Below, piece by piece: positions 1-64,000 of a stretch of 64,000 bases of DNA. The notes under the pieces were generated by a model. It ran no database searches and was not told where the DNA came from. It was given only the letters and a program-made list of their open reading frames with translations. The stretch is from Burkholderiales bacterium (GTDB lineage Bacteria; Pseudomonadota; Gammaproteobacteria; Burkholderiales; JBILQJ01). A program made the position numbers and the translations under genes. Location: positions 7,188-71,187 of the forward strand of contig JBILQJ010000003.1 in NCBI GenBank assembly GCA_044373325.1. Direction: 5' to 3'. Numbering within the stretch: the stretch's first letter is position 1; each line of letters opens with the position of its first letter.

Positions 1-71
1 GCACCCTGTATCTAAAATCAATACGTTTGTTTTGTTCATGTAGGGGCTTCCTCGCCTTATAAAAATAAATT

Positions 72-112
72 TTGTGGCCAACTTTTTCTTGTGTATAAAA
101 AAGTTGACCACA
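72..112. repeat. Degenerate inverted pair of the window-wide repeat (TTGTGGCCAACTTTTT ... AAAAAGTTGACCACAA), downstream of mdh
   Basis: Two complementary arms of about 16 nt separated by a short loop. Sequence variant (GGCCAACT) of the GGCCAACC family seen throughout 0-52 kb. Confidence 0.6.
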
Positions 113-134
113 AGGATTTAAAGACTGCTTGAAA

Positions 135-1136
135 TTAGCCTAACAAATGCGCAATGGCGGCGCGTTCTTCTTCTAATTCGGTCAAAGTAACTGTCATGCG
201 TTCGCGGCTGAATTCGTCAATTTCTAAGCCTTGTACGATGCTGTATTCGCCGTTGGCGCACGTCACAGGGAAACCGTACATCACGCCTTCGGGGATGCCG
301 TAAGATCCGTCTGAAGGAATGCCCATCGTCACCCATTCGCCTTGCGTGCCCAAAGCCCAGTCGCGCATATGGTCGATGGCCGCATTGGCCGCAGAAGCCG
401 CAGAAGACAAGCCACGCGCCTCAATAATAGCCGCGCCACGTTTGCCCACAGTCGGCAAAAATACGTCGCGATTCCATGCTTCATCGTTGATTAAGGTTTT
501 AGCCGCTTGGCCGTTTAAGGTGGCAAAACGATAATCGGCGTACATGGTGGGCGAATGGTTGCCCCAAACGGCCAATTGGCGAATGCTAGAAACTGGCAAG
601 CCCGTTTTGCTGGCCAATTGCGAAGCCGCGCGGTTGTGATCCAAACGCAACATGGCCGTGAAGTTTTTAGCGGGCAAATTTTTGGCCGATTTCATAGCGA
701 TGTAAGCGTTGGTATTGGCGGGATTGCCCACCACCAACACGCGCACGTTGCGGCTGGCAACGGCATCTAAGGCCTGCCCTTGAACGGTGAAAATTTTGGC
801 ATTTTCTTGTAATAATTCAGCACGTTCCATGCCAGGGCCGCGCGGACGAGCGCCGACCAACAAAGCGTAATCCACGTCTTTAAAAGCCACCAAAGGATCG
901 CAAGTGCCAACCATGCTGTGCAACAAAGGGAAGGCACAATCGTCCAATTCCATCATCACGCCACGCAAAGCCGACAAAGCTTTTTCGTTATCAATTTCAA
1001 GCAATTGCAAAATTACAGGTTGGTCTTTGCCTAGCATTTCTCCGCTGGCAATGCGAAACAACAAACTATAAGAAATTTGGCCTGCTGCGCCTGTCACGGC
1101 AACACGAACGGGGGCTTTTAAAGCTGAAGCTTGCAT
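135..1136 (-). CDS. mdh: Malate dehydrogenase (long, LDH-like class)
   Basis: 333-aa ORF. N-terminal Rossmann motif [24 protein letters not shown], and length and layout typical of this MDH class. Confidence 0.9.
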
Positions 1137-1251
1137 GAACTTCTCCTAACGAAAAAATCAAAGGGTTGATGAAAAATAACCACGAAAGTTTAGCATAAAA
1201 CCAGCGCTTTTGTGCAGCGCACTTAAAGCTTTTTTCTACATCAAGCAAAAA

Positions 1252-1307
1252 CCTTTGTGGCCAACCTTTTACCCGAATATTTCAGGGAAAAAGGTTGGCC
1301 GCAAGGG
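1252..1307. repeat. Inverted pair of the GGCCAACC repeat (TTGTGGCCAACCTTTT-loop-AAAAAGGTTGGCCGCAA)
   Basis: Arms are complementary over about 17 nt plus flanking CCTT/AAGG. The loop ACCCGAATATTTCAGGG resembles the loops of other copies. Lies between the ggt stop and the mdh start. Confidence 0.85.
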
Positions 1308-1372
1308 TTTTTGGGTATTATGGATGATAGGTTTCAATCAAAGGCCAAATTTTAGGGCATTTTTGAGCGCAT

Positions 1373-3172
1373 TTATTTGCCCAAAGCCGTTCCTTCACGG
1401 CGATTGTCGGCTGCGCCCACGTAACCCGAGGCCGTTTTAACGATTAAAGAGGTGCCACTGGTCATCTCCACTTCGTTGATTTCGTGTCCCATGCTTTTGA
1501 GTTTGGTGAGTGTGGCTTCATTTTTTAGCAACGTTGAGCCTTTTTCTATGTCAGTTTTTGCGCCATTGCGACTGCCGTAATGCGGATAATTGACCGCCTC
1601 TTGCGGTGACATTTGCCAATCAATGAGATTGACCAAAGTTTGCGTGACGTAGCCTATGATGCGCGACCCACCGGGCGAACCGACAATGATTTTTAAATTG
1701 CCTTTTTCATCAAAAACCATCGTGGGCGACATGGACGAACGCGGTCTTTTCAACGGCTCAACCCGATTCGCAACCCATGCGCCGTCTTGCGTGTTGGGCG
1801 CAAAATCAAAGTCAGTTAATTGATTGTTAAGCAAAAAGCCACGCACCATTTGGCGGCTGCCAAATCCATCTTCTATGGTGGTGGTCATCGAAATGGCGCG
1901 GCCTTTAGCATCGACAATCACCATGTGGCTGGTTGAGGTCAATTCGGGGCTTAAGCCTTCGACCCACGCTTGATTTGCACCTTGTGGCAAGCCTGCTGGC
2001 GCAGTTACCATGGACTTGTTTTCATCTATCAAGGCCGAACGGGCGGCCAAATAACTTGGCGCAATTAAGCCTTGCGTTGGAACGGCCACAAAATCAGGGT
2101 CACCTAAATATTTGCCCCGATCGGCAAACGCCAAGCGCTCACTTTCTGCAATCAAATGAATGGCTTCAGCGGAATCGGGTTTGAAGTCAGACAAAGGAAA
2201 GCGTTCTAATTGCTTTAAGGTTTGTATCACCGCAATGCCGCCCGAACTGGGTGCGCCCGCGCCACAGACTTGATGGGCACGATACGAACCGCACACCGCC
2301 TCGCGGATTTTAGGATAGGTGCGGTATTTGAGCATGTCTTCTTTGCTTAAATATCCAGGATTGGTGGGGTGATTTTGAACCTTGGCCACAATGGCGTCGG
2401 CAATGTCGCCTTCATAAAAAGCGCTCACGCCTTCTTTCGAAATTCTGGTCAGCACTTGGGCATAATCTGGATTGACTAAAAGCGTGCCAACCGCTTTGGC
2501 TGTTTTGCCATCGGCTTCATAAAAATAAGCACGCGCGGCATCGTCTTTCGCCAAATAAGCATCGGCTTGAATTAAGGTATGCAAGCGCGGCGAAATGGCA
2601 AAGCCTTGCTTGGCCAAGGCAATGGCGGGCTGAAACAACGTTGCCCAAGGTAACTTGCCTTCACGTTTATGCGCCACAGCCAACATGCTCAACACATTGG
2701 GCACACCCACCGAACGCCCACCAATAACGGCCTCATAAAAAGGCAGTTCTATTTTTTTGCCATTGCTGACGGTTTGAAACAAATCAGGTTTTACCGCCGC
2801 AGGCGCAACTTCACGCCCATCATAATAACGCAGCGCTTTGCCATCAAAAGACAACAAAAAAGCCCCGCCCGCAATGCCTGACGATTGAGGTTCAACCAAC
2901 CCCAAAACTAATTGAGCCGCAATGGCCGCATCCACAGCCGAGCCGCCCTTTTTTAGCATTTTATCGGCCGCTTGAGTGGCCAAAGGGTTGGCCGTGACCG
3001 ACAGATAGCGTTTAGCTTGTTTGCTCACCGCCAAAGTTAAGCCGCTGCTTTTTTCGGGCGCACCTGTGTCAACGGCATACTCAAGCGCCCATAAAGGTGT
3101 CTGCCCCAACACGCCAAACAACACACTCAACATCGTCACACGCAAACCAGTTTTCTTAGATAAAACAGACAT
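1373..3172 (-). CDS. ggt: Gamma-glutamyltranspeptidase
   Basis: 599-aa ORF with a signal-like N-terminus. Autoprocessing and nucleophile region LTSTSHMVIVD; GSPGGSRIIG near the C-terminus. Confidence 0.9.
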   Translation of the reverse strand: MSVLSKKTGLRVTMLSVLFGVLGQTPLWALEYAVDTGAPEKSSGLTLAVSKQAKRYLSVTANPLATQAADKMLKKGGSAVDAAIAAQLVLGLVEPQSSGIAGGAFLLSFDGKALRYYDGREVAPAAVKPDLFQTVSNGKKIELPFYEAVIGGRSVGVPNVLSMLAVAHKREGKLPWATLFQPAIALAKQGFAISPRLHTLIQADAYLAKDDAARAYFYEADGKTAKAVGTLLVNPDYAQVLTRISKEGVSAFYEGDIADAIVAKVQNHPTNPGYLSKEDMLKYRTYPKIREAVCGSYRAHQVCGAGAPSSGGIAVIQTLKQLERFPLSDFKPDSAEAIHLIAESERLAFADRGKYLGDPDFVAVPTQGLIAPSYLAARSALIDENKSMVTAPAGLPQGANQAWVEGLSPELTSTSHMVIVDAKGRAISMTTTIEDGFGSRQMVRGFLLNNQLTDFDFAPNTQDGAWVANRVEPLKRPRSSMSPTMVFDEKGNLKIIVGSPGGSRIIGYVTQTLVNLIDWQMSPQEAVNYPHYGSRNGAKTDIEKGSTLLKNEATLTKLKSMGHEINEVEMTSGTSLIVKTASGYVGAADNRREGTALGK

Positions 3173-3242
3173 TGCCCACTCCTTTGAACGTTAGAAAAAA
3201 AGGGATAAACCCAAACCAAACACAGCAACTTCAACCGCCGTA

Positions 3243-4478
3243 CTACAAAAAAGACACGCCATCAGCAAAAGGGCTTAAACCCCAACGATGAGCCAAACTT
3301 TGCCCCACATCGGCAAAGCCATGCCGCACGCCCAAACTGCCAACCGCAACACTCGCGCCCGCCACCAAAACTGGCACGTGTTCTCGCGTATGCTCGGTGC
3401 CTGGCCAAGTCGGGTCGCAACCGTGGTCCGCTGACAAAATCAACACATCATCGGGGCCTAAGGCGGCCAACATATCGGGCAGACGCGCATCAAACTCTTC
3501 TAAGGCCGCCGCATAGCCCGCCACGTTGCGTCTGTGCCCAAAGCTTTGATCAAATTCGACAAAATTGGTCATCACCAAACTGTTGTCGGGCAAAGTCGCC
3601 CATGCGGATAAGGTCGCGTCCCACAAAGCCTTATGCCCTGTGGCTTTATAAGCTTGTGTGATGCCGCTGCCTGCAAAAATATCCGAAATTTTACCAACAG
3701 AAACGACTTCGCCACCCGCTAGTGCGACTTTGTCTAACAGCGTTGGCGCTGGCGGTTGAACGGCGTAATCATGTCGATTGCCTGTGCGTTTGTAGTTGGC
3801 CGCATTGCTCCCGATAAAGGGGCGAGCAATCACTCGGCAAATTTGATATTTTTGCACTTCTTCATAAGCGATTTCGCACAAACGATATAAATTATCCAAG
3901 CCAAAACTGTCTTCGTGTACCGCAATTTGAAAAACAGAATCGGCTGACGTATAAAAAATGGGTTTGCCTGTGGCTTGATGTTCTTCACCTAACCGCGCGA
4001 TGATTTCTGTGCCTGACGCATGGCAATTGCCCAACCAACCAGGCAAGCCAGCGCGTTCAACCAAAATATCTAACAGCTCGGGCGGAAAGGAATCAGTTTT
4101 TTTGGGAAAATAGCCCCAATCGAAACGCACAGGCACGCCCATCAATTCCCAATGCCCCGATGGGGTGTCTTTACCCGAAGAGACTTCATACGCCGCGCCA
4201 TAAGCGGCCATGACCTCAGGCTGAGCACTCAAGCCCGCGACTGGCTGTCCCGTGGCCAATTGACTGGCCAAGCCCAAGCCCATTTTTTCAAGGTTGGGAA
4301 TGTGCAGCGCGCCCGAACGCGGCTGGTTTTCATTTTCATAATATCGACCATCGGCGCGCCCAGCCAAGCACTCGACCGCTATGCTGCCCAAAGTATTAGC
4401 GCCCACATCGCCAAAAGCCGCCGCATCAGGCGCTGCGCCTATGCCCAAAGAATCCAAAATTAAAATTGCAACTCGCAT
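3243..4478 (-). CDS. deoB: Phosphopentomutase
   Basis: 411 aa. N-terminal [14 protein letters not shown] metal-binding motif and SADHGCDPT motif of the alkaline-phosphatase-superfamily phosphopentomutases. Adjacent to deoC. Confidence 0.9.
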
Positions 4479-4519
4479 GGTGACTCCTTTTCTTTTTCGT
4501 TAATTTTAATAACTAATTT

Positions 4520-5308
4520 TCAATAACCTTGCGCATCCAACGACACGCCTTGCTGCAAGGTCAGCAGCAAACTACCCAGCAAACTGGATGCACCAAAACG
4601 CCAAGTGGCTGCGCTGACCCAATTTTCGCCCAGAATGGCATCAGCCAAAGCCAAATAATCGGCCGCCTCTTGCGCCGATCGCACCCCGCCTGCGGCTTTA
4701 AATCCCACCGCTTTACCGCTGTTTTTGATGGTGTTTAGCATGATTTCGGCGGCGGCCAACGTGGCATTAACGGGGACTTTACCCGTTGAAGTTTTAATAA
4801 AGTTCGCCCCTGCTTCTATGCTGATTTCGCTGGCTTGTTGTATCAAAGCTGGCGTTTTTAATTCGCCACTTTCGATGATGACTTTTAACAAAACAGACTT
4901 GTCCAAAGCCGCGCGGCAAGCGCTCACTAACTCCAACCCAATCGCGGCATTGCCTGCCATTAAGGCTTGGTACGGAAAAACCACATCAATCTCATCTGCG
5001 CCCAAAGCCGCCGCCTCAAGGCATTGTTGCACCGCTTGCGCCACATCGGCGGCTCCGTGCGGAAAATTGGCCACCGTTGCAATTTTGACGTTGGTTAGGT
5101 TCAACTCGGCCAATTGCTGTTTGGCCACCGCAATAAAGCGCGGATACACACACAAAGCCGCTGGCGAGCCAAAGGGCGTTTGCGCGGCGGTGGCCAAAGC
5201 GAGTATGTCTGCGGCGGTGTCGGTGTCATTTAAAGACGTTAAATCCATCAAACGCAAAGCTCTTAATCCGTTGACTTGTAAAGCATTTTGTTCTAACTCT
5301 GGCATCAT
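4520..5308 (-). CDS. deoC: Deoxyribose-phosphate aldolase (long E. coli type)
   Basis: 262 aa. Schiff-base lysine context FIKTSTGK. Sits between nupC and deoB. Confidence 0.9.
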
Positions 5309-5331
5309 TCAATCCTTTCTTTGTTAAGTCA

Positions 5332-5379
5332 TTGCGGCCAACCTTTTTTTAGTTTTTTGCATAAAAAGGTTGGCCGCAA
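5332..5379. repeat. Inverted pair of the GGCCAACC repeat between nupC and deoC
   Basis: TTGCGGCCAACCTTTTT ... AAAAAGGTTGGCCGCAA, with perfect 17-nt arms. Confidence 0.9.
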
Positions 5380-5426
5380 GTTGATGTTTCAAATGTTATG
5401 CTTGCAATCTAGGCTTCCAACAAGGC

Positions 5427-6701
5427 TTAACCCAAAAATAAACCTGCCATGGTTGCGCTCATCAAATTGGCCAACGAAGAGGCCAAAACCACGCGCAACC
5501 CCATTTTAGCGACTTCAGAGCGGCGCTCGGGCGCAATCACGGTAAAACTGCCCAGCATGATGCCCACCGATGAGAAGTTGGCAAAACCGCATAAAGCAAA
5601 CGAAATAATCACCAACGTTGTGGGTTGTAAAGCCGTTAAACCTGCCGCATTCAAGGCGGCGGCATCTTTTAAATACGGTGAAAAATTCACGTAAGCCACA
5701 AATTCATTTAACAATAATTTTTGTCCAATAAAATCGCCAGCCACCGCAGCGTCTGCCCAAGGAATGCCAATTAACCAAGCAAAAGGTGCTAAGGCATGCC
5801 CCATCAAAAAGTTCAAATTCCATTCAGGATGGCCAAACAAACCCATGATACTGCCAATCAAGCCATTACACAGCGCAATCAAAGCGATAAAAGCAATCAG
5901 CATCGCGCCCACACTCAAGGCGATTTGCAAACCAATCGACGCGCCAGATGCGGCAGCTTCGATGACATTGGCAGGCTTTTTCTCTTCAAATTGCAAATCT
6001 TTAAACGTAAAGTCAACCTCTTCCGTTGTGGGGCACATGATTTTGGCAAATAACAAGCCTGCAGGGACGCTCATGGCGCAAGCGGCTAATAAATACTCCA
6101 TTTTAACCCCCAAGCCTGCATAACCTGCCAAAACCGACCCCGCCACCGCCGCCATGCCGCTGGTCATGATGCAAAATAAATGTGGGCCTTTGAGTTGGTT
6201 TAAAAAAGGGCGTAAGGCTGGAATGACTTCGCTGCCACCCAAAAAAATGTTGGCCACGGCATTAAATGATTCCACTTTGCTCACGCCGATGAGTTTTTGC
6301 ATGAGGGTGCCCAAAATGCGTATCACCCAGCCCATAATGCCTAAATAATACAAAACCGACATCAAAGACGTGACAAAAATAATGGCAGGCAACACCTGAA
6401 AAGCAAACACAAAAGCGCCATCACCGCCAAACGCCTTACCCATGCGCCCAAAATCCACCAAACTCCCAAATAAAAACTGTCCACCTGCGCGGCCATAACC
6501 CAACACCAAATTCACCGCATTGGCCGCCATTTCTAAGGCGTTTCGGCCTTTATCCCAAAACAAAATCAAAGCGCCTATGCCCAATTGCGTCAAAAATGCC
6601 GCGCCAACCACGCGCAACTGTATCGCCGATCGGTTCATCGAAAAAATATAAGCCACCAACAACAAACTGCCCATGCCCATCAGGCCACGCAAAAGATCCA
6701 T
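5427..6701 (-). CDS. nupC: Concentrative nucleoside transporter (NupC/CNT family)
   Basis: 424-aa polytopic membrane ORF with CNT-like layout, directly upstream of deoC-deoB. Confidence 0.8.
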   Translation of the reverse strand: MDLLRGLMGMGSLLLVAYIFSMNRSAIQLRVVGAAFLTQLGIGALILFWDKGRNALEMAANAVNLVLGYGRAGGQFLFGSLVDFGRMGKAFGGDGAFVFAFQVLPAIIFVTSLMSVLYYLGIMGWVIRILGTLMQKLIGVSKVESFNAVANIFLGGSEVIPALRPFLNQLKGPHLFCIMTSGMAAVAGSVLAGYAGLGVKMEYLLAACAMSVPAGLLFAKIMCPTTEEVDFTFKDLQFEEKKPANVIEAAASGASIGLQIALSVGAMLIAFIALIALCNGLIGSIMGLFGHPEWNLNFLMGHALAPFAWLIGIPWADAAVAGDFIGQKLLLNEFVAYVNFSPYLKDAAALNAAGLTALQPTTLVIISFALCGFANFSSVGIMLGSFTVIAPERRSEVAKMGLRVVLASSLANLMSATMAGLFLG

Positions 6702-6766
6702 TGTGAATTATCCTTTTGAAGGGTTAAATAAAAAGTAACAAGCAAGCTGTTTAAAACCAGCGCATT

Positions 6767-7831
6767 TTAGCACACCTTGCGCACTCGGTTTTCAGTCGCG
6801 CTTGAGGTGGCCAACTCCATCAAAGCCATCACTTTAATGGCGCTGTCTGCGGTAACAGGATTGGCCGCGCCGTGCAAAAGGTTGGCTGCAATCCCTGCAT
6901 AATACGCACCATAATCACCAAACTGTACAGCGAAGGTTTGCGTCAAAACCGTTTCGGGCGCATTAGCATTTTCCAAGCTCAATTCACTGATTTCTGTCTC
7001 TGGCTCTGTTGCCGTGCTCACGCCCCACAAGCCATTTTTGAGTTGATTTTCTTGCAAATCCAAGCCCCATTTGACCCAGCTGCCTTGTTTGCCATGCACC
7101 GTAAATCTGGGCGCTGGGGCTGCGGCCAAGGTGCTGGCGTGCAAAATAACTCGCGCCGTTTTGTAATATAAAATGACCTCAAAATAATCAACGGCCACGC
7201 CATCGGTTCTTAAAATCGCCAAATCGGCAAAAATGGCCTGCGGCATACCCAATAATTCGATGGCCTGATCCAATAAATGCGGGCCCAAATCATACCAAAG
7301 CCCTGCGCCTGCCTGAGCTTGTTCGCGCCAACGGGGTCTAACTTGTGGCCTAAATCGGTCAAAATGTGAACGTATCGACACAATATCGCCCAAAGTTTGC
7401 TCGCGTACCAGTGTTTGCAAAGTTAAAAAATCCCCGTCCCAGCGCCGATTGTGAAACACGGACAACGTCAAGTTGGCCGCAATGGCTTGTTGATTCAAGC
7501 CTTCAGCTTCTGCCAAGGTCAACGTAAACGGCTTGTCGACTACCACGTGTTTGCCTGCGGCCAAAGCCGCTTGCGCCAAAGCATAATGCGTGTCGTTGGG
7601 CGTTGCAATGACCACCAAATCTATGCTGTCGTCTAACCACAAAGCCTCAACATCCGCCAAAATCCGCACCGAGGCAGGCCATTTTTTCTGATCCGCCAAA
7701 ATTTTTTCGCCCTGACGGCTGATGATGACACTCAATTCTAAATTTTTACAAGCCAAAATCAATGGTGCATGAAACGTTTGGCCTGCGTAACCGTAACCAA
7801 TCAAGGCCACTTGTATGACTTGGGCATTCAT
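6767..7831 (-). CDS. Gfo/Idh/MocA-family NAD(P)-dependent oxidoreductase
   Basis: 354 aa. N-terminal VALIGYGYAG Rossmann motif followed by the VATPNDTH and VVDKPF motifs typical of the family. Confidence 0.8.
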   Translation of the reverse strand: MNAQVIQVALIGYGYAGQTFHAPLILACKNLELSVIISRQGEKILADQKKWPASVRILADVEALWLDDSIDLVVIATPNDTHYALAQAALAAGKHVVVDKPFTLTLAEAEGLNQQAIAANLTLSVFHNRRWDGDFLTLQTLVREQTLGDIVSIRSHFDRFRPQVRPRWREQAQAGAGLWYDLGPHLLDQAIELLGMPQAIFADLAILRTDGVAVDYFEVILYYKTARVILHASTLAAAPAPRFTVHGKQGSWVKWGLDLQENQLKNGLWGVSTATEPETEISELSLENANAPETVLTQTFAVQFGDYGAYYAGIAANLLHGAANPVTADSAIKVMALMELATSSATENRVRKVC

Positions 7832-7852
7832 CAGAAAAACTCCTCAAAAAGA

Positions 7853-7870
7853 AAAAAAGGTTGGCCACAA
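7853..7870 (-). repeat. Single copy of the repeat (AAAAAAAGGTTGGCCACAA on the + strand)
   Basis: Lies between the pgpA stop and the oxidoreductase start. The pgpA transcript would read TTGTGGCCAACCTTTTTTT. Confidence 0.85.
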
Positions 7871-7879
7871 TGAACGCCC

Positions 7880-8419
7880 CTAAAACCAATTTGGCCAAAT
7901 CCACGCCAAACCGTGATAGCAAACAATGGCAAAAACCGCCGCCAAAATGTCGTCTATCATCACGCCAAAGCCGCCTTTGACTCGCGCGTCCAGCCATGCA
8001 ATGGGTTGCGGTTTGATAATGTCAAAAATCCTAAATAAAACAAAACCTAAAGCATAGCCTAAAGCTGAATCTCGCACAAAATAACACACCAAAAACATGG
8101 CCACGATTTCATCCCAAACAATCGCGCCGTGATCGCTGACGCCCAAGGCTTGCCCTGTTTTGGTGCAACACCACACGCCGATGCCAAACAAAACGACACA
8201 AACGATGCCCCAAAGGACGGCGCTTTGTGGCACAAATCCCAAGCTTTTAAGCCCTAAAAACAAAGCCAAGCCCATCAAGCTGCCCCACGTTCCTGGCGCG
8301 GGTTTTAACAAGCCAGACCCAAAACCGAAAGAGACACTATGCGCCCAGTGGCTGAACATCAATCGCAAACTGGGTTGGGTGGTCGCGGCCACCATGTGTT
8401 TGTTGTTACGTTTTATCAT
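7880..8419 (-). CDS. pgpA: Phosphatidylglycerophosphatase A
   Basis: 179 aa. FGFGSGLLKPAPGTWGSL motif and membrane-protein layout. thiL-pgpA adjacency as in E. coli. Confidence 0.85.
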   Translation of the reverse strand: MIKRNNKHMVAATTQPSLRLMFSHWAHSVSFGFGSGLLKPAPGTWGSLMGLALFLGLKSLGFVPQSAVLWGIVCVVLFGIGVWCCTKTGQALGVSDHGAIVWDEIVAMFLVCYFVRDSALGYALGFVLFRIFDIIKPQPIAWLDARVKGGFGVMIDDILAAVFAIVCYHGLAWIWPNWF

Positions 8420-8465
8420 ATAAAAATCAAAAGCCTCAATAAAATATTAAGCCAATATTAAGCGT

Positions 8466-9455
8466 TTAAGGGGCTTTAAAATGGTCAAAACCGCGTTCCG
8501 CCATAAAAAAAGGTTGGCCGCAATGCCGCAATTGCAAGCCTTGCTCGGCGGTGATGTGGCCAACCTTGCTTAAGCGGATATTGAGCGCTAGCGCCAAGTC
8601 CGCCAAGGCCGCGCGTTGCTGGGCTGGCGCGGTAAAACACAATTCGTAATCATCGCCGCCTGCGGCCACGTAGCGATAATAATCTTTAAAATCCGCGCCT
8701 AACACGCTGTTTTCGGCCACAGGCAAAGCGTCTAAATTGACCACCGCGCCGCAAGCCGAAGCTTGCAAAATATGCCCTAAATCCGCCAACAGCCCATCTG
8801 AAATGTCCAGCGCCGCATGGGCAATGCCTTGCAAAGCCATGCCCAAAGCGACCCGGGGCGTGGGTTGATGCAATTTAGCCAAACACAAAGCCTGCGCTGG
8901 CGCGTCCAAAGCCCAAGGCAAAGTCTGCGTCAAATGCGCCAAAGCCATCGCGGCCAACCCCAGCTCTCCGCTCACCCAAATGTCGTCGCCCACTTGGGCT
9001 TGATCGCGGCGCAGCGCTTGGCCTTGCGGCGCATCACCCAGCACCGTCACCGACACCGTCAACGGCCCAGCCGTGGTATCGCCGCCAATTAACATCACGC
9101 CATGTTCTGCGGCCAAGGTTTGAAAGCCCGCCAAAAAATCAGCCAGCCAAACGGGATTCAATTCAGGCAAAGCCACCGACAACAGAACCCAGCGCGGCTT
9201 TGCACCCATGGCGGCCATGTCCGACAAATTCACCGCCAAGGCTTTATGACCTAAATTTTGCGGCGCAACGTCGGCAAAAAAATGCCGCCCTGCCACCAAC
9301 ATATCACTGGAAAGATGTATATCGCGCCCCGCCGTTGGCCGAATAATCGCCGCATCGTCGCCTATGCCCAAAATCAATTGCGGCGAAGTTTGCGCTTTAG
9401 GGAGCATTTGTTGAATGAATTCAAATTCGCCCATGTTTTTTGGCGCTTGCGTCAT
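8466..9455 (-). CDS. thiL: Thiamine-monophosphate kinase
   Basis: 329 aa. GIGDDAAI and PurM-like ATP-binding fold motifs. Contains an in-frame copy of the repeat near its 3' end (encoding HCGQPFF). Confidence 0.85.
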   Translation of the reverse strand: MTQAPKNMGEFEFIQQMLPKAQTSPQLILGIGDDAAIIRPTAGRDIHLSSDMLVAGRHFFADVAPQNLGHKALAVNLSDMAAMGAKPRWVLLSVALPELNPVWLADFLAGFQTLAAEHGVMLIGGDTTAGPLTVSVTVLGDAPQGQALRRDQAQVGDDIWVSGELGLAAMALAHLTQTLPWALDAPAQALCLAKLHQPTPRVALGMALQGIAHAALDISDGLLADLGHILQASACGAVVNLDALPVAENSVLGADFKDYYRYVAAGGDDYELCFTAPAQQRAALADLALALNIRLSKVGHITAEQGLQLRHCGQPFFMAERGFDHFKAP

Positions 9456-10891
9456 GCCTCGTCCTCGCTGTTAACGCCTACTTCCAAGGCTCGTTTTTTG
9501 CACCACGCTTGCAAATTGGCCAACATCAACAAATCGGCTGGTTTTGCGCCCAAACACGCGGTGGCGATGTCTTGTAAAATTTGCGGCAAAGCCTTAGCCC
9601 ACAAGCTTGTGCAATGCGCTTGCCATTTGTTTTTTTGCGTCTCATTCAATAAATCTGGCTGATTTTTGGCGGCATAAAATAAAGCCAAATCCGCCATGCG
9701 CGCATCGCTAAACGGCGGCAAACTGGACAAAGTCCGCAAACGCAAACCATGAGCTTTTTGTTTGTCCGCGTTAGGCAAAAAGCCAGCATATAAAGCCGTT
9801 TCAGCAGGTTCTTCTTCCAATTTTTCAGCAAAAGATGCCGTTCTATCAAACACTTTTGCCCACAGTGGCGCTAAATTGGGCAACTCATACGCCGCTTGGG
9901 CGTGTTGTGCCACACGGTCTAAATCCACGCCCAATTGAGCCGCGCGTTCGGGCGACAACACTTTAAAATTTTTCACCACAAACGGCGCTTGATTGATGTG
10001 TATGGTTTTAATGGGCAAGCGCGTCACGCCTTCGGGCAACTCGTCTTGGCGCGTAAACATCCTTAAACGCACCTCTTCTGCGCTTAAATTCCGCAAAATA
10101 TCAGGATTTTCGTTTAAATCCCACACGATGATTTCGTTGGTGTTGGTGGGGTGTTGCGCCAAAGGATAAACCGCTCGCAAATAGCCTTTGCTCGCGCCAA
10201 ACATACCCGAAGCGTGTAATACAGGCGCAGGTTTTAGGAGGGTAAGCTGTTCATAAACCGCTGATTTTTTGCGTAAATTCAAATAAAACTCAAACAATTT
10301 GGGTTCTTTTTCTTGGATGAGTTTGGCCACGGCGATGGTGGCTTCCACATCGGACAAGGCATCGTGGGCTTTTTCGTGACTTAACCCGTTGGCCGCGCTT
10401 AAATCGGTCAATTTTAGGCTAACCGTGCCATCTTCTTTGTAAATCCAGTTGAGCGCGTGCAGTTTGAGGGCGTAAACCGCGCGCACCAAAGGCAAAATGT
10501 CCCAACGGGCGCAGTCGTTTTTCCATTCGTGATCGTAAGGTTCTAACAAATTGCGCCACAACAAAAACCGCGTGACTTCGCTGTCAAATTTTAGGCTGTT
10601 GTAGCCCACGCCTATCGTGCCTGCACGGGCAAATTCGGCTTGTATCCGCGCGGCAAATTCGGCTTCGGGCAAGCCTTTATCGTCGCATTCTTGCGGCAAA
10701 ATGCCCGTCACCAAACACGCGCCCACTTGCGGCACGGTGTCCAAAGCCGTTTGGCAATACCACATTATGGGGTCGCCGATGGGCTTAAAATTGAGGTCGG
10801 TGCGTATGGCGGCAAATTGCGCAGGCCTGTCGCTGCGCGGATTCACGCCAAAGGTTTCGTAGTCATACCATAAAAAAGTTGGGGTCGCCAT
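9452..10891 (-). CDS. sbcB: Exodeoxyribonuclease I
   Basis: 479 aa. N-terminal FLWYDYETFG DEDDh exonuclease motif and HDALSDV motif. Confidence 0.9.
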   Translation of the reverse strand: MATPTFLWYDYETFGVNPRSDRPAQFAAIRTDLNFKPIGDPIMWYCQTALDTVPQVGACLVTGILPQECDDKGLPEAEFAARIQAEFARAGTIGVGYNSLKFDSEVTRFLLWRNLLEPYDHEWKNDCARWDILPLVRAVYALKLHALNWIYKEDGTVSLKLTDLSAANGLSHEKAHDALSDVEATIAVAKLIQEKEPKLFEFYLNLRKKSAVYEQLTLLKPAPVLHASGMFGASKGYLRAVYPLAQHPTNTNEIIVWDLNENPDILRNLSAEEVRLRMFTRQDELPEGVTRLPIKTIHINQAPFVVKNFKVLSPERAAQLGVDLDRVAQHAQAAYELPNLAPLWAKVFDRTASFAEKLEEEPAETALYAGFLPNADKQKAHGLRLRTLSSLPPFSDARMADLALFYAAKNQPDLLNETQKNKWQAHCTSLWAKALPQILQDIATACLGAKPADLLMLANLQAWCKKRALEVGVNSEDEA

Positions 10892-10931
10892 ATTCAGTTA
10901 ACCATGCTCATCAAAAAGTCAAAAAAAAGTT

Positions 10932-10946
10932 AAAAGGTTGGCCGCA
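10932..10946 (-). repeat. Single copy of the repeat (AAAAGGTTGGCCGCA on the + strand)
   Basis: Lies between the R-M gene stop and the sbcB start. Confidence 0.8.
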
Positions 10947-10982
10947 GGCATTGATGCTTAGGCCGCAAATATTGACGGCTTA

Positions 10983-11149
10983 GACCCCACCCTAGCCCTC
11001 CCCTTGTTAAGGGGAGGGAACGCGCTCGCCCATGCGCCATCGTAAATCCACGCGCCAGCATTTGAAACGACATCATTTGAAGGATCATCGCTAGAATTAG
11101 CACGGGTTTTGCTCCTCCCCCTTGTCAAGGGGGAGGCTGGGTGGGGGTC
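10983..11149. repeat. MITE-like element of about 167 nt bounded by two mutually inverted 36-nt arms, each arm itself a hairpin
   Basis: The left arm GACCCCACCCTAGCCCTCCCCTTGTTAAGGGGAGGG (10983-11018) closely matches the reverse complement of the right arm CCTCCCCCTTGTCAAGGGGGAGGCTGGGTGGGGGTC (11114-11149). The right arm ends 5 nt from the R-M gene stop. Confidence 0.7.
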
Positions 11150-11154
11150 GGGGT

Positions 11155-13578
11155 TTACGCTTTCAAAAATTCGTATTCGTAAACTTTGGGTTGCAGCTTT
11201 GCGGCCAACCTTGACAACGCCAAGCGCAACTCGGCGATGTGTGCGCTGTAAATCGCGTCGCTGCTTTTGGGGTTCATGCGGCCTTTATCGTTACGGCCTT
11301 GAAAATGTTCGCGTATGTCGTACAAACTCGCGTTCACATTCACATCTTGCTGCGCGTGATAATACGTCCAGAGCGCACGGCCAGCATCAAATACGGCGGT
11401 GGCTTCCGCGCTAAACACCAAGGCCATGGTGCGTGGTGTGGCGAGGTCGTGCAAATCTTGCGCCGCGTCATCGGCTGGCAGTTTGCCTTTGATAAAATCG
11501 GTCATAAAATGGCTGGCAAATTTGGCCTGCGCGTTCACTTCTTGTTCGGTGAATGGTATCCAGTGGTTGATGCCAAAAGAAGTAGAAATATTATTGCTAA
11601 ACAAAGTCCAAGCCAAACAGTCATTTTGAAATTCAAAATCGGTTTGCCAGCCTTCATTTGGGAATAAAAATTGGTCACGGTCATTTAACCAATCTGCGCT
11701 AATAATATGACGTAAGGCATAATAAATCGAAGATTCTTTTAAATTTGTTTTTGTTACTTGCCAATTATGATTTGAAGCAGGAACTTTCATAAAAGGTTTA
11801 CCAAAACGAACTAATCGTTGATTTTGGAAATCACTTCCAACTCCTATGATTGTTGCAATAGATTCCGCATTAGATTTTCTAAAAGTTTTTACCCAATCAT
11901 TTATGAATTTAACATTGTCATAAGCCCAAATATTTTTGTATCCAAAAAAATTTCCTTTTTTATCATATACATCAGATTTTATAAATGTAAATTTTTCTTT
12001 GAATTTAGTATCCCAAATATAAAAAGCTATTGGAAATTGGCCAGTTACATTATCAAATGTTTCTGCTGGCGTTAAAAATATTTTCTCCAATTTGGCATGA
12101 AAAAAATTACGCAAATCTAGATATCTAGGTGCTTGCAAGTTTTTTAATTTTGAAAAATTTGCAATGATGGATTGTGGAATTTCACAATAAATTCTAGTTA
12201 GGAATTGTACGTACATTTCACGCTTGGTATAACCCATTAAATCTGAATACTTTTTGTGTATTTCAGAAATCGCAACACCAGTTCTACCTTCTCCCTGTCT
12301 ATTATCAGCCTCCGCATACGGCGGATTGATATAAATCACCAGTTTTTTGCGTTTTTCGGGGTCGTTGATGATGTCTTGCAGGCTTTGCGGCAACTTCGTG
12401 AAATCATCATTCAAAAAGTCAAATTGAAACACGTGATTTTTGAGCAAATGCGCCCCGTCTTCTATGCGTTGGTGCATCACGTTCACATCGGCTTGGTCTA
12501 AGGTGCTGGCATAAATGTTGTATTTATTGGTCAAGCCCGCCAACAAATTGCCCGTGCCTGCCGCGCAATCCCAAATGGTGTAATCGTCTTGCCAGCTTGC
12601 ACCCAAATAATTGGTCAAATATTTTTGGGACAATTCCACCCAAATTCGTGGCGTAAAAAAAGCGCCTTTGCGTTCGCGTATGTCTTGCGGCACCAACAAA
12701 TCGCGGCGCTCGATGATGTAATCTTGAAATTCTTTCAGCGGTGGACGCTTGTAAACGCGCCAAAATTGTTGATACGTTTCTTTTTCTTTAATCGAAATCG
12801 TGGCATCAAACATGGCTTTCATGTTTTCTTTGGCAATTTTGTAGCCCGAATTTTGAAAAATCACAAACAAATTGTCGCGAATAGAAACATCGTCCGCCAT
12901 GTTTTTGGTGTCGTAATCCTCCACAAACAAATCAGCCAAATAAAAATCGCTGTCCACAATGTTGGCTTTTTTAAGGTCGTCCCAATTCACATCAATAATC
13001 GGTTTGACCACGTCCAACCAACGCAAATAAATCGGCAAAAAATTGTTTTTATCGATTTTAATTTTGCTGCTGCTCGTGGCGTTGGCGATGTTGTTTTTTA
13101 TAAAAAATTGCAGCGCTTTGGCATCAACTTCATAATCAAACACAAACGCTTTTTGTTTTAACAAACTTTCGATGCGAGCTTTGATGAGCTGAAATTCTTT
13201 GGTGTCGTGATTGCTGGGCGTGACATTCCAATTAAAATCATTCATGAAAAAAATGTCTTGGATGTTGATGTACTCAACAAACGCGATTTTTTTAAAATCA
13301 AACGCGCCCAAAAACGGCGGCGGCAACGTTTTGTCAAACGTGCGCGCCTTGCCTATCGTCAAAATCAACTGCACAAACATCGCCGCAAGGTCAAAATCGC
13401 CCGTTTTGGCCTCCGCCCACAACAAAGGCGCGCGCTCAAACAGCGTCTCTTGCTTAGAAAAAACCGTAAAATCAATGTTGCCCAAAATTTCAGTCGTATC
13501 AAACGCCGAAAACCAATCCGCCGCCACTTTGTTTTTAAGTTCTTCTTCGCGCATACTTTTGTATTTCATGGTCATCAC
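11155..13578 (-). CDS. Solitary Type IIG-like restriction-modification enzyme (N-terminal PD-(D/E)xK-like domain plus gamma-class N6-adenine methyltransferase plus target-recognition region)
   Basis: 807 aa. Motif I WDCAAGTGNLL (aa 336-346) and motif IV NPPY (aa 418-421; nt 12316-12327). N-terminal ...NID...(18 aa)...LWAEAKTG resembles a D...ExK nuclease motif. There is no separate REase or specificity gene nearby. The first codon listed is GTG, with ATG codons at 13575 and 13569. Confidence 0.65.
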   Translation of the reverse strand: MMTMKYKSMREEELKNKVAADWFSAFDTTEILGNIDFTVFSKQETLFERAPLLWAEAKTGDFDLAAMFVQLILTIGKARTFDKTLPPPFLGAFDFKKIAFVEYINIQDIFFMNDFNWNVTPSNHDTKEFQLIKARIESLLKQKAFVFDYEVDAKALQFFIKNNIANATSSSKIKIDKNNFLPIYLRWLDVVKPIIDVNWDDLKKANIVDSDFYLADLFVEDYDTKNMADDVSIRDNLFVIFQNSGYKIAKENMKAMFDATISIKEKETYQQFWRVYKRPPLKEFQDYIIERRDLLVPQDIRERKGAFFTPRIWVELSQKYLTNYLGASWQDDYTIWDCAAGTGNLLAGLTNKYNIYASTLDQADVNVMHQRIEDGAHLLKNHVFQFDFLNDDFTKLPQSLQDIINDPEKRKKLVIYINPPYAEADNRQGEGRTGVAISEIHKKYSDLMGYTKREMYVQFLTRIYCEIPQSIIANFSKLKNLQAPRYLDLRNFFHAKLEKIFLTPAETFDNVTGQFPIAFYIWDTKFKEKFTFIKSDVYDKKGNFFGYKNIWAYDNVKFINDWVKTFRKSNAESIATIIGVGSDFQNQRLVRFGKPFMKVPASNHNWQVTKTNLKESSIYYALRHIISADWLNDRDQFLFPNEGWQTDFEFQNDCLAWTLFSNNISTSFGINHWIPFTEQEVNAQAKFASHFMTDFIKGKLPADDAAQDLHDLATPRTMALVFSAEATAVFDAGRALWTYYHAQQDVNVNASLYDIREHFQGRNDKGRMNPKSSDAIYSAHIAELRLALSRLAAKLQPKVYEYEFLKA

Positions 13579-13611
13579 TTTCTGATTGATTGTTTTTAGG
13601 TATTTTTAGGT

Positions 13612-13655
13612 AAAAGGTTGGCCGCAACGGTTTTTTGCTTGCGGCCAACCTTTTT
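13612..13655. terminator. Repeat pair in terminator configuration (AAAAGGTTGGCCGCAA-loop-TTGCGGCCAACCTTTTT)
   Basis: This is the only pair with the A-run 5' and the T-run 3' of a 12-bp GC-rich stem, which is the geometry of a bidirectional intrinsic terminator. Lies between the holA stop and the R-M gene start. Confidence 0.65.
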
Positions 13656-13662
13656 AAGCTTT

Positions 13663-14685
13663 TTAACCTTTTGCAGGCGCAGCCAGCAAATAGTTTTGCA
13701 TCAAGTCCCGTAAAGTCATCCACGGATTGCCCGATTCTGCGCCTTTGATTTGGCGATCGATTTGGGCGCAACATTGCAAAGCGGGCATTAAGTTTTTAGC
13801 GCCTATGCGTTTGAGGGCGGCAGGAAACAACGTTTGTTTATCGCCCCATAAGCGCAAGTCGCGCTCCAGTTCTTGGCGACTTTTGCCTTGTTTTAGGCCT
13901 GCGGCCAACTTGATTAAGGTGCGGATATCTTCGGCCAAAGACCAAATCAACAACACGGGCGTTTCGCCTTCGGCTTCCAAGCCTGCCAACATTCGCTCTA
14001 TACGCGCCCTGTCGCCCGACATCCACGCTTCTGACAATTTAAACACATCAAATCGCGCGACATTGGTCACGGCGCGTTCGATGGCCGCCAAATCCAGCTG
14101 GCCTTGGGGTTCTAAAATGGCCAATTTATCGACTTCTTGCTTGGCGGCCAAGACGTTGCCTTCCACCAAATTCACAAAAAAATCTGACGCTTCCGCCGAT
14201 AAACTTTGCCCTTGCAAAGCCAACCTTGCGGCCAACCATGCCGGCATTTTGTCGCGCGTAATGGCTTTATTTTCGATACAAATGCCCACTTTGTCTAAGG
14301 CTAAAAACCACTTACTGCCCAATTGAGTTTTGTCCAATTTGGGCAAAATCACCAAAATAACCGTGTCAGGCGGCAAATCTGCGGCAAACCTTTGCAAGGC
14401 TTCACCGCCTTCTGTACCCGGTTTGCCGCTGGGGATGCGAATTTCTAGCCATTTTAAGCTCGAAAACAAAGAGCCGCTGCTGGCGGCATCTCGCAACAAA
14501 GACCAGTCAAAGTGGGTTTCAACCGCCAACACTTCGCGCTCGTCATAGCCCAAATTTTTTGCCGTGGCGCGCAACAAATCGCTGGCTTCTAGCGTGAGCA
14601 ACATCTCTTCGCCATGCAAAACGTACAAAGGCGCGAGGCCTTTTTTGAGGTGACTGGGCAATGCCTCGGCTTTGATGCTGGCCAT
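13663..14685 (-). CDS. holA: DNA polymerase III delta subunit
   Basis: 340 aa. Conserved lptE-holA position, N-terminal LAPLYVLHGEE-type motif, and delta-subunit length. Confidence 0.8.
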   Translation of the reverse strand: MASIKAEALPSHLKKGLAPLYVLHGEEMLLTLEASDLLRATAKNLGYDEREVLAVETHFDWSLLRDAASSGSLFSSLKWLEIRIPSGKPGTEGGEALQRFAADLPPDTVILVILPKLDKTQLGSKWFLALDKVGICIENKAITRDKMPAWLAARLALQGQSLSAEASDFFVNLVEGNVLAAKQEVDKLAILEPQGQLDLAAIERAVTNVARFDVFKLSEAWMSGDRARIERMLAGLEAEGETPVLLIWSLAEDIRTLIKLAAGLKQGKSRQELERDLRLWGDKQTLFPAALKRIGAKNLMPALQCCAQIDRQIKGAESGNPWMTLRDLMQNYLLAAPAKG

Positions 14686-15266
14686 TATGGCGTTCCTTTT
14701 AGCGATTCTGTTTTCGGTTGATACCCTGTTTGGCTGGTCGATGGCGCAAATTTTAAGCGGGCAAATTTTTGGATGACTTGTTCAGCGGCTTCGCGGCGCA
14801 AATCGTCCCACAAGCGTTTTTCTTCTTCTTGTTTGCCTAAAATTTCAGCATCTGAATAGCCCATGCTGCGCGTCAAAGTCACTTGTATGACCTGCGCAGA
14901 ATCGCGTGCCGCATTTTGCGCTTCGGCCACCACGGTTAAGGTCAACAAATATTCACTGACTTTGCCTGCGCGATTGACGGTTAAAATGTCTTTTCTTGGG
15001 CTTTCGCTCACCACGCTCAAGCGCCCGTCGGCTTCAGAAAAAGCAGCGGCCAAAATTTGTTTGTCCCGTATCAACAAGCGTTGAATTTCATCAAATAAAA
15101 CGCCAGTACCCTCAACATAAAGCCGATTAAACGGCAAAGCGCCCAGAGGCGTGTTGTAACCGCGCAAATGAAAACCACAGCCTGCCACCAATCCAACCAA
15201 TAAAAAAACAGCCAAATTTTTCAAAATGGCCGCACGGCTCACACGAAAATTAAAACGAAAAAACAT
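14685..15266 (-). CDS. lptE: LPS-assembly lipoprotein LptE
   Basis: Lipobox LVAGC then GFHLRG, typical of LptE/RlpB. I place the start at the internal ATG (15266), not at ORF-track position 15383. The stop overlaps the holA start. Confidence 0.75.
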   Translation of the reverse strand: MFFRFNFRVSRAAILKNLAVFLLVGLVAGCGFHLRGYNTPLGALPFNRLYVEGTGVLFDEIQRLLIRDKQILAAAFSEADGRLSVVSESPRKDILTVNRAGKVSEYLLTLTVVAEAQNAARDSAQVIQVTLTRSMGYSDAEILGKQEEEKRLWDDLRREAAEQVIQKFARLKFAPSTSQTGYQPKTESLKGTP

Positions 15267-15447
15267 ACACTTTCCTTTGCAGTCAGGGGTTGTAAAAATA
15301 ATCTTTATTGGCGCATCGATTTGTGCGCGTTGATTTGTCTTGAGGCCAATTTTAGCTACAGTCTTTTTTTTAAATCGTGGCATAATACGGCCTTTGAAAA
15401 TTGTCTACATTCCACGAAATTAAACTGCTCACGAAAAAGAACGCCTT

Positions 15448-16218
15448 ATGAAAATTGCCACTTGGAACGTCAACTCACTCAAAGTCAGACTGCCCCACGT
15501 TTTAGCTTGGCTAAGCGAAAATCCCATCGATATTTTATGCTTGCAAGAGCTCAAACAAGATCAAGCCAGTTTTCCCTTAGAAGCCATCCAAGCGCAAGGC
15601 TATCAAGCCATTTGGCTGGGACAAAAAACCTATAATGGCGTGGCCATTTTGGTCAAAGATGGGCATTCTATCACAGATGTGATTGAAAATTTACCCAGCT
15701 ATCCCGATGAACAAAAACGCGTTTTAACCGCAACAATTGCAGGTTTACGCGTCATTTGTGCGTATTTTGTCAACGGAGAATCGTTGGAATCGCCCAAATA
15801 TGCCTACAAATTAACGTGGCTGGAACACATGGAAACCCACGTCAAAACCGAAAGCCTCGCCCATGAAAAACTGGTTTTATTGGGGGATTTTAACATTGCG
15901 CCCGACGACAGAGATGTCCCAAATCCAGACGATTGGCTAGACAAAACCTTGTGTTCCGCCCCCGAAAGAGCCGCCTTTTTCCGCTTAATCGAACTCGGCT
16001 TATCCGACAGTTTTCGCTTGTTTCACCAAGACAGCAAACTGTACACTTGGTGGGATTATCGCATGATGAATTTTAGACGAAACAATGGTTTACGCATCGA
16101 CCACATCCTCATCAGTGCGGCCTTAAAACCCTTGGCGCTGGCCTGCGAAATCGACAAAGCGCCCAGAAAATGGGAACGCCCCAGCGATCATGCGCCCGTC
16201 ATTTTGACCTTGCAATAA
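15448..16218 (+). CDS. xthA: Exodeoxyribonuclease III (AP endonuclease)
   Basis: 256 aa. MKIATWNVNSL, LCLQE, GDFNIAP and SDHAPV motifs of the EEP/Xth family. Confidence 0.9.
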   Translation: MKIATWNVNSLKVRLPHVLAWLSENPIDILCLQELKQDQASFPLEAIQAQGYQAIWLGQKTYNGVAILVKDGHSITDVIENLPSYPDEQKRVLTATIAGLRVICAYFVNGESLESPKYAYKLTWLEHMETHVKTESLAHEKLVLLGDFNIAPDDRDVPNPDDWLDKTLCSAPERAAFFRLIELGLSDSFRLFHQDSKLYTWWDYRMMNFRRNNGLRIDHILISAALKPLALACEIDKAPRKWERPSDHAPVILTLQ

Positions 16219-16235
16219 AACCAAGGTGGTTATGC

Positions 16236-16252
16236 TTGCGGCCAACCTTTTT
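16236..16252 (+). repeat. Single copy of the repeat (TTGCGGCCAACCTTTTT) just after the xthA stop
   Basis: Exact consensus. The upstream AAGGTGG can pair with CCAACCTT to give a short hairpin followed by a T-run. Confidence 0.85.
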
Positions 16253-16308
16253 GGCCGATTTGTTTTGCTTTGCTTGCTTTTTTTCCTTTTTATTAAAGTG
16301 GTTTAACT

Positions 16309-19300
16309 ATGTGGCTCACACGCGTCAGTATTAATAATCCGTATTTTGCCGCCGTACTCATGTTTTTGATTACGGTGATGGGGCTGTTTGCTTGGAAAAA
16401 ATTACCTTTAGAAGAATTGCCTGATGTCAGCTTTCCGATTGCGGTTGTGTCGACCGCTTACATAGGCGCATCGCCACAATCGGTAGAAACCGAAGTCACA
16501 CGGCCGCTTGAAGAGTCTATCAACACCATCAGCGGCATTAAAAATTTACGCTCTTATTCTTTAGAAGGCATTTCCACCATCGTGGTTGAGTTTGAGTTGA
16601 GCGTCGATGAACGCGTGGCTTTGCAAGATGTGCGCGATCGCGTTTCTGCCGCCCAAGCCGATTTTAAAGACGAAGTCAGCACGCCGTCGGTCAGCACACG
16701 CAACCCTGATGACGAACCCATTTTGTCTTTTGCCTTTACCGCCCCCGAATTAAGCCCACGCGAACTCACCAACTGGGTCAATAACACGGTCAAAAAACGC
16801 CTTCAAATGCTAGAAGGCGTGGGCGAAGTGTTGGTTTATGGCGGCGTTACCCGCGAAGTGCGCGTCGATCTACAAGCCGAAGCCTTGAAAAGCTTTGGTT
16901 TATCCACCCAAACCATCGCCCAAAAAATTAAAACCGCCAATCAAGATTACCCCGCAGGGCAACTCACCATCAATGAAAAAGATTACGCCTTGCGCGTGGT
17001 GGGCAAACTCGCGACCATTAAAGAGTTGGGCGATGTCATTGTGGCCACGCGTAATACCCGCCCGATTACCTTAAAAGAAGTCGCCACCTTAAGTGACAGC
17101 CAATCCGATGCCAAAACCGTGGCCTTATTAAATGGCAAAACAGCCGTTGGCGTAGAGATACGCGCCATACGTGGCGGCAATATCGTCAAAACCGTTGAAA
17201 ATCTAAAAACCAACCTCAACAAAATGCAGGCCGACTTCCCCAAATCAGTGACTTACGAAATCACGTTAGATCGAGGTGAAAAAGTCGAACGTTCAGTCCA
17301 AAATGTACAAAATACCCTCATTGAAGGGGCAGTTTTAACCGTTTTGATTGTGTTTCTGTTTTTAGGCAGCTGGCGCAGCACTGTCATCACAGGGCTGACC
17401 TTGCCCATTTCCATTATCGGTACTTTTTTTGCCTTAGAATACATGGGCTTTACACTTAATGTCATGACTTTAATGGCGCTGTCTTTGTCAGTGGGCTTGC
17501 TCATAGACGATGCGATTGTGGTGCGTGAAAACATTGTCCGCCACAAAGCCATGGGCAAAACCCATTATCAAGCGGCTTTAGATGGCACCAACGAAATTGG
17601 TTTGGCCGTCACCGCCACCACGCTCACCATTGTGGCTGTCTTCTTACCCGTGGGCATGATGCCTGGCATCATCGGCCAATTTTTCCATCAATTTGGCTTG
17701 GCCGTGGTCGTGGCGGTGCTCATTTCTTTGGCCGTCAGTTTTTCATTAGACCCGATGCTGTCTTCTATTTGGCACGATCCACATCAACATGGGGACAAAC
17801 ACAAAGGCCCTTTCGGGCCTATCTTGGACTGGTTTGAAACCTCACTCGACCGTCTCGCAAATCATTATGTTTTTCTCATAAAATGGGCTTTGTTGCACCG
17901 CTTGTGGGTCATCGGCATCACAACCTTGGTCACCGTGGGCAGCTTTAGTTTGCCTGTTTTGGGTTTGGTGGGCGGAGAATTTATTCCTGCCGCCGACACA
18001 GGCAAAATTCAAGTCCGTCTAGAAACCAGCGATGGCGCTTCTTTGGCTTATACCGAAGCCCAAGCGCAACGGGTTGCGGCCAGCCTGCACGATTTACCGC
18101 ATTTAATTAGCACGCAAATCAGCGTGGGCAGTGGCTCACGCGGCAGCAAAAACAAAGCCACCTTATTGTTAAATGTTGGTAAAGCCGATACGCGCGCCAT
18201 GCACATCAACCCACTCATGGCAGAAGTTCGAAAGCGCGTAATGACAGTACCATCGGTCAGCATCAAAGGCATTTCGATTGCCGATCAGGGCGGGCCCAGC
18301 GCTGGCAAACCCATCAGCGTGAGCCTAAGAGGCAATGACCTTGCGGCACTCACCAGTGCGTCTAATCTGTTGTTAGATAAAATCAGTCAAATAGAAGGCG
18401 TGCGCGACATGGAGTCAAGTTTAACGGCCACCACGCCCTCTTTTGACATTAAAATCAACCGCGAAGCGGCCATGAATTTAGGGGTGGATTTGTCGATACT
18501 CGGCAGCAGCATAGAAACCTTGCTATCTGGGCAAAACGTGGGTTTGTGGGAAGCTTCAGATGGTGAATCTTACGACATTCGAGTCCAAATCCCGAAAAGT
18601 GAACGCACTTTAAACACCTTAAATCAACTCACTATTCCAGGGAAAAGCGATGACAATGGCGTAGCGGCCATGATACCTTTGTCCAACATTGCCAGCATTA
18701 CGCCCAGCAGTTCGCCACGCCAAATCAATCGCACCAATTTATTACGTGACATTTCTTTGACTGGCAACATCGAAGGTCGCAACAAAGCCGCTGTTTTTAA
18801 AGACATACAAGCGCTATTAGAAGCCACAACTCTGCCCGAAGGCATCATCAAAGTGCAAGAAGGCGACAATCAAAACATGAAAGAATCTGGCGATTACGCT
18901 TTGCAAGCCTTGATGTTGGGTGTGTTGTTGATTTATTTCATCTTAACGGCACAATTTCGCAGCTTTACCTTGCCCGTTACCATTATGATGGCCTTACCAT
19001 TGAGTTTTGTCGGCGTTTTTGCGGGCTTGGCCATCGGTGGCTCTACCCTTAATATGTTTAGCGTCATCGGTATTATTATGTTGATGGGCTTGGCCACCAA
19101 AAACGGGATTTTGTTGGTCGATTACATCAATCAATGTCGCAGCGAAGGCTTGAGCCGATACGATGCCATCATCGAGGGCGGACGAGTGCGCTTACGCCCC
19201 ATTTTAATGACCAGTTTGGCCATGATTATTGGTATGTTGCCCATGGCTTTTGCCACAGGGGACGGCAGCGAAACCCAGCGCCCAATGGCGCAAGCAATTA

Positions 19301-19443
19301 TTGGGGGCTTGATTACCTCCACTTTGCTGACTTTGGTGGTTGTGCCTGTGATTTACACTTACATGGACAGTTTTAGAATGCTTTTACATCGCCTCATCGG
19401 TTCAGGAAAATACACACCAACCGCTGACACTCAATCCCAATAA
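16309..19443 (+). CDS. RND efflux transporter permease (AcrB/HAE1-like)
   Basis: 1044 aa with 12-TM and two-large-loop architecture, and conserved LLIDDAIVV and [12 protein letters not shown] motifs. No adaptor or outer-membrane factor gene is adjacent. Confidence 0.9.
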
Positions 19444-19489
19444 TACTCATAATAAAATTAACCCTCTCTACAATAAAAAGGAATGTTGT

Positions 19490-20935
19490 ATGCCACTTTC
19501 AATCACCCATCCATTTAACTTTGTTTTTTTTGGTAGCACTGGCGACTTGGCTACTCGAAAATTATGGCCTGCGCTGTTTCGCTTGCATGCGGCAGGACAA
19601 TTACACGCCGAAGGTCGATTCATTTGTTTGACTCGCGACGCAACGGTTGCGGCCAACTTTGCGGCATGGTTAACGCAAAACATCGACAAAGTCGTCGATA
19701 CCGCCGCGCCAGAATGGCCTTCTTTTTTAGCTCGCCTAAGCGCCGTCAAACTCGATGCCAACAGCGCGGAAGATTTTCAAGCCTTAGCGCACTTGGTGGG
19801 TGAACCCGCGCAGCGCGCCACGGTTTGTTATTTTTCAACTTCTCCTCATTTTTTTGAAGCCATCACCAAAAACTTGGCTCAAGTCGGCTTAAATCACCCC
19901 AACGTTCGACTTGTGGTTGAAAAACCGTTAGGCATAGATGCCGAATCTTCACGCCAAATCAATGCGACTTTGGCCCAATACTTTAGCGAAACCCAGTTGT
20001 ACCGCATCGATCATTATTTGGGCAAAGAAGCCGTCCAAAACTTGCTGGCTTTGCGCTTTGGCAATCCATTATTTGAACCCTTGTGGCGCAATACTTGGGT
20101 GGACTCGGTACAAATCACCGTTGCCGAAACCTTGGGCATAGAAAAACGAGGCGATTTTTATGATGGGGTCGGTGCCTTGCGCGACATGGTACAAAATCAC
20201 TTGTTACAATTATTGTGTATCGTCGCCATGGAACCGCCTTCTAATTTGGGCGCGGATGCCGTGCGAGACGAAAAACACAAAATCTTAAAATCGTTGCGCC
20301 CTTTAACCCCCGACACTTTGGCACAAGTCGTGCGTGGACAATATCAAGCTAACTCTAAGCTCACGCCAGCGGCGGTTGGGTATTTACAAGAAGCAGGCAT
20401 TCCAGAAGACAGCCACACAGAAACTTTTGTGGCCATGACTGCCGACATCGACAACTGGCGTTGGGCTGGCGTGCCTTTTTACTTAAGAACGGGCAAAAGG
20501 TTGGCCACAGCCAAAGCCGAAATTGTGATTAAATTTAAAGATGTGCCACATCAGTTGTTTTCGACTTCCACACATTTGGCCAATAAAATGGTCATTACTT
20601 TGCAACCCGAAGAAAGCGTGCGCTTGTATTTTCAAGCCAAAGTCCCAGGAGATGACATGCGTTTAGCGCCCGTCTTCTTAAACTTAGATTTTAATGAAAT
20701 GTTTAAAATGCGCCGCGCGACCGCTTATGAACGTTTATTACTAGAAAGCATACGCGGCAATCAAACCCTTTTTGTGCGCAAAGATGAAGTGGCCGCCGCT
20801 TGGGCTTACATTACGCCCTTGTTAGAACATTGGCAGGCTGAAAATAGCCAACCTGCTCCGTATGTGGCGGGTTCTTGGGGGCCTGAAGCTGCCGAAGCCC
20901 TGTTAAAAAATAAGCAAGATGCGTGGCATGATTAA
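19490..20935 (+). CDS. zwf: Glucose-6-phosphate 1-dehydrogenase
   Basis: 481 aa. FGSTGDLA NADP-binding motif and RIDHYLGKE active-site motif. Confidence 0.9.
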   Translation: MPLSITHPFNFVFFGSTGDLATRKLWPALFRLHAAGQLHAEGRFICLTRDATVAANFAAWLTQNIDKVVDTAAPEWPSFLARLSAVKLDANSAEDFQALAHLVGEPAQRATVCYFSTSPHFFEAITKNLAQVGLNHPNVRLVVEKPLGIDAESSRQINATLAQYFSETQLYRIDHYLGKEAVQNLLALRFGNPLFEPLWRNTWVDSVQITVAETLGIEKRGDFYDGVGALRDMVQNHLLQLLCIVAMEPPSNLGADAVRDEKHKILKSLRPLTPDTLAQVVRGQYQANSKLTPAAVGYLQEAGIPEDSHTETFVAMTADIDNWRWAGVPFYLRTGKRLATAKAEIVIKFKDVPHQLFSTSTHLANKMVITLQPEESVRLYFQAKVPGDDMRLAPVFLNLDFNEMFKMRRATAYERLLLESIRGNQTLFVRKDEVAAAWAYITPLLEHWQAENSQPAPYVAGSWGPEAAEALLKNKQDAWHD

Positions 20936-20960
20936 TAAGATTCCATAAAAGGACCGTGTA

Positions 20961-21719
20961 ATGTGGCAAGAAATTGGCATTAGCCTAAGCTTAGGACTGA
21001 AAGATAGCTTCAAAAGCCGTTATTTTTTGATGCTGCTTTTGTTATGGCTCACTTTGTTTTGTGTTTGGGCTGGTGTCTATTTTGCCTTTGCTCCCCAGAT
21101 TGCAGCCATGGTCAAAACCATCATAGAACAAAGCTTGGCGTGGTTAAATTGGTCATTGCCCTCCTTTTTGACGACCGTCTTTTGGGCTTTTGGTCATGTG
21201 ACTGCGGTATTGCTGGTGATTTTGGCGATTTTTATCAGTTTACGGCTTTTAATCGAACTGATTTTAATGCCCGTGTTACAGCGAGCGATTTTGCCTGCTT
21301 ACCCCCAATTATCCAATCGCTACGCCTCGCCCAGTTTGCTTAAAACCCTCTGTTTTTTGTTGGGGCATTACGCCAAATTTTTGATTTTGGTGGTAGGCTG
21401 TCTTTTTATTCCTTTTGTGGGGCATTTTTTAGTGCTATGGATTAGCGCGTATTACACCAGCACCGCTTTGGTGCGTGATGCACTGGACGGTGTCGCCAAT
21501 TTTGACAGCCAAACCCAGTTGATACGCCGTGCAAAATGGCCGCTTACCTTCATCGGCCTTGCGTGTTTGTTTTTGACGTTTATTCCGTTCATCGGTTTAT
21601 TTGCGCCGTTGATTTTGGGAGCGAGCATTACCCATTTTTGCTTACGCAATGTTTTTACCCCCGAACAACAAAGGCAATTTCATCAAGGCAAAATCGCTGC
21701 CAAGACCTTACAATCATGA
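20961..21719 (+). CDS. Polytopic inner-membrane protein, possibly EI24/CysZ family
   Basis: 252 aa with several hydrophobic segments and a layout loosely like CysZ. The stop overlaps the ispD start (ATGA). Confidence 0.5.
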   Translation: MWQEIGISLSLGLKDSFKSRYFLMLLLLWLTLFCVWAGVYFAFAPQIAAMVKTIIEQSLAWLNWSLPSFLTTVFWAFGHVTAVLLVILAIFISLRLLIELILMPVLQRAILPAYPQLSNRYASPSLLKTLCFLLGHYAKFLILVVGCLFIPFVGHFLVLWISAYYTSTALVRDALDGVANFDSQTQLIRRAKWPLTFIGLACLFLTFIPFIGLFAPLILGASITHFCLRNVFTPEQQRQFHQGKIAAKTLQS

Positions 21720-22450
21720 ATCCTGTTCAAAAAATTCAATACATTGCGTTAGTGCCTGCGGCAGGCGTGGGCGCGCGCGTGGGTGGCAATTGCCCCAAAC
21801 AATATTTGCCTGTTTGTGGCCAAGCTTTGCTCAAACACACGCTAAAAACCTTATTGGCTCACCCAGCCATTAATCACGTGGCTTTAATTTTATCGCCTGA
21901 TGACGCTTATTTTCAGCCCGAAGACTATGCCGATTTAGGCGATTTTATGGTGTTGCGTGTGGGCGGCGCGACCCGAACGCTCAGCGTCACAGCAGGATTA
22001 AAAGCTTTGTCTGACAAGCTAACGCTGGCCGATGGCGATGCCATTTTGGTGCATGATGCCGCCCGCCCTTGTTTATCCAACGCCGCATTAAGCCGTTTAA
22101 TAGATACTTTGCACCCCAATTTTGCCGCCTATCCACAGCCCAATGCGGGGGGCTTATTGGCTTTGCCCGTACCAGATACTTTGAAACTAGGCGATGCCAG
22201 CCAATTGGTGAGGCACACGCAAAGCCGCGACCATTTGTATTTAGCGCAAACGCCGCAACTGTTTCCATACGCCGTTTTACTGCAAGCCCTCATCCAAAAC
22301 CAACACAATCCCAACATCACCGACGAATCCTCGGCCATAGAAACCTTGGGCTATGCGCCGCGCCTTATCGAAGGCGAAAGCCGTAATTTTAAAGTCACTT
22401 ACCCCAGCGATTTATGGCTGGCTGAGCTCATTTTAAGCCAGCCATCTTAA
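21716..22450 (+). CDS. ispD: 2-C-methyl-D-erythritol 4-phosphate cytidylyltransferase
   Basis: ALVPAAGVGARVG and VHDAARP motifs. The start is placed at the internal ATG at 21716 (MNPVQKIQYIALVPAAG), which overlaps the upstream stop. Confidence 0.85.
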   Translation: MNPVQKIQYIALVPAAGVGARVGGNCPKQYLPVCGQALLKHTLKTLLAHPAINHVALILSPDDAYFQPEDYADLGDFMVLRVGGATRTLSVTAGLKALSDKLTLADGDAILVHDAARPCLSNAALSRLIDTLHPNFAAYPQPNAGGLLALPVPDTLKLGDASQLVRHTQSRDHLYLAQTPQLFPYAVLLQALIQNQHNPNITDESSAIETLGYAPRLIEGESRNFKVTYPSDLWLAELILSQPS

Positions 22451-22464
22451 GCACCTTTTACCTT

Positions 22465-22519
22465 AATCTTGCGGCCAACCTTTTTCCTGATTTCGGAAAA
22501 AAAGGTTGGCCGCAAGATT
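22465..22519. repeat. Inverted pair of the GGCCAACC repeat after ispD
   Basis: AATCTTGCGGCCAACCTTTTT-CCTGATTTCGG-AAAAAAAGGTTGGCCGCAAGATT. Confidence 0.9.
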
Positions 22520-22748
22520 GAAAGTCGCAAAACATCACTAAAAAGTTGCCCACATTTTCTGTGGATAAGTCTGTTGGTAAGCTTGGGATGTTTAGAATAT
22601 TTGCCATAAAAACAAAGCGTGTTGTAGTGGTGCTTAAAAAAACAAGCGGAATTGTACGCCTTTGATTAAAAACAACTTTATATGAAAGACTTGTTTTTAT
22701 GACATAAAACAAGCCCTTGGGCTGCTTGCAAACGTGCGCAAAAAAATT

Positions 22749-22794
22749 GGGGATAAAAGTCAAGCGAAAACTTGATTTTTATCCCCAGTTTTTT
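22749..22794. terminator. Bidirectional intrinsic terminator
   Basis: 16-bp stem GGGGATAAAAGTCAAG / CTTGATTTTTATCCCC (one mismatch), 6-nt loop, T6 on the + strand and an A-run upstream that gives a T-run on the - strand. Downstream of apbC. Confidence 0.7.
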
Positions 22795-22813
22795 ATTAAG
22801 ATGATTTTTAAGG

Positions 22814-22870
22814 TTGCGGCCAACCTTTTCCCTGCTATGTCGTCAAAAACACGAAAAAGGTTGGCCACAA
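22814..22870. repeat. Inverted pair of the repeat just downstream of apbC
   Basis: TTGCGGCCAACCTTTT, a 24-nt loop, then AAAAAGGTTGGCCACAA. Confidence 0.85.
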
Positions 22871-22877
22871 CGCCTTG

Positions 22878-23969
22878 TTAAATTTTTTTGATGGGAATAC
22901 TGGATAATTTGCTGGCGTAATCTTTAGGCTTGGCCGCTATCAACAACGCGACCTGACGCGCCATGAGTTGATATTTTTGGGCAAAGATTGTTGGCATCGT
23001 TTGAGCCACGGTTGGGCAGCCGTCATCAATATCCGAGCGAATTTGCAAGGCCAAAGGCATTTCAGCCAATATATTCAAACCCAGCTGTGCCGCCATTTTT
23101 TGTGCGCCACCTGTGCCAAAAATAGCTTCTTCATGCTGGCAAGCGCTGCAAATGTGCGTAGACATATTTTCAACCATGCCCAGAATGGGTAAATCGACTT
23201 TTTCAAACATGGCCACCCCTTTGCGCACGTCAGCCAAAGCCAAGTCTTGTGGCGTGGTCACCATCACCACGCCCGTCACGGGGACTTTTTGCGACAAAGT
23301 CAATTGAATGTCACCCGTTCCCGGAGGCATATCCACCACCAAATAATCCAATTCTCCCCAGCCTGTATCAGAAATCAATTGATTAAAGGCTTGGCTGGCC
23401 ATAGGCCCGCGCCAAATCATGGCTTTTTCATCGCTCACCAACAAGCCTATCGACATGACTTTTAAGCCATATTTTTCGAGTGGAATGAATTTTTTGTCCG
23501 CCGTCACTATCGGCGTAACCCCTTGCAAACCCAACATTAACGGCACAGACGGTCCATAAATATCGGCATCTAACAAACCAACTTTCGCCCCACCCTTCAC
23601 CAAAGCCAAGGCCAAATTGACGGCGGTGGTCGATTTACCCACGCCGCCTTTGGCTGAAGCCACCGCAATGATGTTTTTTATGTTAGCCAACCGTGCAACG
23701 CCCACTTTCACCGCGTGCGCGGCAATGGCATGAACCACCGTTAAAGTCAGTTGATGGTCAGGCAAGCATGAAGCCAATTGTTGTAAAACAGAAGCCCGCA
23801 AGGCTTGTTCACCCAATTCACCTTCTGCCTCGCACAAATAAGGCAAAGTCAGCGTTAAATGCCAGTGGTTACCGCTGCCTTCAGCCGAAAAATGAGCAGC
23901 CCCCAAAGCAGGGTGATGCGGCAGAACCAATTTTTGGCAGGCTTCTTGTATGTTTTGTTGCGAAATCAC
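22878..23969 (-). CDS. apbC: Fe-S cluster carrier ATPase (Mrp/ApbC/NBP35 family)
   Basis: 363 aa. Deviant Walker A SAKGGVGKSTTAVNLA and CxxC pair (HICSACQHE). Confidence 0.85.
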   Translation of the reverse strand: MISQQNIQEACQKLVLPHHPALGAAHFSAEGSGNHWHLTLTLPYLCEAEGELGEQALRASVLQQLASCLPDHQLTLTVVHAIAAHAVKVGVARLANIKNIIAVASAKGGVGKSTTAVNLALALVKGGAKVGLLDADIYGPSVPLMLGLQGVTPIVTADKKFIPLEKYGLKVMSIGLLVSDEKAMIWRGPMASQAFNQLISDTGWGELDYLVVDMPPGTGDIQLTLSQKVPVTGVVMVTTPQDLALADVRKGVAMFEKVDLPILGMVENMSTHICSACQHEEAIFGTGGAQKMAAQLGLNILAEMPLALQIRSDIDDGCPTVAQTMPTIFAQKYQLMARQVALLIAAKPKDYASKLSSIPIKKI

Positions 23970-24288
23970 AAAAATTCCTCTCTTTTTTCAAAGGTGTTTT
24001 TAACTAAAATGACGCAAGATTCGCTCAACCTCAGCCATCTCACAATACTGCGCATAATACCGTAGTATTTTACTCGGACTTAAACGGGAATGCCAGATTA
24101 AAAACACCCGCTCAATTTAAAATAAAATAAAGCCATAAATTATGGTGCATCGCAAGGTGAAAAAAATTCTAAGTTAGCGTATGATGCTGGCTTTTGTTTA
24201 CTGACCCTTATCAAATCTTTAGCAAACTCTTAGCGTATCCTTACCCAACAAATTAACAGCTCATCTTTTTATAATGGAGAATTCGCCC

Positions 24289-26973
24289 ATGGCAAACCTA
24301 CATATCGACCAAGATGTCGACCCAATTGAAACCCAAGAGTGGACGGATGCGGTTGAATCCATTCTAAAAAATGAAGGCGCAGAGCGTGCCCATTTCATTT
24401 TAGAGCAAATGGTTGAGCGGGTTCGCCGTCGCGGTGGACACTTGCCATTTAATAGCACCACCTCTTACGAAAACACCATACCCGTTCATCAACAACAGCC
24501 CTTGCCTGGCAATAATGAAATAGAACAACGCATCCGCCGCATCACGCGTTGGAATGCAATGGCCATGGTTTTGCGTGCAGGAAAAAAAGATTTGGATTTG
24601 GGGGGACATTTGGCCAGCTTTATGTCTGCGGTCGTTTTGTATGACATTGGTTTTAACCATTTTTGGAAAGGCCAAACGGCTGATCGCGATGGAGATTTGG
24701 TTTACACTCAAGGTCACTGCGCGCCTGGTATGTATTCGCGTGCCTTTTTAGAAGGTCGCCTCACTGAAGCGCAATTAGACAATTTCCGTCAAGAAGTCGA
24801 TGGTCAAGGCGTTTCTTCTTACCCCCATCCTTGGTTAATGCCTGATTTTTGGCAATTTCCAACTGTTTCTATGGGTTTAGGGCCTTTAATGGCCATTTAT
24901 CAAGCGCGTTTCTTAAAATATTTAGAAAGCCGTGGCTTGGCGCGTACCCCTGGGCGCAAAGTTTGGTGTTTCTGTGGCGATGGCGAAATGGATGAACCTG
25001 AATCTTTAGGTGCCATCAGCATGGCTTCCCGCGAAGGGCTAGACAATTTGATTTTTGTCATTAACTGCAACTTGCAACGCCTTGATGGTCCTGTGCGTGG
25101 CAACAGCAAAATCGTGCAAGAATTAGAAGGCGATTTCCGTGGGTCAGGTTGGAACGTCCTTAAAGTCTTATGGGGCAGCCAATGGGATAAATTGTTGGAA
25201 AAAGATCATGGCGGACATTTACGCCGTGCCATGAACGAATGTGTGGATGGCGACTTCCAAACCTTCAAATCTAAAGATGGCGCTTATGTGCGTAAACATT
25301 TCTTTGGACGTTCGCCAGAATTGTTGGCCATGGTGGCTGATATGACAGATGAGGCCATTTGGGAACTGAATCGTGGCGGGCATGATCCAGAAAAAGTCTA
25401 CGCGGCTTATTATGAGTCGGTTAACAATAACAATGGCTTGCCAACTGTTATTTTGGCTCAAACTGTCAAAGGGCGTGGAATGGGCTCGGCTGGCGAAGCG
25501 AAAAATACAGCGCATCAATCCAAAAAAATGCCTTTGGAAAATTTACGCTACTTCCGCGATCACTACAACATTCCTGTTTCTGATGCAGATTTGGAGTCAG
25601 TTCCATACGTTAAGTTTTCAGAAGACAGCATAGAATACAAACACATACAAACCTGTCGTGCTGCTTTGGGTGGTTTTGTTCCGCAACGTGTACCAGTTAC
25701 CACGCCATTGGCCATTCCCGAATTAAACGCATTTGATGCACAATTAACCGATTCTGGTGAGCGAGAATTCTCAACCACCATGGCCATGGTTCGTATGTTG
25801 GGCACTCTATTAAAAGACAAAAACATCGGCCAACGCATTGTGCCGATAGTGCCTGATGAATCTCGAACCTTTGGTATGGAAGGCATGTTCCGTCAGTATG
25901 GTATTTGGGCTTCTAAAGGGCAAATCTACACGCCTCAAGATGCTGACCAACTGATGTTTTACAAAGAAGCCAAAGATGGGCAAATGCTGCAAGAAGGCAT
26001 CAATGAGCCTGGCGCCATGTCTTCTTGGATTGCTGCGGCGACCAGCTATGCCAACAACGGCATCGCGATGATTCCTTTTTACATTTATTATTCTATGTTT
26101 GGTTTCCAACGAACGGGCGATTTGGCTTGGGCGGCAGGTGACTTACGCGCCCGTGGCTTTATTATTGGTGGTACGGCGGGCAGAACTACATTGAATGGCG
26201 AAGGTTTGCAACATGAAGATGGTCACAGCCACATACAAGCAGGCTTAATCCCCAACTGTATTTCTTACGATCCAACATATGCTTACGAATTGGCGGTGAT
26301 TGTTCAAGACGGTTTACGCCGTATGTACGACCAGCAAGAAGATGTCTTCTATTACTTAACCGTCATGAATGAAAACTACCAACACCCAGCAATGCCAGTG
26401 GGGGCGGAAGCTGATATTCTTAAGGGAATGTACTTACTCCGCGAAGCAAATTCTGACGCAACATTAAAAGTCAATTTATTGGGCTCAGGCACCATTTTGC
26501 GCGAAGTGATTGCGGGTGCAGAATTATTAAAAGCTGATTTTGGGATTGATGCCGACATTTGGAGTGCGACTTCTCTTAACTTGTTGCGCAGAGAAGGCAT
26601 GGAAGTGGCGCGCTGGAATATGTTACATCCGCTAGAAACCCCAAAACTGTCGTTTGTTGAACAGCAATTGACTCGTCACGCAGTGAACGGTGAAGTCGCC
26701 CCTGTGATTGCTGCAACCGATTACATCCGCGCATACGCCGATCAAATTCGTGAATACGTCCCCGCTCGTTACAATGTGTTAGGCACTGATGGGTTTGGGC
26801 GTTCAGACAGCCGTGAGAACTTACGCCGTTTCTTTGAAGTCAATCGCCATTACGTGGTCATTGCTGCCTTGTCGGCTTTAGCGCAAGAAGGCAAAATAGA
26901 ACACAGCGTTGTCGCATCAGCCATAGAAAAATATGGGATTGATGTCAACAAATCTCCAAGCTGGTTAGTATAA
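24289..26973 (+). CDS. aceE: Pyruvate dehydrogenase E1 component
   Basis: About 894 aa. The N-terminus DVDPIETQEWTDAVESI parallels E. coli AceE. Start chosen at the second ATG (24289), 9 nt after GGAG; the ORF track starts at 24274. Confidence 0.9.
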   Translation: MANLHIDQDVDPIETQEWTDAVESILKNEGAERAHFILEQMVERVRRRGGHLPFNSTTSYENTIPVHQQQPLPGNNEIEQRIRRITRWNAMAMVLRAGKKDLDLGGHLASFMSAVVLYDIGFNHFWKGQTADRDGDLVYTQGHCAPGMYSRAFLEGRLTEAQLDNFRQEVDGQGVSSYPHPWLMPDFWQFPTVSMGLGPLMAIYQARFLKYLESRGLARTPGRKVWCFCGDGEMDEPESLGAISMASREGLDNLIFVINCNLQRLDGPVRGNSKIVQELEGDFRGSGWNVLKVLWGSQWDKLLEKDHGGHLRRAMNECVDGDFQTFKSKDGAYVRKHFFGRSPELLAMVADMTDEAIWELNRGGHDPEKVYAAYYESVNNNNGLPTVILAQTVKGRGMGSAGEAKNTAHQSKKMPLENLRYFRDHYNIPVSDADLESVPYVKFSEDSIEYKHIQTCRAALGGFVPQRVPVTTPLAIPELNAFDAQLTDSGEREFSTTMAMVRMLGTLLKDKNIGQRIVPIVPDESRTFGMEGMFRQYGIWASKGQIYTPQDADQLMFYKEAKDGQMLQEGINEPGAMSSWIAAATSYANNGIAMIPFYIYYSMFGFQRTGDLAWAAGDLRARGFIIGGTAGRTTLNGEGLQHEDGHSHIQAGLIPNCISYDPTYAYELAVIVQDGLRRMYDQQEDVFYYLTVMNENYQHPAMPVGAEADILKGMYLLREANSDATLKVNLLGSGTILREVIAGAELLKADFGIDADIWSATSLNLLRREGMEVARWNMLHPLETPKLSFVEQQLTRHAVNGEVAPVIAATDYIRAYADQIREYVPARYNVLGTDGFGRSDSRENLRRFFEVNRHYVVIAALSALAQEGKIEHSVVASAIEKYGIDVNKSPSWLV

Positions 26974-26984
26974 AAACCTTGGCC

Positions 26985-27035
26985 GCAAGACAAAATTCTA
27001 ATGCAAAAATAAAATATTTTGATTTTTTGTCTTGC
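26985..27035 (+). promoter_or_regulatory. Intercistronic stem-loop between aceE and aceF
   Basis: 11-bp arms GCAAGACAAAA / TTTTGTCTTGC around a 29-nt AT-rich loop. The left arm overlaps a variant repeat copy (AAAACCTTGGCCGCAA). Confidence 0.35.
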
Positions 27036-27073
27036 GCTTGTCTTCATTATTTTCATCAAAAAGGAATCCATTT

Positions 27074-28702
27074 ATGTCCTTAGTTGACATTAAAGTCCCC
27101 GATATTGGCGGTCATGCCAATGTTGATGTGATTGAGCTTTGCGTTCAAGTTGGTCAAACCGTAGCCAAAGATGACAGTCTATTTACCTTAGAAACGGATA
27201 AAGCCACCATGGATGTGCCTGCCGAACAAGCAGGTGTTGTGGCGGAATGGTTTATTAAAGTGGGCAGTAAAATTTCTGAAGGGGACGTGGTTGGCCGCAT
27301 GCAATTGGCCGAAGGCGTGGTCGCTGCCACGCCAACCGAAGTCATGACTCAACAGACCGCACCATTAGTAACTGAAGCCCCATTGGCCACAAGCACGGCA
27401 ACAAGTACGGCTCTTTTGAATGTACTGGTGCCTGACATTGGTGGGCACGATCAAGTTGATGTCATCGAAGTCAGTGTTAAAGTTGGTGACGTGATTCAAA
27501 TAGACCAAACCTTGATGACGCTAGAAACTGATAAAGCCACCATGGACGTACCTGCCACAGCGGCAGGCCGTGTGGTAGAAGTTTTAGTGAGCGTTGGCGG
27601 CAAAGTCAGCCAAGGCGATGTCATTGTTGTAATTGAAGGTGCAGCATCCAACACAACGGCTGCGCCTGTTGCGCCAGTAGCCGTTGCAGCGCCGAGTCCA
27701 GCACCTCAAGCAAATGTTCAAGCACCTACCAAAATTCAAACACCTGCGCCATTAGTGGCTCAAACTGCCATCAATGAAGTGGCTTTTGCACAGGCTCACG
27801 CTGGTCCCGCAGCGCGTAAATTGGCGCGTGAATTGGGCGTTGATTTAAGCAAAGTTCAAGGTTCTGGTCGCAAAGGACGCATCACGGAATCAGACATCAA
27901 AGGCTTTGTGAAAACAGCGATGCTCGCACCCACCCCCGTAGCGGCTGTTGGCACGGCGACTGGTTCAGGCTTGGATTTATTACCGTGGCCCAAAGTGGAT
28001 TTTGCCAAATTCGGCCCAGTCACTCGCCTTACGCGCACCAAAATTCAAAAAATATCAGGCGCGAATTTACACCGAAATTGGGTGGTCATTCCACACGTTA
28101 CTTTCAATGACGAGGCCGATATTACCGACATGGATGCGTTCCGTGTCACGCTCAACAAAGAATGGGAAAAAGCTGGTGTGAAAGTTTCCCCACTCGCCTT
28201 TATGATTAAAGCGGCGGCTGAAACCCTCAAAGCCTTTCCGACCTTTAACAGCTCTTTAGATGGCGATGATTTGGTCTTAAAATCTTATTATCACATTGGC
28301 TTTGCAGCCGACACCCCCAATGGTTTGGTTGTCCCTGTGATTAAAGATGCCGACAAAAAAGGGTTGAAAGAAATCTGTGTTGAACTTTCAACTTTATCGG
28401 CTTTGGCCCGGGAAGGTAAACTCAAGCCAACCGATATGCAAGGCGCAACCTTTACTTTATCAAGTTTAGGTGGCATCGGTGGCACCAGCTTCACGCCCAT
28501 CATCAATGCCCCTGAAGTGGCCATTTTAGGCATTTGTAAAGGCAACATGAAACCCGTCTGGAATGGCAAAGAATTCAGCCCTCGTCTCATGTGCCCCTTG
28601 TCTTTAAGTTTTGATCATCGCGTCATCGACGGCGCAGCGGCCGCACGCTTTACCGTCCATTTCGGTAAATTGTTAAGTGACGTACGTCGTTTGATTTTAT
28701 AA
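27074..28702 (+). CDS. aceF: Dihydrolipoamide acetyltransferase (PDH E2), with two lipoyl domains
   Basis: Two LETDKATMDVPA lipoyl-lysine motifs, Ala/Pro-rich linkers, and the C-terminal catalytic motif SFDHRVIDGA. Start at ATG 27074 after AAAGGAA. Confidence 0.9.
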   Translation: MSLVDIKVPDIGGHANVDVIELCVQVGQTVAKDDSLFTLETDKATMDVPAEQAGVVAEWFIKVGSKISEGDVVGRMQLAEGVVAATPTEVMTQQTAPLVTEAPLATSTATSTALLNVLVPDIGGHDQVDVIEVSVKVGDVIQIDQTLMTLETDKATMDVPATAAGRVVEVLVSVGGKVSQGDVIVVIEGAASNTTAAPVAPVAVAAPSPAPQANVQAPTKIQTPAPLVAQTAINEVAFAQAHAGPAARKLARELGVDLSKVQGSGRKGRITESDIKGFVKTAMLAPTPVAAVGTATGSGLDLLPWPKVDFAKFGPVTRLTRTKIQKISGANLHRNWVVIPHVTFNDEADITDMDAFRVTLNKEWEKAGVKVSPLAFMIKAAAETLKAFPTFNSSLDGDDLVLKSYYHIGFAADTPNGLVVPVIKDADKKGLKEICVELSTLSALAREGKLKPTDMQGATFTLSSLGGIGGTSFTPIINAPEVAILGICKGNMKPVWNGKEFSPRLMCPLSLSFDHRVIDGAAAARFTVHFGKLLSDVRRLIL

Positions 28703-28722
28703 TTTTCAATCATAAACCTAAC

Positions 28723-28777
28723 CCTTTGCGGCCAACCTTTTGCCTGACTATTTCAGAGAAAAGGTTGGCCGCAAAGG
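28723..28777. repeat. Inverted pair of the repeat after aceF
   Basis: CCTTTGCGGCCAACCTTTT-GCCTGACTATTTCAGAG-AAAAGGTTGGCCGCAAAGG. Confidence 0.9.
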
Positions 28778-28821
28778 TTGATGTCTCCCAAAAATAACAG
28801 GTACTCGTTACATAAAAAATC

Positions 28822-28869
28822 AGTGGCCAACTTCTTAACCCTCTATTTAGGATAAAAAGTTGGCCACTT
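28822..28869. repeat. Degenerate inverted pair (AGTGGCCAACTT ... AAGTTGGCCACT) downstream of pagP
   Basis: 12-nt complementary arms of the same GGCCAACT variant seen at 72-112. Confidence 0.65.
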
Positions 28870-28904
28870 AACTAATTAAGTTTTTTAAAACAGAGCAAAA
28901 CTAT

Positions 28905-29510
28905 TCACTTAAAAGCCCATTTGAGATTACTAAAAAACACATTTGAAAATGGCACAAACGTCACATCAAGCGTTAAATTTTTATAAGCCATACTGGCCAT
29001 AGGCGAAAGCGCAGGAAATGGCGTGTAATGCGCAATGTCTTCTCTGGCTAAAATAAAGGCCGTATAGCCCATGCCCACTCTAAAATCTTCGTTGGTTGGT
29101 CGCCACAGCGCTTGCCAAACATAACCCACTTGCCAACTTGGATAATGATGCGAATCTTGGTAACCCATGGCGTACAAACCTTCATAATTGCCGCTGCTGT
29201 TTATGCGACCTTTACCCAAACCAAACCCTGGAGGGGTTTCTTCATAGCTGTCGATTTGTTCTGACGTATAAGAGTTGCGCATATGATAAGTCGAAATGGG
29301 GACGATGACTTCCCAATTTCCTTGCTGATAAGTGTCATCCACGTGACGCCAAGCCGCATCATACCAACTGACTTCGGGTTCGTCCGCTTCAATCGATGCG
29401 ACCGAAGTCACGGTTGACGCTGGCATTTCAGCCTCGCCGCCCGTTACTTCAGCATAAGCCAACCCATTGCACTCCAAAGCAAGCAAAATAAAAAGAGGAA
29501 TCCGTTTCAT
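28905..29510 (-). CDS. pagP: Lipid A palmitoyltransferase PagP
   Basis: 201 aa with a signal peptide. GLYAMGYQDSHH...GYVWQALWRP aligns by eye with E. coli PagP GLYAMAFKDSWN...GYGWESTWRP. The catalytic His (STYH) and the Asp-Ser pair (QDS) are present. Confidence 0.8.
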   Translation of the reverse strand: MKRIPLFILLALECNGLAYAEVTGGEAEMPASTVTSVASIEADEPEVSWYDAAWRHVDDTYQQGNWEVIVPISTYHMRNSYTSEQIDSYEETPPGFGLGKGRINSSGNYEGLYAMGYQDSHHYPSWQVGYVWQALWRPTNEDFRVGMGYTAFILAREDIAHYTPFPALSPMASMAYKNLTLDVTFVPFSNVFFSNLKWAFK

Positions 29511-30644
29511 TTATTTTTTTAAACTGGCGACAAATTGATCGAATAAATAGGCCACGTCTTCGGGGCCAGGACTGGCTTCTGGGTGACCTTGAAAACCGAA
29601 AGCGGGCTTATCGGTTAAAGCAATCCCTTGAACCGTTTGGTCAAACAAGCTCCGATGCGTCACACGCACATTGGCTGGCAAACTGGCTTCATCGACCTGA
29701 AAACCATGATTTTGGCTGGTAATAATGACTTTATTCAGCCCTAAATCTTGAACAGGGTGATTGGCACCATGATGCCCAAATTTCATTTTGCTGGTTTTTG
29801 CGCCTGCCGCCAAACCCAATAACTGATGCCCCAGACAAATCCCAAACAAAGGCATATTGACCGCCAATAAAGCTTGAATCGCGGTGATTGCATAATCGCA
29901 AGGCTCGGGGTCGCCTGGGCCATTTGACAAAAACACACCATCAGGATTCAGCGCCAGCACGGCTTCGGCCGTGGTTTTGGCTGGCACAACGGTTAAACGG
30001 CAACCACGTTCGGCCAACATTCTTAAAATATTGTGTTTAACCCCAAAATCATAAACCACCACATGAAAAGGCAGCGTGGTTTGTTGGGTATGCCCTAATC
30101 CTAAACGCCATTCTTTTTCTGTCCAAGAATAAGGTTGGCCGCAAGTCACCACTTGCGCTAAATCTTTGCCCGCCATACTGCCAAAGCTTTGTGCGGCAGC
30201 CAACGCGGCAGCCTCGGTAGCCGATTCACCGACCAAAATACACCCACTTTGAGCACCTTTTTCGCGCAACAATCGCGTCAATTGGCGGGTGTCTATGTCA
30301 GCAATGGCCACAACCCCATTGTCTTTTAAATAATCAGACAAAGACGAAGTGCTGCGAAAATTGCTGTGCAACAAGGGCAAATCGCGAATAATCAAGCCTG
30401 AAACACTGACTTTTTTTGATTCTGTGTCTTCTGCATTTACCCCCACATTGCCGATGTGGGGGTAAGTCAACGTCACCATTTGATGCGTGTAAGAAGCGTC
30501 AGTTAAAATTTCTTGGTAACCTGTCATCGCGGTATTAAAAACCACTTCACCGACGGCCTGACCTTCTGCTCCGATAGAAATCCCTTTAAAAACCGTACCA
30601 TCAGCTAAAACCAGTAATGCGGGAATTTGGGGTATCTTCGTCAT
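29511..30644 (-). CDS. carA: Carbamoyl-phosphate synthase small (glutaminase) subunit
   Basis: 377 aa. GICLGHQ catalytic-Cys motif and HGANHPV motif. The stop codon directly abuts the pagP start codon. Confidence 0.9.
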
Positions 30645-30671
30645 AAAATAAACCTTTTGAATTGTTTTAAG

Positions 30672-30687
30672 TTTTTTTTGGGGGGGG
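30672..30687 (-). promoter_or_regulatory. Homopolymer tract T8G8 (C8A8 on the carA sense strand) in the carA leader or promoter region
   Basis: Read directly: gTTTTTTTTGGGGGGGGt. Lies 27 nt upstream of the carA ATG. Confidence 0.5.
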
Positions 30688-30801
30688 TGGAGGTGAAAAT
30701 AAAACGTGCAAAAATCGAGGCGATTAGACCATAGCCTTCTCGCCCCGACTCAAAAATTAAGCCACGAATCTTAACCCGTATACACAGATAAAGCAAGCGC
30801 C

Positions 30802-31743
30802 TTAACGTCCAAACACAGCGGCGCTCAACGCCTTAAAAGGCTTAAACAGCATGGATTTAAAGCCAAATTTAACCCATTGATAACGGACACCAACTTCGTC
30901 ATCTGGGCAGACGATGATGAGCTCACTCAATTCGCCGTTTTGTAAAGCCTTGACAGCAGGCAGAAACCAATCTTGCTCCAAACTTTGCCATGCGGCCAAC
31001 CATGCGTTTAAATCTTTATAAATAAGCGCTTGATTTAAAGTCTCTTGTCTGACGACCCAATGCGGTATTTTATCTTGAGTTAACGCCAGTGTAGGCTGTG
31101 TGCTGGCCGCCAAAAACGCTTCAAACGTTCGTACAGTCGAGTCATCCAGCAAAATGGCTGGTGATTTTTCCAAGGCCACCTCGTTGCTTGGTGGCACCCA
31201 CAGCCAACAACTGTCTATTCTGAATGGCCTACCTGCGTTGCCAGCCCATTGATAACAAAGCATTTGCATTTCACTTTGGATGCGAGTCCAAAAAAAATCT
31301 TCACTGGGTTTGGGTAAATGCACGCTAAAATCTTGACCTTCAATATCCAAAAAGGGCTTACCCGATGGCAAGGTTTGGCTTGAACTGAAGCCCAAAAGCA
31401 AGCCGTTTTCAACCTCAAATGCAAGTCCATCCTCTAGAAAATGGGCATTAAATACCGCAGCCAAAGCCTCTAACTCAGGCACACTCACCTCGGGCAAACC
31501 ATAAATTGTGACCGAAGTGCCGTCTAAACGTAATGCAATCGGCGTTGCATAAAATGCATTTTGCTTTAAAATAGGCGCGCTCACATAGCACCCCAAGGCT
31601 GCGCTCTTGCTCAACTGAAACGAGCTTCTCACGCTCTTTTTTTGTATGAGTCGCCAAGCAGGTAACGCCAACGAGTGCAATAAATCTAAATCAGTGGCCG
31701 ACATTGGCCAATGTGCACCGCTCAATAACAGAGTCAAACGCAT
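30802..31743 (-). CDS. Hypothetical protein (313 aa), divergent from surE
   Basis: Long ORF with normal composition and no motif I can assign. It contains a ...IDSCWLWVPP... segment that I loosely associate with a conserved proteobacterial protein of unknown function. Confidence 0.5.
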   Translation of the reverse strand: MRLTLLLSGAHWPMSATDLDLLHSLALPAWRLIQKKSVRSSFQLSKSAALGCYVSAPILKQNAFYATPIALRLDGTSVTIYGLPEVSVPELEALAAVFNAHFLEDGLAFEVENGLLLGFSSSQTLPSGKPFLDIEGQDFSVHLPKPSEDFFWTRIQSEMQMLCYQWAGNAGRPFRIDSCWLWVPPSNEVALEKSPAILLDDSTVRTFEAFLAASTQPTLALTQDKIPHWVVRQETLNQALIYKDLNAWLAAWQSLEQDWFLPAVKALQNGELSELIIVCPDDEVGVRYQWVKFGFKSMLFKPFKALSAAVFGR

Positions 31744-31828
31744 AAAAACTTCCTAGTTAAGTTGTGATTCAATGAATGAAGTACAGACACTTTTTCTGTC
31801 TTTTTAATTTTTTAGCATGGGAAACAAC

Positions 31829-32569
31829 ATGAAATTTTTAATCACCAACGATGATGGCTATCAATCTCAAGGATTAGCAACGTTGGCCGCAGTATTGGCT
31901 GATTTTGGCGAAGTCACCGTGGTCGCGCCCATGCTCGATCAAAGTGGCAAAAGCCAAGCCGTTACCTTAGATCGTCCTTTGAGTTTATACCAAGCCAGCA
32001 ATGGCTTTTATTACTTAAACGGCACACCAGCCGATTGTGTACACGTTGCTTTAACCAACTTACTGACCTCGCCCCCCGACATGGTTATTTCTGGCATTAA
32101 CCACGGGGCAAACTTGGGCGATGATACCTTATATTCAGGCACCGTTGGCGCAGCAACTGAAGGCTTTTTGCGCAACATTCCTGCGTTGGCCATTTCTTTA
32201 TGCAACAAGCACAGCATACATTGGGACACGGCCGCTTGGGGGGTCCGTCAATTTTTAGAACAGCACGGCGAACAGTTGCGTCAAAATCCTTTATTGCTCA
32301 ACATCAACATTCCTGATTTACCGATTGCTGACGTCAAAGGCATGAAAACCGCACACTTAGGACGACGCGGGCCAGCCTTGGCGGCCACAGAAATTCGTTC
32401 ACCCAGCGGCCAACCTTTGTATTGGATTGGTGGCTTAGGTGAGGCCAACCTTGAGATGGGCTCTGATTTTTTAGCCATCAAAGAAGGCTACATCGCCATC
32501 ACTCCTTTAACTGTAGACCTGACCGCGCATGCTCAACTCAATCAAGTTCAATCATGGCTAACCCTTTAA
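31829..32569 (+). CDS. surE: 5'/3'-nucleotidase SurE
   Basis: MKFLITNDDGY and GINHGANLG motifs. Second ATG preferred; the ORF track starts at 31817. Confidence 0.9.
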   Translation: MKFLITNDDGYQSQGLATLAAVLADFGEVTVVAPMLDQSGKSQAVTLDRPLSLYQASNGFYYLNGTPADCVHVALTNLLTSPPDMVISGINHGANLGDDTLYSGTVGAATEGFLRNIPALAISLCNKHSIHWDTAAWGVRQFLEQHGEQLRQNPLLLNINIPDLPIADVKGMKTAHLGRRGPALAATEIRSPSGQPLYWIGGLGEANLEMGSDFLAIKEGYIAITPLTVDLTAHAQLNQVQSWLTL

Positions 32570-33231
32570 GCAAAAATACCGCCGCCAACGGCATGACTTC
32601 CCAAAGAACGCGCGCCCGCATGGTAGATCGATTGTACGATAAAGGCATACGCAACGAACGCGTATTGGACGCAATGTTTACGGTGCCTCGTCACCTTTTT
32701 GTCGATGAGATTTTAATCAATCGCGCTTATGACGACATTGCTTTACCAATCGGATTTGGGCAAACCATTTCGCAACCCTACACCGTGGCCAGAATGAGCG
32801 AACTGCTGATTAACCAAACGGAAGCCTCTCAAAAAATACTAGAAATCGGCACGGGCTGCGGTTATCAAACGGCCATTTTATTGCAAATGGGGCTGGACGT
32901 TTACTCCATCGAACGCCTCAAAGCTTTGCACGAAAAAGCCAAAATGAACTTGCGATCCTGCCAATTGCATCAAGCAAAATTGATTCATGGCGATGGCCAT
33001 TTAGGCTTGAGTCAGGCTGCACCCTTTGATGGCATTTTGGCCACGGCGGCGGCTCAAATTTTACCAGAAACCTTGCTCACTCAACTCAAAACAACGGGGC
33101 GATTGGTGTTACCCATGGGCAATCAAGATGAACAATATTTATATTTACTTGAACCTTTAAGCAAAGGCGTTTTCAGAAAAACAAAGCTCGACTCTGTGTT
33201 TTTTGTGCCCTTATTAAACGGAAAAAGTTAA
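32554..33231 (+). CDS. pcm: Protein-L-isoaspartate O-methyltransferase
   Basis: 225 aa. ISQPY and EIGTGCGYQTA SAM-binding motifs. Overlaps the surE end as in enterics. Confidence 0.9.
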   Translation: MANPLSKNTAANGMTSQRTRARMVDRLYDKGIRNERVLDAMFTVPRHLFVDEILINRAYDDIALPIGFGQTISQPYTVARMSELLINQTEASQKILEIGTGCGYQTAILLQMGLDVYSIERLKALHEKAKMNLRSCQLHQAKLIHGDGHLGLSQAAPFDGILATAAAQILPETLLTQLKTTGRLVLPMGNQDEQYLYLLEPLSKGVFRKTKLDSVFFVPLLNGKS

Positions 33232-33374
33232 CCCCATTTCTCGACTTCAATTAACGCTGGCTTGACAAAATTAACGTTTGCTGTGCAATATAAGGTATGA
33301 TTCTGTCTTGGTAGTCTATTTTTTTATTTTAGCAAATTTTATTTTTTATTATTTATCTACAAAAAAGAGTCCTC

Positions 33375-34205
33375 ATGAGCCCATTTTATCCTCATTTTTC
33401 CAAACAAAATTTCCGCCCTATACTCCAAATTTTGGGCTTGAGCGTTTTTTTAAGTGTATCGGCTTGTAGCTTTAATCAAGAATCAGCCCCCATCCAAACG
33501 GGTGAAACATCTACTGTTCCTCGTCAAGAAGACGGGGTCAACACGGGCAATACCACGCCAACCAATCCACCCGCATACAATGCAAGCAATGGCCAAACCT
33601 ATACAGTCAAACAAAGTGAAGGCCTGTATCGTATCGGGGTAAACTTAGGCATTTATTATAAAGATTTGGCACGCTGGAACAACATCCCAGAACCCTATTC
33701 ATTAGAAGTTGGACAAGTATTACGCCTAACGCCCCCCAATAACGACAGCACTTATACGCCGCCCGCCGTCGCTCAACCCAATTCTGGCGCAACCACCAGC
33801 AATCCCTCTCCTAGCACGCCCAGCTCGTCTTCTGCGGCTAAAAAAACGACCAATTGGTTGTGGCCAACCGCAGGCAGTGTCACCAAGGGCTTTTCTGCCA
33901 GCACCAAAGGCATCGATATTGCTGGCACTATGGGGCAAAGTGTGATTGCTGTTGAAGATGGCGTGGTGGCTTACAGTGGCGCGGGCATTCGCGGATACGG
34001 CAATTTAATCATCATACGTCACGATAAAACTTACTTAACCGCCTATGCGCACAACCGAAAACTATTGGTCAAAGAAAATCAATCGGTCAAAAAAGGGCAG
34101 CTCATTGCTGAAATGGGCAACAGCGACACCGACAAACCCAAACTGCATTTTGAAGTCCGTGAGTACGGCAAACCCGTTGATCCTATGCCGTATTTAAAAA
34201 AGTAA
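33375..34205 (+). CDS. nlpD: Murein hydrolase activator NlpD (LysM plus M23 domains)
   Basis: Lipobox LSVSAC, a LysM segment (YTVKQSEGLYRIGVNLG...LARWNNI), and a C-terminal M23-like domain (GIDIAG...YAHN...LHFEVR). Confidence 0.85.
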   Translation: MSPFYPHFSKQNFRPILQILGLSVFLSVSACSFNQESAPIQTGETSTVPRQEDGVNTGNTTPTNPPAYNASNGQTYTVKQSEGLYRIGVNLGIYYKDLARWNNIPEPYSLEVGQVLRLTPPNNDSTYTPPAVAQPNSGATTSNPSPSTPSSSSAAKKTTNWLWPTAGSVTKGFSASTKGIDIAGTMGQSVIAVEDGVVAYSGAGIRGYGNLIIIRHDKTYLTAYAHNRKLLVKENQSVKKGQLIAEMGNSDTDKPKLHFEVREYGKPVDPMPYLKK

Positions 34206-34268
34206 CAAAAATACAACCCTTTGATTTAATACGATAGATGACTTCTCTCATTTACTTAGGACTGATTT

Positions 34269-35276
34269 ATGAGCTCAACATTCGATGCGATTGACGCATC
34301 AATTCATTTAGACGCTGAATTGACAAATTCTGGCATACTCTCCAGTAAGGCAGACGAGTTTGATGAAGCTTCTGTTTGCCCCGACGATCATGTTTCTGAA
34401 AAAATAGAGGACGAGTCGAACGAGTTTTCAAGCTCCACTGATGTGACTCAAATTTACTTAAATGCCATCGGCATACACCGTTTGCTTAAAGCCGACGAAG
34501 AGCTTGAGTTGACCTTAAAAGTCAAACAAGGCGACTTGGTGGCTCGCCAAAAAATGATAGAATGCAATTTGCGTTTGGTCATTAATATTGCCAAGCGTTA
34601 CATCAATCGAGGGTTGCCTTTATTAGATTTAATTGAAGAGGGTAACTTAGGTTTGATGCATGCTTTAAGTAAATTTGAGCCTGATCGCGGTTTTCGTTTT
34701 TCAACTTACGCCACTTGGTGGGTTAGGCAAAATATAGAACGTGCCATTATGAATCAGTCTCGCACGGTACGCTTGCCTGTTCATGTCATCAAAGAATTAA
34801 ATATCTATTTACGCATTGCGCGCGCCATAGAATCTGAAACGGGTGAAGACGCGAACGTCCAAGACATTGCCGCTCGTGCAGGCAAGCCCATTGAAGAAGT
34901 ACGCGCCATTTTGTTACTCAACGAACACACCGTTTCTCTCGACACGCCTTTGGATATCGACCCATCTTTATCAATGTCCGACTCAATGGAAGATGAATCC
35001 AACATGAGTATGGAAGGCGCGCTCTTACAAACGCAAGTAGAAACCATGGTGTTTGATTGGGTGAATGAGCTGACAGAAAAACAACGTTACGTCATCCAAC
35101 GTCGTTTTGGTTTAAATGACTGTGAAATTGTGACTCTGGAAGAATTAGCCAAAGACATGGGCATTACGCGAGAACGGGTGCGCCAAATTCAGTTAGAAGG
35201 ACTTGCTCAATTACGGCGCATCGTTCGAGCCAAAAAAATTGAAAAAAACATGGTGTTATCTGAAGAAGAACGTTAA
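34269..35276 (+). CDS. rpoS: RNA polymerase sigma factor RpoS
   Basis: 335 aa. Sigma-70 regions 2-4 (NLRLVINIAKRY, EGNLGLMHALSKFEP, FSTYATWWVRQ). Position downstream of nlpD. Confidence 0.85.
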   Translation: MSSTFDAIDASIHLDAELTNSGILSSKADEFDEASVCPDDHVSEKIEDESNEFSSSTDVTQIYLNAIGIHRLLKADEELELTLKVKQGDLVARQKMIECNLRLVINIAKRYINRGLPLLDLIEEGNLGLMHALSKFEPDRGFRFSTYATWWVRQNIERAIMNQSRTVRLPVHVIKELNIYLRIARAIESETGEDANVQDIAARAGKPIEEVRAILLLNEHTVSLDTPLDIDPSLSMSDSMEDESNMSMEGALLQTQVETMVFDWVNELTEKQRYVIQRRFGLNDCEIVTLEELAKDMGITRERVRQIQLEGLAQLRRIVRAKKIEKNMVLSEEER

Positions 35277-35311
35277 TTTTTTGACTGTTTTAAATCGACC
35301 TTAAATCAATG

Positions 35312-35362
35312 ATGCGGCCAACCTTTTCCCTAGTTTTTTGGGGGTTAAAAGGTTGGCCGCAT
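35312..35362. repeat. Inverted pair of the repeat after rpoS
   Basis: ATGCGGCCAACCTTTT-CCCTAGTTTTTTGGGGGTT-AAAAGGTTGGCCGCAT. Confidence 0.9.
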
Positions 35363-35400
35363 TGTGTTAAAATGCGCCTTTTTCATGATGAAAGATTTTT

Positions 35401-36189
35401 ATGGATATTCAAGCCCCTTTTGATTTTAATCGTCGATTTGGTGGCATAGGGCGATTGTACGGAACAGAAGTTTTAAAGGATTTTCGGCAACGCCACATTG
35501 CCGTGGTTGGGGTTGGTGGAGTTGGTTCTTGGGCGGTTGAAGCCTTGGCGCGCAGCGGCATAGGTCAAATTACTTTAATTGATTTTGATCAAGTTGCCGA
35601 ATCGAACACCAACCGACAACTGCCAGCCATAGACCCTTTTTATGGGGAGGCTAAAGTCAGCGTGCTGGCCGAGCGCATTTTACAAATCAATCCCTCTTGT
35701 CAAGTTCATGTCATCGAAGCCTTTGTTGACGAAGAGAATTTAGCGCAACTGATTACCCAAGACTTAGACGGCGTGATTGATGCCATTGATCAAGTCAAAA
35801 TCAAAACGCTGATGGCTGTGCATTGCCTAAAACTCAACATTCCTTTGGTGGTTTCTGGCAGCGCAGGTGGCAAATGTGATCCGACTCAACTGACGCAAGC
35901 CGATTTATCAGCGGTCACACACGATCCCCTTTTGGCCAATATGCGTTACGATTTACGTCGCCGCCACGGTCTGCCTCGCGAAGGCAAAAAAATGCGCATC
36001 GCTTGCATTTATTCGACAGAAGCCATCATTAAACCCATCAAACCCACACAAGATGCTGGGCAAAGCGCCCCCCAAGGACTTTCTTGCAGTGGCTATGGTG
36101 CCAGCATGATGGTCACGGCCAGCTTTGGATTGGCCGCCACAGCTTATTTACTCAACCGCTTATCCCTGTCCAAACCAGCCACTTCTTAA
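35401..36189 (+). CDS. tcdA: tRNA threonylcarbamoyladenosine dehydratase (ThiF/E1-like, TcdA/YgdL)
   Basis: 262 aa. RFGGIGRLYG then the VVGVGGVGSW nucleotide-binding loop. Confidence 0.75.
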   Translation: MDIQAPFDFNRRFGGIGRLYGTEVLKDFRQRHIAVVGVGGVGSWAVEALARSGIGQITLIDFDQVAESNTNRQLPAIDPFYGEAKVSVLAERILQINPSCQVHVIEAFVDEENLAQLITQDLDGVIDAIDQVKIKTLMAVHCLKLNIPLVVSGSAGGKCDPTQLTQADLSAVTHDPLLANMRYDLRRRHGLPREGKKMRIACIYSTEAIIKPIKPTQDAGQSAPQGLSCSGYGASMMVTASFGLAATAYLLNRLSLSKPATS

Positions 36190-36208
36190 AAGGTTTTGTG
36201 CCGCCCTC

Positions 36209-36802
36209 ATGCTTACTTTTCACTCGCCATCGATGGGTGAGGCTTTTTGGTCTACACAAGCGCTTGATTGGACTGCTGAACAAACGCGCCTCATTACCCA
36301 TACACAATCTTTAACGGTTTATTTGCAGCAAACTCAATTGCCCGTGCGCGTACAAGTCTTGTATTCAGGCGCTGGCACAATGACCGCCTCCGAACAGGCC
36401 GCAAGCCAGTGGCCAGATAAGCAAGCCATTTTTATTCGAGAAGTGCTGTTACGGCTCAACGAAATGCCCGTCATTCTGGCGCGTAGCATTTGCCAACTGC
36501 CTCTCGCTCACGCAAATCACACTGACCCCAACCATTTTTGGCTTAACTTACTCAATCGAGGCAATCACCCCTTGGGCTTAAATTTATTTCATCCCCAAGG
36601 CCAAATACAAGCCTGCACCTTGCATTACGCGCAATTTATGCCCCAATTTTACGCCCACGCCGCACAAAGTTTTCTGACACAAAGTCCATTACCTGCCCGT
36701 TGCCGCTTTTTTGAACACCAAAGCAGTCATTTATTGGTGACTGAATTTTTTTTACCTGAACTGTTTCCCTTTTTTCTCAATCAGTCTACGAATTTGCCCT
36801 AA
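36209..36802 (+). CDS. ubiC: Chorismate pyruvate-lyase (4-hydroxybenzoate synthase)
   Basis: By eye, FIREVLLRLNEMPVILARS, HPLGLNLF and LLVTEFFLPE match E. coli UbiC WLREILLCADGEPWLAGRT, TPLGRYLF and LLLTELFLPA. Sits directly upstream of ubiA. Start at ATG 36209; the ORF-track start at 36125 overlaps tcdA. Confidence 0.75.
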   Translation: MLTFHSPSMGEAFWSTQALDWTAEQTRLITHTQSLTVYLQQTQLPVRVQVLYSGAGTMTASEQAASQWPDKQAIFIREVLLRLNEMPVILARSICQLPLAHANHTDPNHFWLNLLNRGNHPLGLNLFHPQGQIQACTLHYAQFMPQFYAHAAQSFLTQSPLPARCRFFEHQSSHLLVTEFFLPELFPFFLNQSTNLP

Positions 36803-36807
36803 TTATT

Positions 36808-37683
36808 ATGTTTAATATGTTTAAAAATTGGAAAAAGCGTGGTTCAGTCTACGCCAAATTAATGCGTTTAGATCGCCCTATCGGCACTTTATTGCTACTG
36901 TGGCCAACCTTATGGGCCTTGGTCTTAGGCGCAAATGGCCTGCCCCCTTGGCGCACTTTACTGATTTTTATGCTGGGTACCTTGCTGATGCGTTCGGCGG
37001 GTTGCGTCATCAATGATTATGCCGACAGACACATCGATGGTCACGTCCAGCGCACCAAAGAACGCCCTTTTGCACAAGGCAGTGTAAAGCCCAACGAAGC
37101 CCTGTATTTGGCGGCCAGTTTGGCTTTGATGGCTTTTTCGTTGACTTTTTATTTGCCCGTTGCTGCGCTGTTTTGGAGCATACCCGCCGTTGTGATTGCC
37201 GCCATTTATCCGTACACCAAGCGATTTTTTCCTTTGCCGCAAGCGGTGTTAGGCGTGGCATTTTCTTTTGGGATGCCCATGGCTTTTGCGGCTTTAGAAC
37301 AGCCCTTAGACGCGCGCTTATGGTTGATTTTTGCGGCCAACTTGTGTTGGGTCATCGCTTACGACACGATTTATGCTTTGGTGGACAAGCCCGACGATTT
37401 AAAGTTAGGCATACGCACTTCGGCCATTACGTTTGGGCAGCACGTCCAATCCGCCATTTTGATGTTTCATGGTTTGTTTTTGGGTTTGATGTTAACGCTG
37501 GGCGTGTTGGGTGCGTTCCGTTGGCCTTATTGGTTGAGCTTATTTTTAGTCGCCACCCTCATCGCCAAACAACTTCAAGACATTAAAAGCGACAATCCTC
37601 AATTGTGTTTTCAGGCTTTTTTACACAACAATCGCATTGGCTGTATTGTCTTTTTAGGCCTAATTGGCCATTATTTACTATAA
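36808..37683 (+). CDS. ubiA: 4-hydroxybenzoate polyprenyltransferase
   Basis: 291 aa. NDYADRHID aspartate-rich motif and a second motif YDTIYALVDKPDD. Confidence 0.9.
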   Translation: MFNMFKNWKKRGSVYAKLMRLDRPIGTLLLLWPTLWALVLGANGLPPWRTLLIFMLGTLLMRSAGCVINDYADRHIDGHVQRTKERPFAQGSVKPNEALYLAASLALMAFSLTFYLPVAALFWSIPAVVIAAIYPYTKRFFPLPQAVLGVAFSFGMPMAFAALEQPLDARLWLIFAANLCWVIAYDTIYALVDKPDDLKLGIRTSAITFGQHVQSAILMFHGLFLGLMLTLGVLGAFRWPYWLSLFLVATLIAKQLQDIKSDNPQLCFQAFLHNNRIGCIVFLGLIGHYLL

Positions 37684-37711
37684 ATTTTTACTGTAAACTG
37701 GTACAAACAAT

Positions 37712-37758
37712 TTGCGGCCAACCTTTTTCTGTTTTTTAACAAAAAAGGTTGGCCGCAA
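37712..37758. repeat. Inverted pair of the repeat between convergent ubiA and the efflux adaptor gene
   Basis: TTGCGGCCAACCTTTTT-CTGTTTTTTAAC-AAAAAAGGTTGGCCGCAA. Confidence 0.9.
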
Positions 37759-37785
37759 CTGTTTTAATTTCAGTGGATACTATTG

Positions 37786-38991
37786 TTATTTTTCAGAAAA
37801 AGAGACGCGACTGCCGACTCTTAAGCCCGCCAAATTACTGCTCAAATAACGCTCACCAACCGCCAAACCTTGGTGAATGACGGCAAAAGCTTCTTCACCG
37901 ACATCAAACGCCAACTCAACGGGACGCGCCACCAATTGCTGGTTTTTATCGATGACCATGACCGAATACGTGGCCAAATTGGGGTCTTTGCGTAAGGCCG
38001 ACACGGGCACGACCACGGCTTTTTCGTAATGGTTGGTGACGATAGAACCTTGCACAAACTCCCCCGATTTTAAGCTTTGATCTTGGTTGTCTATGTGGAT
38101 ATAAATGGCAAAACTGCGGGTATTGGGATCGGCCACAGGGTTGATTCTGGCGATGCGCCCCGTGTATCGCCGAGCATCTGCTTTATCCACAGTGGCCGCC
38201 GTAGCAAAAGACACCAAACCTCCGACCTGAACGCGGCCAATGTTTTGAGCAGACAAAGTACTGACCGCTTCCAGTTCGGTCAAATCTGCCACCGCAAATA
38301 AAGCTTTATTCGGCGTAATCAAATCACCTTCATGCACAAAACTGCGGTAGACAACGCCAGTAATCGGCGCACGAACTTGTGCATCATCGCGGCTTTTTTT
38401 AGACAAACCCAACTGCGCCATTTGCGATTGGTAAGTGGCGAGGCTCGAACGATAATCGTTTTCATATTCAGCCAAAGCAATGTCAGAAATAAAACCTTTT
38501 TCAAATAAAATCCGATACTTATCGCGTTTTGTTTTAGCCAACTCCACCCGAGATTTTTGAGTATCCACATTGGCTTGTTGCGCCTGATATTGCGCCACAA
38601 CGTCCGTGCTTTCTATCATGGCCAGTACTTGGCCTTTTTTGACCATTTCGCCTTCACGCACCAAAACTTGGCGCACAACGCCACCAATTTCCGCACCAAC
38701 TTGACCATCTTTTATGGCACGAATATTGGCTGAAAAGGGCAAAACTCTATCGTAATTTTGCAAGGCAACGCTGGCATAATCTGCCTTAGACAGTACCATC
38801 GCCACCGCATTGGCCGCTTGAGTCGCCGATGTTGACGGGGGCATTTTCGGGCTGCCTTGTTGATTTTTATAAACAAGTCCAGCCGCCACAATACAAAGCC
38901 CTGCAATGCCCCATTTCCAGTGTTTTTTGAGTTTACTGCTGGCCACATCAGGCCTAGACTTATTCATAGGCATTAAGGGTTCCGTAGTCAT
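37786..38991 (-). CDS. Efflux periplasmic adaptor (HlyD/MFP family)
   Basis: 401 aa. N-terminal membrane anchor, lipoyl/hairpin/beta-barrel layout (GQVLAMIES...coiled segment...VRAPITGVV). The start overlaps the upstream ORF; internal ATGs at 38973 and 38967 are possible. Confidence 0.8.
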   Translation of the reverse strand: MTTEPLMPMNKSRPDVASSKLKKHWKWGIAGLCIVAAGLVYKNQQGSPKMPPSTSATQAANAVAMVLSKADYASVALQNYDRVLPFSANIRAIKDGQVGAEIGGVVRQVLVREGEMVKKGQVLAMIESTDVVAQYQAQQANVDTQKSRVELAKTKRDKYRILFEKGFISDIALAEYENDYRSSLATYQSQMAQLGLSKKSRDDAQVRAPITGVVYRSFVHEGDLITPNKALFAVADLTELEAVSTLSAQNIGRVQVGGLVSFATAATVDKADARRYTGRIARINPVADPNTRSFAIYIHIDNQDQSLKSGEFVQGSIVTNHYEKAVVVPVSALRKDPNLATYSVMVIDKNQQLVARPVELAFDVGEEAFAVIHQGLAVGERYLSSNLAGLRVGSRVSFSEK

Positions 38992-39613
38992 CTAAAATGT
39001 CCTGTTCCATTTTTTGTAAATCTGCCCGTTCATCTGGCGTAATAAAGTTGTCGCGACCTGCGGCCAACCTTGCACGTTGTAAATCAGCTAAATCCTCTTT
39101 CAGTTTCACGTGATTTTTGGCACTTTTTCGAGTGTATTCCTCTTTCAAGTCCAACTCATCTTGACGAAGTTCAGCTTGATCACCGGGTGAAAAAAGCCCG
39201 CTGGCCACCATTTCACGTCTTTTTTGGCGAATTTTTTCCTCATCTTCAGTCAATTGTTTTTGTTGTTTTTTAGACAAATACGGATATGGATTGTGTTTAC
39301 CGCTGGGTTCACGCCGTAAAAAATGCTCAAACTCTTCAGGCACACCGTTTCTAGCCACTTGTTTATCCTCGTTTTCAAGCAAGATTTTGAGCTGGGTTTG
39401 CACCGTATTCAAATCGGCTTTACGCGTGGCATAAACCGCTTTCACGTAGTTTTCTAAGCTGGGTTTGAGCTGGGTTAATTCGCCATCAGTCAACTCGCCC
39501 GACAGCATGCCCGCCCGCAATGATTTAGTAGTGGGCGTTGGCAAATAAGCCAGCGCGTGCACCAAGCTGGTACTGCCTAACAATAATAAAATTGCTGATA
39601 ATTTTTTCATCAT
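38960..39613 (-). CDS. Secreted coiled-coil protein with LTXXQ-like repeats (CpxP/Spy-like?)
   Basis: 217 aa with a signal peptide ([20 protein letters not shown]). Repeated motifs [30 protein letters not shown] and [10 protein letters not shown]. The start overlaps the prfA stop (ATGA). Confidence 0.55.
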
Positions 39614-40698
39614 GCCCCCGATAAATGTGTCAATAATTCGGCTTGGTGTTCAGCCACTAATGCGCTCGTTAATTCAAAAATATCGCCGTCCATGATGCTG
39701 TCCAACTTATATAAAGTCAGGTTGATGCGGTGGTCGGTCAAGCGCCCTTGCGGATAATTATACGTGCGTATGCGTTCGCTTCTGTCACCCGAACCCACCA
39801 AATTTTTTCTTTGCGTGGCCTCGGCTTGTTGTTGGCGTTGACGTTCGGCATCGTTGATGCGTGCGGCCAACACTGCCAGCGCTTTGGCTTTGTTTTTATG
39901 TTGAGAACGGTCATCTTGGCATTCTGCCACGATACCCGTAGGCAAATGCGTCACCCGCACAGCAGAATCGGTTTTATTAATGTGCTGGCCACCTGCACCA
40001 CTGGCGCGGTAGGTATCAATTCTTAATTCGGCAGGATTGAGCACCACGTCTGATAACTCATGGGCTTCGGGCAAAATGGCCACCGTACAAGCCGATGTGT
40101 GGATACGCCCTTGCGTTTCGGTGGCTGGCACGCGTTGAACGCGATGCGCGCCTGATTCAAATTTTAATTTAGAATAAACATTATCACCAATTAAGCGCAC
40201 GATGACTTCGCGGTAACCGCCCAAATCGGACATGGATTCTGACACGATTTCAACTTGCCAACGATTGCGTTCGGCAAAACGCGTGTACATTCGCAACAAA
40301 TCGGCCGCAAACAAAGCCGCCTCATCGCCGCCCGTGCCCGCACGAATTTCTAAAAAGACATTTTTGTCATCATCGACATCTTTTGGCAGCAACAAGGTTT
40401 GTAATTGCGTCACCAACTCATTTTGTCGGGCTTGCGTTGCTTCTATTTCAAGCGCAGCAAAGGCTTTTAAATCGGCATCGGCCAACATCTCGGTCGCCGC
40501 GCGCAAATCGGCGGCGCATTGTTGATAGTCACGAAAGCTTGCCACAACGGGCATTAATTCAACGTATTCTTTGTTGAGTTTTGTGTACAAAGCCAAATTG
40601 GCCGTTGCTTCCTCGGCGTTGAGCAAATGGCTGACTTCCTCTAAACGATCGGCCAATTGTTCCAACTTCATTAAAATAGAGGGTTTCATAATCTTCAA
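39610..40698 (-). CDS. prfA: Peptide chain release factor 1
   Basis: 362 aa. PAT tripeptide (RVPATE) and GGQ motif ([16 protein letters not shown]). Confidence 0.9.
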
Positions 40699-40716
40699 TA
40701 AAATAAAATACTATCG

Positions 40717-40766
40717 ATGCGGCCAACCTTAAAACACACAAAAGGTTGGCCGCAAAAGGTTGGACG
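40717..40766. repeat. Inverted pair of the repeat plus a partial third copy, between prfB and prfA
   Basis: ATGCGGCCAACCTT-AAAACACAC-AAAAGGTTGGCCGCAA followed by AAAGGTTGGACG. Confidence 0.85.
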
Positions 40767-40791
40767 ACTTTTAAGCTTTTAAGCAAGCCTA

Positions 40792-41899
40792 TTACACGCC
40801 TTGTTTTAAACTGGCCGCAATAAAGCCATCTAAATCCCCGTCCATCACGCCTTTGATGTTGCCGACTTCGTAAGAGGTGCGCAAGTCTTTAATCCTTGAT
40901 TGATCAAAAACATACGAACGGATTTGATGCCCCCAACCCACATCTGACTTGCTGTCTTCCAGTGCTTGCTTGGATTCGTTGCGTTTTTTCAATTCCAGTT
41001 CATACAATTTTGCTCGCAACATTTTCATGGCTTCTGCCCGATTTTTATGTTGCGATCTGTCATTTTGACATTGCACCACCACGCCCGTTGGGTTGTGTGT
41101 AATGCGAACCGCCGAATCGGTTTTATTAATGTGCTGCCCCCCTGCCCCTTGCGCACGATAAGTATCGGTGCGCAAATCGGCAGGATTGATGTCGATTTCA
41201 AAACTGTCATCGACTTCTGGCGAAATAAAAACCGATGAAAATGACGTATGGCGGCGGTTATTGGAATCGAAAGGTGAACAACGAACCAAGCGATGCACGC
41301 CCGTTTCTGTACGCAACAAACCATACGCATAATCGCCTGAAATTTTTAAAGTGGCGCTGTTAATGCCCGCAATATCGCCAAACGATTCTTCTAAAATTTC
41401 TACCGTAAAGCCTTTGCGTTCGGCATAGCGGACGTACATCCGATACAACATGCCTGCCCAATCTTCGGCTTCTGTGCCGCCTGCGCCCGCTTGAATTTCT
41501 AAAAAGCAATTGTTCGGATCCATGGGGTCGTTAAACATACGTCTGAACTCTAAATCAGCCAACTGCGTTTCTATCAAGCTCAAGTCGTCTTGGACTGCGG
41601 CCAACGTGTCCGCGTCATTTTCTTCTCGGCCCATCTCAAACAAGTCTGCGCCGTCAGTCAACATGGCATTCAATTTGTCTAAGACCAACACCACATCTTC
41701 TAAACTTTTTTTCTCTTTGGCCAAACTTTGCGCGTTTTCGGGGTTATCCCAAACCGAGGCATCTTCCAGCAAACGAGACACTTCTTCTAAGCGATCTTTT
41801 TTGCCAGCGTAGTCAAAGATACCCCCGAATGCCTGTCAAACGAACCTCTAAATCACTCATTTGAGCCAACATTTGATTTAATACTTCTGCTTCAAACAT
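40792..41899 (-). CDS. prfB: Peptide chain release factor 2, requiring a programmed +1 frameshift
   Basis: Frame 0 runs 41899-41816 ([28 protein letters not shown]) and ends at an in-frame TGA (41815-41813). The +1 frame resumes at GAC (41814-41812) and continues to 40792. SPF tripeptide (RCSPFD) and GGQ motif present. Confidence 0.9.
41812..41827 (-). promoter_or_regulatory. prfB +1 frameshift site with internal Shine-Dalgarno-like element
   Basis: The sense strand reads CGGGGGTATCTTTGAC, matching the canonical E. coli prfB recoding signal (GGGGG-TAT-CTT-TGA-C). Confidence 0.9.
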
Positions 41900-41994
41900 G
41901 ATGAACCTTTCCATAACAAAAACAATAAAACGCGCATTTTACGCGATTTTGTCAACTGATGCGCACTTTGTCTCTCAAATTCAAGCGACACACT

Positions 41995-43107
41995 TTAACA
42001 GGCCTCGCCAACGGCTGGCCCCTGTCGATAATTTTCAGCGCCCATTTGGGTCAAATTGGCCACGCGTTGCTGTTTTTCTGCCCAAACGCCTTCTTGCAAA
42101 CGCGCTTGCCAAGTTGCCGTCTCACCAGCGCCCATCATGCGGTTTAAGCGATGCGCCAATTCAGGCGCCAATTCTCGCGACCAATTGGCCAACAATTCAT
42201 CGGCCACTTGCGGTTGATTGCACACCAACACCATATCGCACCCTGCGTCCAGCGCCAAATTGGCTCGCACCGTCACATTGCCTTGGCTGACCGCGCCTTC
42301 CATACTCAAATCATCTGAAAAAACAACGCCATCAAAGTGTAATTGTTCGCGCAAGATGGTTTTCAACCAAACGGGCGAAAACCCAGCGGGGCGCTCGGCA
42401 TCCACATCAGGATAAACCACATGAGCGGGCATGATGGCCGTCATGCCTTGTTTGATCAAAGCCACAAACGGCTGTAAATCATGAGTGTCCAATTCGGCTC
42501 GACTGCGCGTGTCAACGGGCAGCTCTTTGTGGCTGTCACCTGCGACAAAACCATGCCCTGGAAAATGCTTGCCGCACGTTCCCATGCCACCCAAATGCAA
42601 GCCTTTTTGCAAAGCGCTCGCCAAGGCAATCACGACTTGCGGTTCAGCGTGAAAGCTGCGATTCCCAATCACCGCACAGCGTTGCCATTCCATGTCCAAA
42701 ACAGGCGTAAAACTCAAATCAACGCCACAAGCACGAAGTTCGGCAGCCAACACAAACCCCGTGTCCTCCGCCAGTTTTAAAGCGACTACTGGATCTTTAT
42801 CATACAAATCACCCAAGCTGCGCATGGCAGGCAAGGCCGTAAATTCAGGCAAAAACCGCTGGACGCGGCCGCCTTCATGATCAACCGCAATCAACAAAGG
42901 AGGATGGCGCAAGGCTTTAATTTGCTGAGTCAAAGCCACCAATTGCGCCCGACTTTCGTAATTTCGACGAAACAAAATCACGCCCCCAACCGCAGGGTGA
43001 GACAAACGCAAAGCTTCTTCTTGCGTCATTTCTAAAGCTAGCACATCTAACATCACAGGCCCCAACGGCAATTCTAGCGCTGTAACATCCTTGTTTTTGT
43101 TATTCAT
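41995..43107 (-). CDS. nagZ: Beta-N-acetylhexosaminidase (peptidoglycan recycling)
   Basis: 370 aa. GH3 motifs GGVILF, KHFPGHG and VFSDDLSM. Confidence 0.9.
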   Translation of the reverse strand: MNNKNKDVTALELPLGPVMLDVLALEMTQEEALRLSHPAVGGVILFRRNYESRAQLVALTQQIKALRHPPLLIAVDHEGGRVQRFLPEFTALPAMRSLGDLYDKDPVVALKLAEDTGFVLAAELRACGVDLSFTPVLDMEWQRCAVIGNRSFHAEPQVVIALASALQKGLHLGGMGTCGKHFPGHGFVAGDSHKELPVDTRSRAELDTHDLQPFVALIKQGMTAIMPAHVVYPDVDAERPAGFSPVWLKTILREQLHFDGVVFSDDLSMEGAVSQGNVTVRANLALDAGCDMVLVCNQPQVADELLANWSRELAPELAHRLNRMMGAGETATWQARLQEGVWAEKQQRVANLTQMGAENYRQGPAVGEAC

Positions 43108-43218
43108 ATTTATATCCCTTCTTTAAAAAATGATTAAAAAATGAGTTTGGTGCATCCATTTAACTAATTCACCACTAATAAATCAATACAAATCAGGCAA
43201 AAAATAGACTTTCAAGCT

Positions 43219-43235
43219 TTGCGGCCAACCTTTTT
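43219..43235 (+). repeat. Single copy of the repeat (TTGCGGCCAACCTTTTT) between lolB and nagZ
   Basis: Exact consensus. A degenerate partial copy (CTTGCGGTTGAATTTT) follows about 20 nt later. Confidence 0.85.
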
Positions 43236-43281
43236 GCCTTGGATTGAGCAGGGCTTGCGGTTGAATTTTAGGGCATTTCGC

Positions 43282-43923
43282 TTATTTTTCATCAGTATTT
43301 TCTATCAGCGCTTGCCATTCGTGAGTCACAAAACGTAATCGTATCGCTTCGCGACTTAAATCCACACGGCGCGGATAGTTAGCCCCAAACCCAGTTGCAT
43401 TCGGCTGGTCATCTGCATAAAAATCAATCACCCAACCTGCTTGTATGATGCCTTTTTCTTGAGGTTCAGCCTTGCTATTTGGGGCTGCTTGCCCACGCAA
43501 CCACCAAGACAATTGTGCCAAAGGCAAGGGAAAGCCCAATAAATTTTGGGTCAAACTGTCGACATCATCCGCTCTATACACCTCTGAGCCTGCCCTTAAA
43601 ATCACGCCCGAAACGTTGCGTTCGATTTGCGCAACCGTATTGCCCAACGGCGTAGTAATATCAACCTCATCATTGGGTGGCGCATGCTTCCACCGAAAAT
43701 TAGCGCTTAAATTGCGATTATCTTGCAACACAGACAAGCGCCCTGATGCATTAAATGGCGTGTCAGATAGTTCTACACTGGGTTTGGCCACATAGGGCTG
43801 TTCGGGTAAAACGCAGCCCGTTAAAACAAACAACAGACCGAACAGAAACTTTGTTGGCCATTTGGTTTGAGCGACATTGGGGCTTAAAAGTTCAGCCATA
43901 CAATAAAATTTCCTTAGGTTCAA
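43282..43923 (-). CDS. lolB: Outer-membrane lipoprotein LolB
   Basis: Lipobox LTGC and GRLSVLQDNRNLSANFRWKH, typical of LolB. The start may be the internal ATG at 43899. Confidence 0.75.
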   Translation of the reverse strand: MNLRKFYCMAELLSPNVAQTKWPTKFLFGLLFVLTGCVLPEQPYVAKPSVELSDTPFNASGRLSVLQDNRNLSANFRWKHAPPNDEVDITTPLGNTVAQIERNVSGVILRAGSEVYRADDVDSLTQNLLGFPLPLAQLSWWLRGQAAPNSKAEPQEKGIIQAGWVIDFYADDQPNATGFGANYPRRVDLSREAIRLRFVTHEWQALIENTDEK

Positions 43924-44023
43924 TCGGGTTAACTTGGTTAAAAAGGGCGGTATGTTTTTTTGTCGCTAGACCAACATTTGCTCATAATCAACAGAACGCG
44001 CATAATAGAGCCTTTAACTCAAC

Positions 44024-44473
44024 TTGTCGATTACGTTCATGTCTAGACTGACTTTGCCTGCCATTGAGCAGCCTATTTTTTATGCCGACATCCCCGTGCG
44101 CACCACCGATATGAATTACGGGGCGCATTTAGCCAACGACAAAATCCTCACTTTAGCGCACGAAATTCGCGTGGCTTTTTTGACTCGGCATGGCTTTAGC
44201 GAAAAAAATGTCGCAGGATGCGGTATCATCATGACCGATGCCGCCATTGTTTACAAAAGCCAAGCCGTTGCAGGTGATGTGCTGTCAGTGACTTTGGCGC
44301 TCAATGATGTTAATCGTTACGGCTTTGATTTGCAGTACGAATTCAAGCAAGCCAACGGCCTTTTGGTTGCCCAAGTCAAAACGGGTATCGTATTTTTTGA
44401 TTACACCCAACAAAAAATCTCTTCTATTCCAGCTGGCGTATTAGACACTTTGCAGTGCGGCCAACCTTTTTAA
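44024..44473 (+). CDS. Hotdog-fold acyl-CoA thioesterase (4HBT/YbgC-like)
   Basis: 149 aa. The early TDMNYGAHLAN segment and length fit the 4HBT fold. The last five residues (CGQPF) and the stop come from a copy of the repeat. Confidence 0.65.
   Translation: MSITFMSRLTLPAIEQPIFYADIPVRTTDMNYGAHLANDKILTLAHEIRVAFLTRHGFSEKNVAGCGIIMTDAAIVYKSQAVAGDVLSVTLALNDVNRYGFDLQYEFKQANGLLVAQVKTGIVFFDYTQQKISSIPAGVLDTLQCGQPF
44455..44471 (+). repeat. Single copy of the repeat (GTGCGGCCAACCTTTTT) forming the 3' end of the thioesterase ORF
   Basis: Read directly. Supplies codons CGQPF plus the first T of the TAA stop. Confidence 0.85.
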
Positions 44474-44548
44474 GTAAATTGTCATCCATCTGCATCTTTT
44501 TATTCTTTTTTATACACTCTTTTTTACTCTAACCCAAGGATAGCCAAC

Positions 44549-44965
44549 ATGACCCCGTATGCCATCAATTCACCCCAAGCCTTAGCGCGTCTCATTACTT
44601 TATTTATGTTGGCCGATGGCGAAATCAGCGACAACGAACTGGATACACTGGAAAAACTGGATGTTTTTACACTCATCGGACTGGACCGCAAGGGTTTTAC
44701 GCAAGTTTTCAAAACCTATTTTGATGACATTTCAGCCGAAATGGAAAACGATGGTGCGGTTCATTTGGTGGACAGCGCCCGTTTTGAACTGCTTTTAAAT
44801 GATGTAACCGACCATAATAAACGCTTGCTGCTGTGTATTTTGGCACTGGATTTAACCAAGTCCGATCACGACATCAACGAAGTCGAAATGACTTTGTTGC
44901 GTCAAATGATGAGCCGCTGGCAGGTGTCTTTAGATGAAGTTGAAGCCAGCTTAAAAGCCATTTAA
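44549..44965 (+). CDS. TerB-like (tellurite-resistance / DjlA N-terminal-like) small protein
   Basis: 138 aa. LFMLADGEISDNELDTLEKL resembles the TerB-domain acidic helix motif. Weak assignment. Confidence 0.45.
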   Translation: MTPYAINSPQALARLITLFMLADGEISDNELDTLEKLDVFTLIGLDRKGFTQVFKTYFDDISAEMENDGAVHLVDSARFELLLNDVTDHNKRLLLCILALDLTKSDHDINEVEMTLLRQMMSRWQVSLDEVEASLKAI

Positions 44966-45904
44966 ATGATGCCAGACTCCGCCAGCCCAATGCCTGAACA
45001 GGCCGTGTCTTGGGAAAGTTTGATACTCAGCTTTGATCAAAGCCTGGCTTTGGCAGGAAAAAGTCCGCATACACGCTTGGCTTATCGCCGAGATTTGGCG
45101 ATTTTACAACATCTTTACCCAGAAAAATCTCCGCTGGCTTTGAAGAGCATTGATATCCGCACTGCGGTTGTCAATGAAAACAGTCACCAAAAAGAAGCCA
45201 GCAGCATACGCCGAGCCTTAAGCGCTTGGCGGCAATTTTTTGATTTTTTAATTGAAAAATACGCCTTAATTAACAATCCTTGTTTGGGCGTAAAAGCCCC
45301 TAAAGGACACAAATCCGTCCCTAAAGCCTTGGGCGTTGAAGTGACTCAATATTTGCTCAATCACGTGCCTGAATACGGCCTGTCTGCTTTATTAATTCGA
45401 GATCAAGCCATGTTTGAATTACTGTATTCATCGGGCTTACGTGCCAACGAATTATTAAACCTCAACATCAGCGACCTTGATTTAAGTCAGGCTTGGGTTA
45501 GGGTTTTGGGCAAAGGTGGTAAAACCCGTAACACGCCTTTGGGGCGCGTCGCCATTATGGCATTACAAGCTTGGATAGACATACGCCCACAACTTTCCAG
45601 CAATAACCCAGCCTTGTTTTTATCCATACACGGCAAACGGTTGAGCGCCATACAAATGGCCAACCGTTTGAAAGATTGGGCAAAACAAGCCAACTTAGCC
45701 GCACACGTCCACCCGCATATGTTGCGCCATTCTTGTGCCAGCCATCTTTTGCAATCTTCTGGCGATTTGCGTGGCGTACAAACCTTGCTGGGGCATAAGA
45801 GCATTAAAAGCACCCAAATTTATACCCGCTTAGATTACCTACATTTAGCAGCGGTATACGATGCTTTTCATCCCCGCGCGTTGACTCAAAAAAAGAAACT
45901 CTAA
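44966..45904 (+). CDS. xerC: Tyrosine recombinase XerC
   Basis: The C-terminus [58 protein letters not shown] is near-colinear with E. coli XerC [59 protein letters not shown]. Confidence 0.85.
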   Translation: [312 protein letters not shown]

Positions 45905-45931
45905 CGACTTTTATGAGCGGCTTTTATCAGC

Positions 45932-45948
45932 TTGCGGCCAACCTTTTT
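45932..45948 (+). repeat. Single copy of the repeat (TTGCGGCCAACCTTTTT) after xerC
   Basis: Exact consensus, 28 nt after the stop. Confidence 0.85.
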
Positions 45949-45977
45949 GCTGTATTTATACAAGATCAAACCACATC

Positions 45978-46853
45978 ATGACTTTTCACGATTATTTTTT
46001 TTCACCATTCCTTGAATTCAGTTTTATGCGACGGGCTTTGGTGGCCATTTTTGCGTTGGCTTTAGGGGGCGGTTCCATCGGTTTACTGTTGGTCATGCGG
46101 CGCATGAGTTTGCTGGGTGATGCCATGAGCCACGCCGTTTTGCCTGGCGCAGCCATCGGCTATATGTTGGGTGGTTTGAGCTTACCTTTTATGAGTTTGG
46201 GCGGCTTTATTGCAGGGCTTTTAGTGGCTTTATGCGCCGCATTGGCTACCCGTTACACCGATGTCAAAGAAGATGCCAGTTTTGCCGCTTTTTATTTGAT
46301 TTCATTGTCTAGCGGGGTTTTATTGGTGTCCATTAGCGGAAGCAGCGTAGATTTAATGCACATTTTATTTGGCTCGGTGTTGGGCGTGGATAACGCGGCT
46401 TTATTTTTGGTCGCCAGCGTTGCCAGCGTCACCGTGTTGGCTTTGGCCTTTTTTTATCGCTTATTGCTGGTCGAAGCCGTTGACCCGCTGTTTTTACGCG
46501 CCATTGGTGCCAAAGTACAAACAGGGCATTTGCTGTTTTTAACCTTGGTTGTGCTCAATTTGGTAGCAGGCTTTCAAGCCTTAGGCACCTTAATGTCAGT
46601 CGGCTTGATGATGCTTCCGCCGATTATTGCGCGTTTGTGGGTCAAAACCTTAGAAAAAATGCTTTTACTTTCGGTCATTTTGGCCGCAAGCAGTGGCTAC
46701 GGCGGTTTGTTGCTGTCTTATCATCACGATTTACCTTCAGGCCCCGCCATTATTTTACTGCTCGGCTTTTTTTATGTCATTTCCTTATTTGTCGCACCCG
46801 TTGGCGGAGTACTTTTCAAATATTTAAAAGGTAAGCACTATCGAACTTCCTAA
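45978..46853 (+). CDS. Metal ABC transporter permease (ABC-3 / ZnuB-like)
   Basis: 291 aa polytopic ORF. GDAMSHAVLPGAAIGY motif of ABC-3 permeases. No cognate ATPase or binding-protein gene is adjacent. Confidence 0.75.
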   Translation: MTFHDYFFSPFLEFSFMRRALVAIFALALGGGSIGLLLVMRRMSLLGDAMSHAVLPGAAIGYMLGGLSLPFMSLGGFIAGLLVALCAALATRYTDVKEDASFAAFYLISLSSGVLLVSISGSSVDLMHILFGSVLGVDNAALFLVASVASVTVLALAFFYRLLLVEAVDPLFLRAIGAKVQTGHLLFLTLVVLNLVAGFQALGTLMSVGLMMLPPIIARLWVKTLEKMLLLSVILAASSGYGGLLLSYHHDLPSGPAIILLLGFFYVISLFVAPVGGVLFKYLKGKHYRTS

Positions 46854-46982
46854 CAAAATGTTTGTAGCCAACCTTCTCCAAACTATTGTATCTGAAAATA
46901 AAATATATAAAAATTGGCGATTACCATAAAAAATCCCATCAAATAATTTGGTACGAAATCGTCCCAACAGGGCTCAAACTGC

Positions 46983-47010
46983 TTGACTTAATCTGCGTTT
47001 TCTATATAAT
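46983..47010 (+). promoter_or_regulatory. Near-consensus sigma-70 promoter for tRNA-Asn
   Basis: TTGACT (46983-46988), 16 nt, TATAAT (47005-47010), followed by the GC-rich discriminator CGCACACC. The mature tRNA 5' end lies 14 nt downstream. Confidence 0.6.
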
Positions 47011-47023
47011 CGCACACCTTAAT

Positions 47024-47099
47024 TCCTCGATAGCTCAGTCGGTAGAGCGCCGGACTGTTAATCCGTAGGTCCCTGGTTCGAGCCCAGGTCGAGGAGCCA
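47024..47099 (+). tRNA. tRNA-Asn (anticodon GTT)
   Basis: 76 nt. Acceptor stem TCCTCGA/TCGAGGA, D-loop AGCTCAGTCGGTAGAGC, anticodon loop CTGTTAA, T-arm GGTTCGAGCCC, and an encoded CCA. Close to E. coli tRNA-Asn. Confidence 0.95.
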
Positions 47100-47111
47100 A
47101 GTATCAACAAC

Positions 47112-47140
47112 AAAAAACGACAGCCTACGCTGTCGTTTTT
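47112..47140 (+). terminator. Intrinsic terminator after tRNA-Asn
   Basis: 8-bp stem ACGACAGC/GCTGTCGT, loop CTAC, T5 tail and an A-run upstream. Confidence 0.75.
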
Positions 47141-47177
47141 GCCTATTGTTCCTTTTCTAGTCAGAACAAAGAAAGTC

Positions 47178-48200
47178 ATGCTCATGCCTTTACCTTTATA
47201 CCCTTGGCAAACTGCAGATTGGCAGCGCATTTCTAACGAGTTTTATCGTTTGCCAAATGCTTGGCTTTTGACTGGATTGGCAGGCATAGGCAAAAGCGCC
47301 TTCGCTCACGCTTTAATGCAAACCTTACTTTGTTCTCATCTTGATGAGCAACATCGTGCCTGCGGTGTCTGCTCGTCTTGCCGATTTGTTAAAGACGGCA
47401 ATCATCCCGACACTCGAATTTTAACCCCAGACCAAGTCGAAGAAGTCGGTAAAGAGGCTAAAACCGCCACCAAAAAATTGGCTCAAATTAAAATTGAGGC
47501 GGTTCGAGAATTAATCCAATTCACTCAACTGTCCACGCATCAAACCTCAAAAAACAGTTTAGCGCAAAGAGTGGTTATCATACAATCGGCCGAAACACTC
47601 AACACCAACGCAGCCAATGCCCTACTCAAAATTTTAGAAGAACCACCCGCGCAAACGATATTTATTTTAATGACGGCCATGCCACAAAAGCTGTTGCCCA
47701 CCATAAAAAGTCGCTGTCGCCATTTTTTGCTGACCCCACCTGCAGCAGAAACAACACTTTTTTGGCTAAAAACACAAGAAATTGACAACATTGAGCGTGA
47801 ATTCTACTACAATGGGAATGTACCTTTATTTACAATCGACAGCAAACTAATCGCGGCTCGTGAACAATTCATAACAGGTTTAGGCAATCCAACCTTAAGC
47901 ACCATGCTGTCTATTGCGGATTTGGCCGACAAACAAAAAATATTTTTAGAAACACCCTTACTTTGGGTAAGCAAATGGTGCCATGATTTGCGCTTATACA
48001 AACAAGCTAAAAGCATACGCTATCACACCACCCAAACATCAACAATACAGCACTTATGCGAAAAATTGAATTTAAATAAACTCAATGAACTAGAAGCACA
48101 ATTGAACCACCTTGCGCATTACGGCCAGCATACTTTAAACGTTAAGCTGCAATTGGAAGCACTCCTAATTGCCTATATTCAAATTTTTAATCATCGATAA
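47178..48200 (+). CDS. holB: DNA polymerase III delta-prime subunit
   Basis: YPWQ...LLTGLAGIGKS P-loop-like motif, CGVCSSC zinc module, and the SRC motif (KSRCRHF). The start is moved to ATG 47178 because the ORF-track start overlaps the tRNA terminator. Confidence 0.8.
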   Translation: MLMPLPLYPWQTADWQRISNEFYRLPNAWLLTGLAGIGKSAFAHALMQTLLCSHLDEQHRACGVCSSCRFVKDGNHPDTRILTPDQVEEVGKEAKTATKKLAQIKIEAVRELIQFTQLSTHQTSKNSLAQRVVIIQSAETLNTNAANALLKILEEPPAQTIFILMTAMPQKLLPTIKSRCRHFLLTPPAAETTLFWLKTQEIDNIEREFYYNGNVPLFTIDSKLIAAREQFITGLGNPTLSTMLSIADLADKQKIFLETPLLWVSKWCHDLRLYKQAKSIRYHTTQTSTIQHLCEKLNLNKLNELEAQLNHLAHYGQHTLNVKLQLEALLIAYIQIFNHR

Positions 48201-48246
48201 GTTATTAATTTGACTAACCCTATTATTTTAAATCAAAGAAACCATC

Positions 48247-48618
48247 ATGCAAATCGAACTTAACCCCAGCAGCAGCCCAAGCCGCAACAACATTTTGCAA
48301 CTGAATTTACGCGACAAAAATGCTTTGCGAGCCTTGTATATGCCTTTTTTAAGAAACGGCGGGATTTTTATTCCTACCGAAAGCCCTTATAAATTAGGGG
48401 ATGAAATTTACGTTTTATTGACGCTGACCGAAGAAAACAACCGCATTCCGTTGCAAGGACAAGTGGTTTGGATTACGCCCAGAGGGATGCAAGGCAATCG
48501 CACCCAAGGGGTAGGCATTAAATTTTATGAAACGGAAGCTGGGCAACAAGCACGCCGTACCCTAGAAACTTGGTTAGGGGCTTTATTAAGTATCCGCAAA
48601 CCCACTCGCACCATTTAA
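48247..48618 (+). CDS. pilZ: PilZ-domain protein (type IV pilus assembly PilZ type)
   Basis: 123 aa. The layout LYMPFLRNGGIFIPT...GQVVWITP fits a non-canonical PilZ. holB-pilZ adjacency is conserved in pseudomonads, xanthomonads and neisseriae. Confidence 0.7.
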   Translation: MQIELNPSSSPSRNNILQLNLRDKNALRALYMPFLRNGGIFIPTESPYKLGDEIYVLLTLTEENNRIPLQGQVVWITPRGMQGNRTQGVGIKFYETEAGQQARRTLETWLGALLSIRKPTRTI

Positions 48619-48664
48619 TTGAATGGATTCATTGCTCAATAGACTGAGTTGAATGAGTTGTCGT

Positions 48665-48699
48665 AAAAAACCGCTTAAGTTCGCTTAGGCGGTTTTTTT
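48665..48699. terminator. Bidirectional intrinsic terminator after pilZ
   Basis: AAAAAA-CCGCTTAAG-TTCG-CTTAGGCGG-TTTTTTT. Confidence 0.75.
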
Positions 48700-48788
48700 A
48701 AGCCCAGCTCGGCCAATTCGCCTGACAAATTTTCCCGATAGCCCCGCTTTTGACGTAAAATAAGGCCTTATTTTTCTACCTTACTGAC

Positions 48789-49526
48789 TTGAGTTTCATA
48801 GCATCCGTGAACCAATTAACCCTCGATTTTATTACGCTACCGCCCTATCGCTTTGATTATTTTGTCACTGGCAAAAATCAAGCCGTTTTAACGGCCCTCA
48901 TGCATAGGCCACTCAATCAAACCGATCAGTTGAGTCTACTCGATGAACATGATCGCTTTATTTATTTATGGGGCGAAGCTTACGTCGGAAAAAGTCATTT
49001 ATTACAAGCTTGGTTGCACTATCAACGCACCCATGCACCACACGCAGTGTGCGTGTATTGGGATGCGACGCGCTACTACCAAAAAGAACAACTCGAACTG
49101 GCTTTAGCAGCTGATTTTGTGGCCATCGATCACATAGACAATCTCACAGAAGAGGCTCAAATTGCGGTTTTCGCACTCTATAATCATTTTAAAAATCAAG
49201 GGATTGGCGAGTTGTTAATGGCGGGACGTTTACCGCCTGCCCAACAAACGCATTTGCGTGATGATTTAAGAACGCGCATGAGTTGGGGTTTGGTTTGGCC
49301 TGTTTTAGGCTTATCTGACGAAGACAAACAAACGGCTTTGCAAATCCAAGCGCGAGCAAGAGGCTTAACAATTTCACCAGAAGTATTTGAATATATTATA
49401 AAAAATAGCGATCGAGATTTGCATCATTTATCCGCCATGCTGGCTTTACTAGATGAATATTCTTTAGAGCAAAAACGAGCGCTGACCCTGCCTTTTGTCA
49501 AATCCATTTTAAAGGACTTATCATGA
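48789..49526 (+). CDS. hda: DnaA regulatory inactivator Hda
   Basis: AAA+ Walker [15 protein letters not shown] and DnaA-domain-III-like layout, about 240 aa. The start is uncertain (TTG 48789 or GTG 48807). Confidence 0.8.
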
Positions 49527-50098
49527 ACGCCACTCCCCCTCAAATCCACCCCAGCGCCATTGTTGATGAAGGGGCAAGCCTAGGCGTAGGCTGTAAAATA
49601 TGGCATTGGACTCACATTTGTGCTGGTGCTGAAATTGGCAATCACTGTTCTTTTGGGCAAAATGTTTATGTTGGCAATGCCGTCAAGGTTGGCCACAACG
49701 TCAAAGTACAAAATAACGTGTCCATTTATGATGCGGTGACTTTAGAAGACGATGTTTTTTGTGGGCCTTCTATGGTTTTTACGAATGTCAACAATCCACG
49801 CAGCGCCATTTCACGAAAAAATGAATATCGTCCAACGCTGGTCAAAAAAGGTGCAACCATAGGTGCAAATGCGACGATTGTTTGTGGTAACACCATCGGT
49901 GAATACGCTTTTATTGGCGCGGGTGCGGTCATCACAAGTGATGTCCAACCTTATGCTATTATGGTTGGCACCCCCGCTTATCGTTTGGGTTGGATGTGTT
50001 CTTGCGGCGGTAAAATCAGCAACGAAATCGGCGAACAACCGTGTTTGTCGTGTGGCAAAGTTTATGACGTGGGCGGCAATCACTGCACGCCAGTCTAA
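49523..50098 (+). CDS. Left-handed beta-helix (hexapeptide-repeat) N-acetyltransferase, WbpD/WlbB-like, with a C-terminal Cys cluster
   Basis: 191 aa. Repeated [LIV]G-x4 hexapeptides ([44 protein letters not shown]...). The C-terminus has CSCGG...CLSCG. The start overlaps the hda stop (ATGA). Confidence 0.7.
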
Positions 50099-50184
50099 AA
50101 TCGTTTTATAACGCCCAAATGCCATCACGAAATTTTAGAGTGATGGCGCTTTTATTGACAAAAATATCTAAGAAAGTTTGACTC

Positions 50185-51690
50185 ATGACCCATCCAGATT
50201 TAACCGTACCACACACCGATGAAAACCACATTATGGCGGAACGTCGCCAAAAATTGGCGCAATTACGTAGCGAGGGCATCGCTTACCCCAATGATTTTCG
50301 ACGCACCCATTTTGCCGCCGATTTACAAGCGGACTATGGCCAAGTCGAACCCGAAAGCTTAAAAGCGCAAGCTATAGAAGTCGCCATTGTTGGCCGCATG
50401 ATGCTAAAACGCGTAATGGGAAAAGCCAGTTTTGCTACCTTGCAAGACAGCAGTGGCCGTTTGCAAGTGTATATTGCGGGGGGCGCCATCGGCGAAACGC
50501 TTTATAATGGGTTTAAACATTGGGATTTAGGCGATATTGTGGCGGCCACGGGTACTTTGTTTATCACCAAAACGGGCGAATTGTCTGTGCACGCCACGCA
50601 CCTGCGATTGCTGACGAAAAGTGTGCGTCCTTTGCCTGAAAAATTTCATGGCATCGCCGATCAAGAGGTCAAATATCGCCAGCGCTATCTTGATTTAACC
50701 ATGGATAGAACGTCAACCGAACGCTTTATCAAGCGCTCACAAATTGTGCAATCGGTGCGCGACACTTTGGTGGATTTAAAGTATTTAGAAGTTGAAACGC
50801 CCATGATGCACACCATACCGGGTGGCGCATCCGCTCAACCTTTTTTAACGCATCACAATGCGCTGGATATGCCCTTATATTTACGCATTTCGCCCGAGCT
50901 TTACCTCAAACGCTTAATGGTGGGCGGCTTAGAACGGGTGTTTGAAATCAACCGCAGTTTTCGTAATGAAGGCATGAGCACCAGACACAATCCAGAATTT
51001 ACCATGATGGAATGTTACGAAGCTTATGCCGATTACCACGACATGATGAATTTGACCGAACGCATCATGCAAGCCGCCGCACTCAAAGTCTGCGGCAGTT
51101 TGCAAATTGAATACCAAGGCAAAATGGTTGATTTAAGTCATTTTACGCGCATGACCATGAATCAAGCCGTACAAGCCTTTAACCCTGATTATACCGACGC
51201 GCAGCTGAATGATGCCGCTTGGTTAAATGAAGCCATCAAACGCCATGGCGAAAAACCGTTGGGGGCAGACGCGCCTGTGGGCAGTTTGCAATTGGCTTTG
51301 TTTGAAGCCGCCGCTGAAGCCCAAATTTGGCACCCAACTTTTATTGTTGATTACCCTATCGAAGTCTCGCCTTTGGCTCGCGCATCCGACACCAAAGCGG
51401 GCTTGACCGAACGGTTTGAATTATTTTGTACGGGTCGAGAATTGGCCAATGGCTATTCGGAACTCAACGATGCCGACGATCAAGCCCAGCGCTTTTTGTC
51501 GCAAGCCGCTCAAAAAGATGCAGGCGATGACGAAGCCATGTTTTACGATGCCGATTACATCAAAACCTTGGAATACGGCATGCCACCAACGGGCGGATTG
51601 GGCATCGGCATCGATCGTTTGGTGATGCTATTGACCGATGCGGCGTCAATACGCGATGTGATTTTATTCCCGCAAATGCGCGCAGAATAA
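50185..51690 (+). CDS. lysS: Lysyl-tRNA synthetase (class II)
   Basis: 501 aa. OB-fold N-terminal domain, class II motifs FRNEG (motif 2) and [14 protein letters not shown] (motif 3). Confidence 0.9.
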
Positions 51691-51712
51691 AGCAGCAAAA
51701 CCATGCAAAATG

Positions 51713-51762
51713 CTTGCGGCCAACCTTTTATCCAAAAACGGAGGAAAAAGGTTGGCCACAAG
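51713..51762. repeat. Last inverted pair of the repeat in the window (after lysS)
   Basis: CTTGCGGCCAACCTTTT-ATCCAAAAACGGAGG-AAAAAGGTTGGCCACAAG. Confidence 0.9.
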
Positions 51763-51784
51763 CGTTTTTTAAAAATTAGACTAA

Positions 51785-52249
51785 TCAATTATCTTTACTA
51801 CAATGGCCTGATTTGGCCATTTTAAGCCTAGAAATGTGTTTTTTTCCTTGCTCATCCGTCACTAGTTCTAAATCTGCTCCACCTACAAAGGCACCCATTT
51901 TGATGACTTGCCGAACGAAATAGTTTTTACCAGTGTCCATCATTAACTCAAGTGAGTTTGAAGAAAACTCAGACTCGGTCTCAATTTTATGGCGCTTTCC
52001 GCCATCAACTTCTGTATAAAAAAATACCTTATTTGCAGTCTCACCCAAACACTTTCCATCAACCCAAACATCTTTTTTTAACGATTTACCACCAAAACTG
52101 TTGCGATAAACATACAAACCCGCTTTACCTTGACTCGGTTTATTAAAGTCTTTGGCCTCCAGAGACTCTTGTTGTGGAGCCATTTTGACAGAAGCACAGC
52201 CAGAAACAATCAATGTGCTAGCAAAAATAACAACAGAAAATATTTTCAT
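51785..52249 (-). CDS. Small lipoprotein, DUF2846-like
   Basis: Lipobox LIVSGC, a GLYVYR...VWVDGKCLG pattern, and a visibly AT-rich gene. Start at ATG 52249, which is preceded by GGAG. Confidence 0.55.
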   Translation of the reverse strand: MKIFSVVIFASTLIVSGCASVKMAPQQESLEAKDFNKPSQGKAGLYVYRNSFGGKSLKKDVWVDGKCLGETANKVFFYTEVDGGKRHKIETESEFSSNSLELMMDTGKNYFVRQVIKMGAFVGGADLELVTDEQGKKHISRLKMAKSGHCSKDN

Positions 52250-52391
52250 AATTACCACTCCTAGATTTATCTAAATTAAAGATAACATTATAACATAGTA
52301 AAAAATTTAAAATATCATCTGGTCACAAGGATTTTGTTACTCAACGCAACCGTTAAGACGATTTTTGTACTGGCGGGGTGACGCTTACGTT

Positions 52392-54746
52392 TTATGCCGC
52401 CTCAGACGTCATCCAATTAGAAATAAACACAATCGCCAGCCACGTCGCGCTCATGCCAACGGCCAAACTTAAGCCCAAATTATGCAAAGCGGGCGTGCTG
52501 GACAGCGTGAGCGTGCCCAGCGACAAAATCGTACTCCATGCGCTCAAACACACTGTCATCCATAAGTTTTGTTGCTCTTTTGCATGTTCAACCAAGAAAA
52601 TGCCGTAATCAACGCCCATGCCCAAAATGAGCAGCAGCGGCAAAACAGTAAACAATTGCAGCGGAATGTGTAGTAGCCCAAGCAGCGCCACAGTCAATAC
52701 GCTTGCCAGTGCAGGCGCAGCCAGTACCCACAAAGATTTACGTCGATAGCGGGGCCACAGACATGCCGCAACCACCAAATACGCCAGCGCGAGCATCCAC
52801 AGCATTTTGTTACGATACAACTGCATGATTTGATTGTAATTCTCAACTTGGTCAATCCACAGCACGGTTGGCTGATTTTTTGCGAGTGAGGCAAAGGCCT
52901 GTTTGTTTTTCTCTGTCACCTCGCCCGTAAGAGAGACCACGCTTGCCCAGCGCCCGTCGGCTTGTTGACCCAGCCATTGGTTTTTGAGTGTACCTGAGAA
53001 TGGTTGCGCCAACCATGAATCCATACTGATTTGGCTGGATGTGACGGCGGGAATGTCCATGCCAATTTTGGGCGCAATCGCAGCGACTTTGTCTGTAACC
53101 AATGTTAGGTTTGCTTGCTGGCGCAAGATGGACGGCACCCATTCTGAAATGGCGCGGTAGTGGAATGTTTGACCTTCGGCGTTGAGCGCATCCAGTTGGT
53201 CGCGCAAAGCCTCTTCTGACTCAAGCAATGCCTGCTCGTTGTTGGCAGTGACTAAAAAATACTGCGTATTTGACTCACCCAATAATTTACCCGCTTTGAC
53301 TTGCTCTTGCATCAGCCAATTGGGTGAGTTTTGAAAAGCGCGTAAGTCGTCTTTAAAACTCGTGCGGCTCAAGCCAAAAATCACCAATATGAGCAGCAGC
53401 ACCGTGCTGATTTTGTGGTACATGATAGGCAGTTTGGCTTGTTTTAGACGCAGCCACCATTTTGGAAACATGCGGTTAAATGCCGACTCGGGCGGTAACT
53501 TTTGGAACACATACGGAAACAAAAGCATGACGGTCAACCATGAACCAATCAGCCCAACCACGGAAAAAAACGCCAGCTGGCGCAACCCGGGAAATGGCGG
53601 AATCGCCAAGCACGCGTAAGTAAATACAGTAGTGAGTAGTGCAAAAAACAGACCTATCCACAAATGGCGGCGCACGTTCCACACAGAGCTGGTGACTTCT
53701 TTTTGGCGAAATGCCAAGAAATGCAAGCCGTAATCTTGTGCCACGCCCGTCAAGCTCACACCAAACACCAACGTGATTAAATGCACCTGCCCAAAAGCCC
53801 AATAGGTCAATACAAACGCCATGCCCAAACCTATAGCCAAACTCAGCGCAATCATAAACACGGCTTTTAGGCTGCGAAATGCCAACGCGATGAGCAGCAC
53901 AATTCCAATCATTGAAAGCGTACCAAACATGCTGACCTCATGCTTTGCTTGTTCTGTTGCGGCGGAGGCGTGCAGGGGAATACCTGCGGCAATAATTTGC
54001 ACGCTCGAGTCAATATGGACTGCGGCAGCTTTTGCATTGTTATAGGTTTGAATCAGTGGGGTTTTATCATGTAAATCAAAGCCAGATTGCACGGTTTGAT
54101 ACACCAATGCGTCGTAGATTTGGCCATTGCTACTCACTTGCAATTGGCCATTGTCATTTGGCGTGAGTTTGGTTTTGCCCAGTTGCGCGAGCAGCCATGT
54201 TTGCAAGTTGCCCAGTGGATCGTCCGATACGGATAAGCCGATTGAAACAGGGCGTATGGCGTTGCTGATGATTTGGCTTTGCCATTGCTCGTTCGTTTGT
54301 GAGGTGATTTTGTTGCGCTGTTCAAAGGTTAACATGAGCGCTTGATGCGGCTGATAATACGTAAGAAAGTCTTGTAAGCCCGACTGGTTCAAAGCGGCCA
54401 CGGGCTGAATTTGTGTATTTTGGCGCAACTGTTCAGTGACTGCGGCTTTGGCTTGCTCGCGCGTGGCATGATTTTTGGCGCTGACCAAAAAAACAATTTT
54501 GTCCGACACAGATTTTGATTGTCGTTCGTTGGCGATTTGCACCAAAGCCCAGTCGTGTGGCGCGATTTTTGCAAATTCGCGCGGTAAAAGCTGCAGCGGG
54601 TCGCGGTTGATACCGTTAAGCAACGCGCCACGCGCCAGGATGGCGTATACGAGCAAGCCTAAAACCAGCGTTAAGAACAAGCCGCTGGCAATTAAGCTGA
54701 TTTTGGATGCGCGTTTGTGTGTGGTTGGAGTCATTGTGGTTGCCAA
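52392..54746 (-). CDS. MMPL/RND-superfamily exporter (APE-cluster ApeM-like)
   Basis: 784 aa with two blocks of about 6 TM helices separated by large soluble loops. Last gene of the minus-strand cluster. Confidence 0.75.
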   Translation of the reverse strand: MATTMTPTTHKRASKISLIASGLFLTLVLGLLVYAILARGALLNGINRDPLQLLPREFAKIAPHDWALVQIANERQSKSVSDKIVFLVSAKNHATREQAKAAVTEQLRQNTQIQPVAALNQSGLQDFLTYYQPHQALMLTFEQRNKITSQTNEQWQSQIISNAIRPVSIGLSVSDDPLGNLQTWLLAQLGKTKLTPNDNGQLQVSSNGQIYDALVYQTVQSGFDLHDKTPLIQTYNNAKAAAVHIDSSVQIIAAGIPLHASAATEQAKHEVSMFGTLSMIGIVLLIALAFRSLKAVFMIALSLAIGLGMAFVLTYWAFGQVHLITLVFGVSLTGVAQDYGLHFLAFRQKEVTSSVWNVRRHLWIGLFFALLTTVFTYACLAIPPFPGLRQLAFFSVVGLIGSWLTVMLLFPYVFQKLPPESAFNRMFPKWWLRLKQAKLPIMYHKISTVLLLILVIFGLSRTSFKDDLRAFQNSPNWLMQEQVKAGKLLGESNTQYFLVTANNEQALLESEEALRDQLDALNAEGQTFHYRAISEWVPSILRQQANLTLVTDKVAAIAPKIGMDIPAVTSSQISMDSWLAQPFSGTLKNQWLGQQADGRWASVVSLTGEVTEKNKQAFASLAKNQPTVLWIDQVENYNQIMQLYRNKMLWMLALAYLVVAACLWPRYRRKSLWVLAAPALASVLTVALLGLLHIPLQLFTVLPLLLILGMGVDYGIFLVEHAKEQQNLWMTVCLSAWSTILSLGTLTLSSTPALHNLGLSLAVGMSATWLAIVFISNWMTSEAA

Positions 54747-54875
54747 GCGTTTAAATTATTGGAGCTCATGGCGCCAAATCAAGGGCGGGCATGAATGCCC
54801 GCCCTACATGTTTGAACTTGTTTGTACCGAGTACTTTACTGGAAAAGATACTGAAGATGACGTTGAAAATAATGT

Positions 54876-55493
54876 TTAAAACGACACGCTCGCAGGGCTA
54901 ATGGCTTGGGTTTGGCTAAACGTAATCACGCTTTGATCACCGTTGGCCTCGCTGATGCGCACGGACTGAACATAACGCGCGCCGCTTACTTGGATTTGCA
55001 TAATGACTTGCTTCATATTCGGGCTATTTGGAATCAAATTCAGATTCCATGCGCCTTTGCTTTGCGCGCTGCCTGTAATATTAAAATACTGTTCCAGTAC
55101 GCCAAAGTTACCCGTCAAAACGCTTGAAAAAATGGTGTTGATGGTTTTCGTACTCGGACCATTGTCAATATTGGTGTTGGTGCCGCCGCGATTTTCAACC
55201 ATGCCGTTAGGCGTGATTTTGAGCGTGGACGCGCTGGGGCTTTCAGTAATCCACAGCATGCCTTTGTTGTTCACTGCAACCAATTTACCCGTTGAAACCA
55301 TGCTGGTGCGAAAGCCGCGAATCTGTTTGACCTGTCTAAACTGCGCTTGCAAGCCTTCTGTGCGGTTCAGACTGCTCGATACGGTTTGTAATAATTGTTG
55401 CGTGCTTTGGGCGTAACTGGGCGCGGCCGCGCACAAGGCCAGTACTGCGATGGACGTCAATAATTTACGGTACGTTTTAAATGTAATACTCAT
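54876..55493 (-). CDS. LolA-like outer-membrane lipoprotein carrier protein (ApeL-like)
   Basis: Signal peptide MSITFKTYRKLLTSIAVLALCAAAPSYA. Size of about 205 aa and beta-rich composition as in LolA-fold proteins. Start moved to ATG 55493. Confidence 0.65.
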   Translation of the reverse strand: MSITFKTYRKLLTSIAVLALCAAAPSYAQSTQQLLQTVSSSLNRTEGLQAQFRQVKQIRGFRTSMVSTGKLVAVNNKGMLWITESPSASTLKITPNGMVENRGGTNTNIDNGPSTKTINTIFSSVLTGNFGVLEQYFNITGSAQSKGAWNLNLIPNSPNMKQVIMQIQVSGARYVQSVRISEANGDQSVITFSQTQAISPASVSF

Positions 55494-55512
55494 GACGGAT
55501 AATTTTCTTTGG

Positions 55513-55968
55513 TTAAATTGTAATGCCTTGATTTTGAATGCACGCATTAATTTTTTGCAGCAGCACGTCTGGGGATTGATAACACATTTCAAAATTACAA
55601 ATTGCCACCGCAACTTGCGTGGTGTACGCCCGATGCAGCACGCGCATAGTTTGAGCGTCTTTGATTTCGTAGTTGATTTTTAAACGATTTTCCCACTCGG
55701 TAATCGCACAGGCCACAATCACGGATTGCGCGTACGCAATCGGGCGAATGTATTTAAGGCGCATGTCCACAACAGGCCACGCGTAGCCCGAGGCTTGCAT
55801 TTGTGGGTAATCATAATCAATGGTTTGCAACAGTGCGCACCGTGCAACTTCTAAATATTTGACGTAATTGCCATGCCAAACAATATTCATCGGGTCAAGG
55901 TCGTGAAACTGTGGCTGAATCACAGTTTCTGTGTAGGCAGGAAATTGAGATAAGTTCTTAATCTTCAT
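55513..55968 (-). CDS. Hotdog-fold thioesterase (4HBT type, ApeK-like)
   Basis: About 151 aa. HDLDPMNIVWHGNYVKYLEVAR matches the 4HBT catalytic-Asp N-terminal motif. The start ATG at 55968 overlaps the upstream stop (ATGA). Confidence 0.75.
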   Translation of the reverse strand: MKIKNLSQFPAYTETVIQPQFHDLDPMNIVWHGNYVKYLEVARCALLQTIDYDYPQMQASGYAWPVVDMRLKYIRPIAYAQSVIVACAITEWENRLKINYEIKDAQTMRVLHRAYTTQVAVAICNFEMCYQSPDVLLQKINACIQNQGITI

Positions 55969-56891
55969 TTGTACGCCCGCCAAAAATCGAAAAAATTAAA
56001 CCACTCCAAAGGGTATTTGTGGCAGGCCTGCGCCAAGCGGTGCGCGTATTGTTGCGCATAACCTTGCAATGCGGCGGCGCGATTTTGGCGCGGCAGCTCT
56101 ATTTTGTCGGCCAATACCTCGTATTCCACCGTGTAACCAAGTGCATTTTTGCAGCAAAACATCAACAAAATGGGACAATTAAACATAAATGCCAACAAAT
56201 ATCCTCCTGTTGGAAAATACGCGGTTTGTCCCAAAAACTCACACGGCACCGCGTGTTTGCCGTCATCCGACACTGGCACCCTATCGCCAGCCACCGCAAT
56301 AATTTCGCCATTTGCCACTTTTTCGGACAATTTAATAGATAGCGCTGGATCAAACTGCGAGGTTTCAATTAAATTGAAGGTGGTGTTTGGATTGAGTTTT
56401 TTTAAAATCGTCATAAATGATTGGCTATTTTTGGTGTGCGTGAGGACGTTTAGCGGGCGATTGCTTAATTTGGCAATGGTGCGCGCCACTTCTACTGTGC
56501 CAAGATGTGATGTGAGTATTAAAAAGCCTTGTTTTTTGTCGAGCAATTGCGTGGCCAACTCACGGTTGTAAATAGCAGCCACAGGCGCTTTAAAGTCAGG
56601 TGTATTGGCCAATAGTTTATCCAATAAACCATCTGCAAAATGCACGAAATGGCGAAAAGAAGTGCGCAGATTTGGCTTTACAACGCTGCCACTGATCTGC
56701 ATGCGCTGCAAATACGTGAGCGAAGCGCGCCGAGCACTGGCGCTGGTTATAAAATAAAAACCCACCACGGGGTACATAAACAACTTAAATGGCCATGCGC
56801 CCAGTAAGCGGTACACATGCAACAGCCATAAAATGCCGCTGGCAAATGTTCTTTCTCCGATCGTGGCCCAATGGCGAGTTGGCTGGCGCAT
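55965..56891 (-). CDS. Lipid A-type (LpxL/HtrB family) acyltransferase
   Basis: LTSHLGTVEV (H-x4-E/D acyltransferase motif) with the surrounding layout of lauroyl/myristoyl acyltransferases. ATG at 56891 preferred; GTG at 56924 is possible. Confidence 0.7.
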   Translation of the reverse strand: MRQPTRHWATIGERTFASGILWLLHVYRLLGAWPFKLFMYPVVGFYFITSASARRASLTYLQRMQISGSVVKPNLRTSFRHFVHFADGLLDKLLANTPDFKAPVAAIYNRELATQLLDKKQGFLILTSHLGTVEVARTIAKLSNRPLNVLTHTKNSQSFMTILKKLNPNTTFNLIETSQFDPALSIKLSEKVANGEIIAVAGDRVPVSDDGKHAVPCEFLGQTAYFPTGGYLLAFMFNCPILLMFCCKNALGYTVEYEVLADKIELPRQNRAAALQGYAQQYAHRLAQACHKYPLEWFNFFDFWRAYK

Positions 56892-56921
56892 AACGTTCCA
56901 TTTCTTTAAGTGAGACCTTTG

Positions 56922-56951
56922 CACAACAAATTAAAAATCTACTTTGTTGTG
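56922..56951. other. Perfect 9-bp hairpin at the 5' edge of the acyltransferase gene
   Basis: CACAACAAA, a 12-nt loop, then TTTGTTGTG. There is no T-run on either side. Confidence 0.4.
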
Positions 56952-57139
56952 AATCGACAAAACTTATTGGGGAAGCCCGAACAAGTTTTAGGTAAAAAAC
57001 ATGAAAAAATCCCAATTGCCCGTCATTTTGCAGCTTCCAAAAATAGAGGCTGTTGAATTGGCTGGTTATGCAAAGCCCTCTAAGTGAGATTTCGCGGCGA
57101 GCGCGAGCGGTTGGCATTATAACCTACTGAAGGCTTGAT

Positions 57140-57615
57140 TTACAGTTGGTTGCGTCTGCGCACTTGTTTTGTCTTGTTGATGCCTAAGGCAAGGAAGCTG
57201 TTGTATACCCATTCGGAGCATTGTTTAGACAGCATTTCATTGGTTTTAAGATCCATCTTGAGTCAAGGTAGCCAGAAATCGTGGCTTTTTTGCCGCTTTA
57301 AGCCCCCACAATCACGTCTTTTAACGCATCGTTTGCGTGTTGCCCGTCAAATCAACTTTGTCGCTGGCAAAGTAAAATTTCACCATGCCATCTTCAATCA
57401 CAGCGTTCGCTTGTGCGTCAGGAATTGCGGCCATTTTATTAGTGTATGCCGCTTCAGTATTTGTGGTGCTCGTTGCGTGTGCTTTGGTGTCCGTTGTGCT
57501 TGAACCACTGTTCATGCCCCCACTAAATACAAAAACCAACAATCGTGCTGATGATGAAACCAACAATAATACCCAAGGCAAAGCGTTGTTCGTCGTCTTG
57601 ATGTTATGCTGCCAT
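57140..57615 (-). pseudogene. Decayed gene for a small membrane-anchored OmpA-C-like protein
   Basis: GGAG-N8-ATG (57615) is followed by TAA at codon 4. Frame 0 then encodes a clean TM helix (QRFALGIIVGFIISTIVGF). The reading continues in frame 1 after a T5 run (...EDGMVKFYFASDKVDLTGN). It returns to frame 0 (ANDALKDVIVGA-stop-SGKKATISGYLDS). It ends in frame 2 (DLKTNEMLSKQCSEWVYNSFLALGINKTK). Only a 102-aa fragment is open. Confidence 0.5.
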
Positions 57616-57710
57616 GCTATTTTCTCCAATAGAGGTTAAAAACTAAGCAAACTATACGTGAGTTTGAGGCAAAAAAAACTCATATTAAACATGACTAAAC
57701 GCAGCATGAT

Positions 57711-58472
57711 TTAGGCATCAAATTTTGGTTTGTCAGAAAAAAAACGACGCAATAACTTGGGTAGGCGCGGCAACATGCAAAAAAACAACCGCGTGTGCAT
57801 GAGACTGATGTACACATTGTCACGCACCGATAAAAAATGCGACACGCCATCGGCGGGGTAATGAACTTGCGTGGGCACATTGATTATTGACACCCCCGCC
57901 CAGTCTCCGCGCACAAGCAGTTCGGTTTCAAAACTCATTCGCGGGTACATGTTGTAACGCTCGATTATCGGCAACAACGGCGCGAGCGGGTACACGCGAA
58001 AGCCACACATCGAGTCTTTAATCCGCAACGAAACCGTGTTAATCCACACCCAAATGTGGGTCAAATAACGCGCGTATAAACGGTGTTTGGGCACGGTTGC
58101 ATCATAAATAGGGCAACCGCAAATAATGGTTGCAGGATGCGCCTGAGCCAAACGGATAAAATGCGCAATATCGCCCAGCGCGTGCTGCCCATCTGCATCG
58201 ACTTGCAACACATGTGTAAAACCAAGCGATGTGGCTGTGCGAAAACCTGTTTGAATACCAGCGCCTTTGCCCTGATTGTGTGCATGCGCCACCAGTTGCA
58301 CGCGGGCTTGCATCAAACTTTGTAACACCTCAGAACACGCCGCATCACTGCCGTCATTGATTAAAATAATCGGTAAATCTGTGGTGCTTAAAATACACGC
58401 TACCGTCTGCCCAATGGTTGCGCCGTGGTTAAACACAGGAATAATAATCGCAGGGTTAAATGAAATCGTCAT
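57711..58472 (-). CDS. Family 2 glycosyltransferase (ApeJ-like)
   Basis: IIIPVFNHG, LINDGSD and QVDADGQH (DxD) motifs. The start ATG at 58472 overlaps the upstream stop (ATGA). Confidence 0.8.
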   Translation of the reverse strand: MTISFNPAIIIPVFNHGATIGQTVACILSTTDLPIILINDGSDAACSEVLQSLMQARVQLVAHAHNQGKGAGIQTGFRTATSLGFTHVLQVDADGQHALGDIAHFIRLAQAHPATIICGCPIYDATVPKHRLYARYLTHIWVWINTVSLRIKDSMCGFRVYPLAPLLPIIERYNMYPRMSFETELLVRGDWAGVSIINVPTQVHYPADGVSHFLSVRDNVYISLMHTRLFFCMLPRLPKLLRRFFSDKPKFDA

Positions 58473-60160
58473 GCATCGCTCCAAATCAACGTGCCAGAAG
58501 CGTGTGTACCTAAATCAGAGGTGTAGCTAAAATCCACTTTTTGATTGTTTAATGTGAGCTGTAATCTGACTTGCGCGGCAGGCGAAATAATCTTTTTGAA
58601 CTTCAGTTTTTTAAGTTCAATCGTAAGTGGTGTATCGGGCAGTTGCGCGCCAAAAAAAAGCTGGCTGTAGCGTTGCGCCCACTCAATTTGCACCACACCT
58701 GGTAAAATCGCTTGCTCCGCAAAATGTCCTTGAAAATATTGCAAATCAACGGGAATGACAAGGTCTAATTGTGCGCATGCCTCGTCAATTATTTGGCTGA
58801 CAATCTGCGGCAAGGTACAGATTTCAGGAGCATTTAATAACTGCAATAACGTTTTTTGTTCCACCTTGCCTTGGCTGTTTAGCGGCATCTGAGCCACAAA
58901 ACGCCAGCGTTTGGGAATGGCAATGCGCTCGATGGTATTTTTGAGCGACAGTTTGAATTCATCAATCAATGCACGCCGCCCTATGCTTGCCAAACGTGTT
59001 GCGCCAGCCGCATTTAAACACAACACAGCGCCCAGCGTGGTGCGTGCAAACTCAAGCACAGCAATCTGCGCATCGTCAATCAATTCATGGTTTTGCAGCA
59101 AGACTTCAACCTGTGTGAGCGAAATGCGCTTTTCTTCAATTTTGACCAAACGGTCTGTGCGCCCGCGTAACGCAAACTTGCCACACGAATCAATGCACGC
59201 CAAATCCGAGGTAACAAACATCGGTTCATCGACATCTAAGTAGTCACTGCGCACGCACAGTTGTTGCACCTCATCAACTAAAACCTGCACTGATGGCAAC
59301 GGCGCAAACAGCGCATCAGCTTGTCTATACGCCACCGCACCTGTTTCGGTACTGCCATAAATTTCAATCGGCGTACAATCCCACAATGCAGCAATCTGCG
59401 CACTATCCGCTGTTTTCAAAACCCCACCTGCAGAAAAGACAACCTGCGGGCGTGGCAAATCTGACCAATCAGATTCATCACTTGCGCGGCTTAAAAACGC
59501 AGGGCTGCTAATCAATGTGTACGGCGCATGCGGCAACGCAAGCAGATTTTCTGGGTAGTTGAGCAAGCGGTTAGAAATGGCGCATCGTCCAACGAGTGGT
59601 AGCAACAATCGAAAAATAAAACCATAAAAATGCTGGTGCGAGACGCTCGCATATACGGGATGCGTGGCGAGTTGCGCGCCAAACTGTTGTTGCAAAACCC
59701 GCACTTCTGTTAATAATTGCCGCATGGTTTTAGCAATCGGGCACGGTTTGCCCGTTGAACCAGATGTAAAGAAAAACGTGCGCACCGTCGGGGCAATATA
59801 GTACGCCGTCAACGTGGGCACGCACAGTTGAATGTCCGCCGTAGACAATTGACTCAGCGCAAAATCGCCCGCAAACGCCACGTCGTATTCGTGTAATGAC
59901 GCAACGGTTGTGGGTAACGCATCACTGGGCAAATAAACATGTTTGCCCGCTTGCCAGGCACCCAATAATGCCACCAAAAATACGCCCGTATCCAAGCAAT
60001 ACAACGCCCAAGTCGGCTCAGGGCGCGCGGCAAACGCCACGCGCCACGCCTCGATGGACAGGCGCAATTCATCCCACGTCACATCGCGCTCGGGGTTGCT
60101 CAGCGCAACGCGGGTGTCGCTTTGGTTTAAAAGATGATTGAATGATTCAAGAGTGTGCAT
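58469..60160 (-). CDS. Adenylate-forming (AMP-ligase) enzyme fused to a C-terminal FabA/FabZ-like hotdog dehydratase (ApeH plus ApeI-like)
   Basis: Adenylation cores FFTSGSTGKPCPIAKT, YGSTETG and GRTDRLVKIEEKRISL. The last ~130 aa carry YFQGHFAEQAILPGVVQIEW, typical of hotdog dehydratases. Start at ATG 60160. Confidence 0.8.
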   Translation of the reverse strand: MHTLESFNHLLNQSDTRVALSNPERDVTWDELRLSIEAWRVAFAARPEPTWALYCLDTGVFLVALLGAWQAGKHVYLPSDALPTTVASLHEYDVAFAGDFALSQLSTADIQLCVPTLTAYYIAPTVRTFFFTSGSTGKPCPIAKTMRQLLTEVRVLQQQFGAQLATHPVYASVSHQHFYGFIFRLLLPLVGRCAISNRLLNYPENLLALPHAPYTLISSPAFLSRASDESDWSDLPRPQVVFSAGGVLKTADSAQIAALWDCTPIEIYGSTETGAVAYRQADALFAPLPSVQVLVDEVQQLCVRSDYLDVDEPMFVTSDLACIDSCGKFALRGRTDRLVKIEEKRISLTQVEVLLQNHELIDDAQIAVLEFARTTLGAVLCLNAAGATRLASIGRRALIDEFKLSLKNTIERIAIPKRWRFVAQMPLNSQGKVEQKTLLQLLNAPEICTLPQIVSQIIDEACAQLDLVIPVDLQYFQGHFAEQAILPGVVQIEWAQRYSQLFFGAQLPDTPLTIELKKLKFKKIISPAAQVRLQLTLNNQKVDFSYTSDLGTHASGTLIWSDA

Positions 60161-60707
60161 GAGTACGACGACGGTATTGGCGGTAAAGCCATTCAACCGC
60201 AAACAAGGCGGCAGTTAATAAATAAGCAATCAAGCCGTTGTACAACGCCCAAATTTTCGCGTCGCCGTACAACGTCGTAGCAATTGCCAGTGCGCCATTG
60301 ACGATAAAAAAGCCGCACCACAAAATAGTTACTTTGCGGGTATATGCAACTGCGTGTGGTGGTAAATTAGGTTCGGTCAGGCGCGCCAGCCGTTCAATGG
60401 CAGTTTGCGGCGTAGCCAAACTGCGGGCAAAAAATACCAAAAAAATCAAATTTACAATCGCGGGATACCACAGTAATAATGCGTCGTTGTTGAAAATGTA
60501 GGTCACCAACACCAACAGCGCGCCGCCCGCCAACCACCATCGCCCAGCCGGCGTTTGAAAACCCAGTAAATAGGCGCGAATAAAAATCACGCCAAACAAT
60601 ACCAGACTCATTTGCATGGGCGAATAATATTGCCGCCCAAAATACAGGGCAAACGGATATGTCGCCGTGATAATCGCAAAGATGACTTTGAGCAATAACT
60701 TCACCAT
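60147..60707 (-). CDS. Integral membrane protein (COG4648-type, ApeG-like)
   Basis: 186 aa with about 5 hydrophobic helices. Sits between the ACPs and the adenylating enzyme, as in APE-type clusters. Confidence 0.6.
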   Translation of the reverse strand: MVKLLLKVIFAIITATYPFALYFGRQYYSPMQMSLVLFGVIFIRAYLLGFQTPAGRWWLAGGALLVLVTYIFNNDALLLWYPAIVNLIFLVFFARSLATPQTAIERLARLTEPNLPPHAVAYTRKVTILWCGFFIVNGALAIATTLYGDAKIWALYNGLIAYLLTAALFAVEWLYRQYRRRTHAHS

Positions 60708-60947
60708 TTATTTGGCGGACTCAAGCGCGGTAATCACATCGCCAATGGTGCGCACGGATTTAAACATTTCGGGCTCAACTTTTTTGCCTGTGATTTTGCG
60801 CATTTTGATGATTAAATCAACCGCATCAATGCTGTCAATGTCAAGATCTTCATACAAGCGCGCTTCAAGCGTGATTTTGTCGGCAGGAATATCAAATAAC
60901 TCTTGCAAAGTTTTGGAAATAGTAGGAAATAAATCTTGGTTGTTCAT
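60708..60947 (-). CDS. Acyl carrier protein 2
   Basis: 79 aa from the internal ATG at 60947 (MNNQDLFPTISK...). Phosphopantetheine-attachment motif DLDIDSIDAVDL. The longer ORF-track version overlaps ACP 1. Confidence 0.8.
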   Translation of the reverse strand: MNNQDLFPTISKTLQELFDIPADKITLEARLYEDLDIDSIDAVDLIIKMRKITGKKVEPEMFKSVRTIGDVITALESAK

Positions 60948-60963
60948 AGGAGTCTTTTCGGGT

Positions 60964-61224
60964 TTAAATCGTGCGTGTGTCATGAACCATTTGCGCCAGC
61001 GTGCTGATGCTGGCGAAGTGTTTTTGGGTGTCTTCAGATTTGGCGGAGATTTGCACACCGTATTTTTTTTGCAGTGCAACGCCCAGTTCGAGCGCATCAA
61101 TCGAGTCCAAGCCCAAGCCTTCGATAAACAAAGGTGCTTGCGTGTCAATCTCGGCGGGCGCGATATCCTCAAGCATGAGGGTGTCAATAATCAGTTGTTT
61201 GAGTTCTAATTCGAGTTCTGACAT
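60964..61224 (-). CDS. Acyl carrier protein 1
   Basis: 86 aa. Attachment motif GLGLDSIDALEL. Confidence 0.85.
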   Translation of the reverse strand: MSELELELKQLIIDTLMLEDIAPAEIDTQAPLFIEGLGLDSIDALELGVALQKKYGVQISAKSEDTQKHFASISTLAQMVHDTRTI

Positions 61225-62003
61225 GGTTGATTTTCTCTAAAATAATGTGTTAATTGCTTGGTTAATAAACGGGCAGACAGCCCTTCGGTGGGTGATAGCG
61301 CGCTCGCAATAAAAAAATCATTTTGCACATCAAATGTAAAGTGCATTTTTTTAGGGGGCATCTTGTACCATTTGTGCGACTTTGATAAGCTCGAAGGTGT
61401 GCATGAAATAAAAATCGGAGTTGGGTTGATATTGCCACGCACCGCGATGTTTGACGCGCCGCGCTTAAGGGTGACAGGTTGCCCCACAATGGTGCGTGTG
61501 CCTTCGGGAAACACAATCAAATTACTGCCATTTTGAATCCGCTCAATACACTGTTTGACCAAGCCGTCCGCATCATCAGAGCGGTTTGGAATATAACGCG
61601 CCGTGCGGGTTGCACCAAACATAAACGGGTTATTAAACAAACTTGCTTTGACAATGCAATCGGCCTGATTGATAAACGCGACCAAAAAAACCACATCAAG
61701 TAACGTCGGGTGATTGGGAATAATCAACAAGCCATTGCGCTGATTTATTTTGTCAAAGCCCGACACATCGTAAGTGAGGATACCAAAAAACCGCATAAAG
61801 CCAATAAAAATACGGAACGTGCGCTGTATGAGGCTGCGCGCTAGTTTTTGGCGACGCGCTAAGTTTGGGATGATAAGGAAACAAGGAAACACCAGCAAAC
61901 CCAATATCAAGCCGCCCATGCCAAACAGCGCAAAGCTCAATGCCGTAAAAGCAAATCGCCAATGGTAATTGAAACGAGTTAAGATAAATGCGACCATTGC
62001 CAC
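61206..62003 (-). CDS. Lysophospholipid/1-acyl-glycerol-3-phosphate-type acyltransferase (LPLAT, ApeD-like)
   Basis: 265 aa. N-terminal TM helices, the NHPTLLD (H-x4-D) motif and the FPEGTR motif. Confidence 0.8.
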   Translation of the reverse strand: MAMVAFILTRFNYHWRFAFTALSFALFGMGGLILGLLVFPCFLIIPNLARRQKLARSLIQRTFRIFIGFMRFFGILTYDVSGFDKINQRNGLLIIPNHPTLLDVVFLVAFINQADCIVKASLFNNPFMFGATRTARYIPNRSDDADGLVKQCIERIQNGSNLIVFPEGTRTIVGQPVTLKRGASNIAVRGNINPTPIFISCTPSSLSKSHKWYKMPPKKMHFTFDVQNDFFIASALSPTEGLSARLLTKQLTHYFRENQPCQNSN

Positions 62004-62686
62004 TCCACGCCGCCCACTACATAATTCAATGCAGATTGTTGATTCAGTACAAATGCCAAAAACGCCAAATCGTTGGACAAGGGTTCATTTGTATCGGTTT
62101 GATGCGCTGTTTGCCAATTAAGCCCGTATTGATTGCCGCGCGTGATTTTAAGTGCAAACGCATACGGTGCATGGCGGGGCTGATTGAGCGCGTGATACAT
62201 CTCGGGCATCATGTCGTCATACACCACCAGCACCACTTGCTCATATTCAACCAAATGGTTTAACGCCTCGATCATCGCCGCGCCAATGCGGTTTTGCCCC
62301 GCCGCCAATGAGGTAATTGGCTGTGTATTGTTTTGTAAAATACTCACGCCTCCGGCCACCGCATTGTGTACAGACAACGCAAAATTGCTCGATGACAGTG
62401 GCTCATGCATTGCCAATTGTTGAAGTAATTTTACCGTGCGATCAAGGTCTCCATGACGCGCACAAAAAATTTGCGGCAAATGTGCACTGTTCTCAATTGC
62501 CTGCGTCACCACATACGCCATGCGGCTTAAGCGATTCATACGGCGTCGTTGCATGGCAGGAATTTCGGGAACATCAGGCGTGCCATCCACATTGGGTAAA
62601 TAGGGTGACTTTGCCCACGCCAGCCAAGCGGCGGGTGTCGTTAAACCAGGTGCCCAAGCGGCGGTTTGTGCAATCGAAAAATTCAT
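61979..62686 (-). CDS. Ketosynthase-like chain-length-factor protein lacking an obvious catalytic Cys (ApeC-like)
   Basis: About 235 aa from ATG 62686 (MNFSIAQTAAWAPGL...). Thiolase-N-like layout with LSSSNFALSVHNAVAG where KS enzymes carry the active-site Cys. Confidence 0.6.
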   Translation of the reverse strand: MNFSIAQTAAWAPGLTTPAAWLAWAKSPYLPNVDGTPDVPEIPAMQRRRMNRLSRMAYVVTQAIENSAHLPQIFCARHGDLDRTVKLLQQLAMHEPLSSSNFALSVHNAVAGGVSILQNNTQPITSLAAGQNRIGAAMIEALNHLVEYEQVVLVVYDDMMPEMYHALNQPRHAPYAFALKITRGNQYGLNWQTAHQTDTNEPLSNDLAFLAFVLNQQSALNYVVGGVEWQWSHLS

Positions 62687-62706
62687 GAGTTTATCCAAAA
62701 TAAGTC

Positions 62707-63354
62707 TTATGCACCATACTTCGCGACGGCGCATATGTGTTGCGCCGTGGTTAAATGCGTGATGCAAATGCCATCCGCCGTGCGCCACTGTGTGTTGTTT
62801 ATTTCAATCAATGATTCAGTGCGCAATGTTGCACCCGTTAGGCCTGTGCCGCGCAGTTTGCCCACAGCTTCTTTTGCGCACCACAGCTGATAAAACGCGG
62901 CTAATGGCTGTACTTGTGCGTGCCACCAATTCAATTCAGCCTTCGTGGCAATATACGTCACCAAATCAGCCAAATTGTTTAAACACGCACGCGGGCGAAG
63001 CTCTTCAATGTCGACACCCAACTCACCCGCGTGGTTCAAGCCAGCCAAAACCATGGTGCTGCTGTGGCTAATGCTCACGCCAGCCGCACATAGTTCTCCG
63101 TGCAAAAACGCTTTCGGTGCACCTGTTGGACTGGGCAAAATACACCAGTCTAAAAAAGAACCGCCCATGTCTTGCATGAGCAGGTTTTTAAGCACCCAGC
63201 GACCCGCGATAAAATTGTGTTGTTGCTTGATGTTGGTGCGACAGCTCAATAAATCACGCTCAGACGCAGTCAAAAAATTCACGCCATGCGCGGCATTGAC
63301 CACGTCATTGATGCTCAAAATGGGCGTAAATAGTGCAGGCATGTTTAACCCCAA
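62707..63354 (-). CDS. Sfp-type 4'-phosphopantetheinyl transferase
   Basis: 215 aa. ISHSSTMVLAG, GVDIEELR and WCAKEAVGK motifs. An alternative ATG at 63342 is possible. Confidence 0.7.
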   Translation of the reverse strand: MGLNMPALFTPILSINDVVNAAHGVNFLTASERDLLSCRTNIKQQHNFIAGRWVLKNLLMQDMGGSFLDWCILPSPTGAPKAFLHGELCAAGVSISHSSTMVLAGLNHAGELGVDIEELRPRACLNNLADLVTYIATKAELNWWHAQVQPLAAFYQLWCAKEAVGKLRGTGLTGATLRTESLIEINNTQWRTADGICITHLTTAQHICAVAKYGA

Positions 63355-64000
63355 CGTTTAAAAATCAGCGAGGTATTGATGCCACCAAACGCGAAGTTAT
63401 TGCTCATCATGTATTCAATGTTCGCGTTACGCATGCCTTGTTGCAAAAATCCCAGCGCAGGCAAACGTTTGTCAATATCGGTTAAATTGATAGTAGGTGC
63501 AAACCAACCCTCGCGCATCATCAAAATTGAAATCATTGCCTCGAGGGAGCCGCACGCGCCCAGCGTATGTCCCATATAGCTTTTAAGCGAGCTGATTGGT
63601 ACGTCACGCTCAAACACCGACCACGTCGCTTGTGATTCGGCAATATCGCCTTGTTCTGTCGCAGTACCGTGCGCGTTGACGTAGCCAATTTGAGCCGCAC
63701 CAATCTGCGCATCTTTGAGCGACAAATGTAACGCTTGTGCCATGGTTTCGGTTTGTGGGTGCGTGACGTGTTTGCCATCGCTATTTGTACCAAAACCAAC
63801 CAGTTCAGCATATATGTTTGCGCCACGCGCGATTGCGTGTTCGTACTCTTCTAAAATCAACGTGCACGCGCCTTCGCCCAAGACCAAGCCGTCACGCTTG
63901 CTGTCAAACGGGCGCGGCGATAAATGCGGAAATTTATTTTGGGTGCTGGTGGCAAATAAGGTGTCAAAAATCGCCGCTTGCGTCACGTCCAGTTCTTCTG
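63345..64000 (-). CDS. Beta-ketoacyl-ACP synthase (FabF/FabB-like), C-terminal part; the gene continues beyond the window
   Basis: NAHGTATEQGDIAE, KSYMGHTLGACGSLE and SNNFAFGGINTSLIF motifs. The reading frame is still open at nt 64000. Confidence 0.85.
   Translation of the reverse strand, partial: EELDVTQAAIFDTLFATSTQNKFPHLSPRPFDSKRDGLVLGEGACTLILEEYEHAIARGANIYAELVGFGTNSDGKHVTHPQTETMAQALHLSLKDAQIGAAQIGYVNAHGTATEQGDIAESQATWSVFERDVPISSLKSYMGHTLGACGSLEAMISILMMREGWFAPTINLTDIDKRLPALGFLQQGMRNANIEYMMSNNFAFGGINTSLIFKRWG

What the first reader, a model, noticed from the sequence alone, without database searches (positions are those of the whole stretch)
72..51762. Hyper-abundant motif TTGCGGCCAACCTTTTT: candidate DNA uptake sequence or a new REP-like family
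The same motif recurs in almost every intergenic gap of the first 52 kb.
- By eye I find about 35 exact copies of the 8-mer core GGCCAACC/GGTTGGCC. A uniform-composition estimate (2 x 52,000 / 4^8) predicts only 1-2.
- Most copies are embedded in the longer consensus TTGCGGCCAACCTTTT(T).
- Ten copies-pairs are head-to-head (for example 1252-1307, 5332-5379, 22465-22519, 28723-28777, 35312-35362, 37712-37758, 51713-51762). Two more pairs use a GGCCAACT variant.
- Several loops share a second palindrome, CCTGA..TTTCAGG.
- Six of the seven full-length single copies are oriented so that the preceding gene's transcript ends in UUGCGGCCAACCUUUUU.

The density (about 1 per 1.5 kb), the fixed core plus T-run, the inverted pairs at gene ends and the in-frame coding copies are the hallmarks of Neisseriaceae DUS and Pasteurellaceae USS. 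The sequence, however, matches neither the GCCGTCTGAA-type DUS nor the AAGTGCGGT/ACAAGCGGT USS. In most pairs the T-run lies inside the stem rather than 3' of it, so simple intrinsic termination does not explain them.
Basis: partly seen in the sequence, partly recalled or inferred. Interest (0 to 1): 0.75.

Follow-up and report, generated by a model that had tools for sequence, protein, structure and literature searches.

The report
Candidate DNA uptake sequence, Vogesella relatives
A 10-16 base motif (core TGCGGCCAAC) saturates this freshwater bacterium's chromosome and those of Vogesella species in the way the DNA-uptake signals of Neisseria and Haemophilus do, which points to an undescribed third family of bacteria that may prefer to take up their own DNA.

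Summary
GGCCAACC occurs 43 times against about 3 expected. The best-defined core, TGCGGCCAAC, occurs 38 times against about 0.4 expected, all within 1-51.8 kb.

The window comes from an unnamed low-GC (47%) member of the Chromobacteriaceae. The same core is hyper-abundant in at least 10 Vogesella species with 60-70% GC: 190 copies in 271 kb, 72% of them inside genes, on both strands equally. It is not enriched in Aquitalea, Chromobacterium or Aquaspirillum.

In the window, 45% of core copies are coding, well above what synonymous-codon shuffles give. Intergenic copies lie at gene 3' ends, mostly as inverted pairs. The arms of those pairs are 95% identical, but the loops and flanks are unrelated, so the pairs are not copies of one mobile REP/MITE unit.

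The last 12 kb is a compositionally atypical lipid gene cluster whose relatives are in Burkholderiales. It has no copy, not even one with a single mismatch.

This profile fits a DUS/USS-type uptake sequence. The motif lacks the CTG core of Neisseriaceae DUS, I found no Vogesella ComP ortholog, and uptake itself is untested. No paper in the library I searched describes it.

The parts
1255..1304 (.). Head-to-head motif pair (TTGTGGCCAACCTTTT ... AAAAGGTTGGCCGCAA) between two minus-strand genes
   Evidence: RNA hairpin of -31.2/-28.3 kcal/mol, with a T5 run after the stem in both directions.
5332..5379 (.). Head-to-head motif pair between deoC-like and nucleoside transporter genes
   Evidence: Hairpin of -27.3/-26.4 kcal/mol.
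13612..13654 (.). The only strict tail-to-tail pair (AAAAGGTTGGCCGCAA-loop-TTGCGGCCAACCTTTT); it has the geometry of a canonical bidirectional terminator
   Evidence: Hairpin of -27.3/-26.1 kcal/mol.
22469..22515 (.). Head-to-head pair in the convergent gap after ispD
   Evidence: Hairpin of -29.0/-29.9 kcal/mol.
22814..22870 (.). Second head-to-head pair in the same convergent gap, with a 25-nt loop
   Evidence: Hairpin of -21.5/-33.8 kcal/mol.
28726..28774 (.). Head-to-head pair in the convergent gap after aceF
   Evidence: Hairpin of -32.5 kcal/mol on both strands.
35312..35362 (.). Head-to-head pair after the sigma-factor gene (arms begin ATGCGG)
   Evidence: Hairpin of -33.9/-29.5 kcal/mol.
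37712..37758 (.). Head-to-head pair in the convergent gap after ubiA
   Evidence: Hairpin of -30.2/-29.9 kcal/mol, with T-rich tails in both directions.
40717..40755 (.). Head-to-head pair between prfB and prfA, with a 7-nt loop
   Evidence: Hairpin of -23.6/-24.0 kcal/mol.
51714..51761 (.). Head-to-head pair after lysS; this is the last copy before the motif-free region
   Evidence: Hairpin of -24.4/-28.6 kcal/mol.
72..113 (.). Variant pair (TTGTGGCCAACTTTTT ... AAAAAAGTTGACCACAA) downstream of mdh
   Evidence: The terminator scan calls it terminator-like on the minus strand.
28821..28869 (.). Variant pair (GTGGCCAACT type) downstream of pagP
   Evidence: Hairpin of -22.0/-28.9 kcal/mol.
8508..8569 (.). 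Loose tail-to-tail pair inside the 3' end of the thiL-like gene
   Evidence: Hairpin of -36.7/-29.9 kcal/mol; both arms are coding.
7855..7870 (-). Single full-length copy downstream of pgpA, pointing the same way as the gene
10932..10947 (-). Single full-length copy downstream of the 807-aa ORF, pointing the same way; no hairpin
16236..16251 (+). Single copy after the xthA-like gene; GGCCAA pairs with a downstream TTGGCC to form a small terminator-like hairpin
   Evidence: (16239-16257).
43219..43234 (+). Single copy between two minus-strand genes; the one copy that points against the genes; no hairpin
44455..44470 (+). Single copy that supplies the last codons (QCGQPF*) of a thioesterase gene
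45932..45947 (+). Single copy downstream of the xerC/D-like recombinase gene; no hairpin
3795..3804 (-). Coding core copy TGCGGCCAAC
7472..7481 (-). Coding core copy
11200..11209 (+). Coding core copy, antisense to the gene; encodes LAA
13900..13909 (+). Coding core copy in holA
14227..14236 (+). Coding core copy in holA; encodes LAA
19648..19657 (+). Coding core copy in zwf
27290..27299 (-). Coding core copy in aceF, within a poorly conserved inter-domain linker
30134..30143 (-). Coding core copy in carA
30991..31000 (+). Coding core copy in the 313-aa ORF
31882..31891 (-). Coding core copy in surE
37332..37341 (+). Coding core copy in ubiA
39059..39068 (+). Coding core copy in the 217-aa ORF
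39862..39871 (+). Coding core copy in prfA
41596..41605 (+). Coding core copy in prfB
50389..50398 (-). Coding core copy in lysS
51785..64000 (-). Motif-free region: a DUF2846 gene plus an aryl-polyene-type lipid gene cluster. It holds no exact and no one-mismatch core copy.
   Evidence: From the coding density upstream, 9.9 copies would be expected, so P(0) = 5e-5.

Best explanation
The motif is most likely a DNA uptake enhancing sequence of the DUS/USS type, belonging to a clade of freshwater Chromobacteriaceae: Vogesella and this unnamed low-GC relative. The core is TGCGGCCAAC. It extends to TTGCGGCCAACCTTTT(T) in this lineage and to TGCGGCCAAC(C/G)TT in Vogesella.

What is shown: the abundance, the conservation across genomes of 47-70% GC, the strand symmetry, the coding copies, the placement at gene 3' ends, and the absence from one atypical gene cluster.

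What is inferred, by analogy with Neisseria and Haemophilus:
1. A surface DNA receptor of the type IV pilus/competence machinery binds double-stranded DNA that carries the motif.
2. Fragments carrying the motif are taken up preferentially and recombine into the chromosome.
3. New motif copies that arise by point mutation are therefore over-transmitted (molecular drive).
4. They accumulate wherever they are tolerated: weakly constrained coding segments and the 3' ends of genes.
5. At gene ends, two copies in inverted orientation also make a stable hairpin. This hairpin probably serves as a terminator or as a stabiliser of the mRNA 3' end.
For: (1) Enrichment. TGCGGCCAAC occurs 38 times against 0.3-0.6 expected in 52 kb. 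GGCCAACC occurs 43 times against 3.2.

(2) Presence across a clade, independent of GC content. 32 of the 88 exact 16-mer hits in 185,579 species-level genomes come from about 10 Vogesella species, two pond MAGs labelled Neisseriaceae and Beta proteobacterium L13. Those blocks hold 137 copies of GCGGCCAACC against 2.2 expected. The 56 unrelated control blocks hold only the copy that brought them in. The aceE locus of Vogesella sp. LIG4, chosen without regard to the motif, has 20 core copies in 22.7 kb against 0.2 expected. Aquitalea, C. violaceum and A. serpens have 1, 0 and 0.

(3) Coding copies. 17 of 38 core copies in the window are coding. In Vogesella, 137 of 190 are. Coding copies exceed synonymous-codon shuffles: 18 against 5.0 +/- 1.9 for the 8-mer, and 10 against 1.55 for the 10-mer.

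(4) Strand symmetry. The split is 22/16 in the window and 92/98 in Vogesella, although GC skew keeps the same sign over most of the window.

(5) Density. There are 0.7 copies per kb in both lineages, close to the roughly 0.8-0.9 per kb of N. meningitidis DUS and H. influenzae USS (their counts are quoted in PMC7811141).

(6) Placement. Intergenic copies occur in all 4 convergent gaps and in 0 of 4 divergent gaps (read). This matches the terminator association reported for DUS and USS (bioRxiv 10.1101/2025.10.24.684340).

(7) Pairs are not copies of one element. Arms are 95% identical. Loops are 49% identical, against 46% when shuffled. Outer flanks are 51% identical.

(8) Depletion in probably acquired DNA. 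The region 51.8-64 kb has 0 copies at up to one mismatch (P = 5e-5). Its tetranucleotide profile is atypical. The best named relatives of its exporter are Burkholderiales, with no Chromobacteriaceae among the best 120.

(9) Independent gains at weakly constrained sites. The aceF copies in the window and in Vogesella lie at non-homologous positions in variable linkers. A 98-99% identical metagenome contig differs at three motif sites by single substitutions.

(10) Architecture. The GCGG-containing GC-rich core followed by a T-tract resembles the USS layout, and GCGG is the element crucial for uptake in H. influenzae (PMC7811141).
Against: - There is no functional evidence. I found no report of natural transformation or uptake specificity in Vogesella.
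- The motif lacks the CTG core and the +10 A shared by all Neisseriaceae DUS dialects (PMC3630211).
- No ComP-like protein from Vogesella appeared among the full-length hits I sampled.
- Earlier work found neither a DUS nor ComP in other Chromobacteriaceae (PMC3630211).
- The taxonomic distribution is patchy. Aquitalea groups with Vogesella in a single-protein AceE tree, yet the sampled Aquitalea locus lacks the motif.
- For the window's own species I have only this window, one overlapping contig and 7 short metagenome contigs. Genome-wide abundance is therefore shown directly only for Vogesella.
Confidence: 0.6

Rival explanations
1. The motif is the recognition site of some other genome-wide DNA-binding or DNA-processing protein, unrelated to uptake. 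Examples would be a HIP1-like iterated motif linked to a methyltransferase or repair system, the target of a site-specific nuclease of the Ssn/NTS kind, or a recombination or nucleoid-organising site. It would be kept abundant by selection or by biased repair or gene conversion.
For: This fits the same observations as the uptake model: abundance, clade-wide conservation, coding copies and strand symmetry. HIP1 in cyanobacteria shows that non-uptake motifs can reach this density (my own knowledge). Neisseria carries a second abundant repeat, NTS/dRS3, which the Ssn nuclease recognises (PMC11893778). The patchy phylogeny would suit a system that is gained and lost.
Against: The motif is asymmetric, not palindromic like HIP1. 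It has no resemblance to dRS3/NTS (ATTCCC-N8-GGGAAT, my own knowledge). No GIY-YIG or methyltransferase gene lies in the window. Depletion in a probably acquired cluster and placement in weakly constrained linkers are what molecular drive through uptake predicts. They are not required by a binding-site model, though neither do they exclude it.
Confidence: 0.25
2. The motif is a REP/REPIN-like or MITE-like mobile intergenic palindrome family, or simply a preferred terminator stem, and the coding copies are incidental.
For: 25 of the 43 8-mer copies lie in the 8.5% of the window that is intergenic. Most intergenic copies form inverted pairs with hairpins of -21 to -34 kcal/mol. They lie at gene 3' ends, and several are followed by T-rich tails.
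Against: - 45% of core copies in the window and 72% in Vogesella are inside genes, above synonymous-shuffle expectation.
- The 16-nt unit is not itself a hairpin.
- 4-5 of 7 single intergenic copies form no hairpin.
- Loops and outer flanks of the pairs are unrelated, so the pairs are not copies of a master element.
- 9 of 10 strict pairs place the T-run inside the stem. The terminator scan does not call them, while canonical terminators without the motif exist at 22745-22790 and 47113-47140.
- No Y1-transposase (RAYT) domain is found in the window.
- No Rfam family matches.
Confidence: 0.1
3. The motif is a polar chromosome-organising or recombination signal, such as Chi or FtsK-orienting KOPS.
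For: It is a short, abundant motif present in both coding and non-coding DNA.
Against: Such signals are strongly skewed toward one replichore strand. Here the strands carry 22 and 16 copies in a window whose GC skew keeps the same sign almost throughout, and 92 and 98 copies across Vogesella blocks. Inverted pairs and perfect 20-nt palindromes are incompatible with a polar signal.
Confidence: 0.02

Closest known systems
DNA uptake sequence (DUS) of Neisseriaceae (canonical GCCGTCTGAA and its dialects; receptor is the minor pilin ComP)
   Same: - A 10-12 nt asymmetric motif at about 0.7-0.9 copies per kb on both strands.
- Present in genes and between them.
- Inverted pairs at gene 3' ends.
- Lineage-specific 'dialect' extensions.
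- Depleted in probably acquired DNA.
- The host belongs to the same order, Neisseriales.
- Positions 1-6 (GCGGCC) are identical to the Vitreoscilla massiliensis dialect AGCGGCCTGTAA (bioRxiv 10.1101/2025.10.24.684340).
   Different: - The CTG core at positions 6-8 and the A at +10 are conserved in all known dialects and required for transformation (PMC3630211). Here these positions read CAA and C/G.
- The host family is Chromobacteriaceae, where earlier work found neither a DUS nor ComP.
- I found no Vogesella ComP ortholog.
- The function is untested.
Uptake signal sequence (USS) of Pasteurellaceae (AAGTGCGGT and ACAAGCGGT types with AT-rich 3' tracts)
   Same: - It shares TGCGG/GCGG, the element crucial for uptake in H. 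influenzae (PMC7811141).
- The GC-rich core is followed by a T-tract in the low-GC lineage.
- Most copies are inside genes in Vogesella (72%), as with USS.
- Head-to-head pairs occur at gene ends.
   Different: - The 9-mer core is different.
- The host is a betaproteobacterium.
- The T-tract is absent in the high-GC Vogesella copies.
- In USS pairs the A-rich 5' end of the motif supplies a T-run after the stem. Here the 5' end is TT, so the complement ends in AA.
REP/REPIN elements with RAYT transposases
   Same: Short repeats abundant between genes, often as inverted doublets that form hairpins.
   Different: REPs are extragenic, are individually imperfect palindromes, and spread as units. 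This motif is largely coding in Vogesella, is not self-complementary, and its pairs have unrelated loops and flanks.
HIP1 (GCGATCGC) of cyanobacteria
   Same: A hyper-abundant short motif in coding and non-coding DNA, conserved across genera.
   Different: HIP1 is a perfect palindrome linked to methyltransferases. This motif is asymmetric and clusters as inverted pairs at gene ends.

Membership tests
Neisseriaceae DUS | A 10-12 nt motif present in roughly a thousand or more copies per genome (about 1 per kb), on both strands | tested here: met
   0.73 copies per kb in window 1-52 kb and 0.70 per kb in 271 kb of Vogesella-clade DNA. Strand splits are 22/16 and 92/98.
Neisseriaceae DUS | A conserved CTG core at positions +6 to +8 and A at +10 (PMC3630211) | tested here: not met
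   When aligned on GCGGCC, the motif reads G C G G C C A A C C/G. Positions 6-8 are therefore CAA and +10 is C or G.
Neisseriaceae DUS | A ComP minor pilin receptor (Pfam PF16732) encoded in the genome | tested here: inconclusive
   I checked the ComP sequence against PDB 2M3K/5HZ7. A phmmer search of 1.84 billion representatives gave 66 hits at E <= 1e-10. No Vogesella genome could be searched directly.
Neisseriaceae DUS | Inverted-repeat copies at gene 3' ends or terminators | tested here: met
   There are 10 strict pairs, present in all 4 convergent gaps and in none of the 4 divergent gaps. Hairpins range from -21 to -34 kcal/mol.
Neisseriaceae DUS | Under-representation in horizontally acquired DNA | tested here: met
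   One case only. The region 51.8-64 kb has 0 copies against 9.9 expected. It is compositionally atypical and its homologues are in Burkholderiales.
Neisseriaceae DUS | The motif enhances DNA uptake and transformation | not testable with these tools
   This needs wet-lab uptake or transformation assays.
Pasteurellaceae USS | A core of AAGTGCGGT or ACAAGCGGT | tested here: not met
   Only TGCGG/GCGG is shared (direct comparison with the logo).
Pasteurellaceae USS | AT-rich tracts 3' of the core | tested here: inconclusive
   In intergenic copies of the window, all four positions of the TTTT run that follows the core are 95-100% T. Beyond TT this tract is not conserved in Vogesella.
REP/REPIN | Confined to extragenic space | tested here: not met
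   17 of 38 core copies in the window and 137 of 190 in Vogesella lie in coding sequence.
REP/REPIN | Each unit is an imperfect palindrome, and doublets are copies of a replicating unit | tested here: not met
   Within the unit only GGCC is self-complementary. Loops are 49% identical against 46% when shuffled, and outer flanks 51%.
REP/REPIN | An associated RAYT (Y1 transposase) gene flanked by the repeats | not testable with these tools
   None is found among the window's genes.
Intrinsic terminators | A GC-rich stem with a short loop, immediately followed by a U-tract | tested here: inconclusive
   The consensus scan calls only 113..72 and 16239-16257. Some pairs have 5-6 T in the next 10 nt and others only 2-3. 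Most single copies form no hairpin.
Chi / KOPS polar motifs | A strong strand skew relative to the direction of replication | tested here: not met
   The strand split is 22/16 in a window whose GC skew keeps the same sign almost throughout, and palindromic pairs are common.

The most novel reading that the evidence does not exclude
Vogesella and its low-GC freshwater relatives have a third, independently evolved uptake-sequence system. It would use the motif TGCGGCCAAC and a receptor other than the known ComP, giving self-DNA-selective natural transformation in free-living environmental bacteria. A rarer variant of this reading is that the motif is a deeply diverged homologue of the Neisseriaceae DUS, since it shares the GCGGCC half with the Vitreoscilla massiliensis dialect. 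That would move the origin of DUS-based transformation back before the split between Neisseriaceae and Chromobacteriaceae.
Probability: 0.45. Interest if true: 0.85.

Novelty: new variant of a known kind. Interest (0 to 1): 0.75.

Why it matters
Sequence-selective DNA uptake is known in only two bacterial families, Neisseriaceae and Pasteurellaceae. Both are host-associated, and most of what is thought about why uptake sequences exist rests on those two cases.

A third case would give the field an independent replicate. It has an unrelated motif, lives in free-living freshwater bacteria, and spans genomes from about 47% to 70% GC. It would allow tests of three things:
- the molecular-drive model of how uptake sequences accumulate;
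- how uptake receptors and their motifs co-evolve;
- the recurrent recruitment of uptake sequences as terminator hairpins.

There are practical uses too. The motif would mark native versus acquired DNA in these genomes, as it appears to do for the lipid gene cluster here. It would also suggest a simple way to make Vogesella genetically tractable.

Tried and rejected
- **Exact-protein look-up.** The look-up of the window's AceE found nothing. I placed the organism through homologues instead.
- **Literature.** Searches for the motif string, for Vogesella with uptake sequence or competence, and for Neisseriales relatives returned nothing relevant. One search call failed on a formatting limit.
- **Genome scan.** It therefore gives presence but no counts per genome, and the window's own species did not appear in it.
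- **Metagenome scan.** The scan for pairs returned only 7 short contigs. That is too little to measure genome-wide density in the window's own species.
- **ComP route.** The word-indexed search reached only close Neisseria ComPs. The exhaustive search followed by cluster look-up found no Vogesella member, but this cannot exclude one.
- **Rfam.** No RNA family overlaps the motif.
- **Terminator scan.** The simple scan does not explain the pairs.
- **Second palindrome.** I rejected the idea that the loops carry a conserved second palindrome.
- **Other readings considered and rejected.** A Chi/KOPS reading fails because there is no strand skew. An Ssn/NTS reading fails because there is no sequence resemblance and no GIY-YIG gene in the window.
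- **AceE tree.** The single-protein tree did not resolve whether the window lineage is sister to Vogesella.

Full report
**1.

GGCCAACC occurs 43 times on the two strands, against 3.2 +/- 1.7 (maximum 7) in dinucleotide-preserving shuffles. The 16-mer TTGCGGCCAACCTTTT with up to two mismatches occurs 32 times against 0.21 expected. A de novo k-mer count shows that the most repeated 10-mer in the window is TGCGGCCAAC, with 38 copies. Markov models of order 1 to 3 predict 0.33-0.56 copies. Ten further copies are the single variant TGTGGCCAAC.

Every copy lies between 72 and 51,761. After the motif is masked, no other k-mer stands out.

**2. Where the window comes from**

The genes are ordinary chromosomal housekeeping genes: mdh, ggt, deoC, thiL, sbcB, holA, lptE, an AcrB-type pump, zwf, ispD, aceEF, carA, surE-pcm-nlpD and a sigma factor, ubiA, prfA/prfB, lolB, xerC/D, holB, pilZ, hda and lysS.

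AceE is 76-77% identical to its counterparts in Vogesella and Aquitalea, and 74-75% identical to those of Chromobacterium and other Chromobacteriaceae. A freshwater metagenome contig is 99% identical at the protein level. That contig is 98-99% identical in DNA to window 18,997-27,759. The source is therefore an unnamed member of the Chromobacteriaceae (order Neisseriales) with an unusually low GC content of 47%.

**3. The motif is shared by a clade**

Of these, 32 come from about ten Vogesella species, two pond MAGs labelled Neisseriaceae, and Beta proteobacterium L13.
- These 8-kb blocks total 248 kb at 53-71% GC. They carry 161 copies of GGCCAACC (15.9 expected) and 137 of GCGGCCAACC (2.2 expected).
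- The 56 blocks from unrelated organisms carry only the copy that brought them in.

A locus chosen by aceE rather than by the motif, from Vogesella sp. LIG4, has 20 copies of TGCGGCCAAC in 22.7 kb (0.15-0.22 expected). The matching loci of Aquitalea, C. violaceum and Aquaspirillum serpens have 1, 0 and 0.

Across 271 kb of Vogesella-clade DNA there are 190 core copies, or 0.70 per kb. Of these, 72% lie inside ORFs, and the strands carry 92 and 98.

The flanks differ by lineage. Here the motif reads TTGCGGCCAACCTTTT(T). In Vogesella it reads (T)TGCGGCCAAC followed by CTT or GTT, and it includes perfect 20-nt palindromes, TGCGGCCAACGTTGGCCGCA.

**4. Anatomy in the window**

*Location of copies.* Of the 38 core copies, 21 are intergenic and 17 coding, with 22 on the plus strand and 16 on the minus strand. 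GC skew keeps the same sign almost throughout the window, so there is no polarity relative to replication.

*Coding copies.* Coding copies exceed what the proteins and codon usage would give. The 8-mer occurs 18 times against 5.0 +/- 1.9 (maximum 11 in 500 shuffles). The 10-mer occurs 10 times against 1.55 +/- 1.2. Recurrent translations are LAA on the antisense reading and CGQP on the sense reading.

*Intergenic copies.* They lie at gene 3' ends. All four convergent gaps hold pairs, none of the four divergent gaps holds a copy, and about half of the co-directional gaps do (read).

*Pairs.* Ten strict pairs form hairpins of -21 to -34 kcal/mol. Nine are head-to-head, with the T-runs inside the stem. 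One, at 13612-13654, is tail-to-tail. The arms are 95% identical. The loops are 49% identical, against 46% when shuffled, and the outer flanks 51%. The pairs are therefore not copies of one mobile unit.

*Single copies.* Six of seven single full-length copies point the same way as the upstream gene, and four or five of them form no hairpin.

*Terminators.* The consensus terminator scan calls almost none of the pairs. It does find canonical terminators without the motif at 22745-22790 and 47113-47140. No Rfam family matches the motif.

**5. The motif-free tail**

From 51,785 to 64,000 there is no exact copy and no one-mismatch copy. The first 52 kb has 38 exact and 30 one-mismatch copies. Taking coding DNA alone, 9.9 copies would be expected, so P(0) = 5e-5.

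This stretch is one minus-strand operon of the aryl-polyene/flexirubin lipid type. It encodes an MMPL exporter, a LolA-like protein, acyltransferases, a GT2 glycosyltransferase, an AMP-ligase fused to an ApeI-type dehydratase, an ACP, ketosynthases and a phosphopantetheinyl transferase.
- Its tetranucleotide profile correlates 0.85-0.89 with the rest of the window. Other 4-kb blocks give 0.94-0.97, apart from one at 0.894 (24-28 kb).
- Its GC3 is higher than in the rest of the window.
- The best named homologues of its exporter are Burkholderiales: Formosimonas at 48%, and Cupriavidus and Duganella at about 35%. No Chromobacteriaceae appears among the best 120.

It is probably acquired DNA.

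**6. Turnover**

The 98-99% identical contig differs from the window at three motif sites by single substitutions. These make or break a perfect match.

In aceF, the window's copy and the Vogesella palindrome lie at non-homologous positions in the variable inter-domain linkers of a protein that is 66% identical overall. Copies therefore arise independently, where constraint is weak.

**7. Interpretation**

Together, these properties are the published signature of DUS and USS (PMC3630211, PMC7811141, bioRxiv 10.1101/2025.10.24.684340):
- density of about 0.7 per kb;
- strand symmetry;
- copies in both coding and non-coding DNA;
- inverted pairs at gene ends;
- lineage dialects;
- depletion in acquired DNA;
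- independent point-mutational gains.

I know of no other class of motif that shows the whole set. I therefore rate a DUS/USS-type uptake sequence, maintained by biased uptake plus recombination, as the most likely explanation (0.6).

The mechanism is inferred, not shown. I found no record of transformation in Vogesella. The window offers only a PilZ gene next to holB as a hint that type IV pili exist.

**8. Comparison with known families**

*Neisseriaceae DUS.* When aligned on GCGGCC, the motif matches positions 1-6 of the Vitreoscilla massiliensis dialect AGCGGCCTGTAA. However, it reads CAA where every dialect has the essential CTG, and C/G where they have A at +10. It fails that defining feature, so I do not file it as a DUS dialect.

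*ComP.* Frye et al. found no DUS in Chromobacterium, Laribacter, Lutiella or Pseudogulbenkiania, and apparently no ComP in C. violaceum. I first checked my ComP sequence against PDB 2M3K/5HZ7, then searched 1.84 billion representative proteins with it. Every named hit among the ten full-length hits I sampled came from Neisseriaceae in the strict sense. This is inconclusive for Vogesella.

*Pasteurellaceae USS.* The motif shares only TGCGG/GCGG and the core-plus-T-tract layout.

*REP/REPIN.* Membership fails on extragenic restriction, on unit palindromy and on unit replication.

*Chi/KOPS.* Membership fails on polarity.

**9. Rival explanations**

A different genome-wide protein-binding motif remains possible (0.25). 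It could be HIP1-like, a nuclease target, or involved in repair. The abundance, conservation and symmetry would look the same under that model. A REP-like or terminator-only family is unlikely (0.1).

Two points remain unexplained.
- The taxonomic distribution is patchy: Aquitalea lacks the motif although it groups with Vogesella in a single-protein AceE tree.
- Head-to-head pairs are strongly preferred over the tail-to-tail arrangement, which would place the T-run 3' of the stem.

**10. Novelty**

No paper in the library I searched mentions the motif, or any uptake sequence in Vogesella or its relatives. The most recent survey still limits such sequences to Neisseriaceae and Pasteurellaceae.

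If the motif is functional, this is a third family with an uptake sequence. It would have an unrelated motif and probably a different receptor, and it would be found in free-living freshwater bacteria.

Noticed in passing
window 41899-40792 (minus strand), frameshift site at about 41826-41812: prfB (release factor 2) carries the canonical programmed +1 frameshift site, GGGGG TAT CTT TGA C. This is why the mechanical ORF list starts the gene late. The RF1 gene (prfA-like) follows directly at 40698-39610, separated from prfB by a motif pair.
   Followed up: partly
window 52392-64000 (minus strand): An aryl-polyene/flexirubin-type lipid biosynthesis operon. It encodes an MMPL exporter, a LolA-like protein, lipid-A-type and PlsC-type acyltransferases, a GT2 glycosyltransferase, an AMP-ligase fused to an ApeI dehydratase, an ACP, ketosynthases and a PPTase. 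Its composition is atypical and its closest named relatives are Burkholderiales, so it was probably acquired horizontally.
   Followed up: partly
window 11155-13578 (minus) and 30802-31743 (minus): An 807-aa ORF and a 313-aa ORF match no Pfam family at E <= 0.001. The 807-aa ORF gives only a weak Ras/Roc-like hit at E = 0.003. Both carry coding copies of the motif.
   Followed up: no
window 47024-47140: tRNA-Asn (GTT) at 47024-47099 is followed by a perfect bidirectional terminator at 47113-47140 (AAAAACGACAGCC-TACG-GCTGTCGTTTTT) that lacks the motif. The organism therefore also uses ordinary terminators.
   Followed up: partly
L097 (freshwater metagenome contig Ga0114976_10125388), 1-1451: Five motif pairs lie within 1.45 kb (GC 40%). 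They frame repeated cassettes of about 670 nt that share a leader (GCCCCTACATTTTTGGCTAT...). Here each pair is followed by a T6-7 run. This looks like an array of variable gene cassettes separated by motif-pair terminators.
   Followed up: no
L091 (Vogesella sp. LIG4) 13115-13134 and 16313-16332: Perfect 20-nt palindromes, TGCGGCCAACGTTGGCCGCA, made of two overlapping inverted core copies. One lies inside the aceF coding sequence. There are five such palindromes in 271 kb of Vogesella-clade DNA.
   Followed up: partly
window 48247-48618 (plus): A PilZ-domain gene lies immediately downstream of holB. In Pseudomonas (my own knowledge), this arrangement marks the PilZ protein needed for type IV pilus assembly. 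It is the only hint of pilus machinery in the window.
   Followed up: no
window 22118-22158 versus L089 position 3121/3122: The 98-99% identical metagenome contig lacks 41 nt that the window has inside ispD, which splits that gene into two ORFs there. This is either an assembly artefact or a strain-level disruption.
   Followed up: no

Follow-up and report, generated by a model that had tools for sequence, protein, structure and literature searches.

The 64-kb stretch of DNA analyzed here (the window) very probably holds the 3' two-thirds of a complete and functional gene cluster for the biosynthesis and export of aryl-polyene (APE) lipids, of the type found in E. coli and Xenorhabdus. Positions 52392-64000 are filled by 13 intact genes and one pseudogene, all on the minus strand and mostly abutting or overlapping their neighbors (Table 1). 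Pfam and NCBIfam profile searches of the window genes confirmed the domains named in the initial annotation, and every gene on its list was recovered in place and on the minus strand. The cluster was also thought to be truncated by the window edge, which is indeed so: six metagenome contigs (L001-L006), 99.3-100% identical to the window, run past nt 64000 and add about 4.9 kb of the cluster, namely the remainder of ApeR, ApeQ, ApeP, ApeO, ApeN and a halogenase. Window and metagenome contigs together give a full cluster of about 16.6 kb with 18 genes in the order Hal-ApeN-O-P-Q-R-PPTase-ApeC-D-E-F-G-HI-J(GT), an OmpA-like pseudogene, and J(AT)-K-L-M. The ketoreductase, second dehydratase, ketosynthase partner and DUF3261 protein, which had been guessed to lie beyond the edge, are there as ApeQ, ApeP, ApeO and ApeN, but the methyltransferase suspected in the same place is absent from the extended cluster, where a flavin-dependent halogenase at the head occupies the tailoring position.

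Table 1. Features of the window, with profile matches and comparison with E. coli CFT073 proteins (percent amino acid identity)
Feature	Position	Strand	Evidence	CFT073 comparison
ApeR-type ketosynthase (FabB/FabF-like), C-terminal part	63345..64000	-	PF02801 7.7e-30; cut by the edge	ApeR, 58% (full-length protein)
Sfp/AcpT-type 4'-phosphopantetheinyl transferase (PPTase)	62707..63342	-	ACPS, PF01648 5.2e-16	
ApeC, chain-length-factor-like half-size ketosynthase	61979..62686	-	PF13723 9.7e-60	ApeC, 31%, full length
ApeD, lysophospholipid/glycerol-3-phosphate-type acyltransferase (LPLAT)	61206..61997	-	PF01553 5e-17	ApeD, 39%, 1e-50
ApeE, acyl carrier protein	60964..61224	-	PF00550; NF006617, 92.7 bits (cutoff 70)	ApeE, 54%
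ApeF, acyl carrier protein	60708..60947	-	NF003757, 110.8 bits (cutoff 65)	ApeF, 52%
ApeG (COG4648-type) integral membrane protein	60147..60707	-	CFT073 ApeG match; Pfam match weak, IspA-like	ApeG, 48% over 123 aa, 1.8e-36
ApeH aryl acid adenylating enzyme/acyl-ACP synthetase fused to ApeI hotdog dehydratase	58469..60160	-	PF00501 + PF22818	Residues 46-432, 33% to ApeH; residues 464-551, 32% to ApeI
ApeJ N-terminal half, GT2 glycosyltransferase	57711..58472	-	PF00535 1.2e-18	ApeJ residues 1-242, 52%, 4e-90
Pseudogene, remnant of small OmpA-family (peptidoglycan-binding) membrane protein	~57172..57615	-	Intact orthologue in L007	
Conserved non-coding leader with AGGTTATAAT box	56892..57171	-	~95% conserved with L007	
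ApeJ C-terminal half, LpxL/HtrB-family acyltransferase	55965..56891	-	PF03279 1.4e-7	ApeJ residues 243-550, 37%, 8.6e-61
ApeK, hotdog (4HBT) thioesterase	55513..55968	-	PF13279 1.5e-10	ApeK, 47%, 2.4e-44
ApeL, LolA-like periplasmic carrier	54876..55547	-	PF03548 2.5e-7; signal-peptide-like N-terminus	ApeL, 25%, 1.3e-17
ApeM, MMPL/RND-family exporter, last cluster gene	52392..54734	-	PF03176; HpnN-like 4.4e-26	ApeM, 26% over 747 aa, 2.3e-52
ubiC (chorismate lyase) + ubiA, outside the cluster	36125..37683	+	PF04345 3.2e-9, 37.1 bits (cutoff 23.6); PF01040 1.6e-63	

When the E. coli CFT073 ape cluster (c1186-c1204; ApeA-ApeR) was searched with BLASTP, all of ApeC-ApeR had specific one-to-one matches at 25-59% identity, in accordance with the membership in the APE family proposed at the outset. 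The pseudogene aside, PPTase is the sole cluster gene of the window without a counterpart there. Searches of the PDB led to solved Ape proteins, 6QSP/7F28 for ApeO-ApeC and 7F27 and 4EWG for ApeR, whose identities are confirmed in PMC8358021. ApeC, which in the alignment has no active-site Cys, matches 6qsp_B (4.7e-23) and 7f28_A (9.6e-16). The reading frame of ApeR is open to the window edge, with 218 of its 408 codons inside the window; the full-length protein, taken from contig L005, matches 7f27_A (AbApeR) at 7.7e-153 and is closest to ApeR in the structure search (512 bits, as against at most 250 bits to FabF). This edge ketosynthase is the ApeR orthologue, and the true partner of the chain-length factor, ApeO, lies outside the window. 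ApeQ reaches 372 bits, above cutoff, with the FabG2 model TIGR01831. FabF-like ketosynthase, FabG, FabZ-like, LpxL-like, LPLAT and ACP domains belong to housekeeping superfamilies, so the resemblance to an APE cluster might be thought superficial and the genes assigned to ordinary fatty-acid synthesis or to lipid A remodelling. That reading, to which we give practically no credence, is refuted by Pfam matches in the window and extension contigs to the APE-specific families PF13723, ApeI-like, ApeP-like and DUF3261, by best structural relatives which are Ape proteins and not FabB/FabF, and by synteny with CFT073 that is complete once circular permutation is allowed for. The Cys-His-His triads of ApeO and ApeR are intact (in ApeR the motifs NAHGTAT and GHTLGACG lie inside the window and the Cys motif SSACTSG past its edge), as are the serines of the acyl carrier proteins (DSID in both) and the hotdog His motif. 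The ApeI-like C-terminal domain of the fusion protein has GHF...LPGV and matches 6qsr_A and 3esi; 6qsr_A, a 119-aa hotdog protein, is presumably X. doucetiae ApeI.

Within the two blocks, C-D-E-F-G-H-I-J-K-L-M and N-O-P-Q-R, gene order agrees with that of E. coli CFT073 and of X. doucetiae, whose ape cluster makes APE lipids (APELs), and attachment and export functions are predicted alike. Compared with E. coli, N-R here precedes C-M, a circular permutation; this arrangement is typical of relatives and not a one-off. Further differences from the E. coli cluster are the fusion of ApeH and ApeI, the splitting of ApeJ into glycosyltransferase (GT) and acyltransferase (AT) genes, the absence of the ApeA lipoprotein and ApeB methyltransferase, and the addition of the halogenase, of PPTase between ApeR and ApeC and of the OmpA-like pseudogene between the ApeJ halves. 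Gene content and order are unchanged in the Hydromonas sp. MAG JAFEII01 (L007), whose 18-gene cluster shows about 95% nucleotide identity, while Hydromonas duriensis has Hal-N-O-P-Q-R-x-PPT-C-D-E-F-G-HI-GT and, like Formosimonas, an inverted AT-K-L(-M) block. Collimonas pratensis keeps the E. coli order with an aromatic ammonia-lyase added. All four have the H-I fusion, common also to all of the best 120 database matches, and the split ApeJ; the halogenase is present in L007, H. duriensis and Collimonas, and the Formosimonas locus starts at ApeG. The recurrence of fusion, split ApeJ and halogenase in other Burkholderiales clusters indicates that this kind of cluster is already known. PPTase is found at the same position in L007 (85% amino acid identity) and H. 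duriensis (27%).

The LpxL-like acyltransferase, initially read as a separate enzyme, aligns to the C-terminal half of ApeJ, which is thus covered by two separate genes. The gene decayed between them had been called a pseudogene correctly: its OmpA-family orthologue in L007 (179 aa, L007:12546-13085, PF00691 5.4e-12) is intact. In the window copy codon 4 is a TAA stop, the frame is shifted more than once, and two stretches are missing, one of 9 bp and one of about 240 bp at the 3' end. Identical lesions are present in three independent metagenome contigs (L001, L002 and L006). The insert is accessory, and the E. coli cluster has nothing that corresponds to it. The leader downstream of it, just ahead of the acyltransferase gene, is a probable internal promoter: the block which starts at the leader is inverted in H. 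duriensis and Formosimonas and must therefore have its own transcription. The halogenase gene is preceded by a box of similar sequence, AGGTTTATAAT. A promoter and terminator scan performed no better than on shuffled sequence.

All functional assignments for the cluster proteins rest on homology, with characterized Xenorhabdus, E. coli and Acinetobacter enzymes as the models (roles from PMC8253772 and bioRxiv 10.1101/2020.12.19.423268). PPTase would convert the two acyl carrier proteins to their holo forms, and the ApeH domain would adenylate an aryl acid, most likely 4-hydroxybenzoate from the chromosomal UbiC, and load it onto ApeE. Sequence does not identify the substrate of ApeH; the best NCBIfam match of this domain, a 4-coumarate-CoA ligase model, scores far below cutoff (82 bits vs 335). 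Malonyl extension would be carried out by the ApeO:ApeC ketosynthase/chain-length-factor heterodimer together with ApeR, with reduction by ApeQ and dehydration by ApeI/ApeP in each round to give a conjugated polyene. The phenol ring may then be chlorinated or brominated by the halogenase in place of the ApeB methylation of E. coli. The polyene would be placed on a glycophospholipid anchor by ApeD, ApeK and the ApeJ pair, with the glycosyltransferase acting before the LpxL-like acyltransferase, and transport to the outer membrane would fall to ApeG, ApeM, ApeL and ApeN. The product predicted from this scheme is an APE lipid built from 4-hydroxybenzoate, with halogen and without methylation. The halogenase retains the motifs GAGPSG and WFWLIP and, by residue count, a Lys aligned with CndH Lys76. 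Its best structure match is 3nix, annotated 'flavoprotein/dehydrogenase', which we take to be a Cytophaga protein. Against a halogenation step, some relatives with a halogenase make non-halogenated pigments, for example Azoarcus, whose arc cluster includes one while the available account of arcuflavin, as far as it goes, mentions no halogen.

The xanthomonadin (Xanthomonas pig) and arcuflavin (Azoarcus arc) clusters likewise use a type II ketosynthase/unusual chain-length factor to make an aryl polyene and also have a halogenase, glycosyltransferase, acyltransferases, LolA-like protein and exporter. A cluster of that kind, with 3-hydroxybenzoate made by XanB2 as starter and, as product, an aryl polyene that carries bromine and may form an ester with dialkylresorcinol instead of glycophospholipid, is nevertheless unlikely here. 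In its favor are the halogenase, the betaproteobacterial host, as for Azoarcus and Variovorax, and a peptidoglycan-binding protein in the arc cluster reminiscent of the OmpA-like pseudogene. However, no XanB2/FkbO-type chorismatase or DarA/DarB was found among ORFs of at least 140 aa in the window, nor in the 9.3-kb extension, UbiC, which would supply 4-hydroxybenzoate, is in the window, and the one-to-one matches to E. coli include both acyl carrier proteins, ApeG and both ApeJ halves. What sets the present cluster apart from pig and arc is that XanB2 chorismatase and DAR genes were not found in the sequence searched; its gene-by-gene match is to the E. coli-type cluster, with which the proteins were compared. 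It is very unlikely that the pathway is flexirubin-like, with 4-coumarate made via tyrosine ammonia-lyase (TAL) as its starter in place of 4-hydroxybenzoate, although the ligase model mentioned above, the 3nix match, the ammonia-lyase inside the Collimonas cluster and below-cutoff matches of ApeL to flexirubin LolA2 (its best NCBIfam match, 6.6e-21) and of ApeQ to FlxB all point that way. Neither TAL nor any other aromatic ammonia-lyase was found in the window, the cluster or its Hydromonas relatives, DarAB was not found either, and the proteins all have clear matches among E. coli Ape proteins (25-59% identity), the set used for the direct comparison.

It is also quite unlikely that an APE cluster of the E. 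coli type is present but silent or decaying, its genes unused after transfer and heading for loss. The fixed pseudogene in its middle, its foreign composition, a close sister lineage apparently without it at the same site and the reported silence of the X. doucetiae ape genes in the laboratory would agree with this. On the other hand, none of the 18 Ape-type genes is damaged in the window or in six independent metagenome contigs, every catalytic motif is kept and the decayed gene is the accessory insert. In comparison with L007 each gene has a dN/dS within 0.06-0.44 (dS about 0.15), which indicates purifying selection; PPTase evolves faster than the others (0.44).

The 16.6-kb cluster was probably acquired horizontally from a Hydromonas-like betaproteobacterial (Burkholderiales) donor, as judged from sequence comparison. 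It is 94.5-95.6% identical in nucleotides to L007, and this homology stops exactly at the cluster borders, at one end with the ApeM stop codon, while IspD, the single housekeeping gene shared by the window and L007, is only 43% identical. The cluster lies between panD and lysS in the window and between gcvP and rimI-tsaB-ispF-ispD in L007, and lysS is followed by a different gene in a sister contig with 95.9% identity across holB-lysS. Tetranucleotide correlation of the cluster is 0.87 with host sequence (controls 0.96-0.98) and 0.96 with the 4.8 kb of L007 flanks. For the core of a 16-mer repeat very abundant in the host, about 14 copies would be expected in 17.2 kb of cluster and none is present, a comparison weakened by the mostly intergenic position of host repeats and the few intergenic gaps of the cluster. 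From these results we can conclude that the cluster is an ordinary, intact member of a very widespread family of aryl-polyene pigment-lipid gene clusters, and that the new point of this analysis is its probable arrival by horizontal transfer.

The co-oriented gene array that the initial annotation had described on the minus strand up to the window edge was recovered in every item, as tight open reading frames (ORFs) with the Pfam and NCBIfam domains named there. From high to low coordinates these 13 genes encode the C-terminal part of a ketosynthase (KS) in a frame that stays open up to the window edge, a 4'-phosphopantetheinyl transferase (PPTase), a PF13723 "Ketoacyl-synt_2" protein, an LPLAT acyltransferase, two ACPs, a polytopic membrane protein, an AMP-binding enzyme fused to an ApeI-like hotdog domain, a GT2 glycosyltransferase, an LpxL-family acyltransferase, a 4HBT thioesterase, a LolA-like protein and an MMPL/RND transporter. 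The proposed pseudogene is also real: a stretch of about 0.8 kb between the GT2 and acyltransferase genes has no credible ORF and is, by alignment with a Hydromonas sp. MAG (JAFEII01, contig L007), a decayed gene for a 179-aa OmpA-family protein. Its lesions are a stop at codon 4, a 9-bp deletion, frameshifts and the loss of about 240 bp at the 3' end, and they recur unchanged in three independent metagenome contigs. Rfam and tRNA scans gave no match inside the cluster, their sole match being a tRNA-Asn.

Exact-sequence look-up of the PPTase yielded contigs matching the window at 99.3-100% identity along 1.8-11.3 kb, and three of them (L002, L003 and L005) reach up to 9.3 kb beyond nt 64000. 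The genes on them upstream of the edge-cut KS encode a FabG2-type ketoreductase, an ApeP-like dehydratase, another full-size ketosynthase, a DUF3261 lipoprotein and, at the head, a flavin-dependent halogenase, after which comes panD, an unrelated gene. The suggestion that the apparently absent genes lie past the edge is thus correct for the ketoreductase, second dehydratase, KS and DUF3261 protein and wrong for the methyltransferase, which is found nowhere in the unit nor in the cluster of any of the near-identical contigs or of L007 (L001-L007). Since the contigs supply the genes beyond the edge, the complete unit in window plus extending contigs spans about 16.6 kb and comprises 18 genes, all intact.

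Comparison with the ape proteins of E. coli CFT073 confirmed the assignment to the aryl polyene (APE) family: ApeC, D, E, F, G, H, I, J, K, L, M, N, O, P, Q and R each have a specific counterpart with 25-59% identity. Membership was judged on the core set of Grammbitter et al. (apeO/R, apeE/F, apeC, apeI/P, apeQ and apeM). The half-size chain-length factor (CLF) in the window (PF13723, 9.7e-60; 6qsp_B, 4.7e-23; 31% identity to ApeC) lacks the active-site Cys in alignment, and its ApeO counterpart lies beyond the edge in L005 (6qsp_A, 3.6e-86; 42% identity). The second KS, of the homodimeric FabB-like type, is 58% identical to ApeR, with its C-terminal 218 residues within the window; its best structure matches are 7f27_A (7.7e-153) and 4ewg_A (4.8e-152), those to FabF being 3e-73 or weaker. 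Of these structures, 6QSP and also 7F28 are identified as ApeO-ApeC, 7F27 as ApeR and 4EWG as an ApeR homologue from Paraburkholderia (PMC8358021). Judged from these matches, the edge-cut KS is ApeR, and the partner of the CLF is ApeO, the KS outside the window. The tandem ACPs retain the Ser motif and are each closest to their own counterpart (ApeE 54%, ApeF 52%). Both hotdog dehydratases are present, the ApeI-like one (PF22818, 4.5e-10) as a fusion with the window's ligase and the ApeP-like one (PF22817, 1.5e-20) past the edge, as is the ketoreductase ApeQ (TIGR01831, 372.5 bits against a cutoff of 338.85; 59% identity). The aryl-acid adenylating enzyme is 33% identical over 398 aa to ApeH (5e-47).

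The lipid attachment set consists of ApeD (39%), ApeK (47%) and ApeJ, the latter in two genes. The GT2 protein matches ApeJ residues 1-242 (52%) and the LpxL-like acyltransferase residues 243-550 (37%), so the acyltransferase, present as annotated, is not an "extra" enzyme: ApeJ, a bifunctional glycosyl/acyltransferase, is split here, and this is its second half. All four proteins of the export set, ApeG, ApeL (LolA-like), ApeM (RND/MMPL) and ApeN (DUF3261, 3.2e-31; beyond the edge), have specific CFT073 matches. Two proteins of the E. coli/Xenorhabdus subtype, the lipoprotein ApeA, which has no Pfam family, and ApeB, the SAM-methyltransferase behind the methylated phenol head group, had no BLASTP match among the cluster proteins; both are accessory and not defining for APE clusters. 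A DUF2846 lipoprotein next to the cluster was considered as an ApeA analogue and rejected, as it has no similarity to ApeA and lies outside the segment common with L007; the cluster genes given here do not include it. The Cys-His-His triad is intact in both ApeO and ApeR, as are the serines of the ACPs and the His motif of the hotdog domain. The initial interpretation is supported. The cluster is a complete APE lipid cluster of known kind, in an arrangement common with Burkholderiales relatives.

The two-domain architecture of the ligase-dehydratase protein is shared by all of its best 120 database matches, which span Burkholderiales, Neisseriales, Pseudomonas, Methylobacter and others, and the ApeH-ApeI fusion (HI) is therefore common. 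With GT and AT for the glycosyltransferase and acyltransferase halves of ApeJ, Hal for halogenase and PPT for PPTase, the order in Hydromonas duriensis is Hal-N-O-P-Q-R-x-PPT-C-D-E-F-G-HI-GT, followed by an inverted AT-K-L-M block. The AT-K-L block of Formosimonas is inverted likewise, while Collimonas pratensis has the E. coli gene order with a split ApeJ, an aromatic ammonia-lyase and a halogenase between M and N. Because the block is inverted in H. duriensis and Formosimonas, the GT/AT junction is a breakpoint that recurs, and a promoter of its own is required for the AT-K-L-M block. The window has a conserved 280-bp leader before the AT gene which carries a AGGTTATAAT box, and a similar box precedes the halogenase gene. 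A promoter and terminator scan of 51500-64000 gave counts no different from shuffles and hence no operon structure; we infer an internal promoter before the AT gene solely from the leader's conservation and from the inversion of the block among relatives.

If the enzymes act as in Xenorhabdus and E. coli, from which their roles are taken, ApeH would load an aryl acid onto ApeE and the polyene would be built by ApeO:ApeC and ApeR together with ApeQ and ApeI/ApeP. ApeD would acylate a lysophospholipid, ApeJ would add a hexosamine and then transfer the APE acyl group, ApeK would assist release, and the lipid would be exported to the outer membrane via ApeG, M, L and N. The anchor in the Xenorhabdus APE lipid is GalNAc-phosphoglycerol. 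The PPTase would make the system self-sufficient, and the halogenase, taking the place of the ApeB methyltransferase, would be the sole tailoring enzyme. Measured against the copy in the Hydromonas MAG, dS is about 0.15; dN/dS lies at 0.06-0.37 in 17 genes and at 0.44 in the PPTase (from an ungapped 636-nt alignment). Low dN/dS across the genes, with decay confined to the OmpA-like insert, argues for a functional cluster. APE products give protection from oxidative stress and influence the formation of biofilms (PMC8253772).

The halogenase possesses the FAD motif GAGPSG and the signature WFWLIP, and by hand residue count on the alignment one of its Lys residues matches Lys76 of CndH. Its closest PDB relative is 3nix (2e-105), then CndH, ChlB4, CmlS and PltA. 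The usual APE starter is 4-hydroxybenzoate, and a tandem of ubiC (chorismate lyase) and ubiA, which provides it, is located about 15 kb from the cluster. A XanB2-type chorismatase, which supplies 3-HBA in or beside xanthomonadin and arcuflavin clusters, was not found among the cluster genes or the ORFs of at least 140 aa in the window and its 9.3-kb extension. Neither were two traits of flexirubin clusters, Lyase_aromatic (the tyrosine ammonia-lyase starter route) or the dialkylresorcinol genes DarA/DarB, found in the cluster and the larger ORFs of the window; an aromatic ammonia-lyase occurs only in the cluster of the Collimonas relative. Given UbiC and UbiA in the window and no such alternative genes among the larger ORFs, 4-hydroxybenzoate is the most likely starter unit. 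As a halogenase replaces ApeB as the only tailoring enzyme, we predict a chloro- or bromo-hydroxyphenyl polyene. To our knowledge, a halogenated, unmethylated APE glycophospholipid has never been structurally described for E. coli-type ape clusters.

The window and the Hydromonas MAG contig L007 have DNA in common, at 94.5-95.6% identity, from the halogenase promoter region exactly to the ApeM stop codon and nowhere else. The cluster is inserted between gcvP and rimI-tsaB-ispF-ispD in L007 and between panD and lysS in the window organism. The one housekeeping gene common to both (n=1), ispD, is only 43% identical at the protein level. Window LysS has its best named relatives, at about 70%, in Neisseriales/Chromobacteriaceae, with no Hydromonas in the best 120, and L007 GcvP is 71-75% like that of Burkholderiaceae. 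Tetranucleotide correlation of the cluster with the rest of the window is 0.87, compared with 0.96-0.98 for equal-size control pieces and 0.96 for the cluster with the L007 flanks (4.8 kb). The sister-lineage contig L014 matches the window at 95.9% identity across holB-lysS; directly behind the lysS terminator hairpin the two part, and L014 has a different gene there. As this 251-aa gene occupies the place of DUF2846 and the APE cluster, the site after lysS is variable. The DUF2846 gene itself falls within the segment differing from L014 and outside the segment common with the Hydromonas MAG.

A 16-mer, TTGYGGCCAACCTTTT, peppers the window genome. Its core GGCCAACC has 43 copies in 51.8 kb (about 0.8/kb) and six in the 4.3-kb panD flank; none occurs in L007. 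There are no copies in 17.2 kb of cluster where about 14 are expected (Poisson P ~6e-7), although most copies sit in intergenic terminators and a compact operon without such sites tempers this absence. The consensus is TTG(C/T)GGCCAACCTTTT, and the 17-mer pattern has 36 matches at up to three mismatches against 0.74 expected. The repeat often forms inverted pairs making terminator-like hairpins after genes, and 18 core copies are inside ORFs. In its density and in-gene copies it looks more like a DNA uptake sequence, in the style of Neisseria DUS or Pasteurellaceae USS, than like a REP element.

An integrase, transposase or direct repeats were not found at either cluster border. A GGGGCTTGAYTCAYCAAGCCC hairpin with two copies in the Hydromonas MAG was considered as a shared mobile-element end and rejected, since it is not in the window; its first copy is within the stretch deleted from the window's pseudogene. 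Taken together, the identity of the cluster DNA, the insertion sites, the IspD, LysS and GcvP comparisons, the tetranucleotides, the absence of the repeat and the sister contig suggest that the cluster was acquired horizontally, with a Hydromonas-like donor.

Elsewhere the window consists of ordinary chromosome with mdh, ggt, deoC, a nucleoside transporter, thiL, pgpA, sbcB, holA, lptE, zwf, ispD, mrp, aceE, aceF, carA, lolB, a xerC/D-like gene, tRNA-Asn, holB, hda and lysS. Its prfB contains a classic programmed +1 frameshift site (SD-like GGGGG, then TAT CTT TGA C). PagP, an AcrB-type pump and a second 4HBT_2 thioesterase are encoded there too; none adjoins the cluster or has an ape-cluster counterpart.

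Positions of features in the window and, where a contig is named, in related contigs
Feature	Position	Strand	Remarks
APE cluster, part in the window	52392-64000	-	
ApeQ ketoreductase	L005:8047-8772		
DUF2846 lipoprotein	51785-52258	-	lipobox VSGC; directly downstream of ApeM
Gene after lysS in L014	L014:4774-5529		no Pfam match on record
GGGGCTTGAYTCAYCAAGCCC hairpin, first copy	L007:13203-13223		after intact OmpA-like gene
GGGGCTTGAYTCAYCAAGCCC hairpin, second copy	L007:18044-18064		after ApeM
16-mer repeat, range	1-51763; L005:1-4315; L014		
16-mer inverted pairs, examples	1254/1289, 5331/5364, 13612/13638, 22468/22500, 22813/22855, 28725/28759, 35311/35347, 37711/37743, 51713/51746		
ubiC-ubiA	36125-37683	+	
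tRNA-Asn	47024		
prfB (release factor 2)	40792-41870	-	ORF0 of 28 aa
CTTTGA of prfB	41813-41818		
prfA (RF1)	39610-40698		directly downstream of prfB
ORF, 807 aa	11155-13578	-	no Pfam family at E<=1e-5
ORF, 313 aa	30802-31743	-	no Pfam family at E<=1e-5
ORF, 217 aa	38960-39613	-	no Pfam family at E<=1e-5; between HlyD-type membrane-fusion protein gene and prfA
PagP lipid A palmitoyltransferase	28905-29510	-	
AcrB-type RND pump	16309-19443	+	
Second 4HBT_2 thioesterase	44024-44473	+	
surE-pcm-nlpD(LysM/M23)-rpoS-like sigma factor gene string	31817-35276	+	

The full proposal is that the product of the cluster is an unmethylated APE glycophospholipid bearing chlorine or bromine, and that the cluster came as a self-contained 16.6-kb module, PPTase and promoters included, out of a Hydromonas-like donor and into a distantly related betaproteobacterium which marks its DNA with a very dense uptake-sequence-like 16-mer. 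We put it forward tentatively, as a possible account that is somewhat less likely than not. One more member of the APE clusters is routine annotation, and the candidate halogenated APE lipid is of modest use. The permuted order, H-I fusion and split ApeJ should aid the reading of Burkholderiales-type ape clusters. The cluster offers a well-delimited, probable case of an entire ape cluster moving between distantly related betaproteobacteria, in which a repeat of the host exposes the imported DNA.
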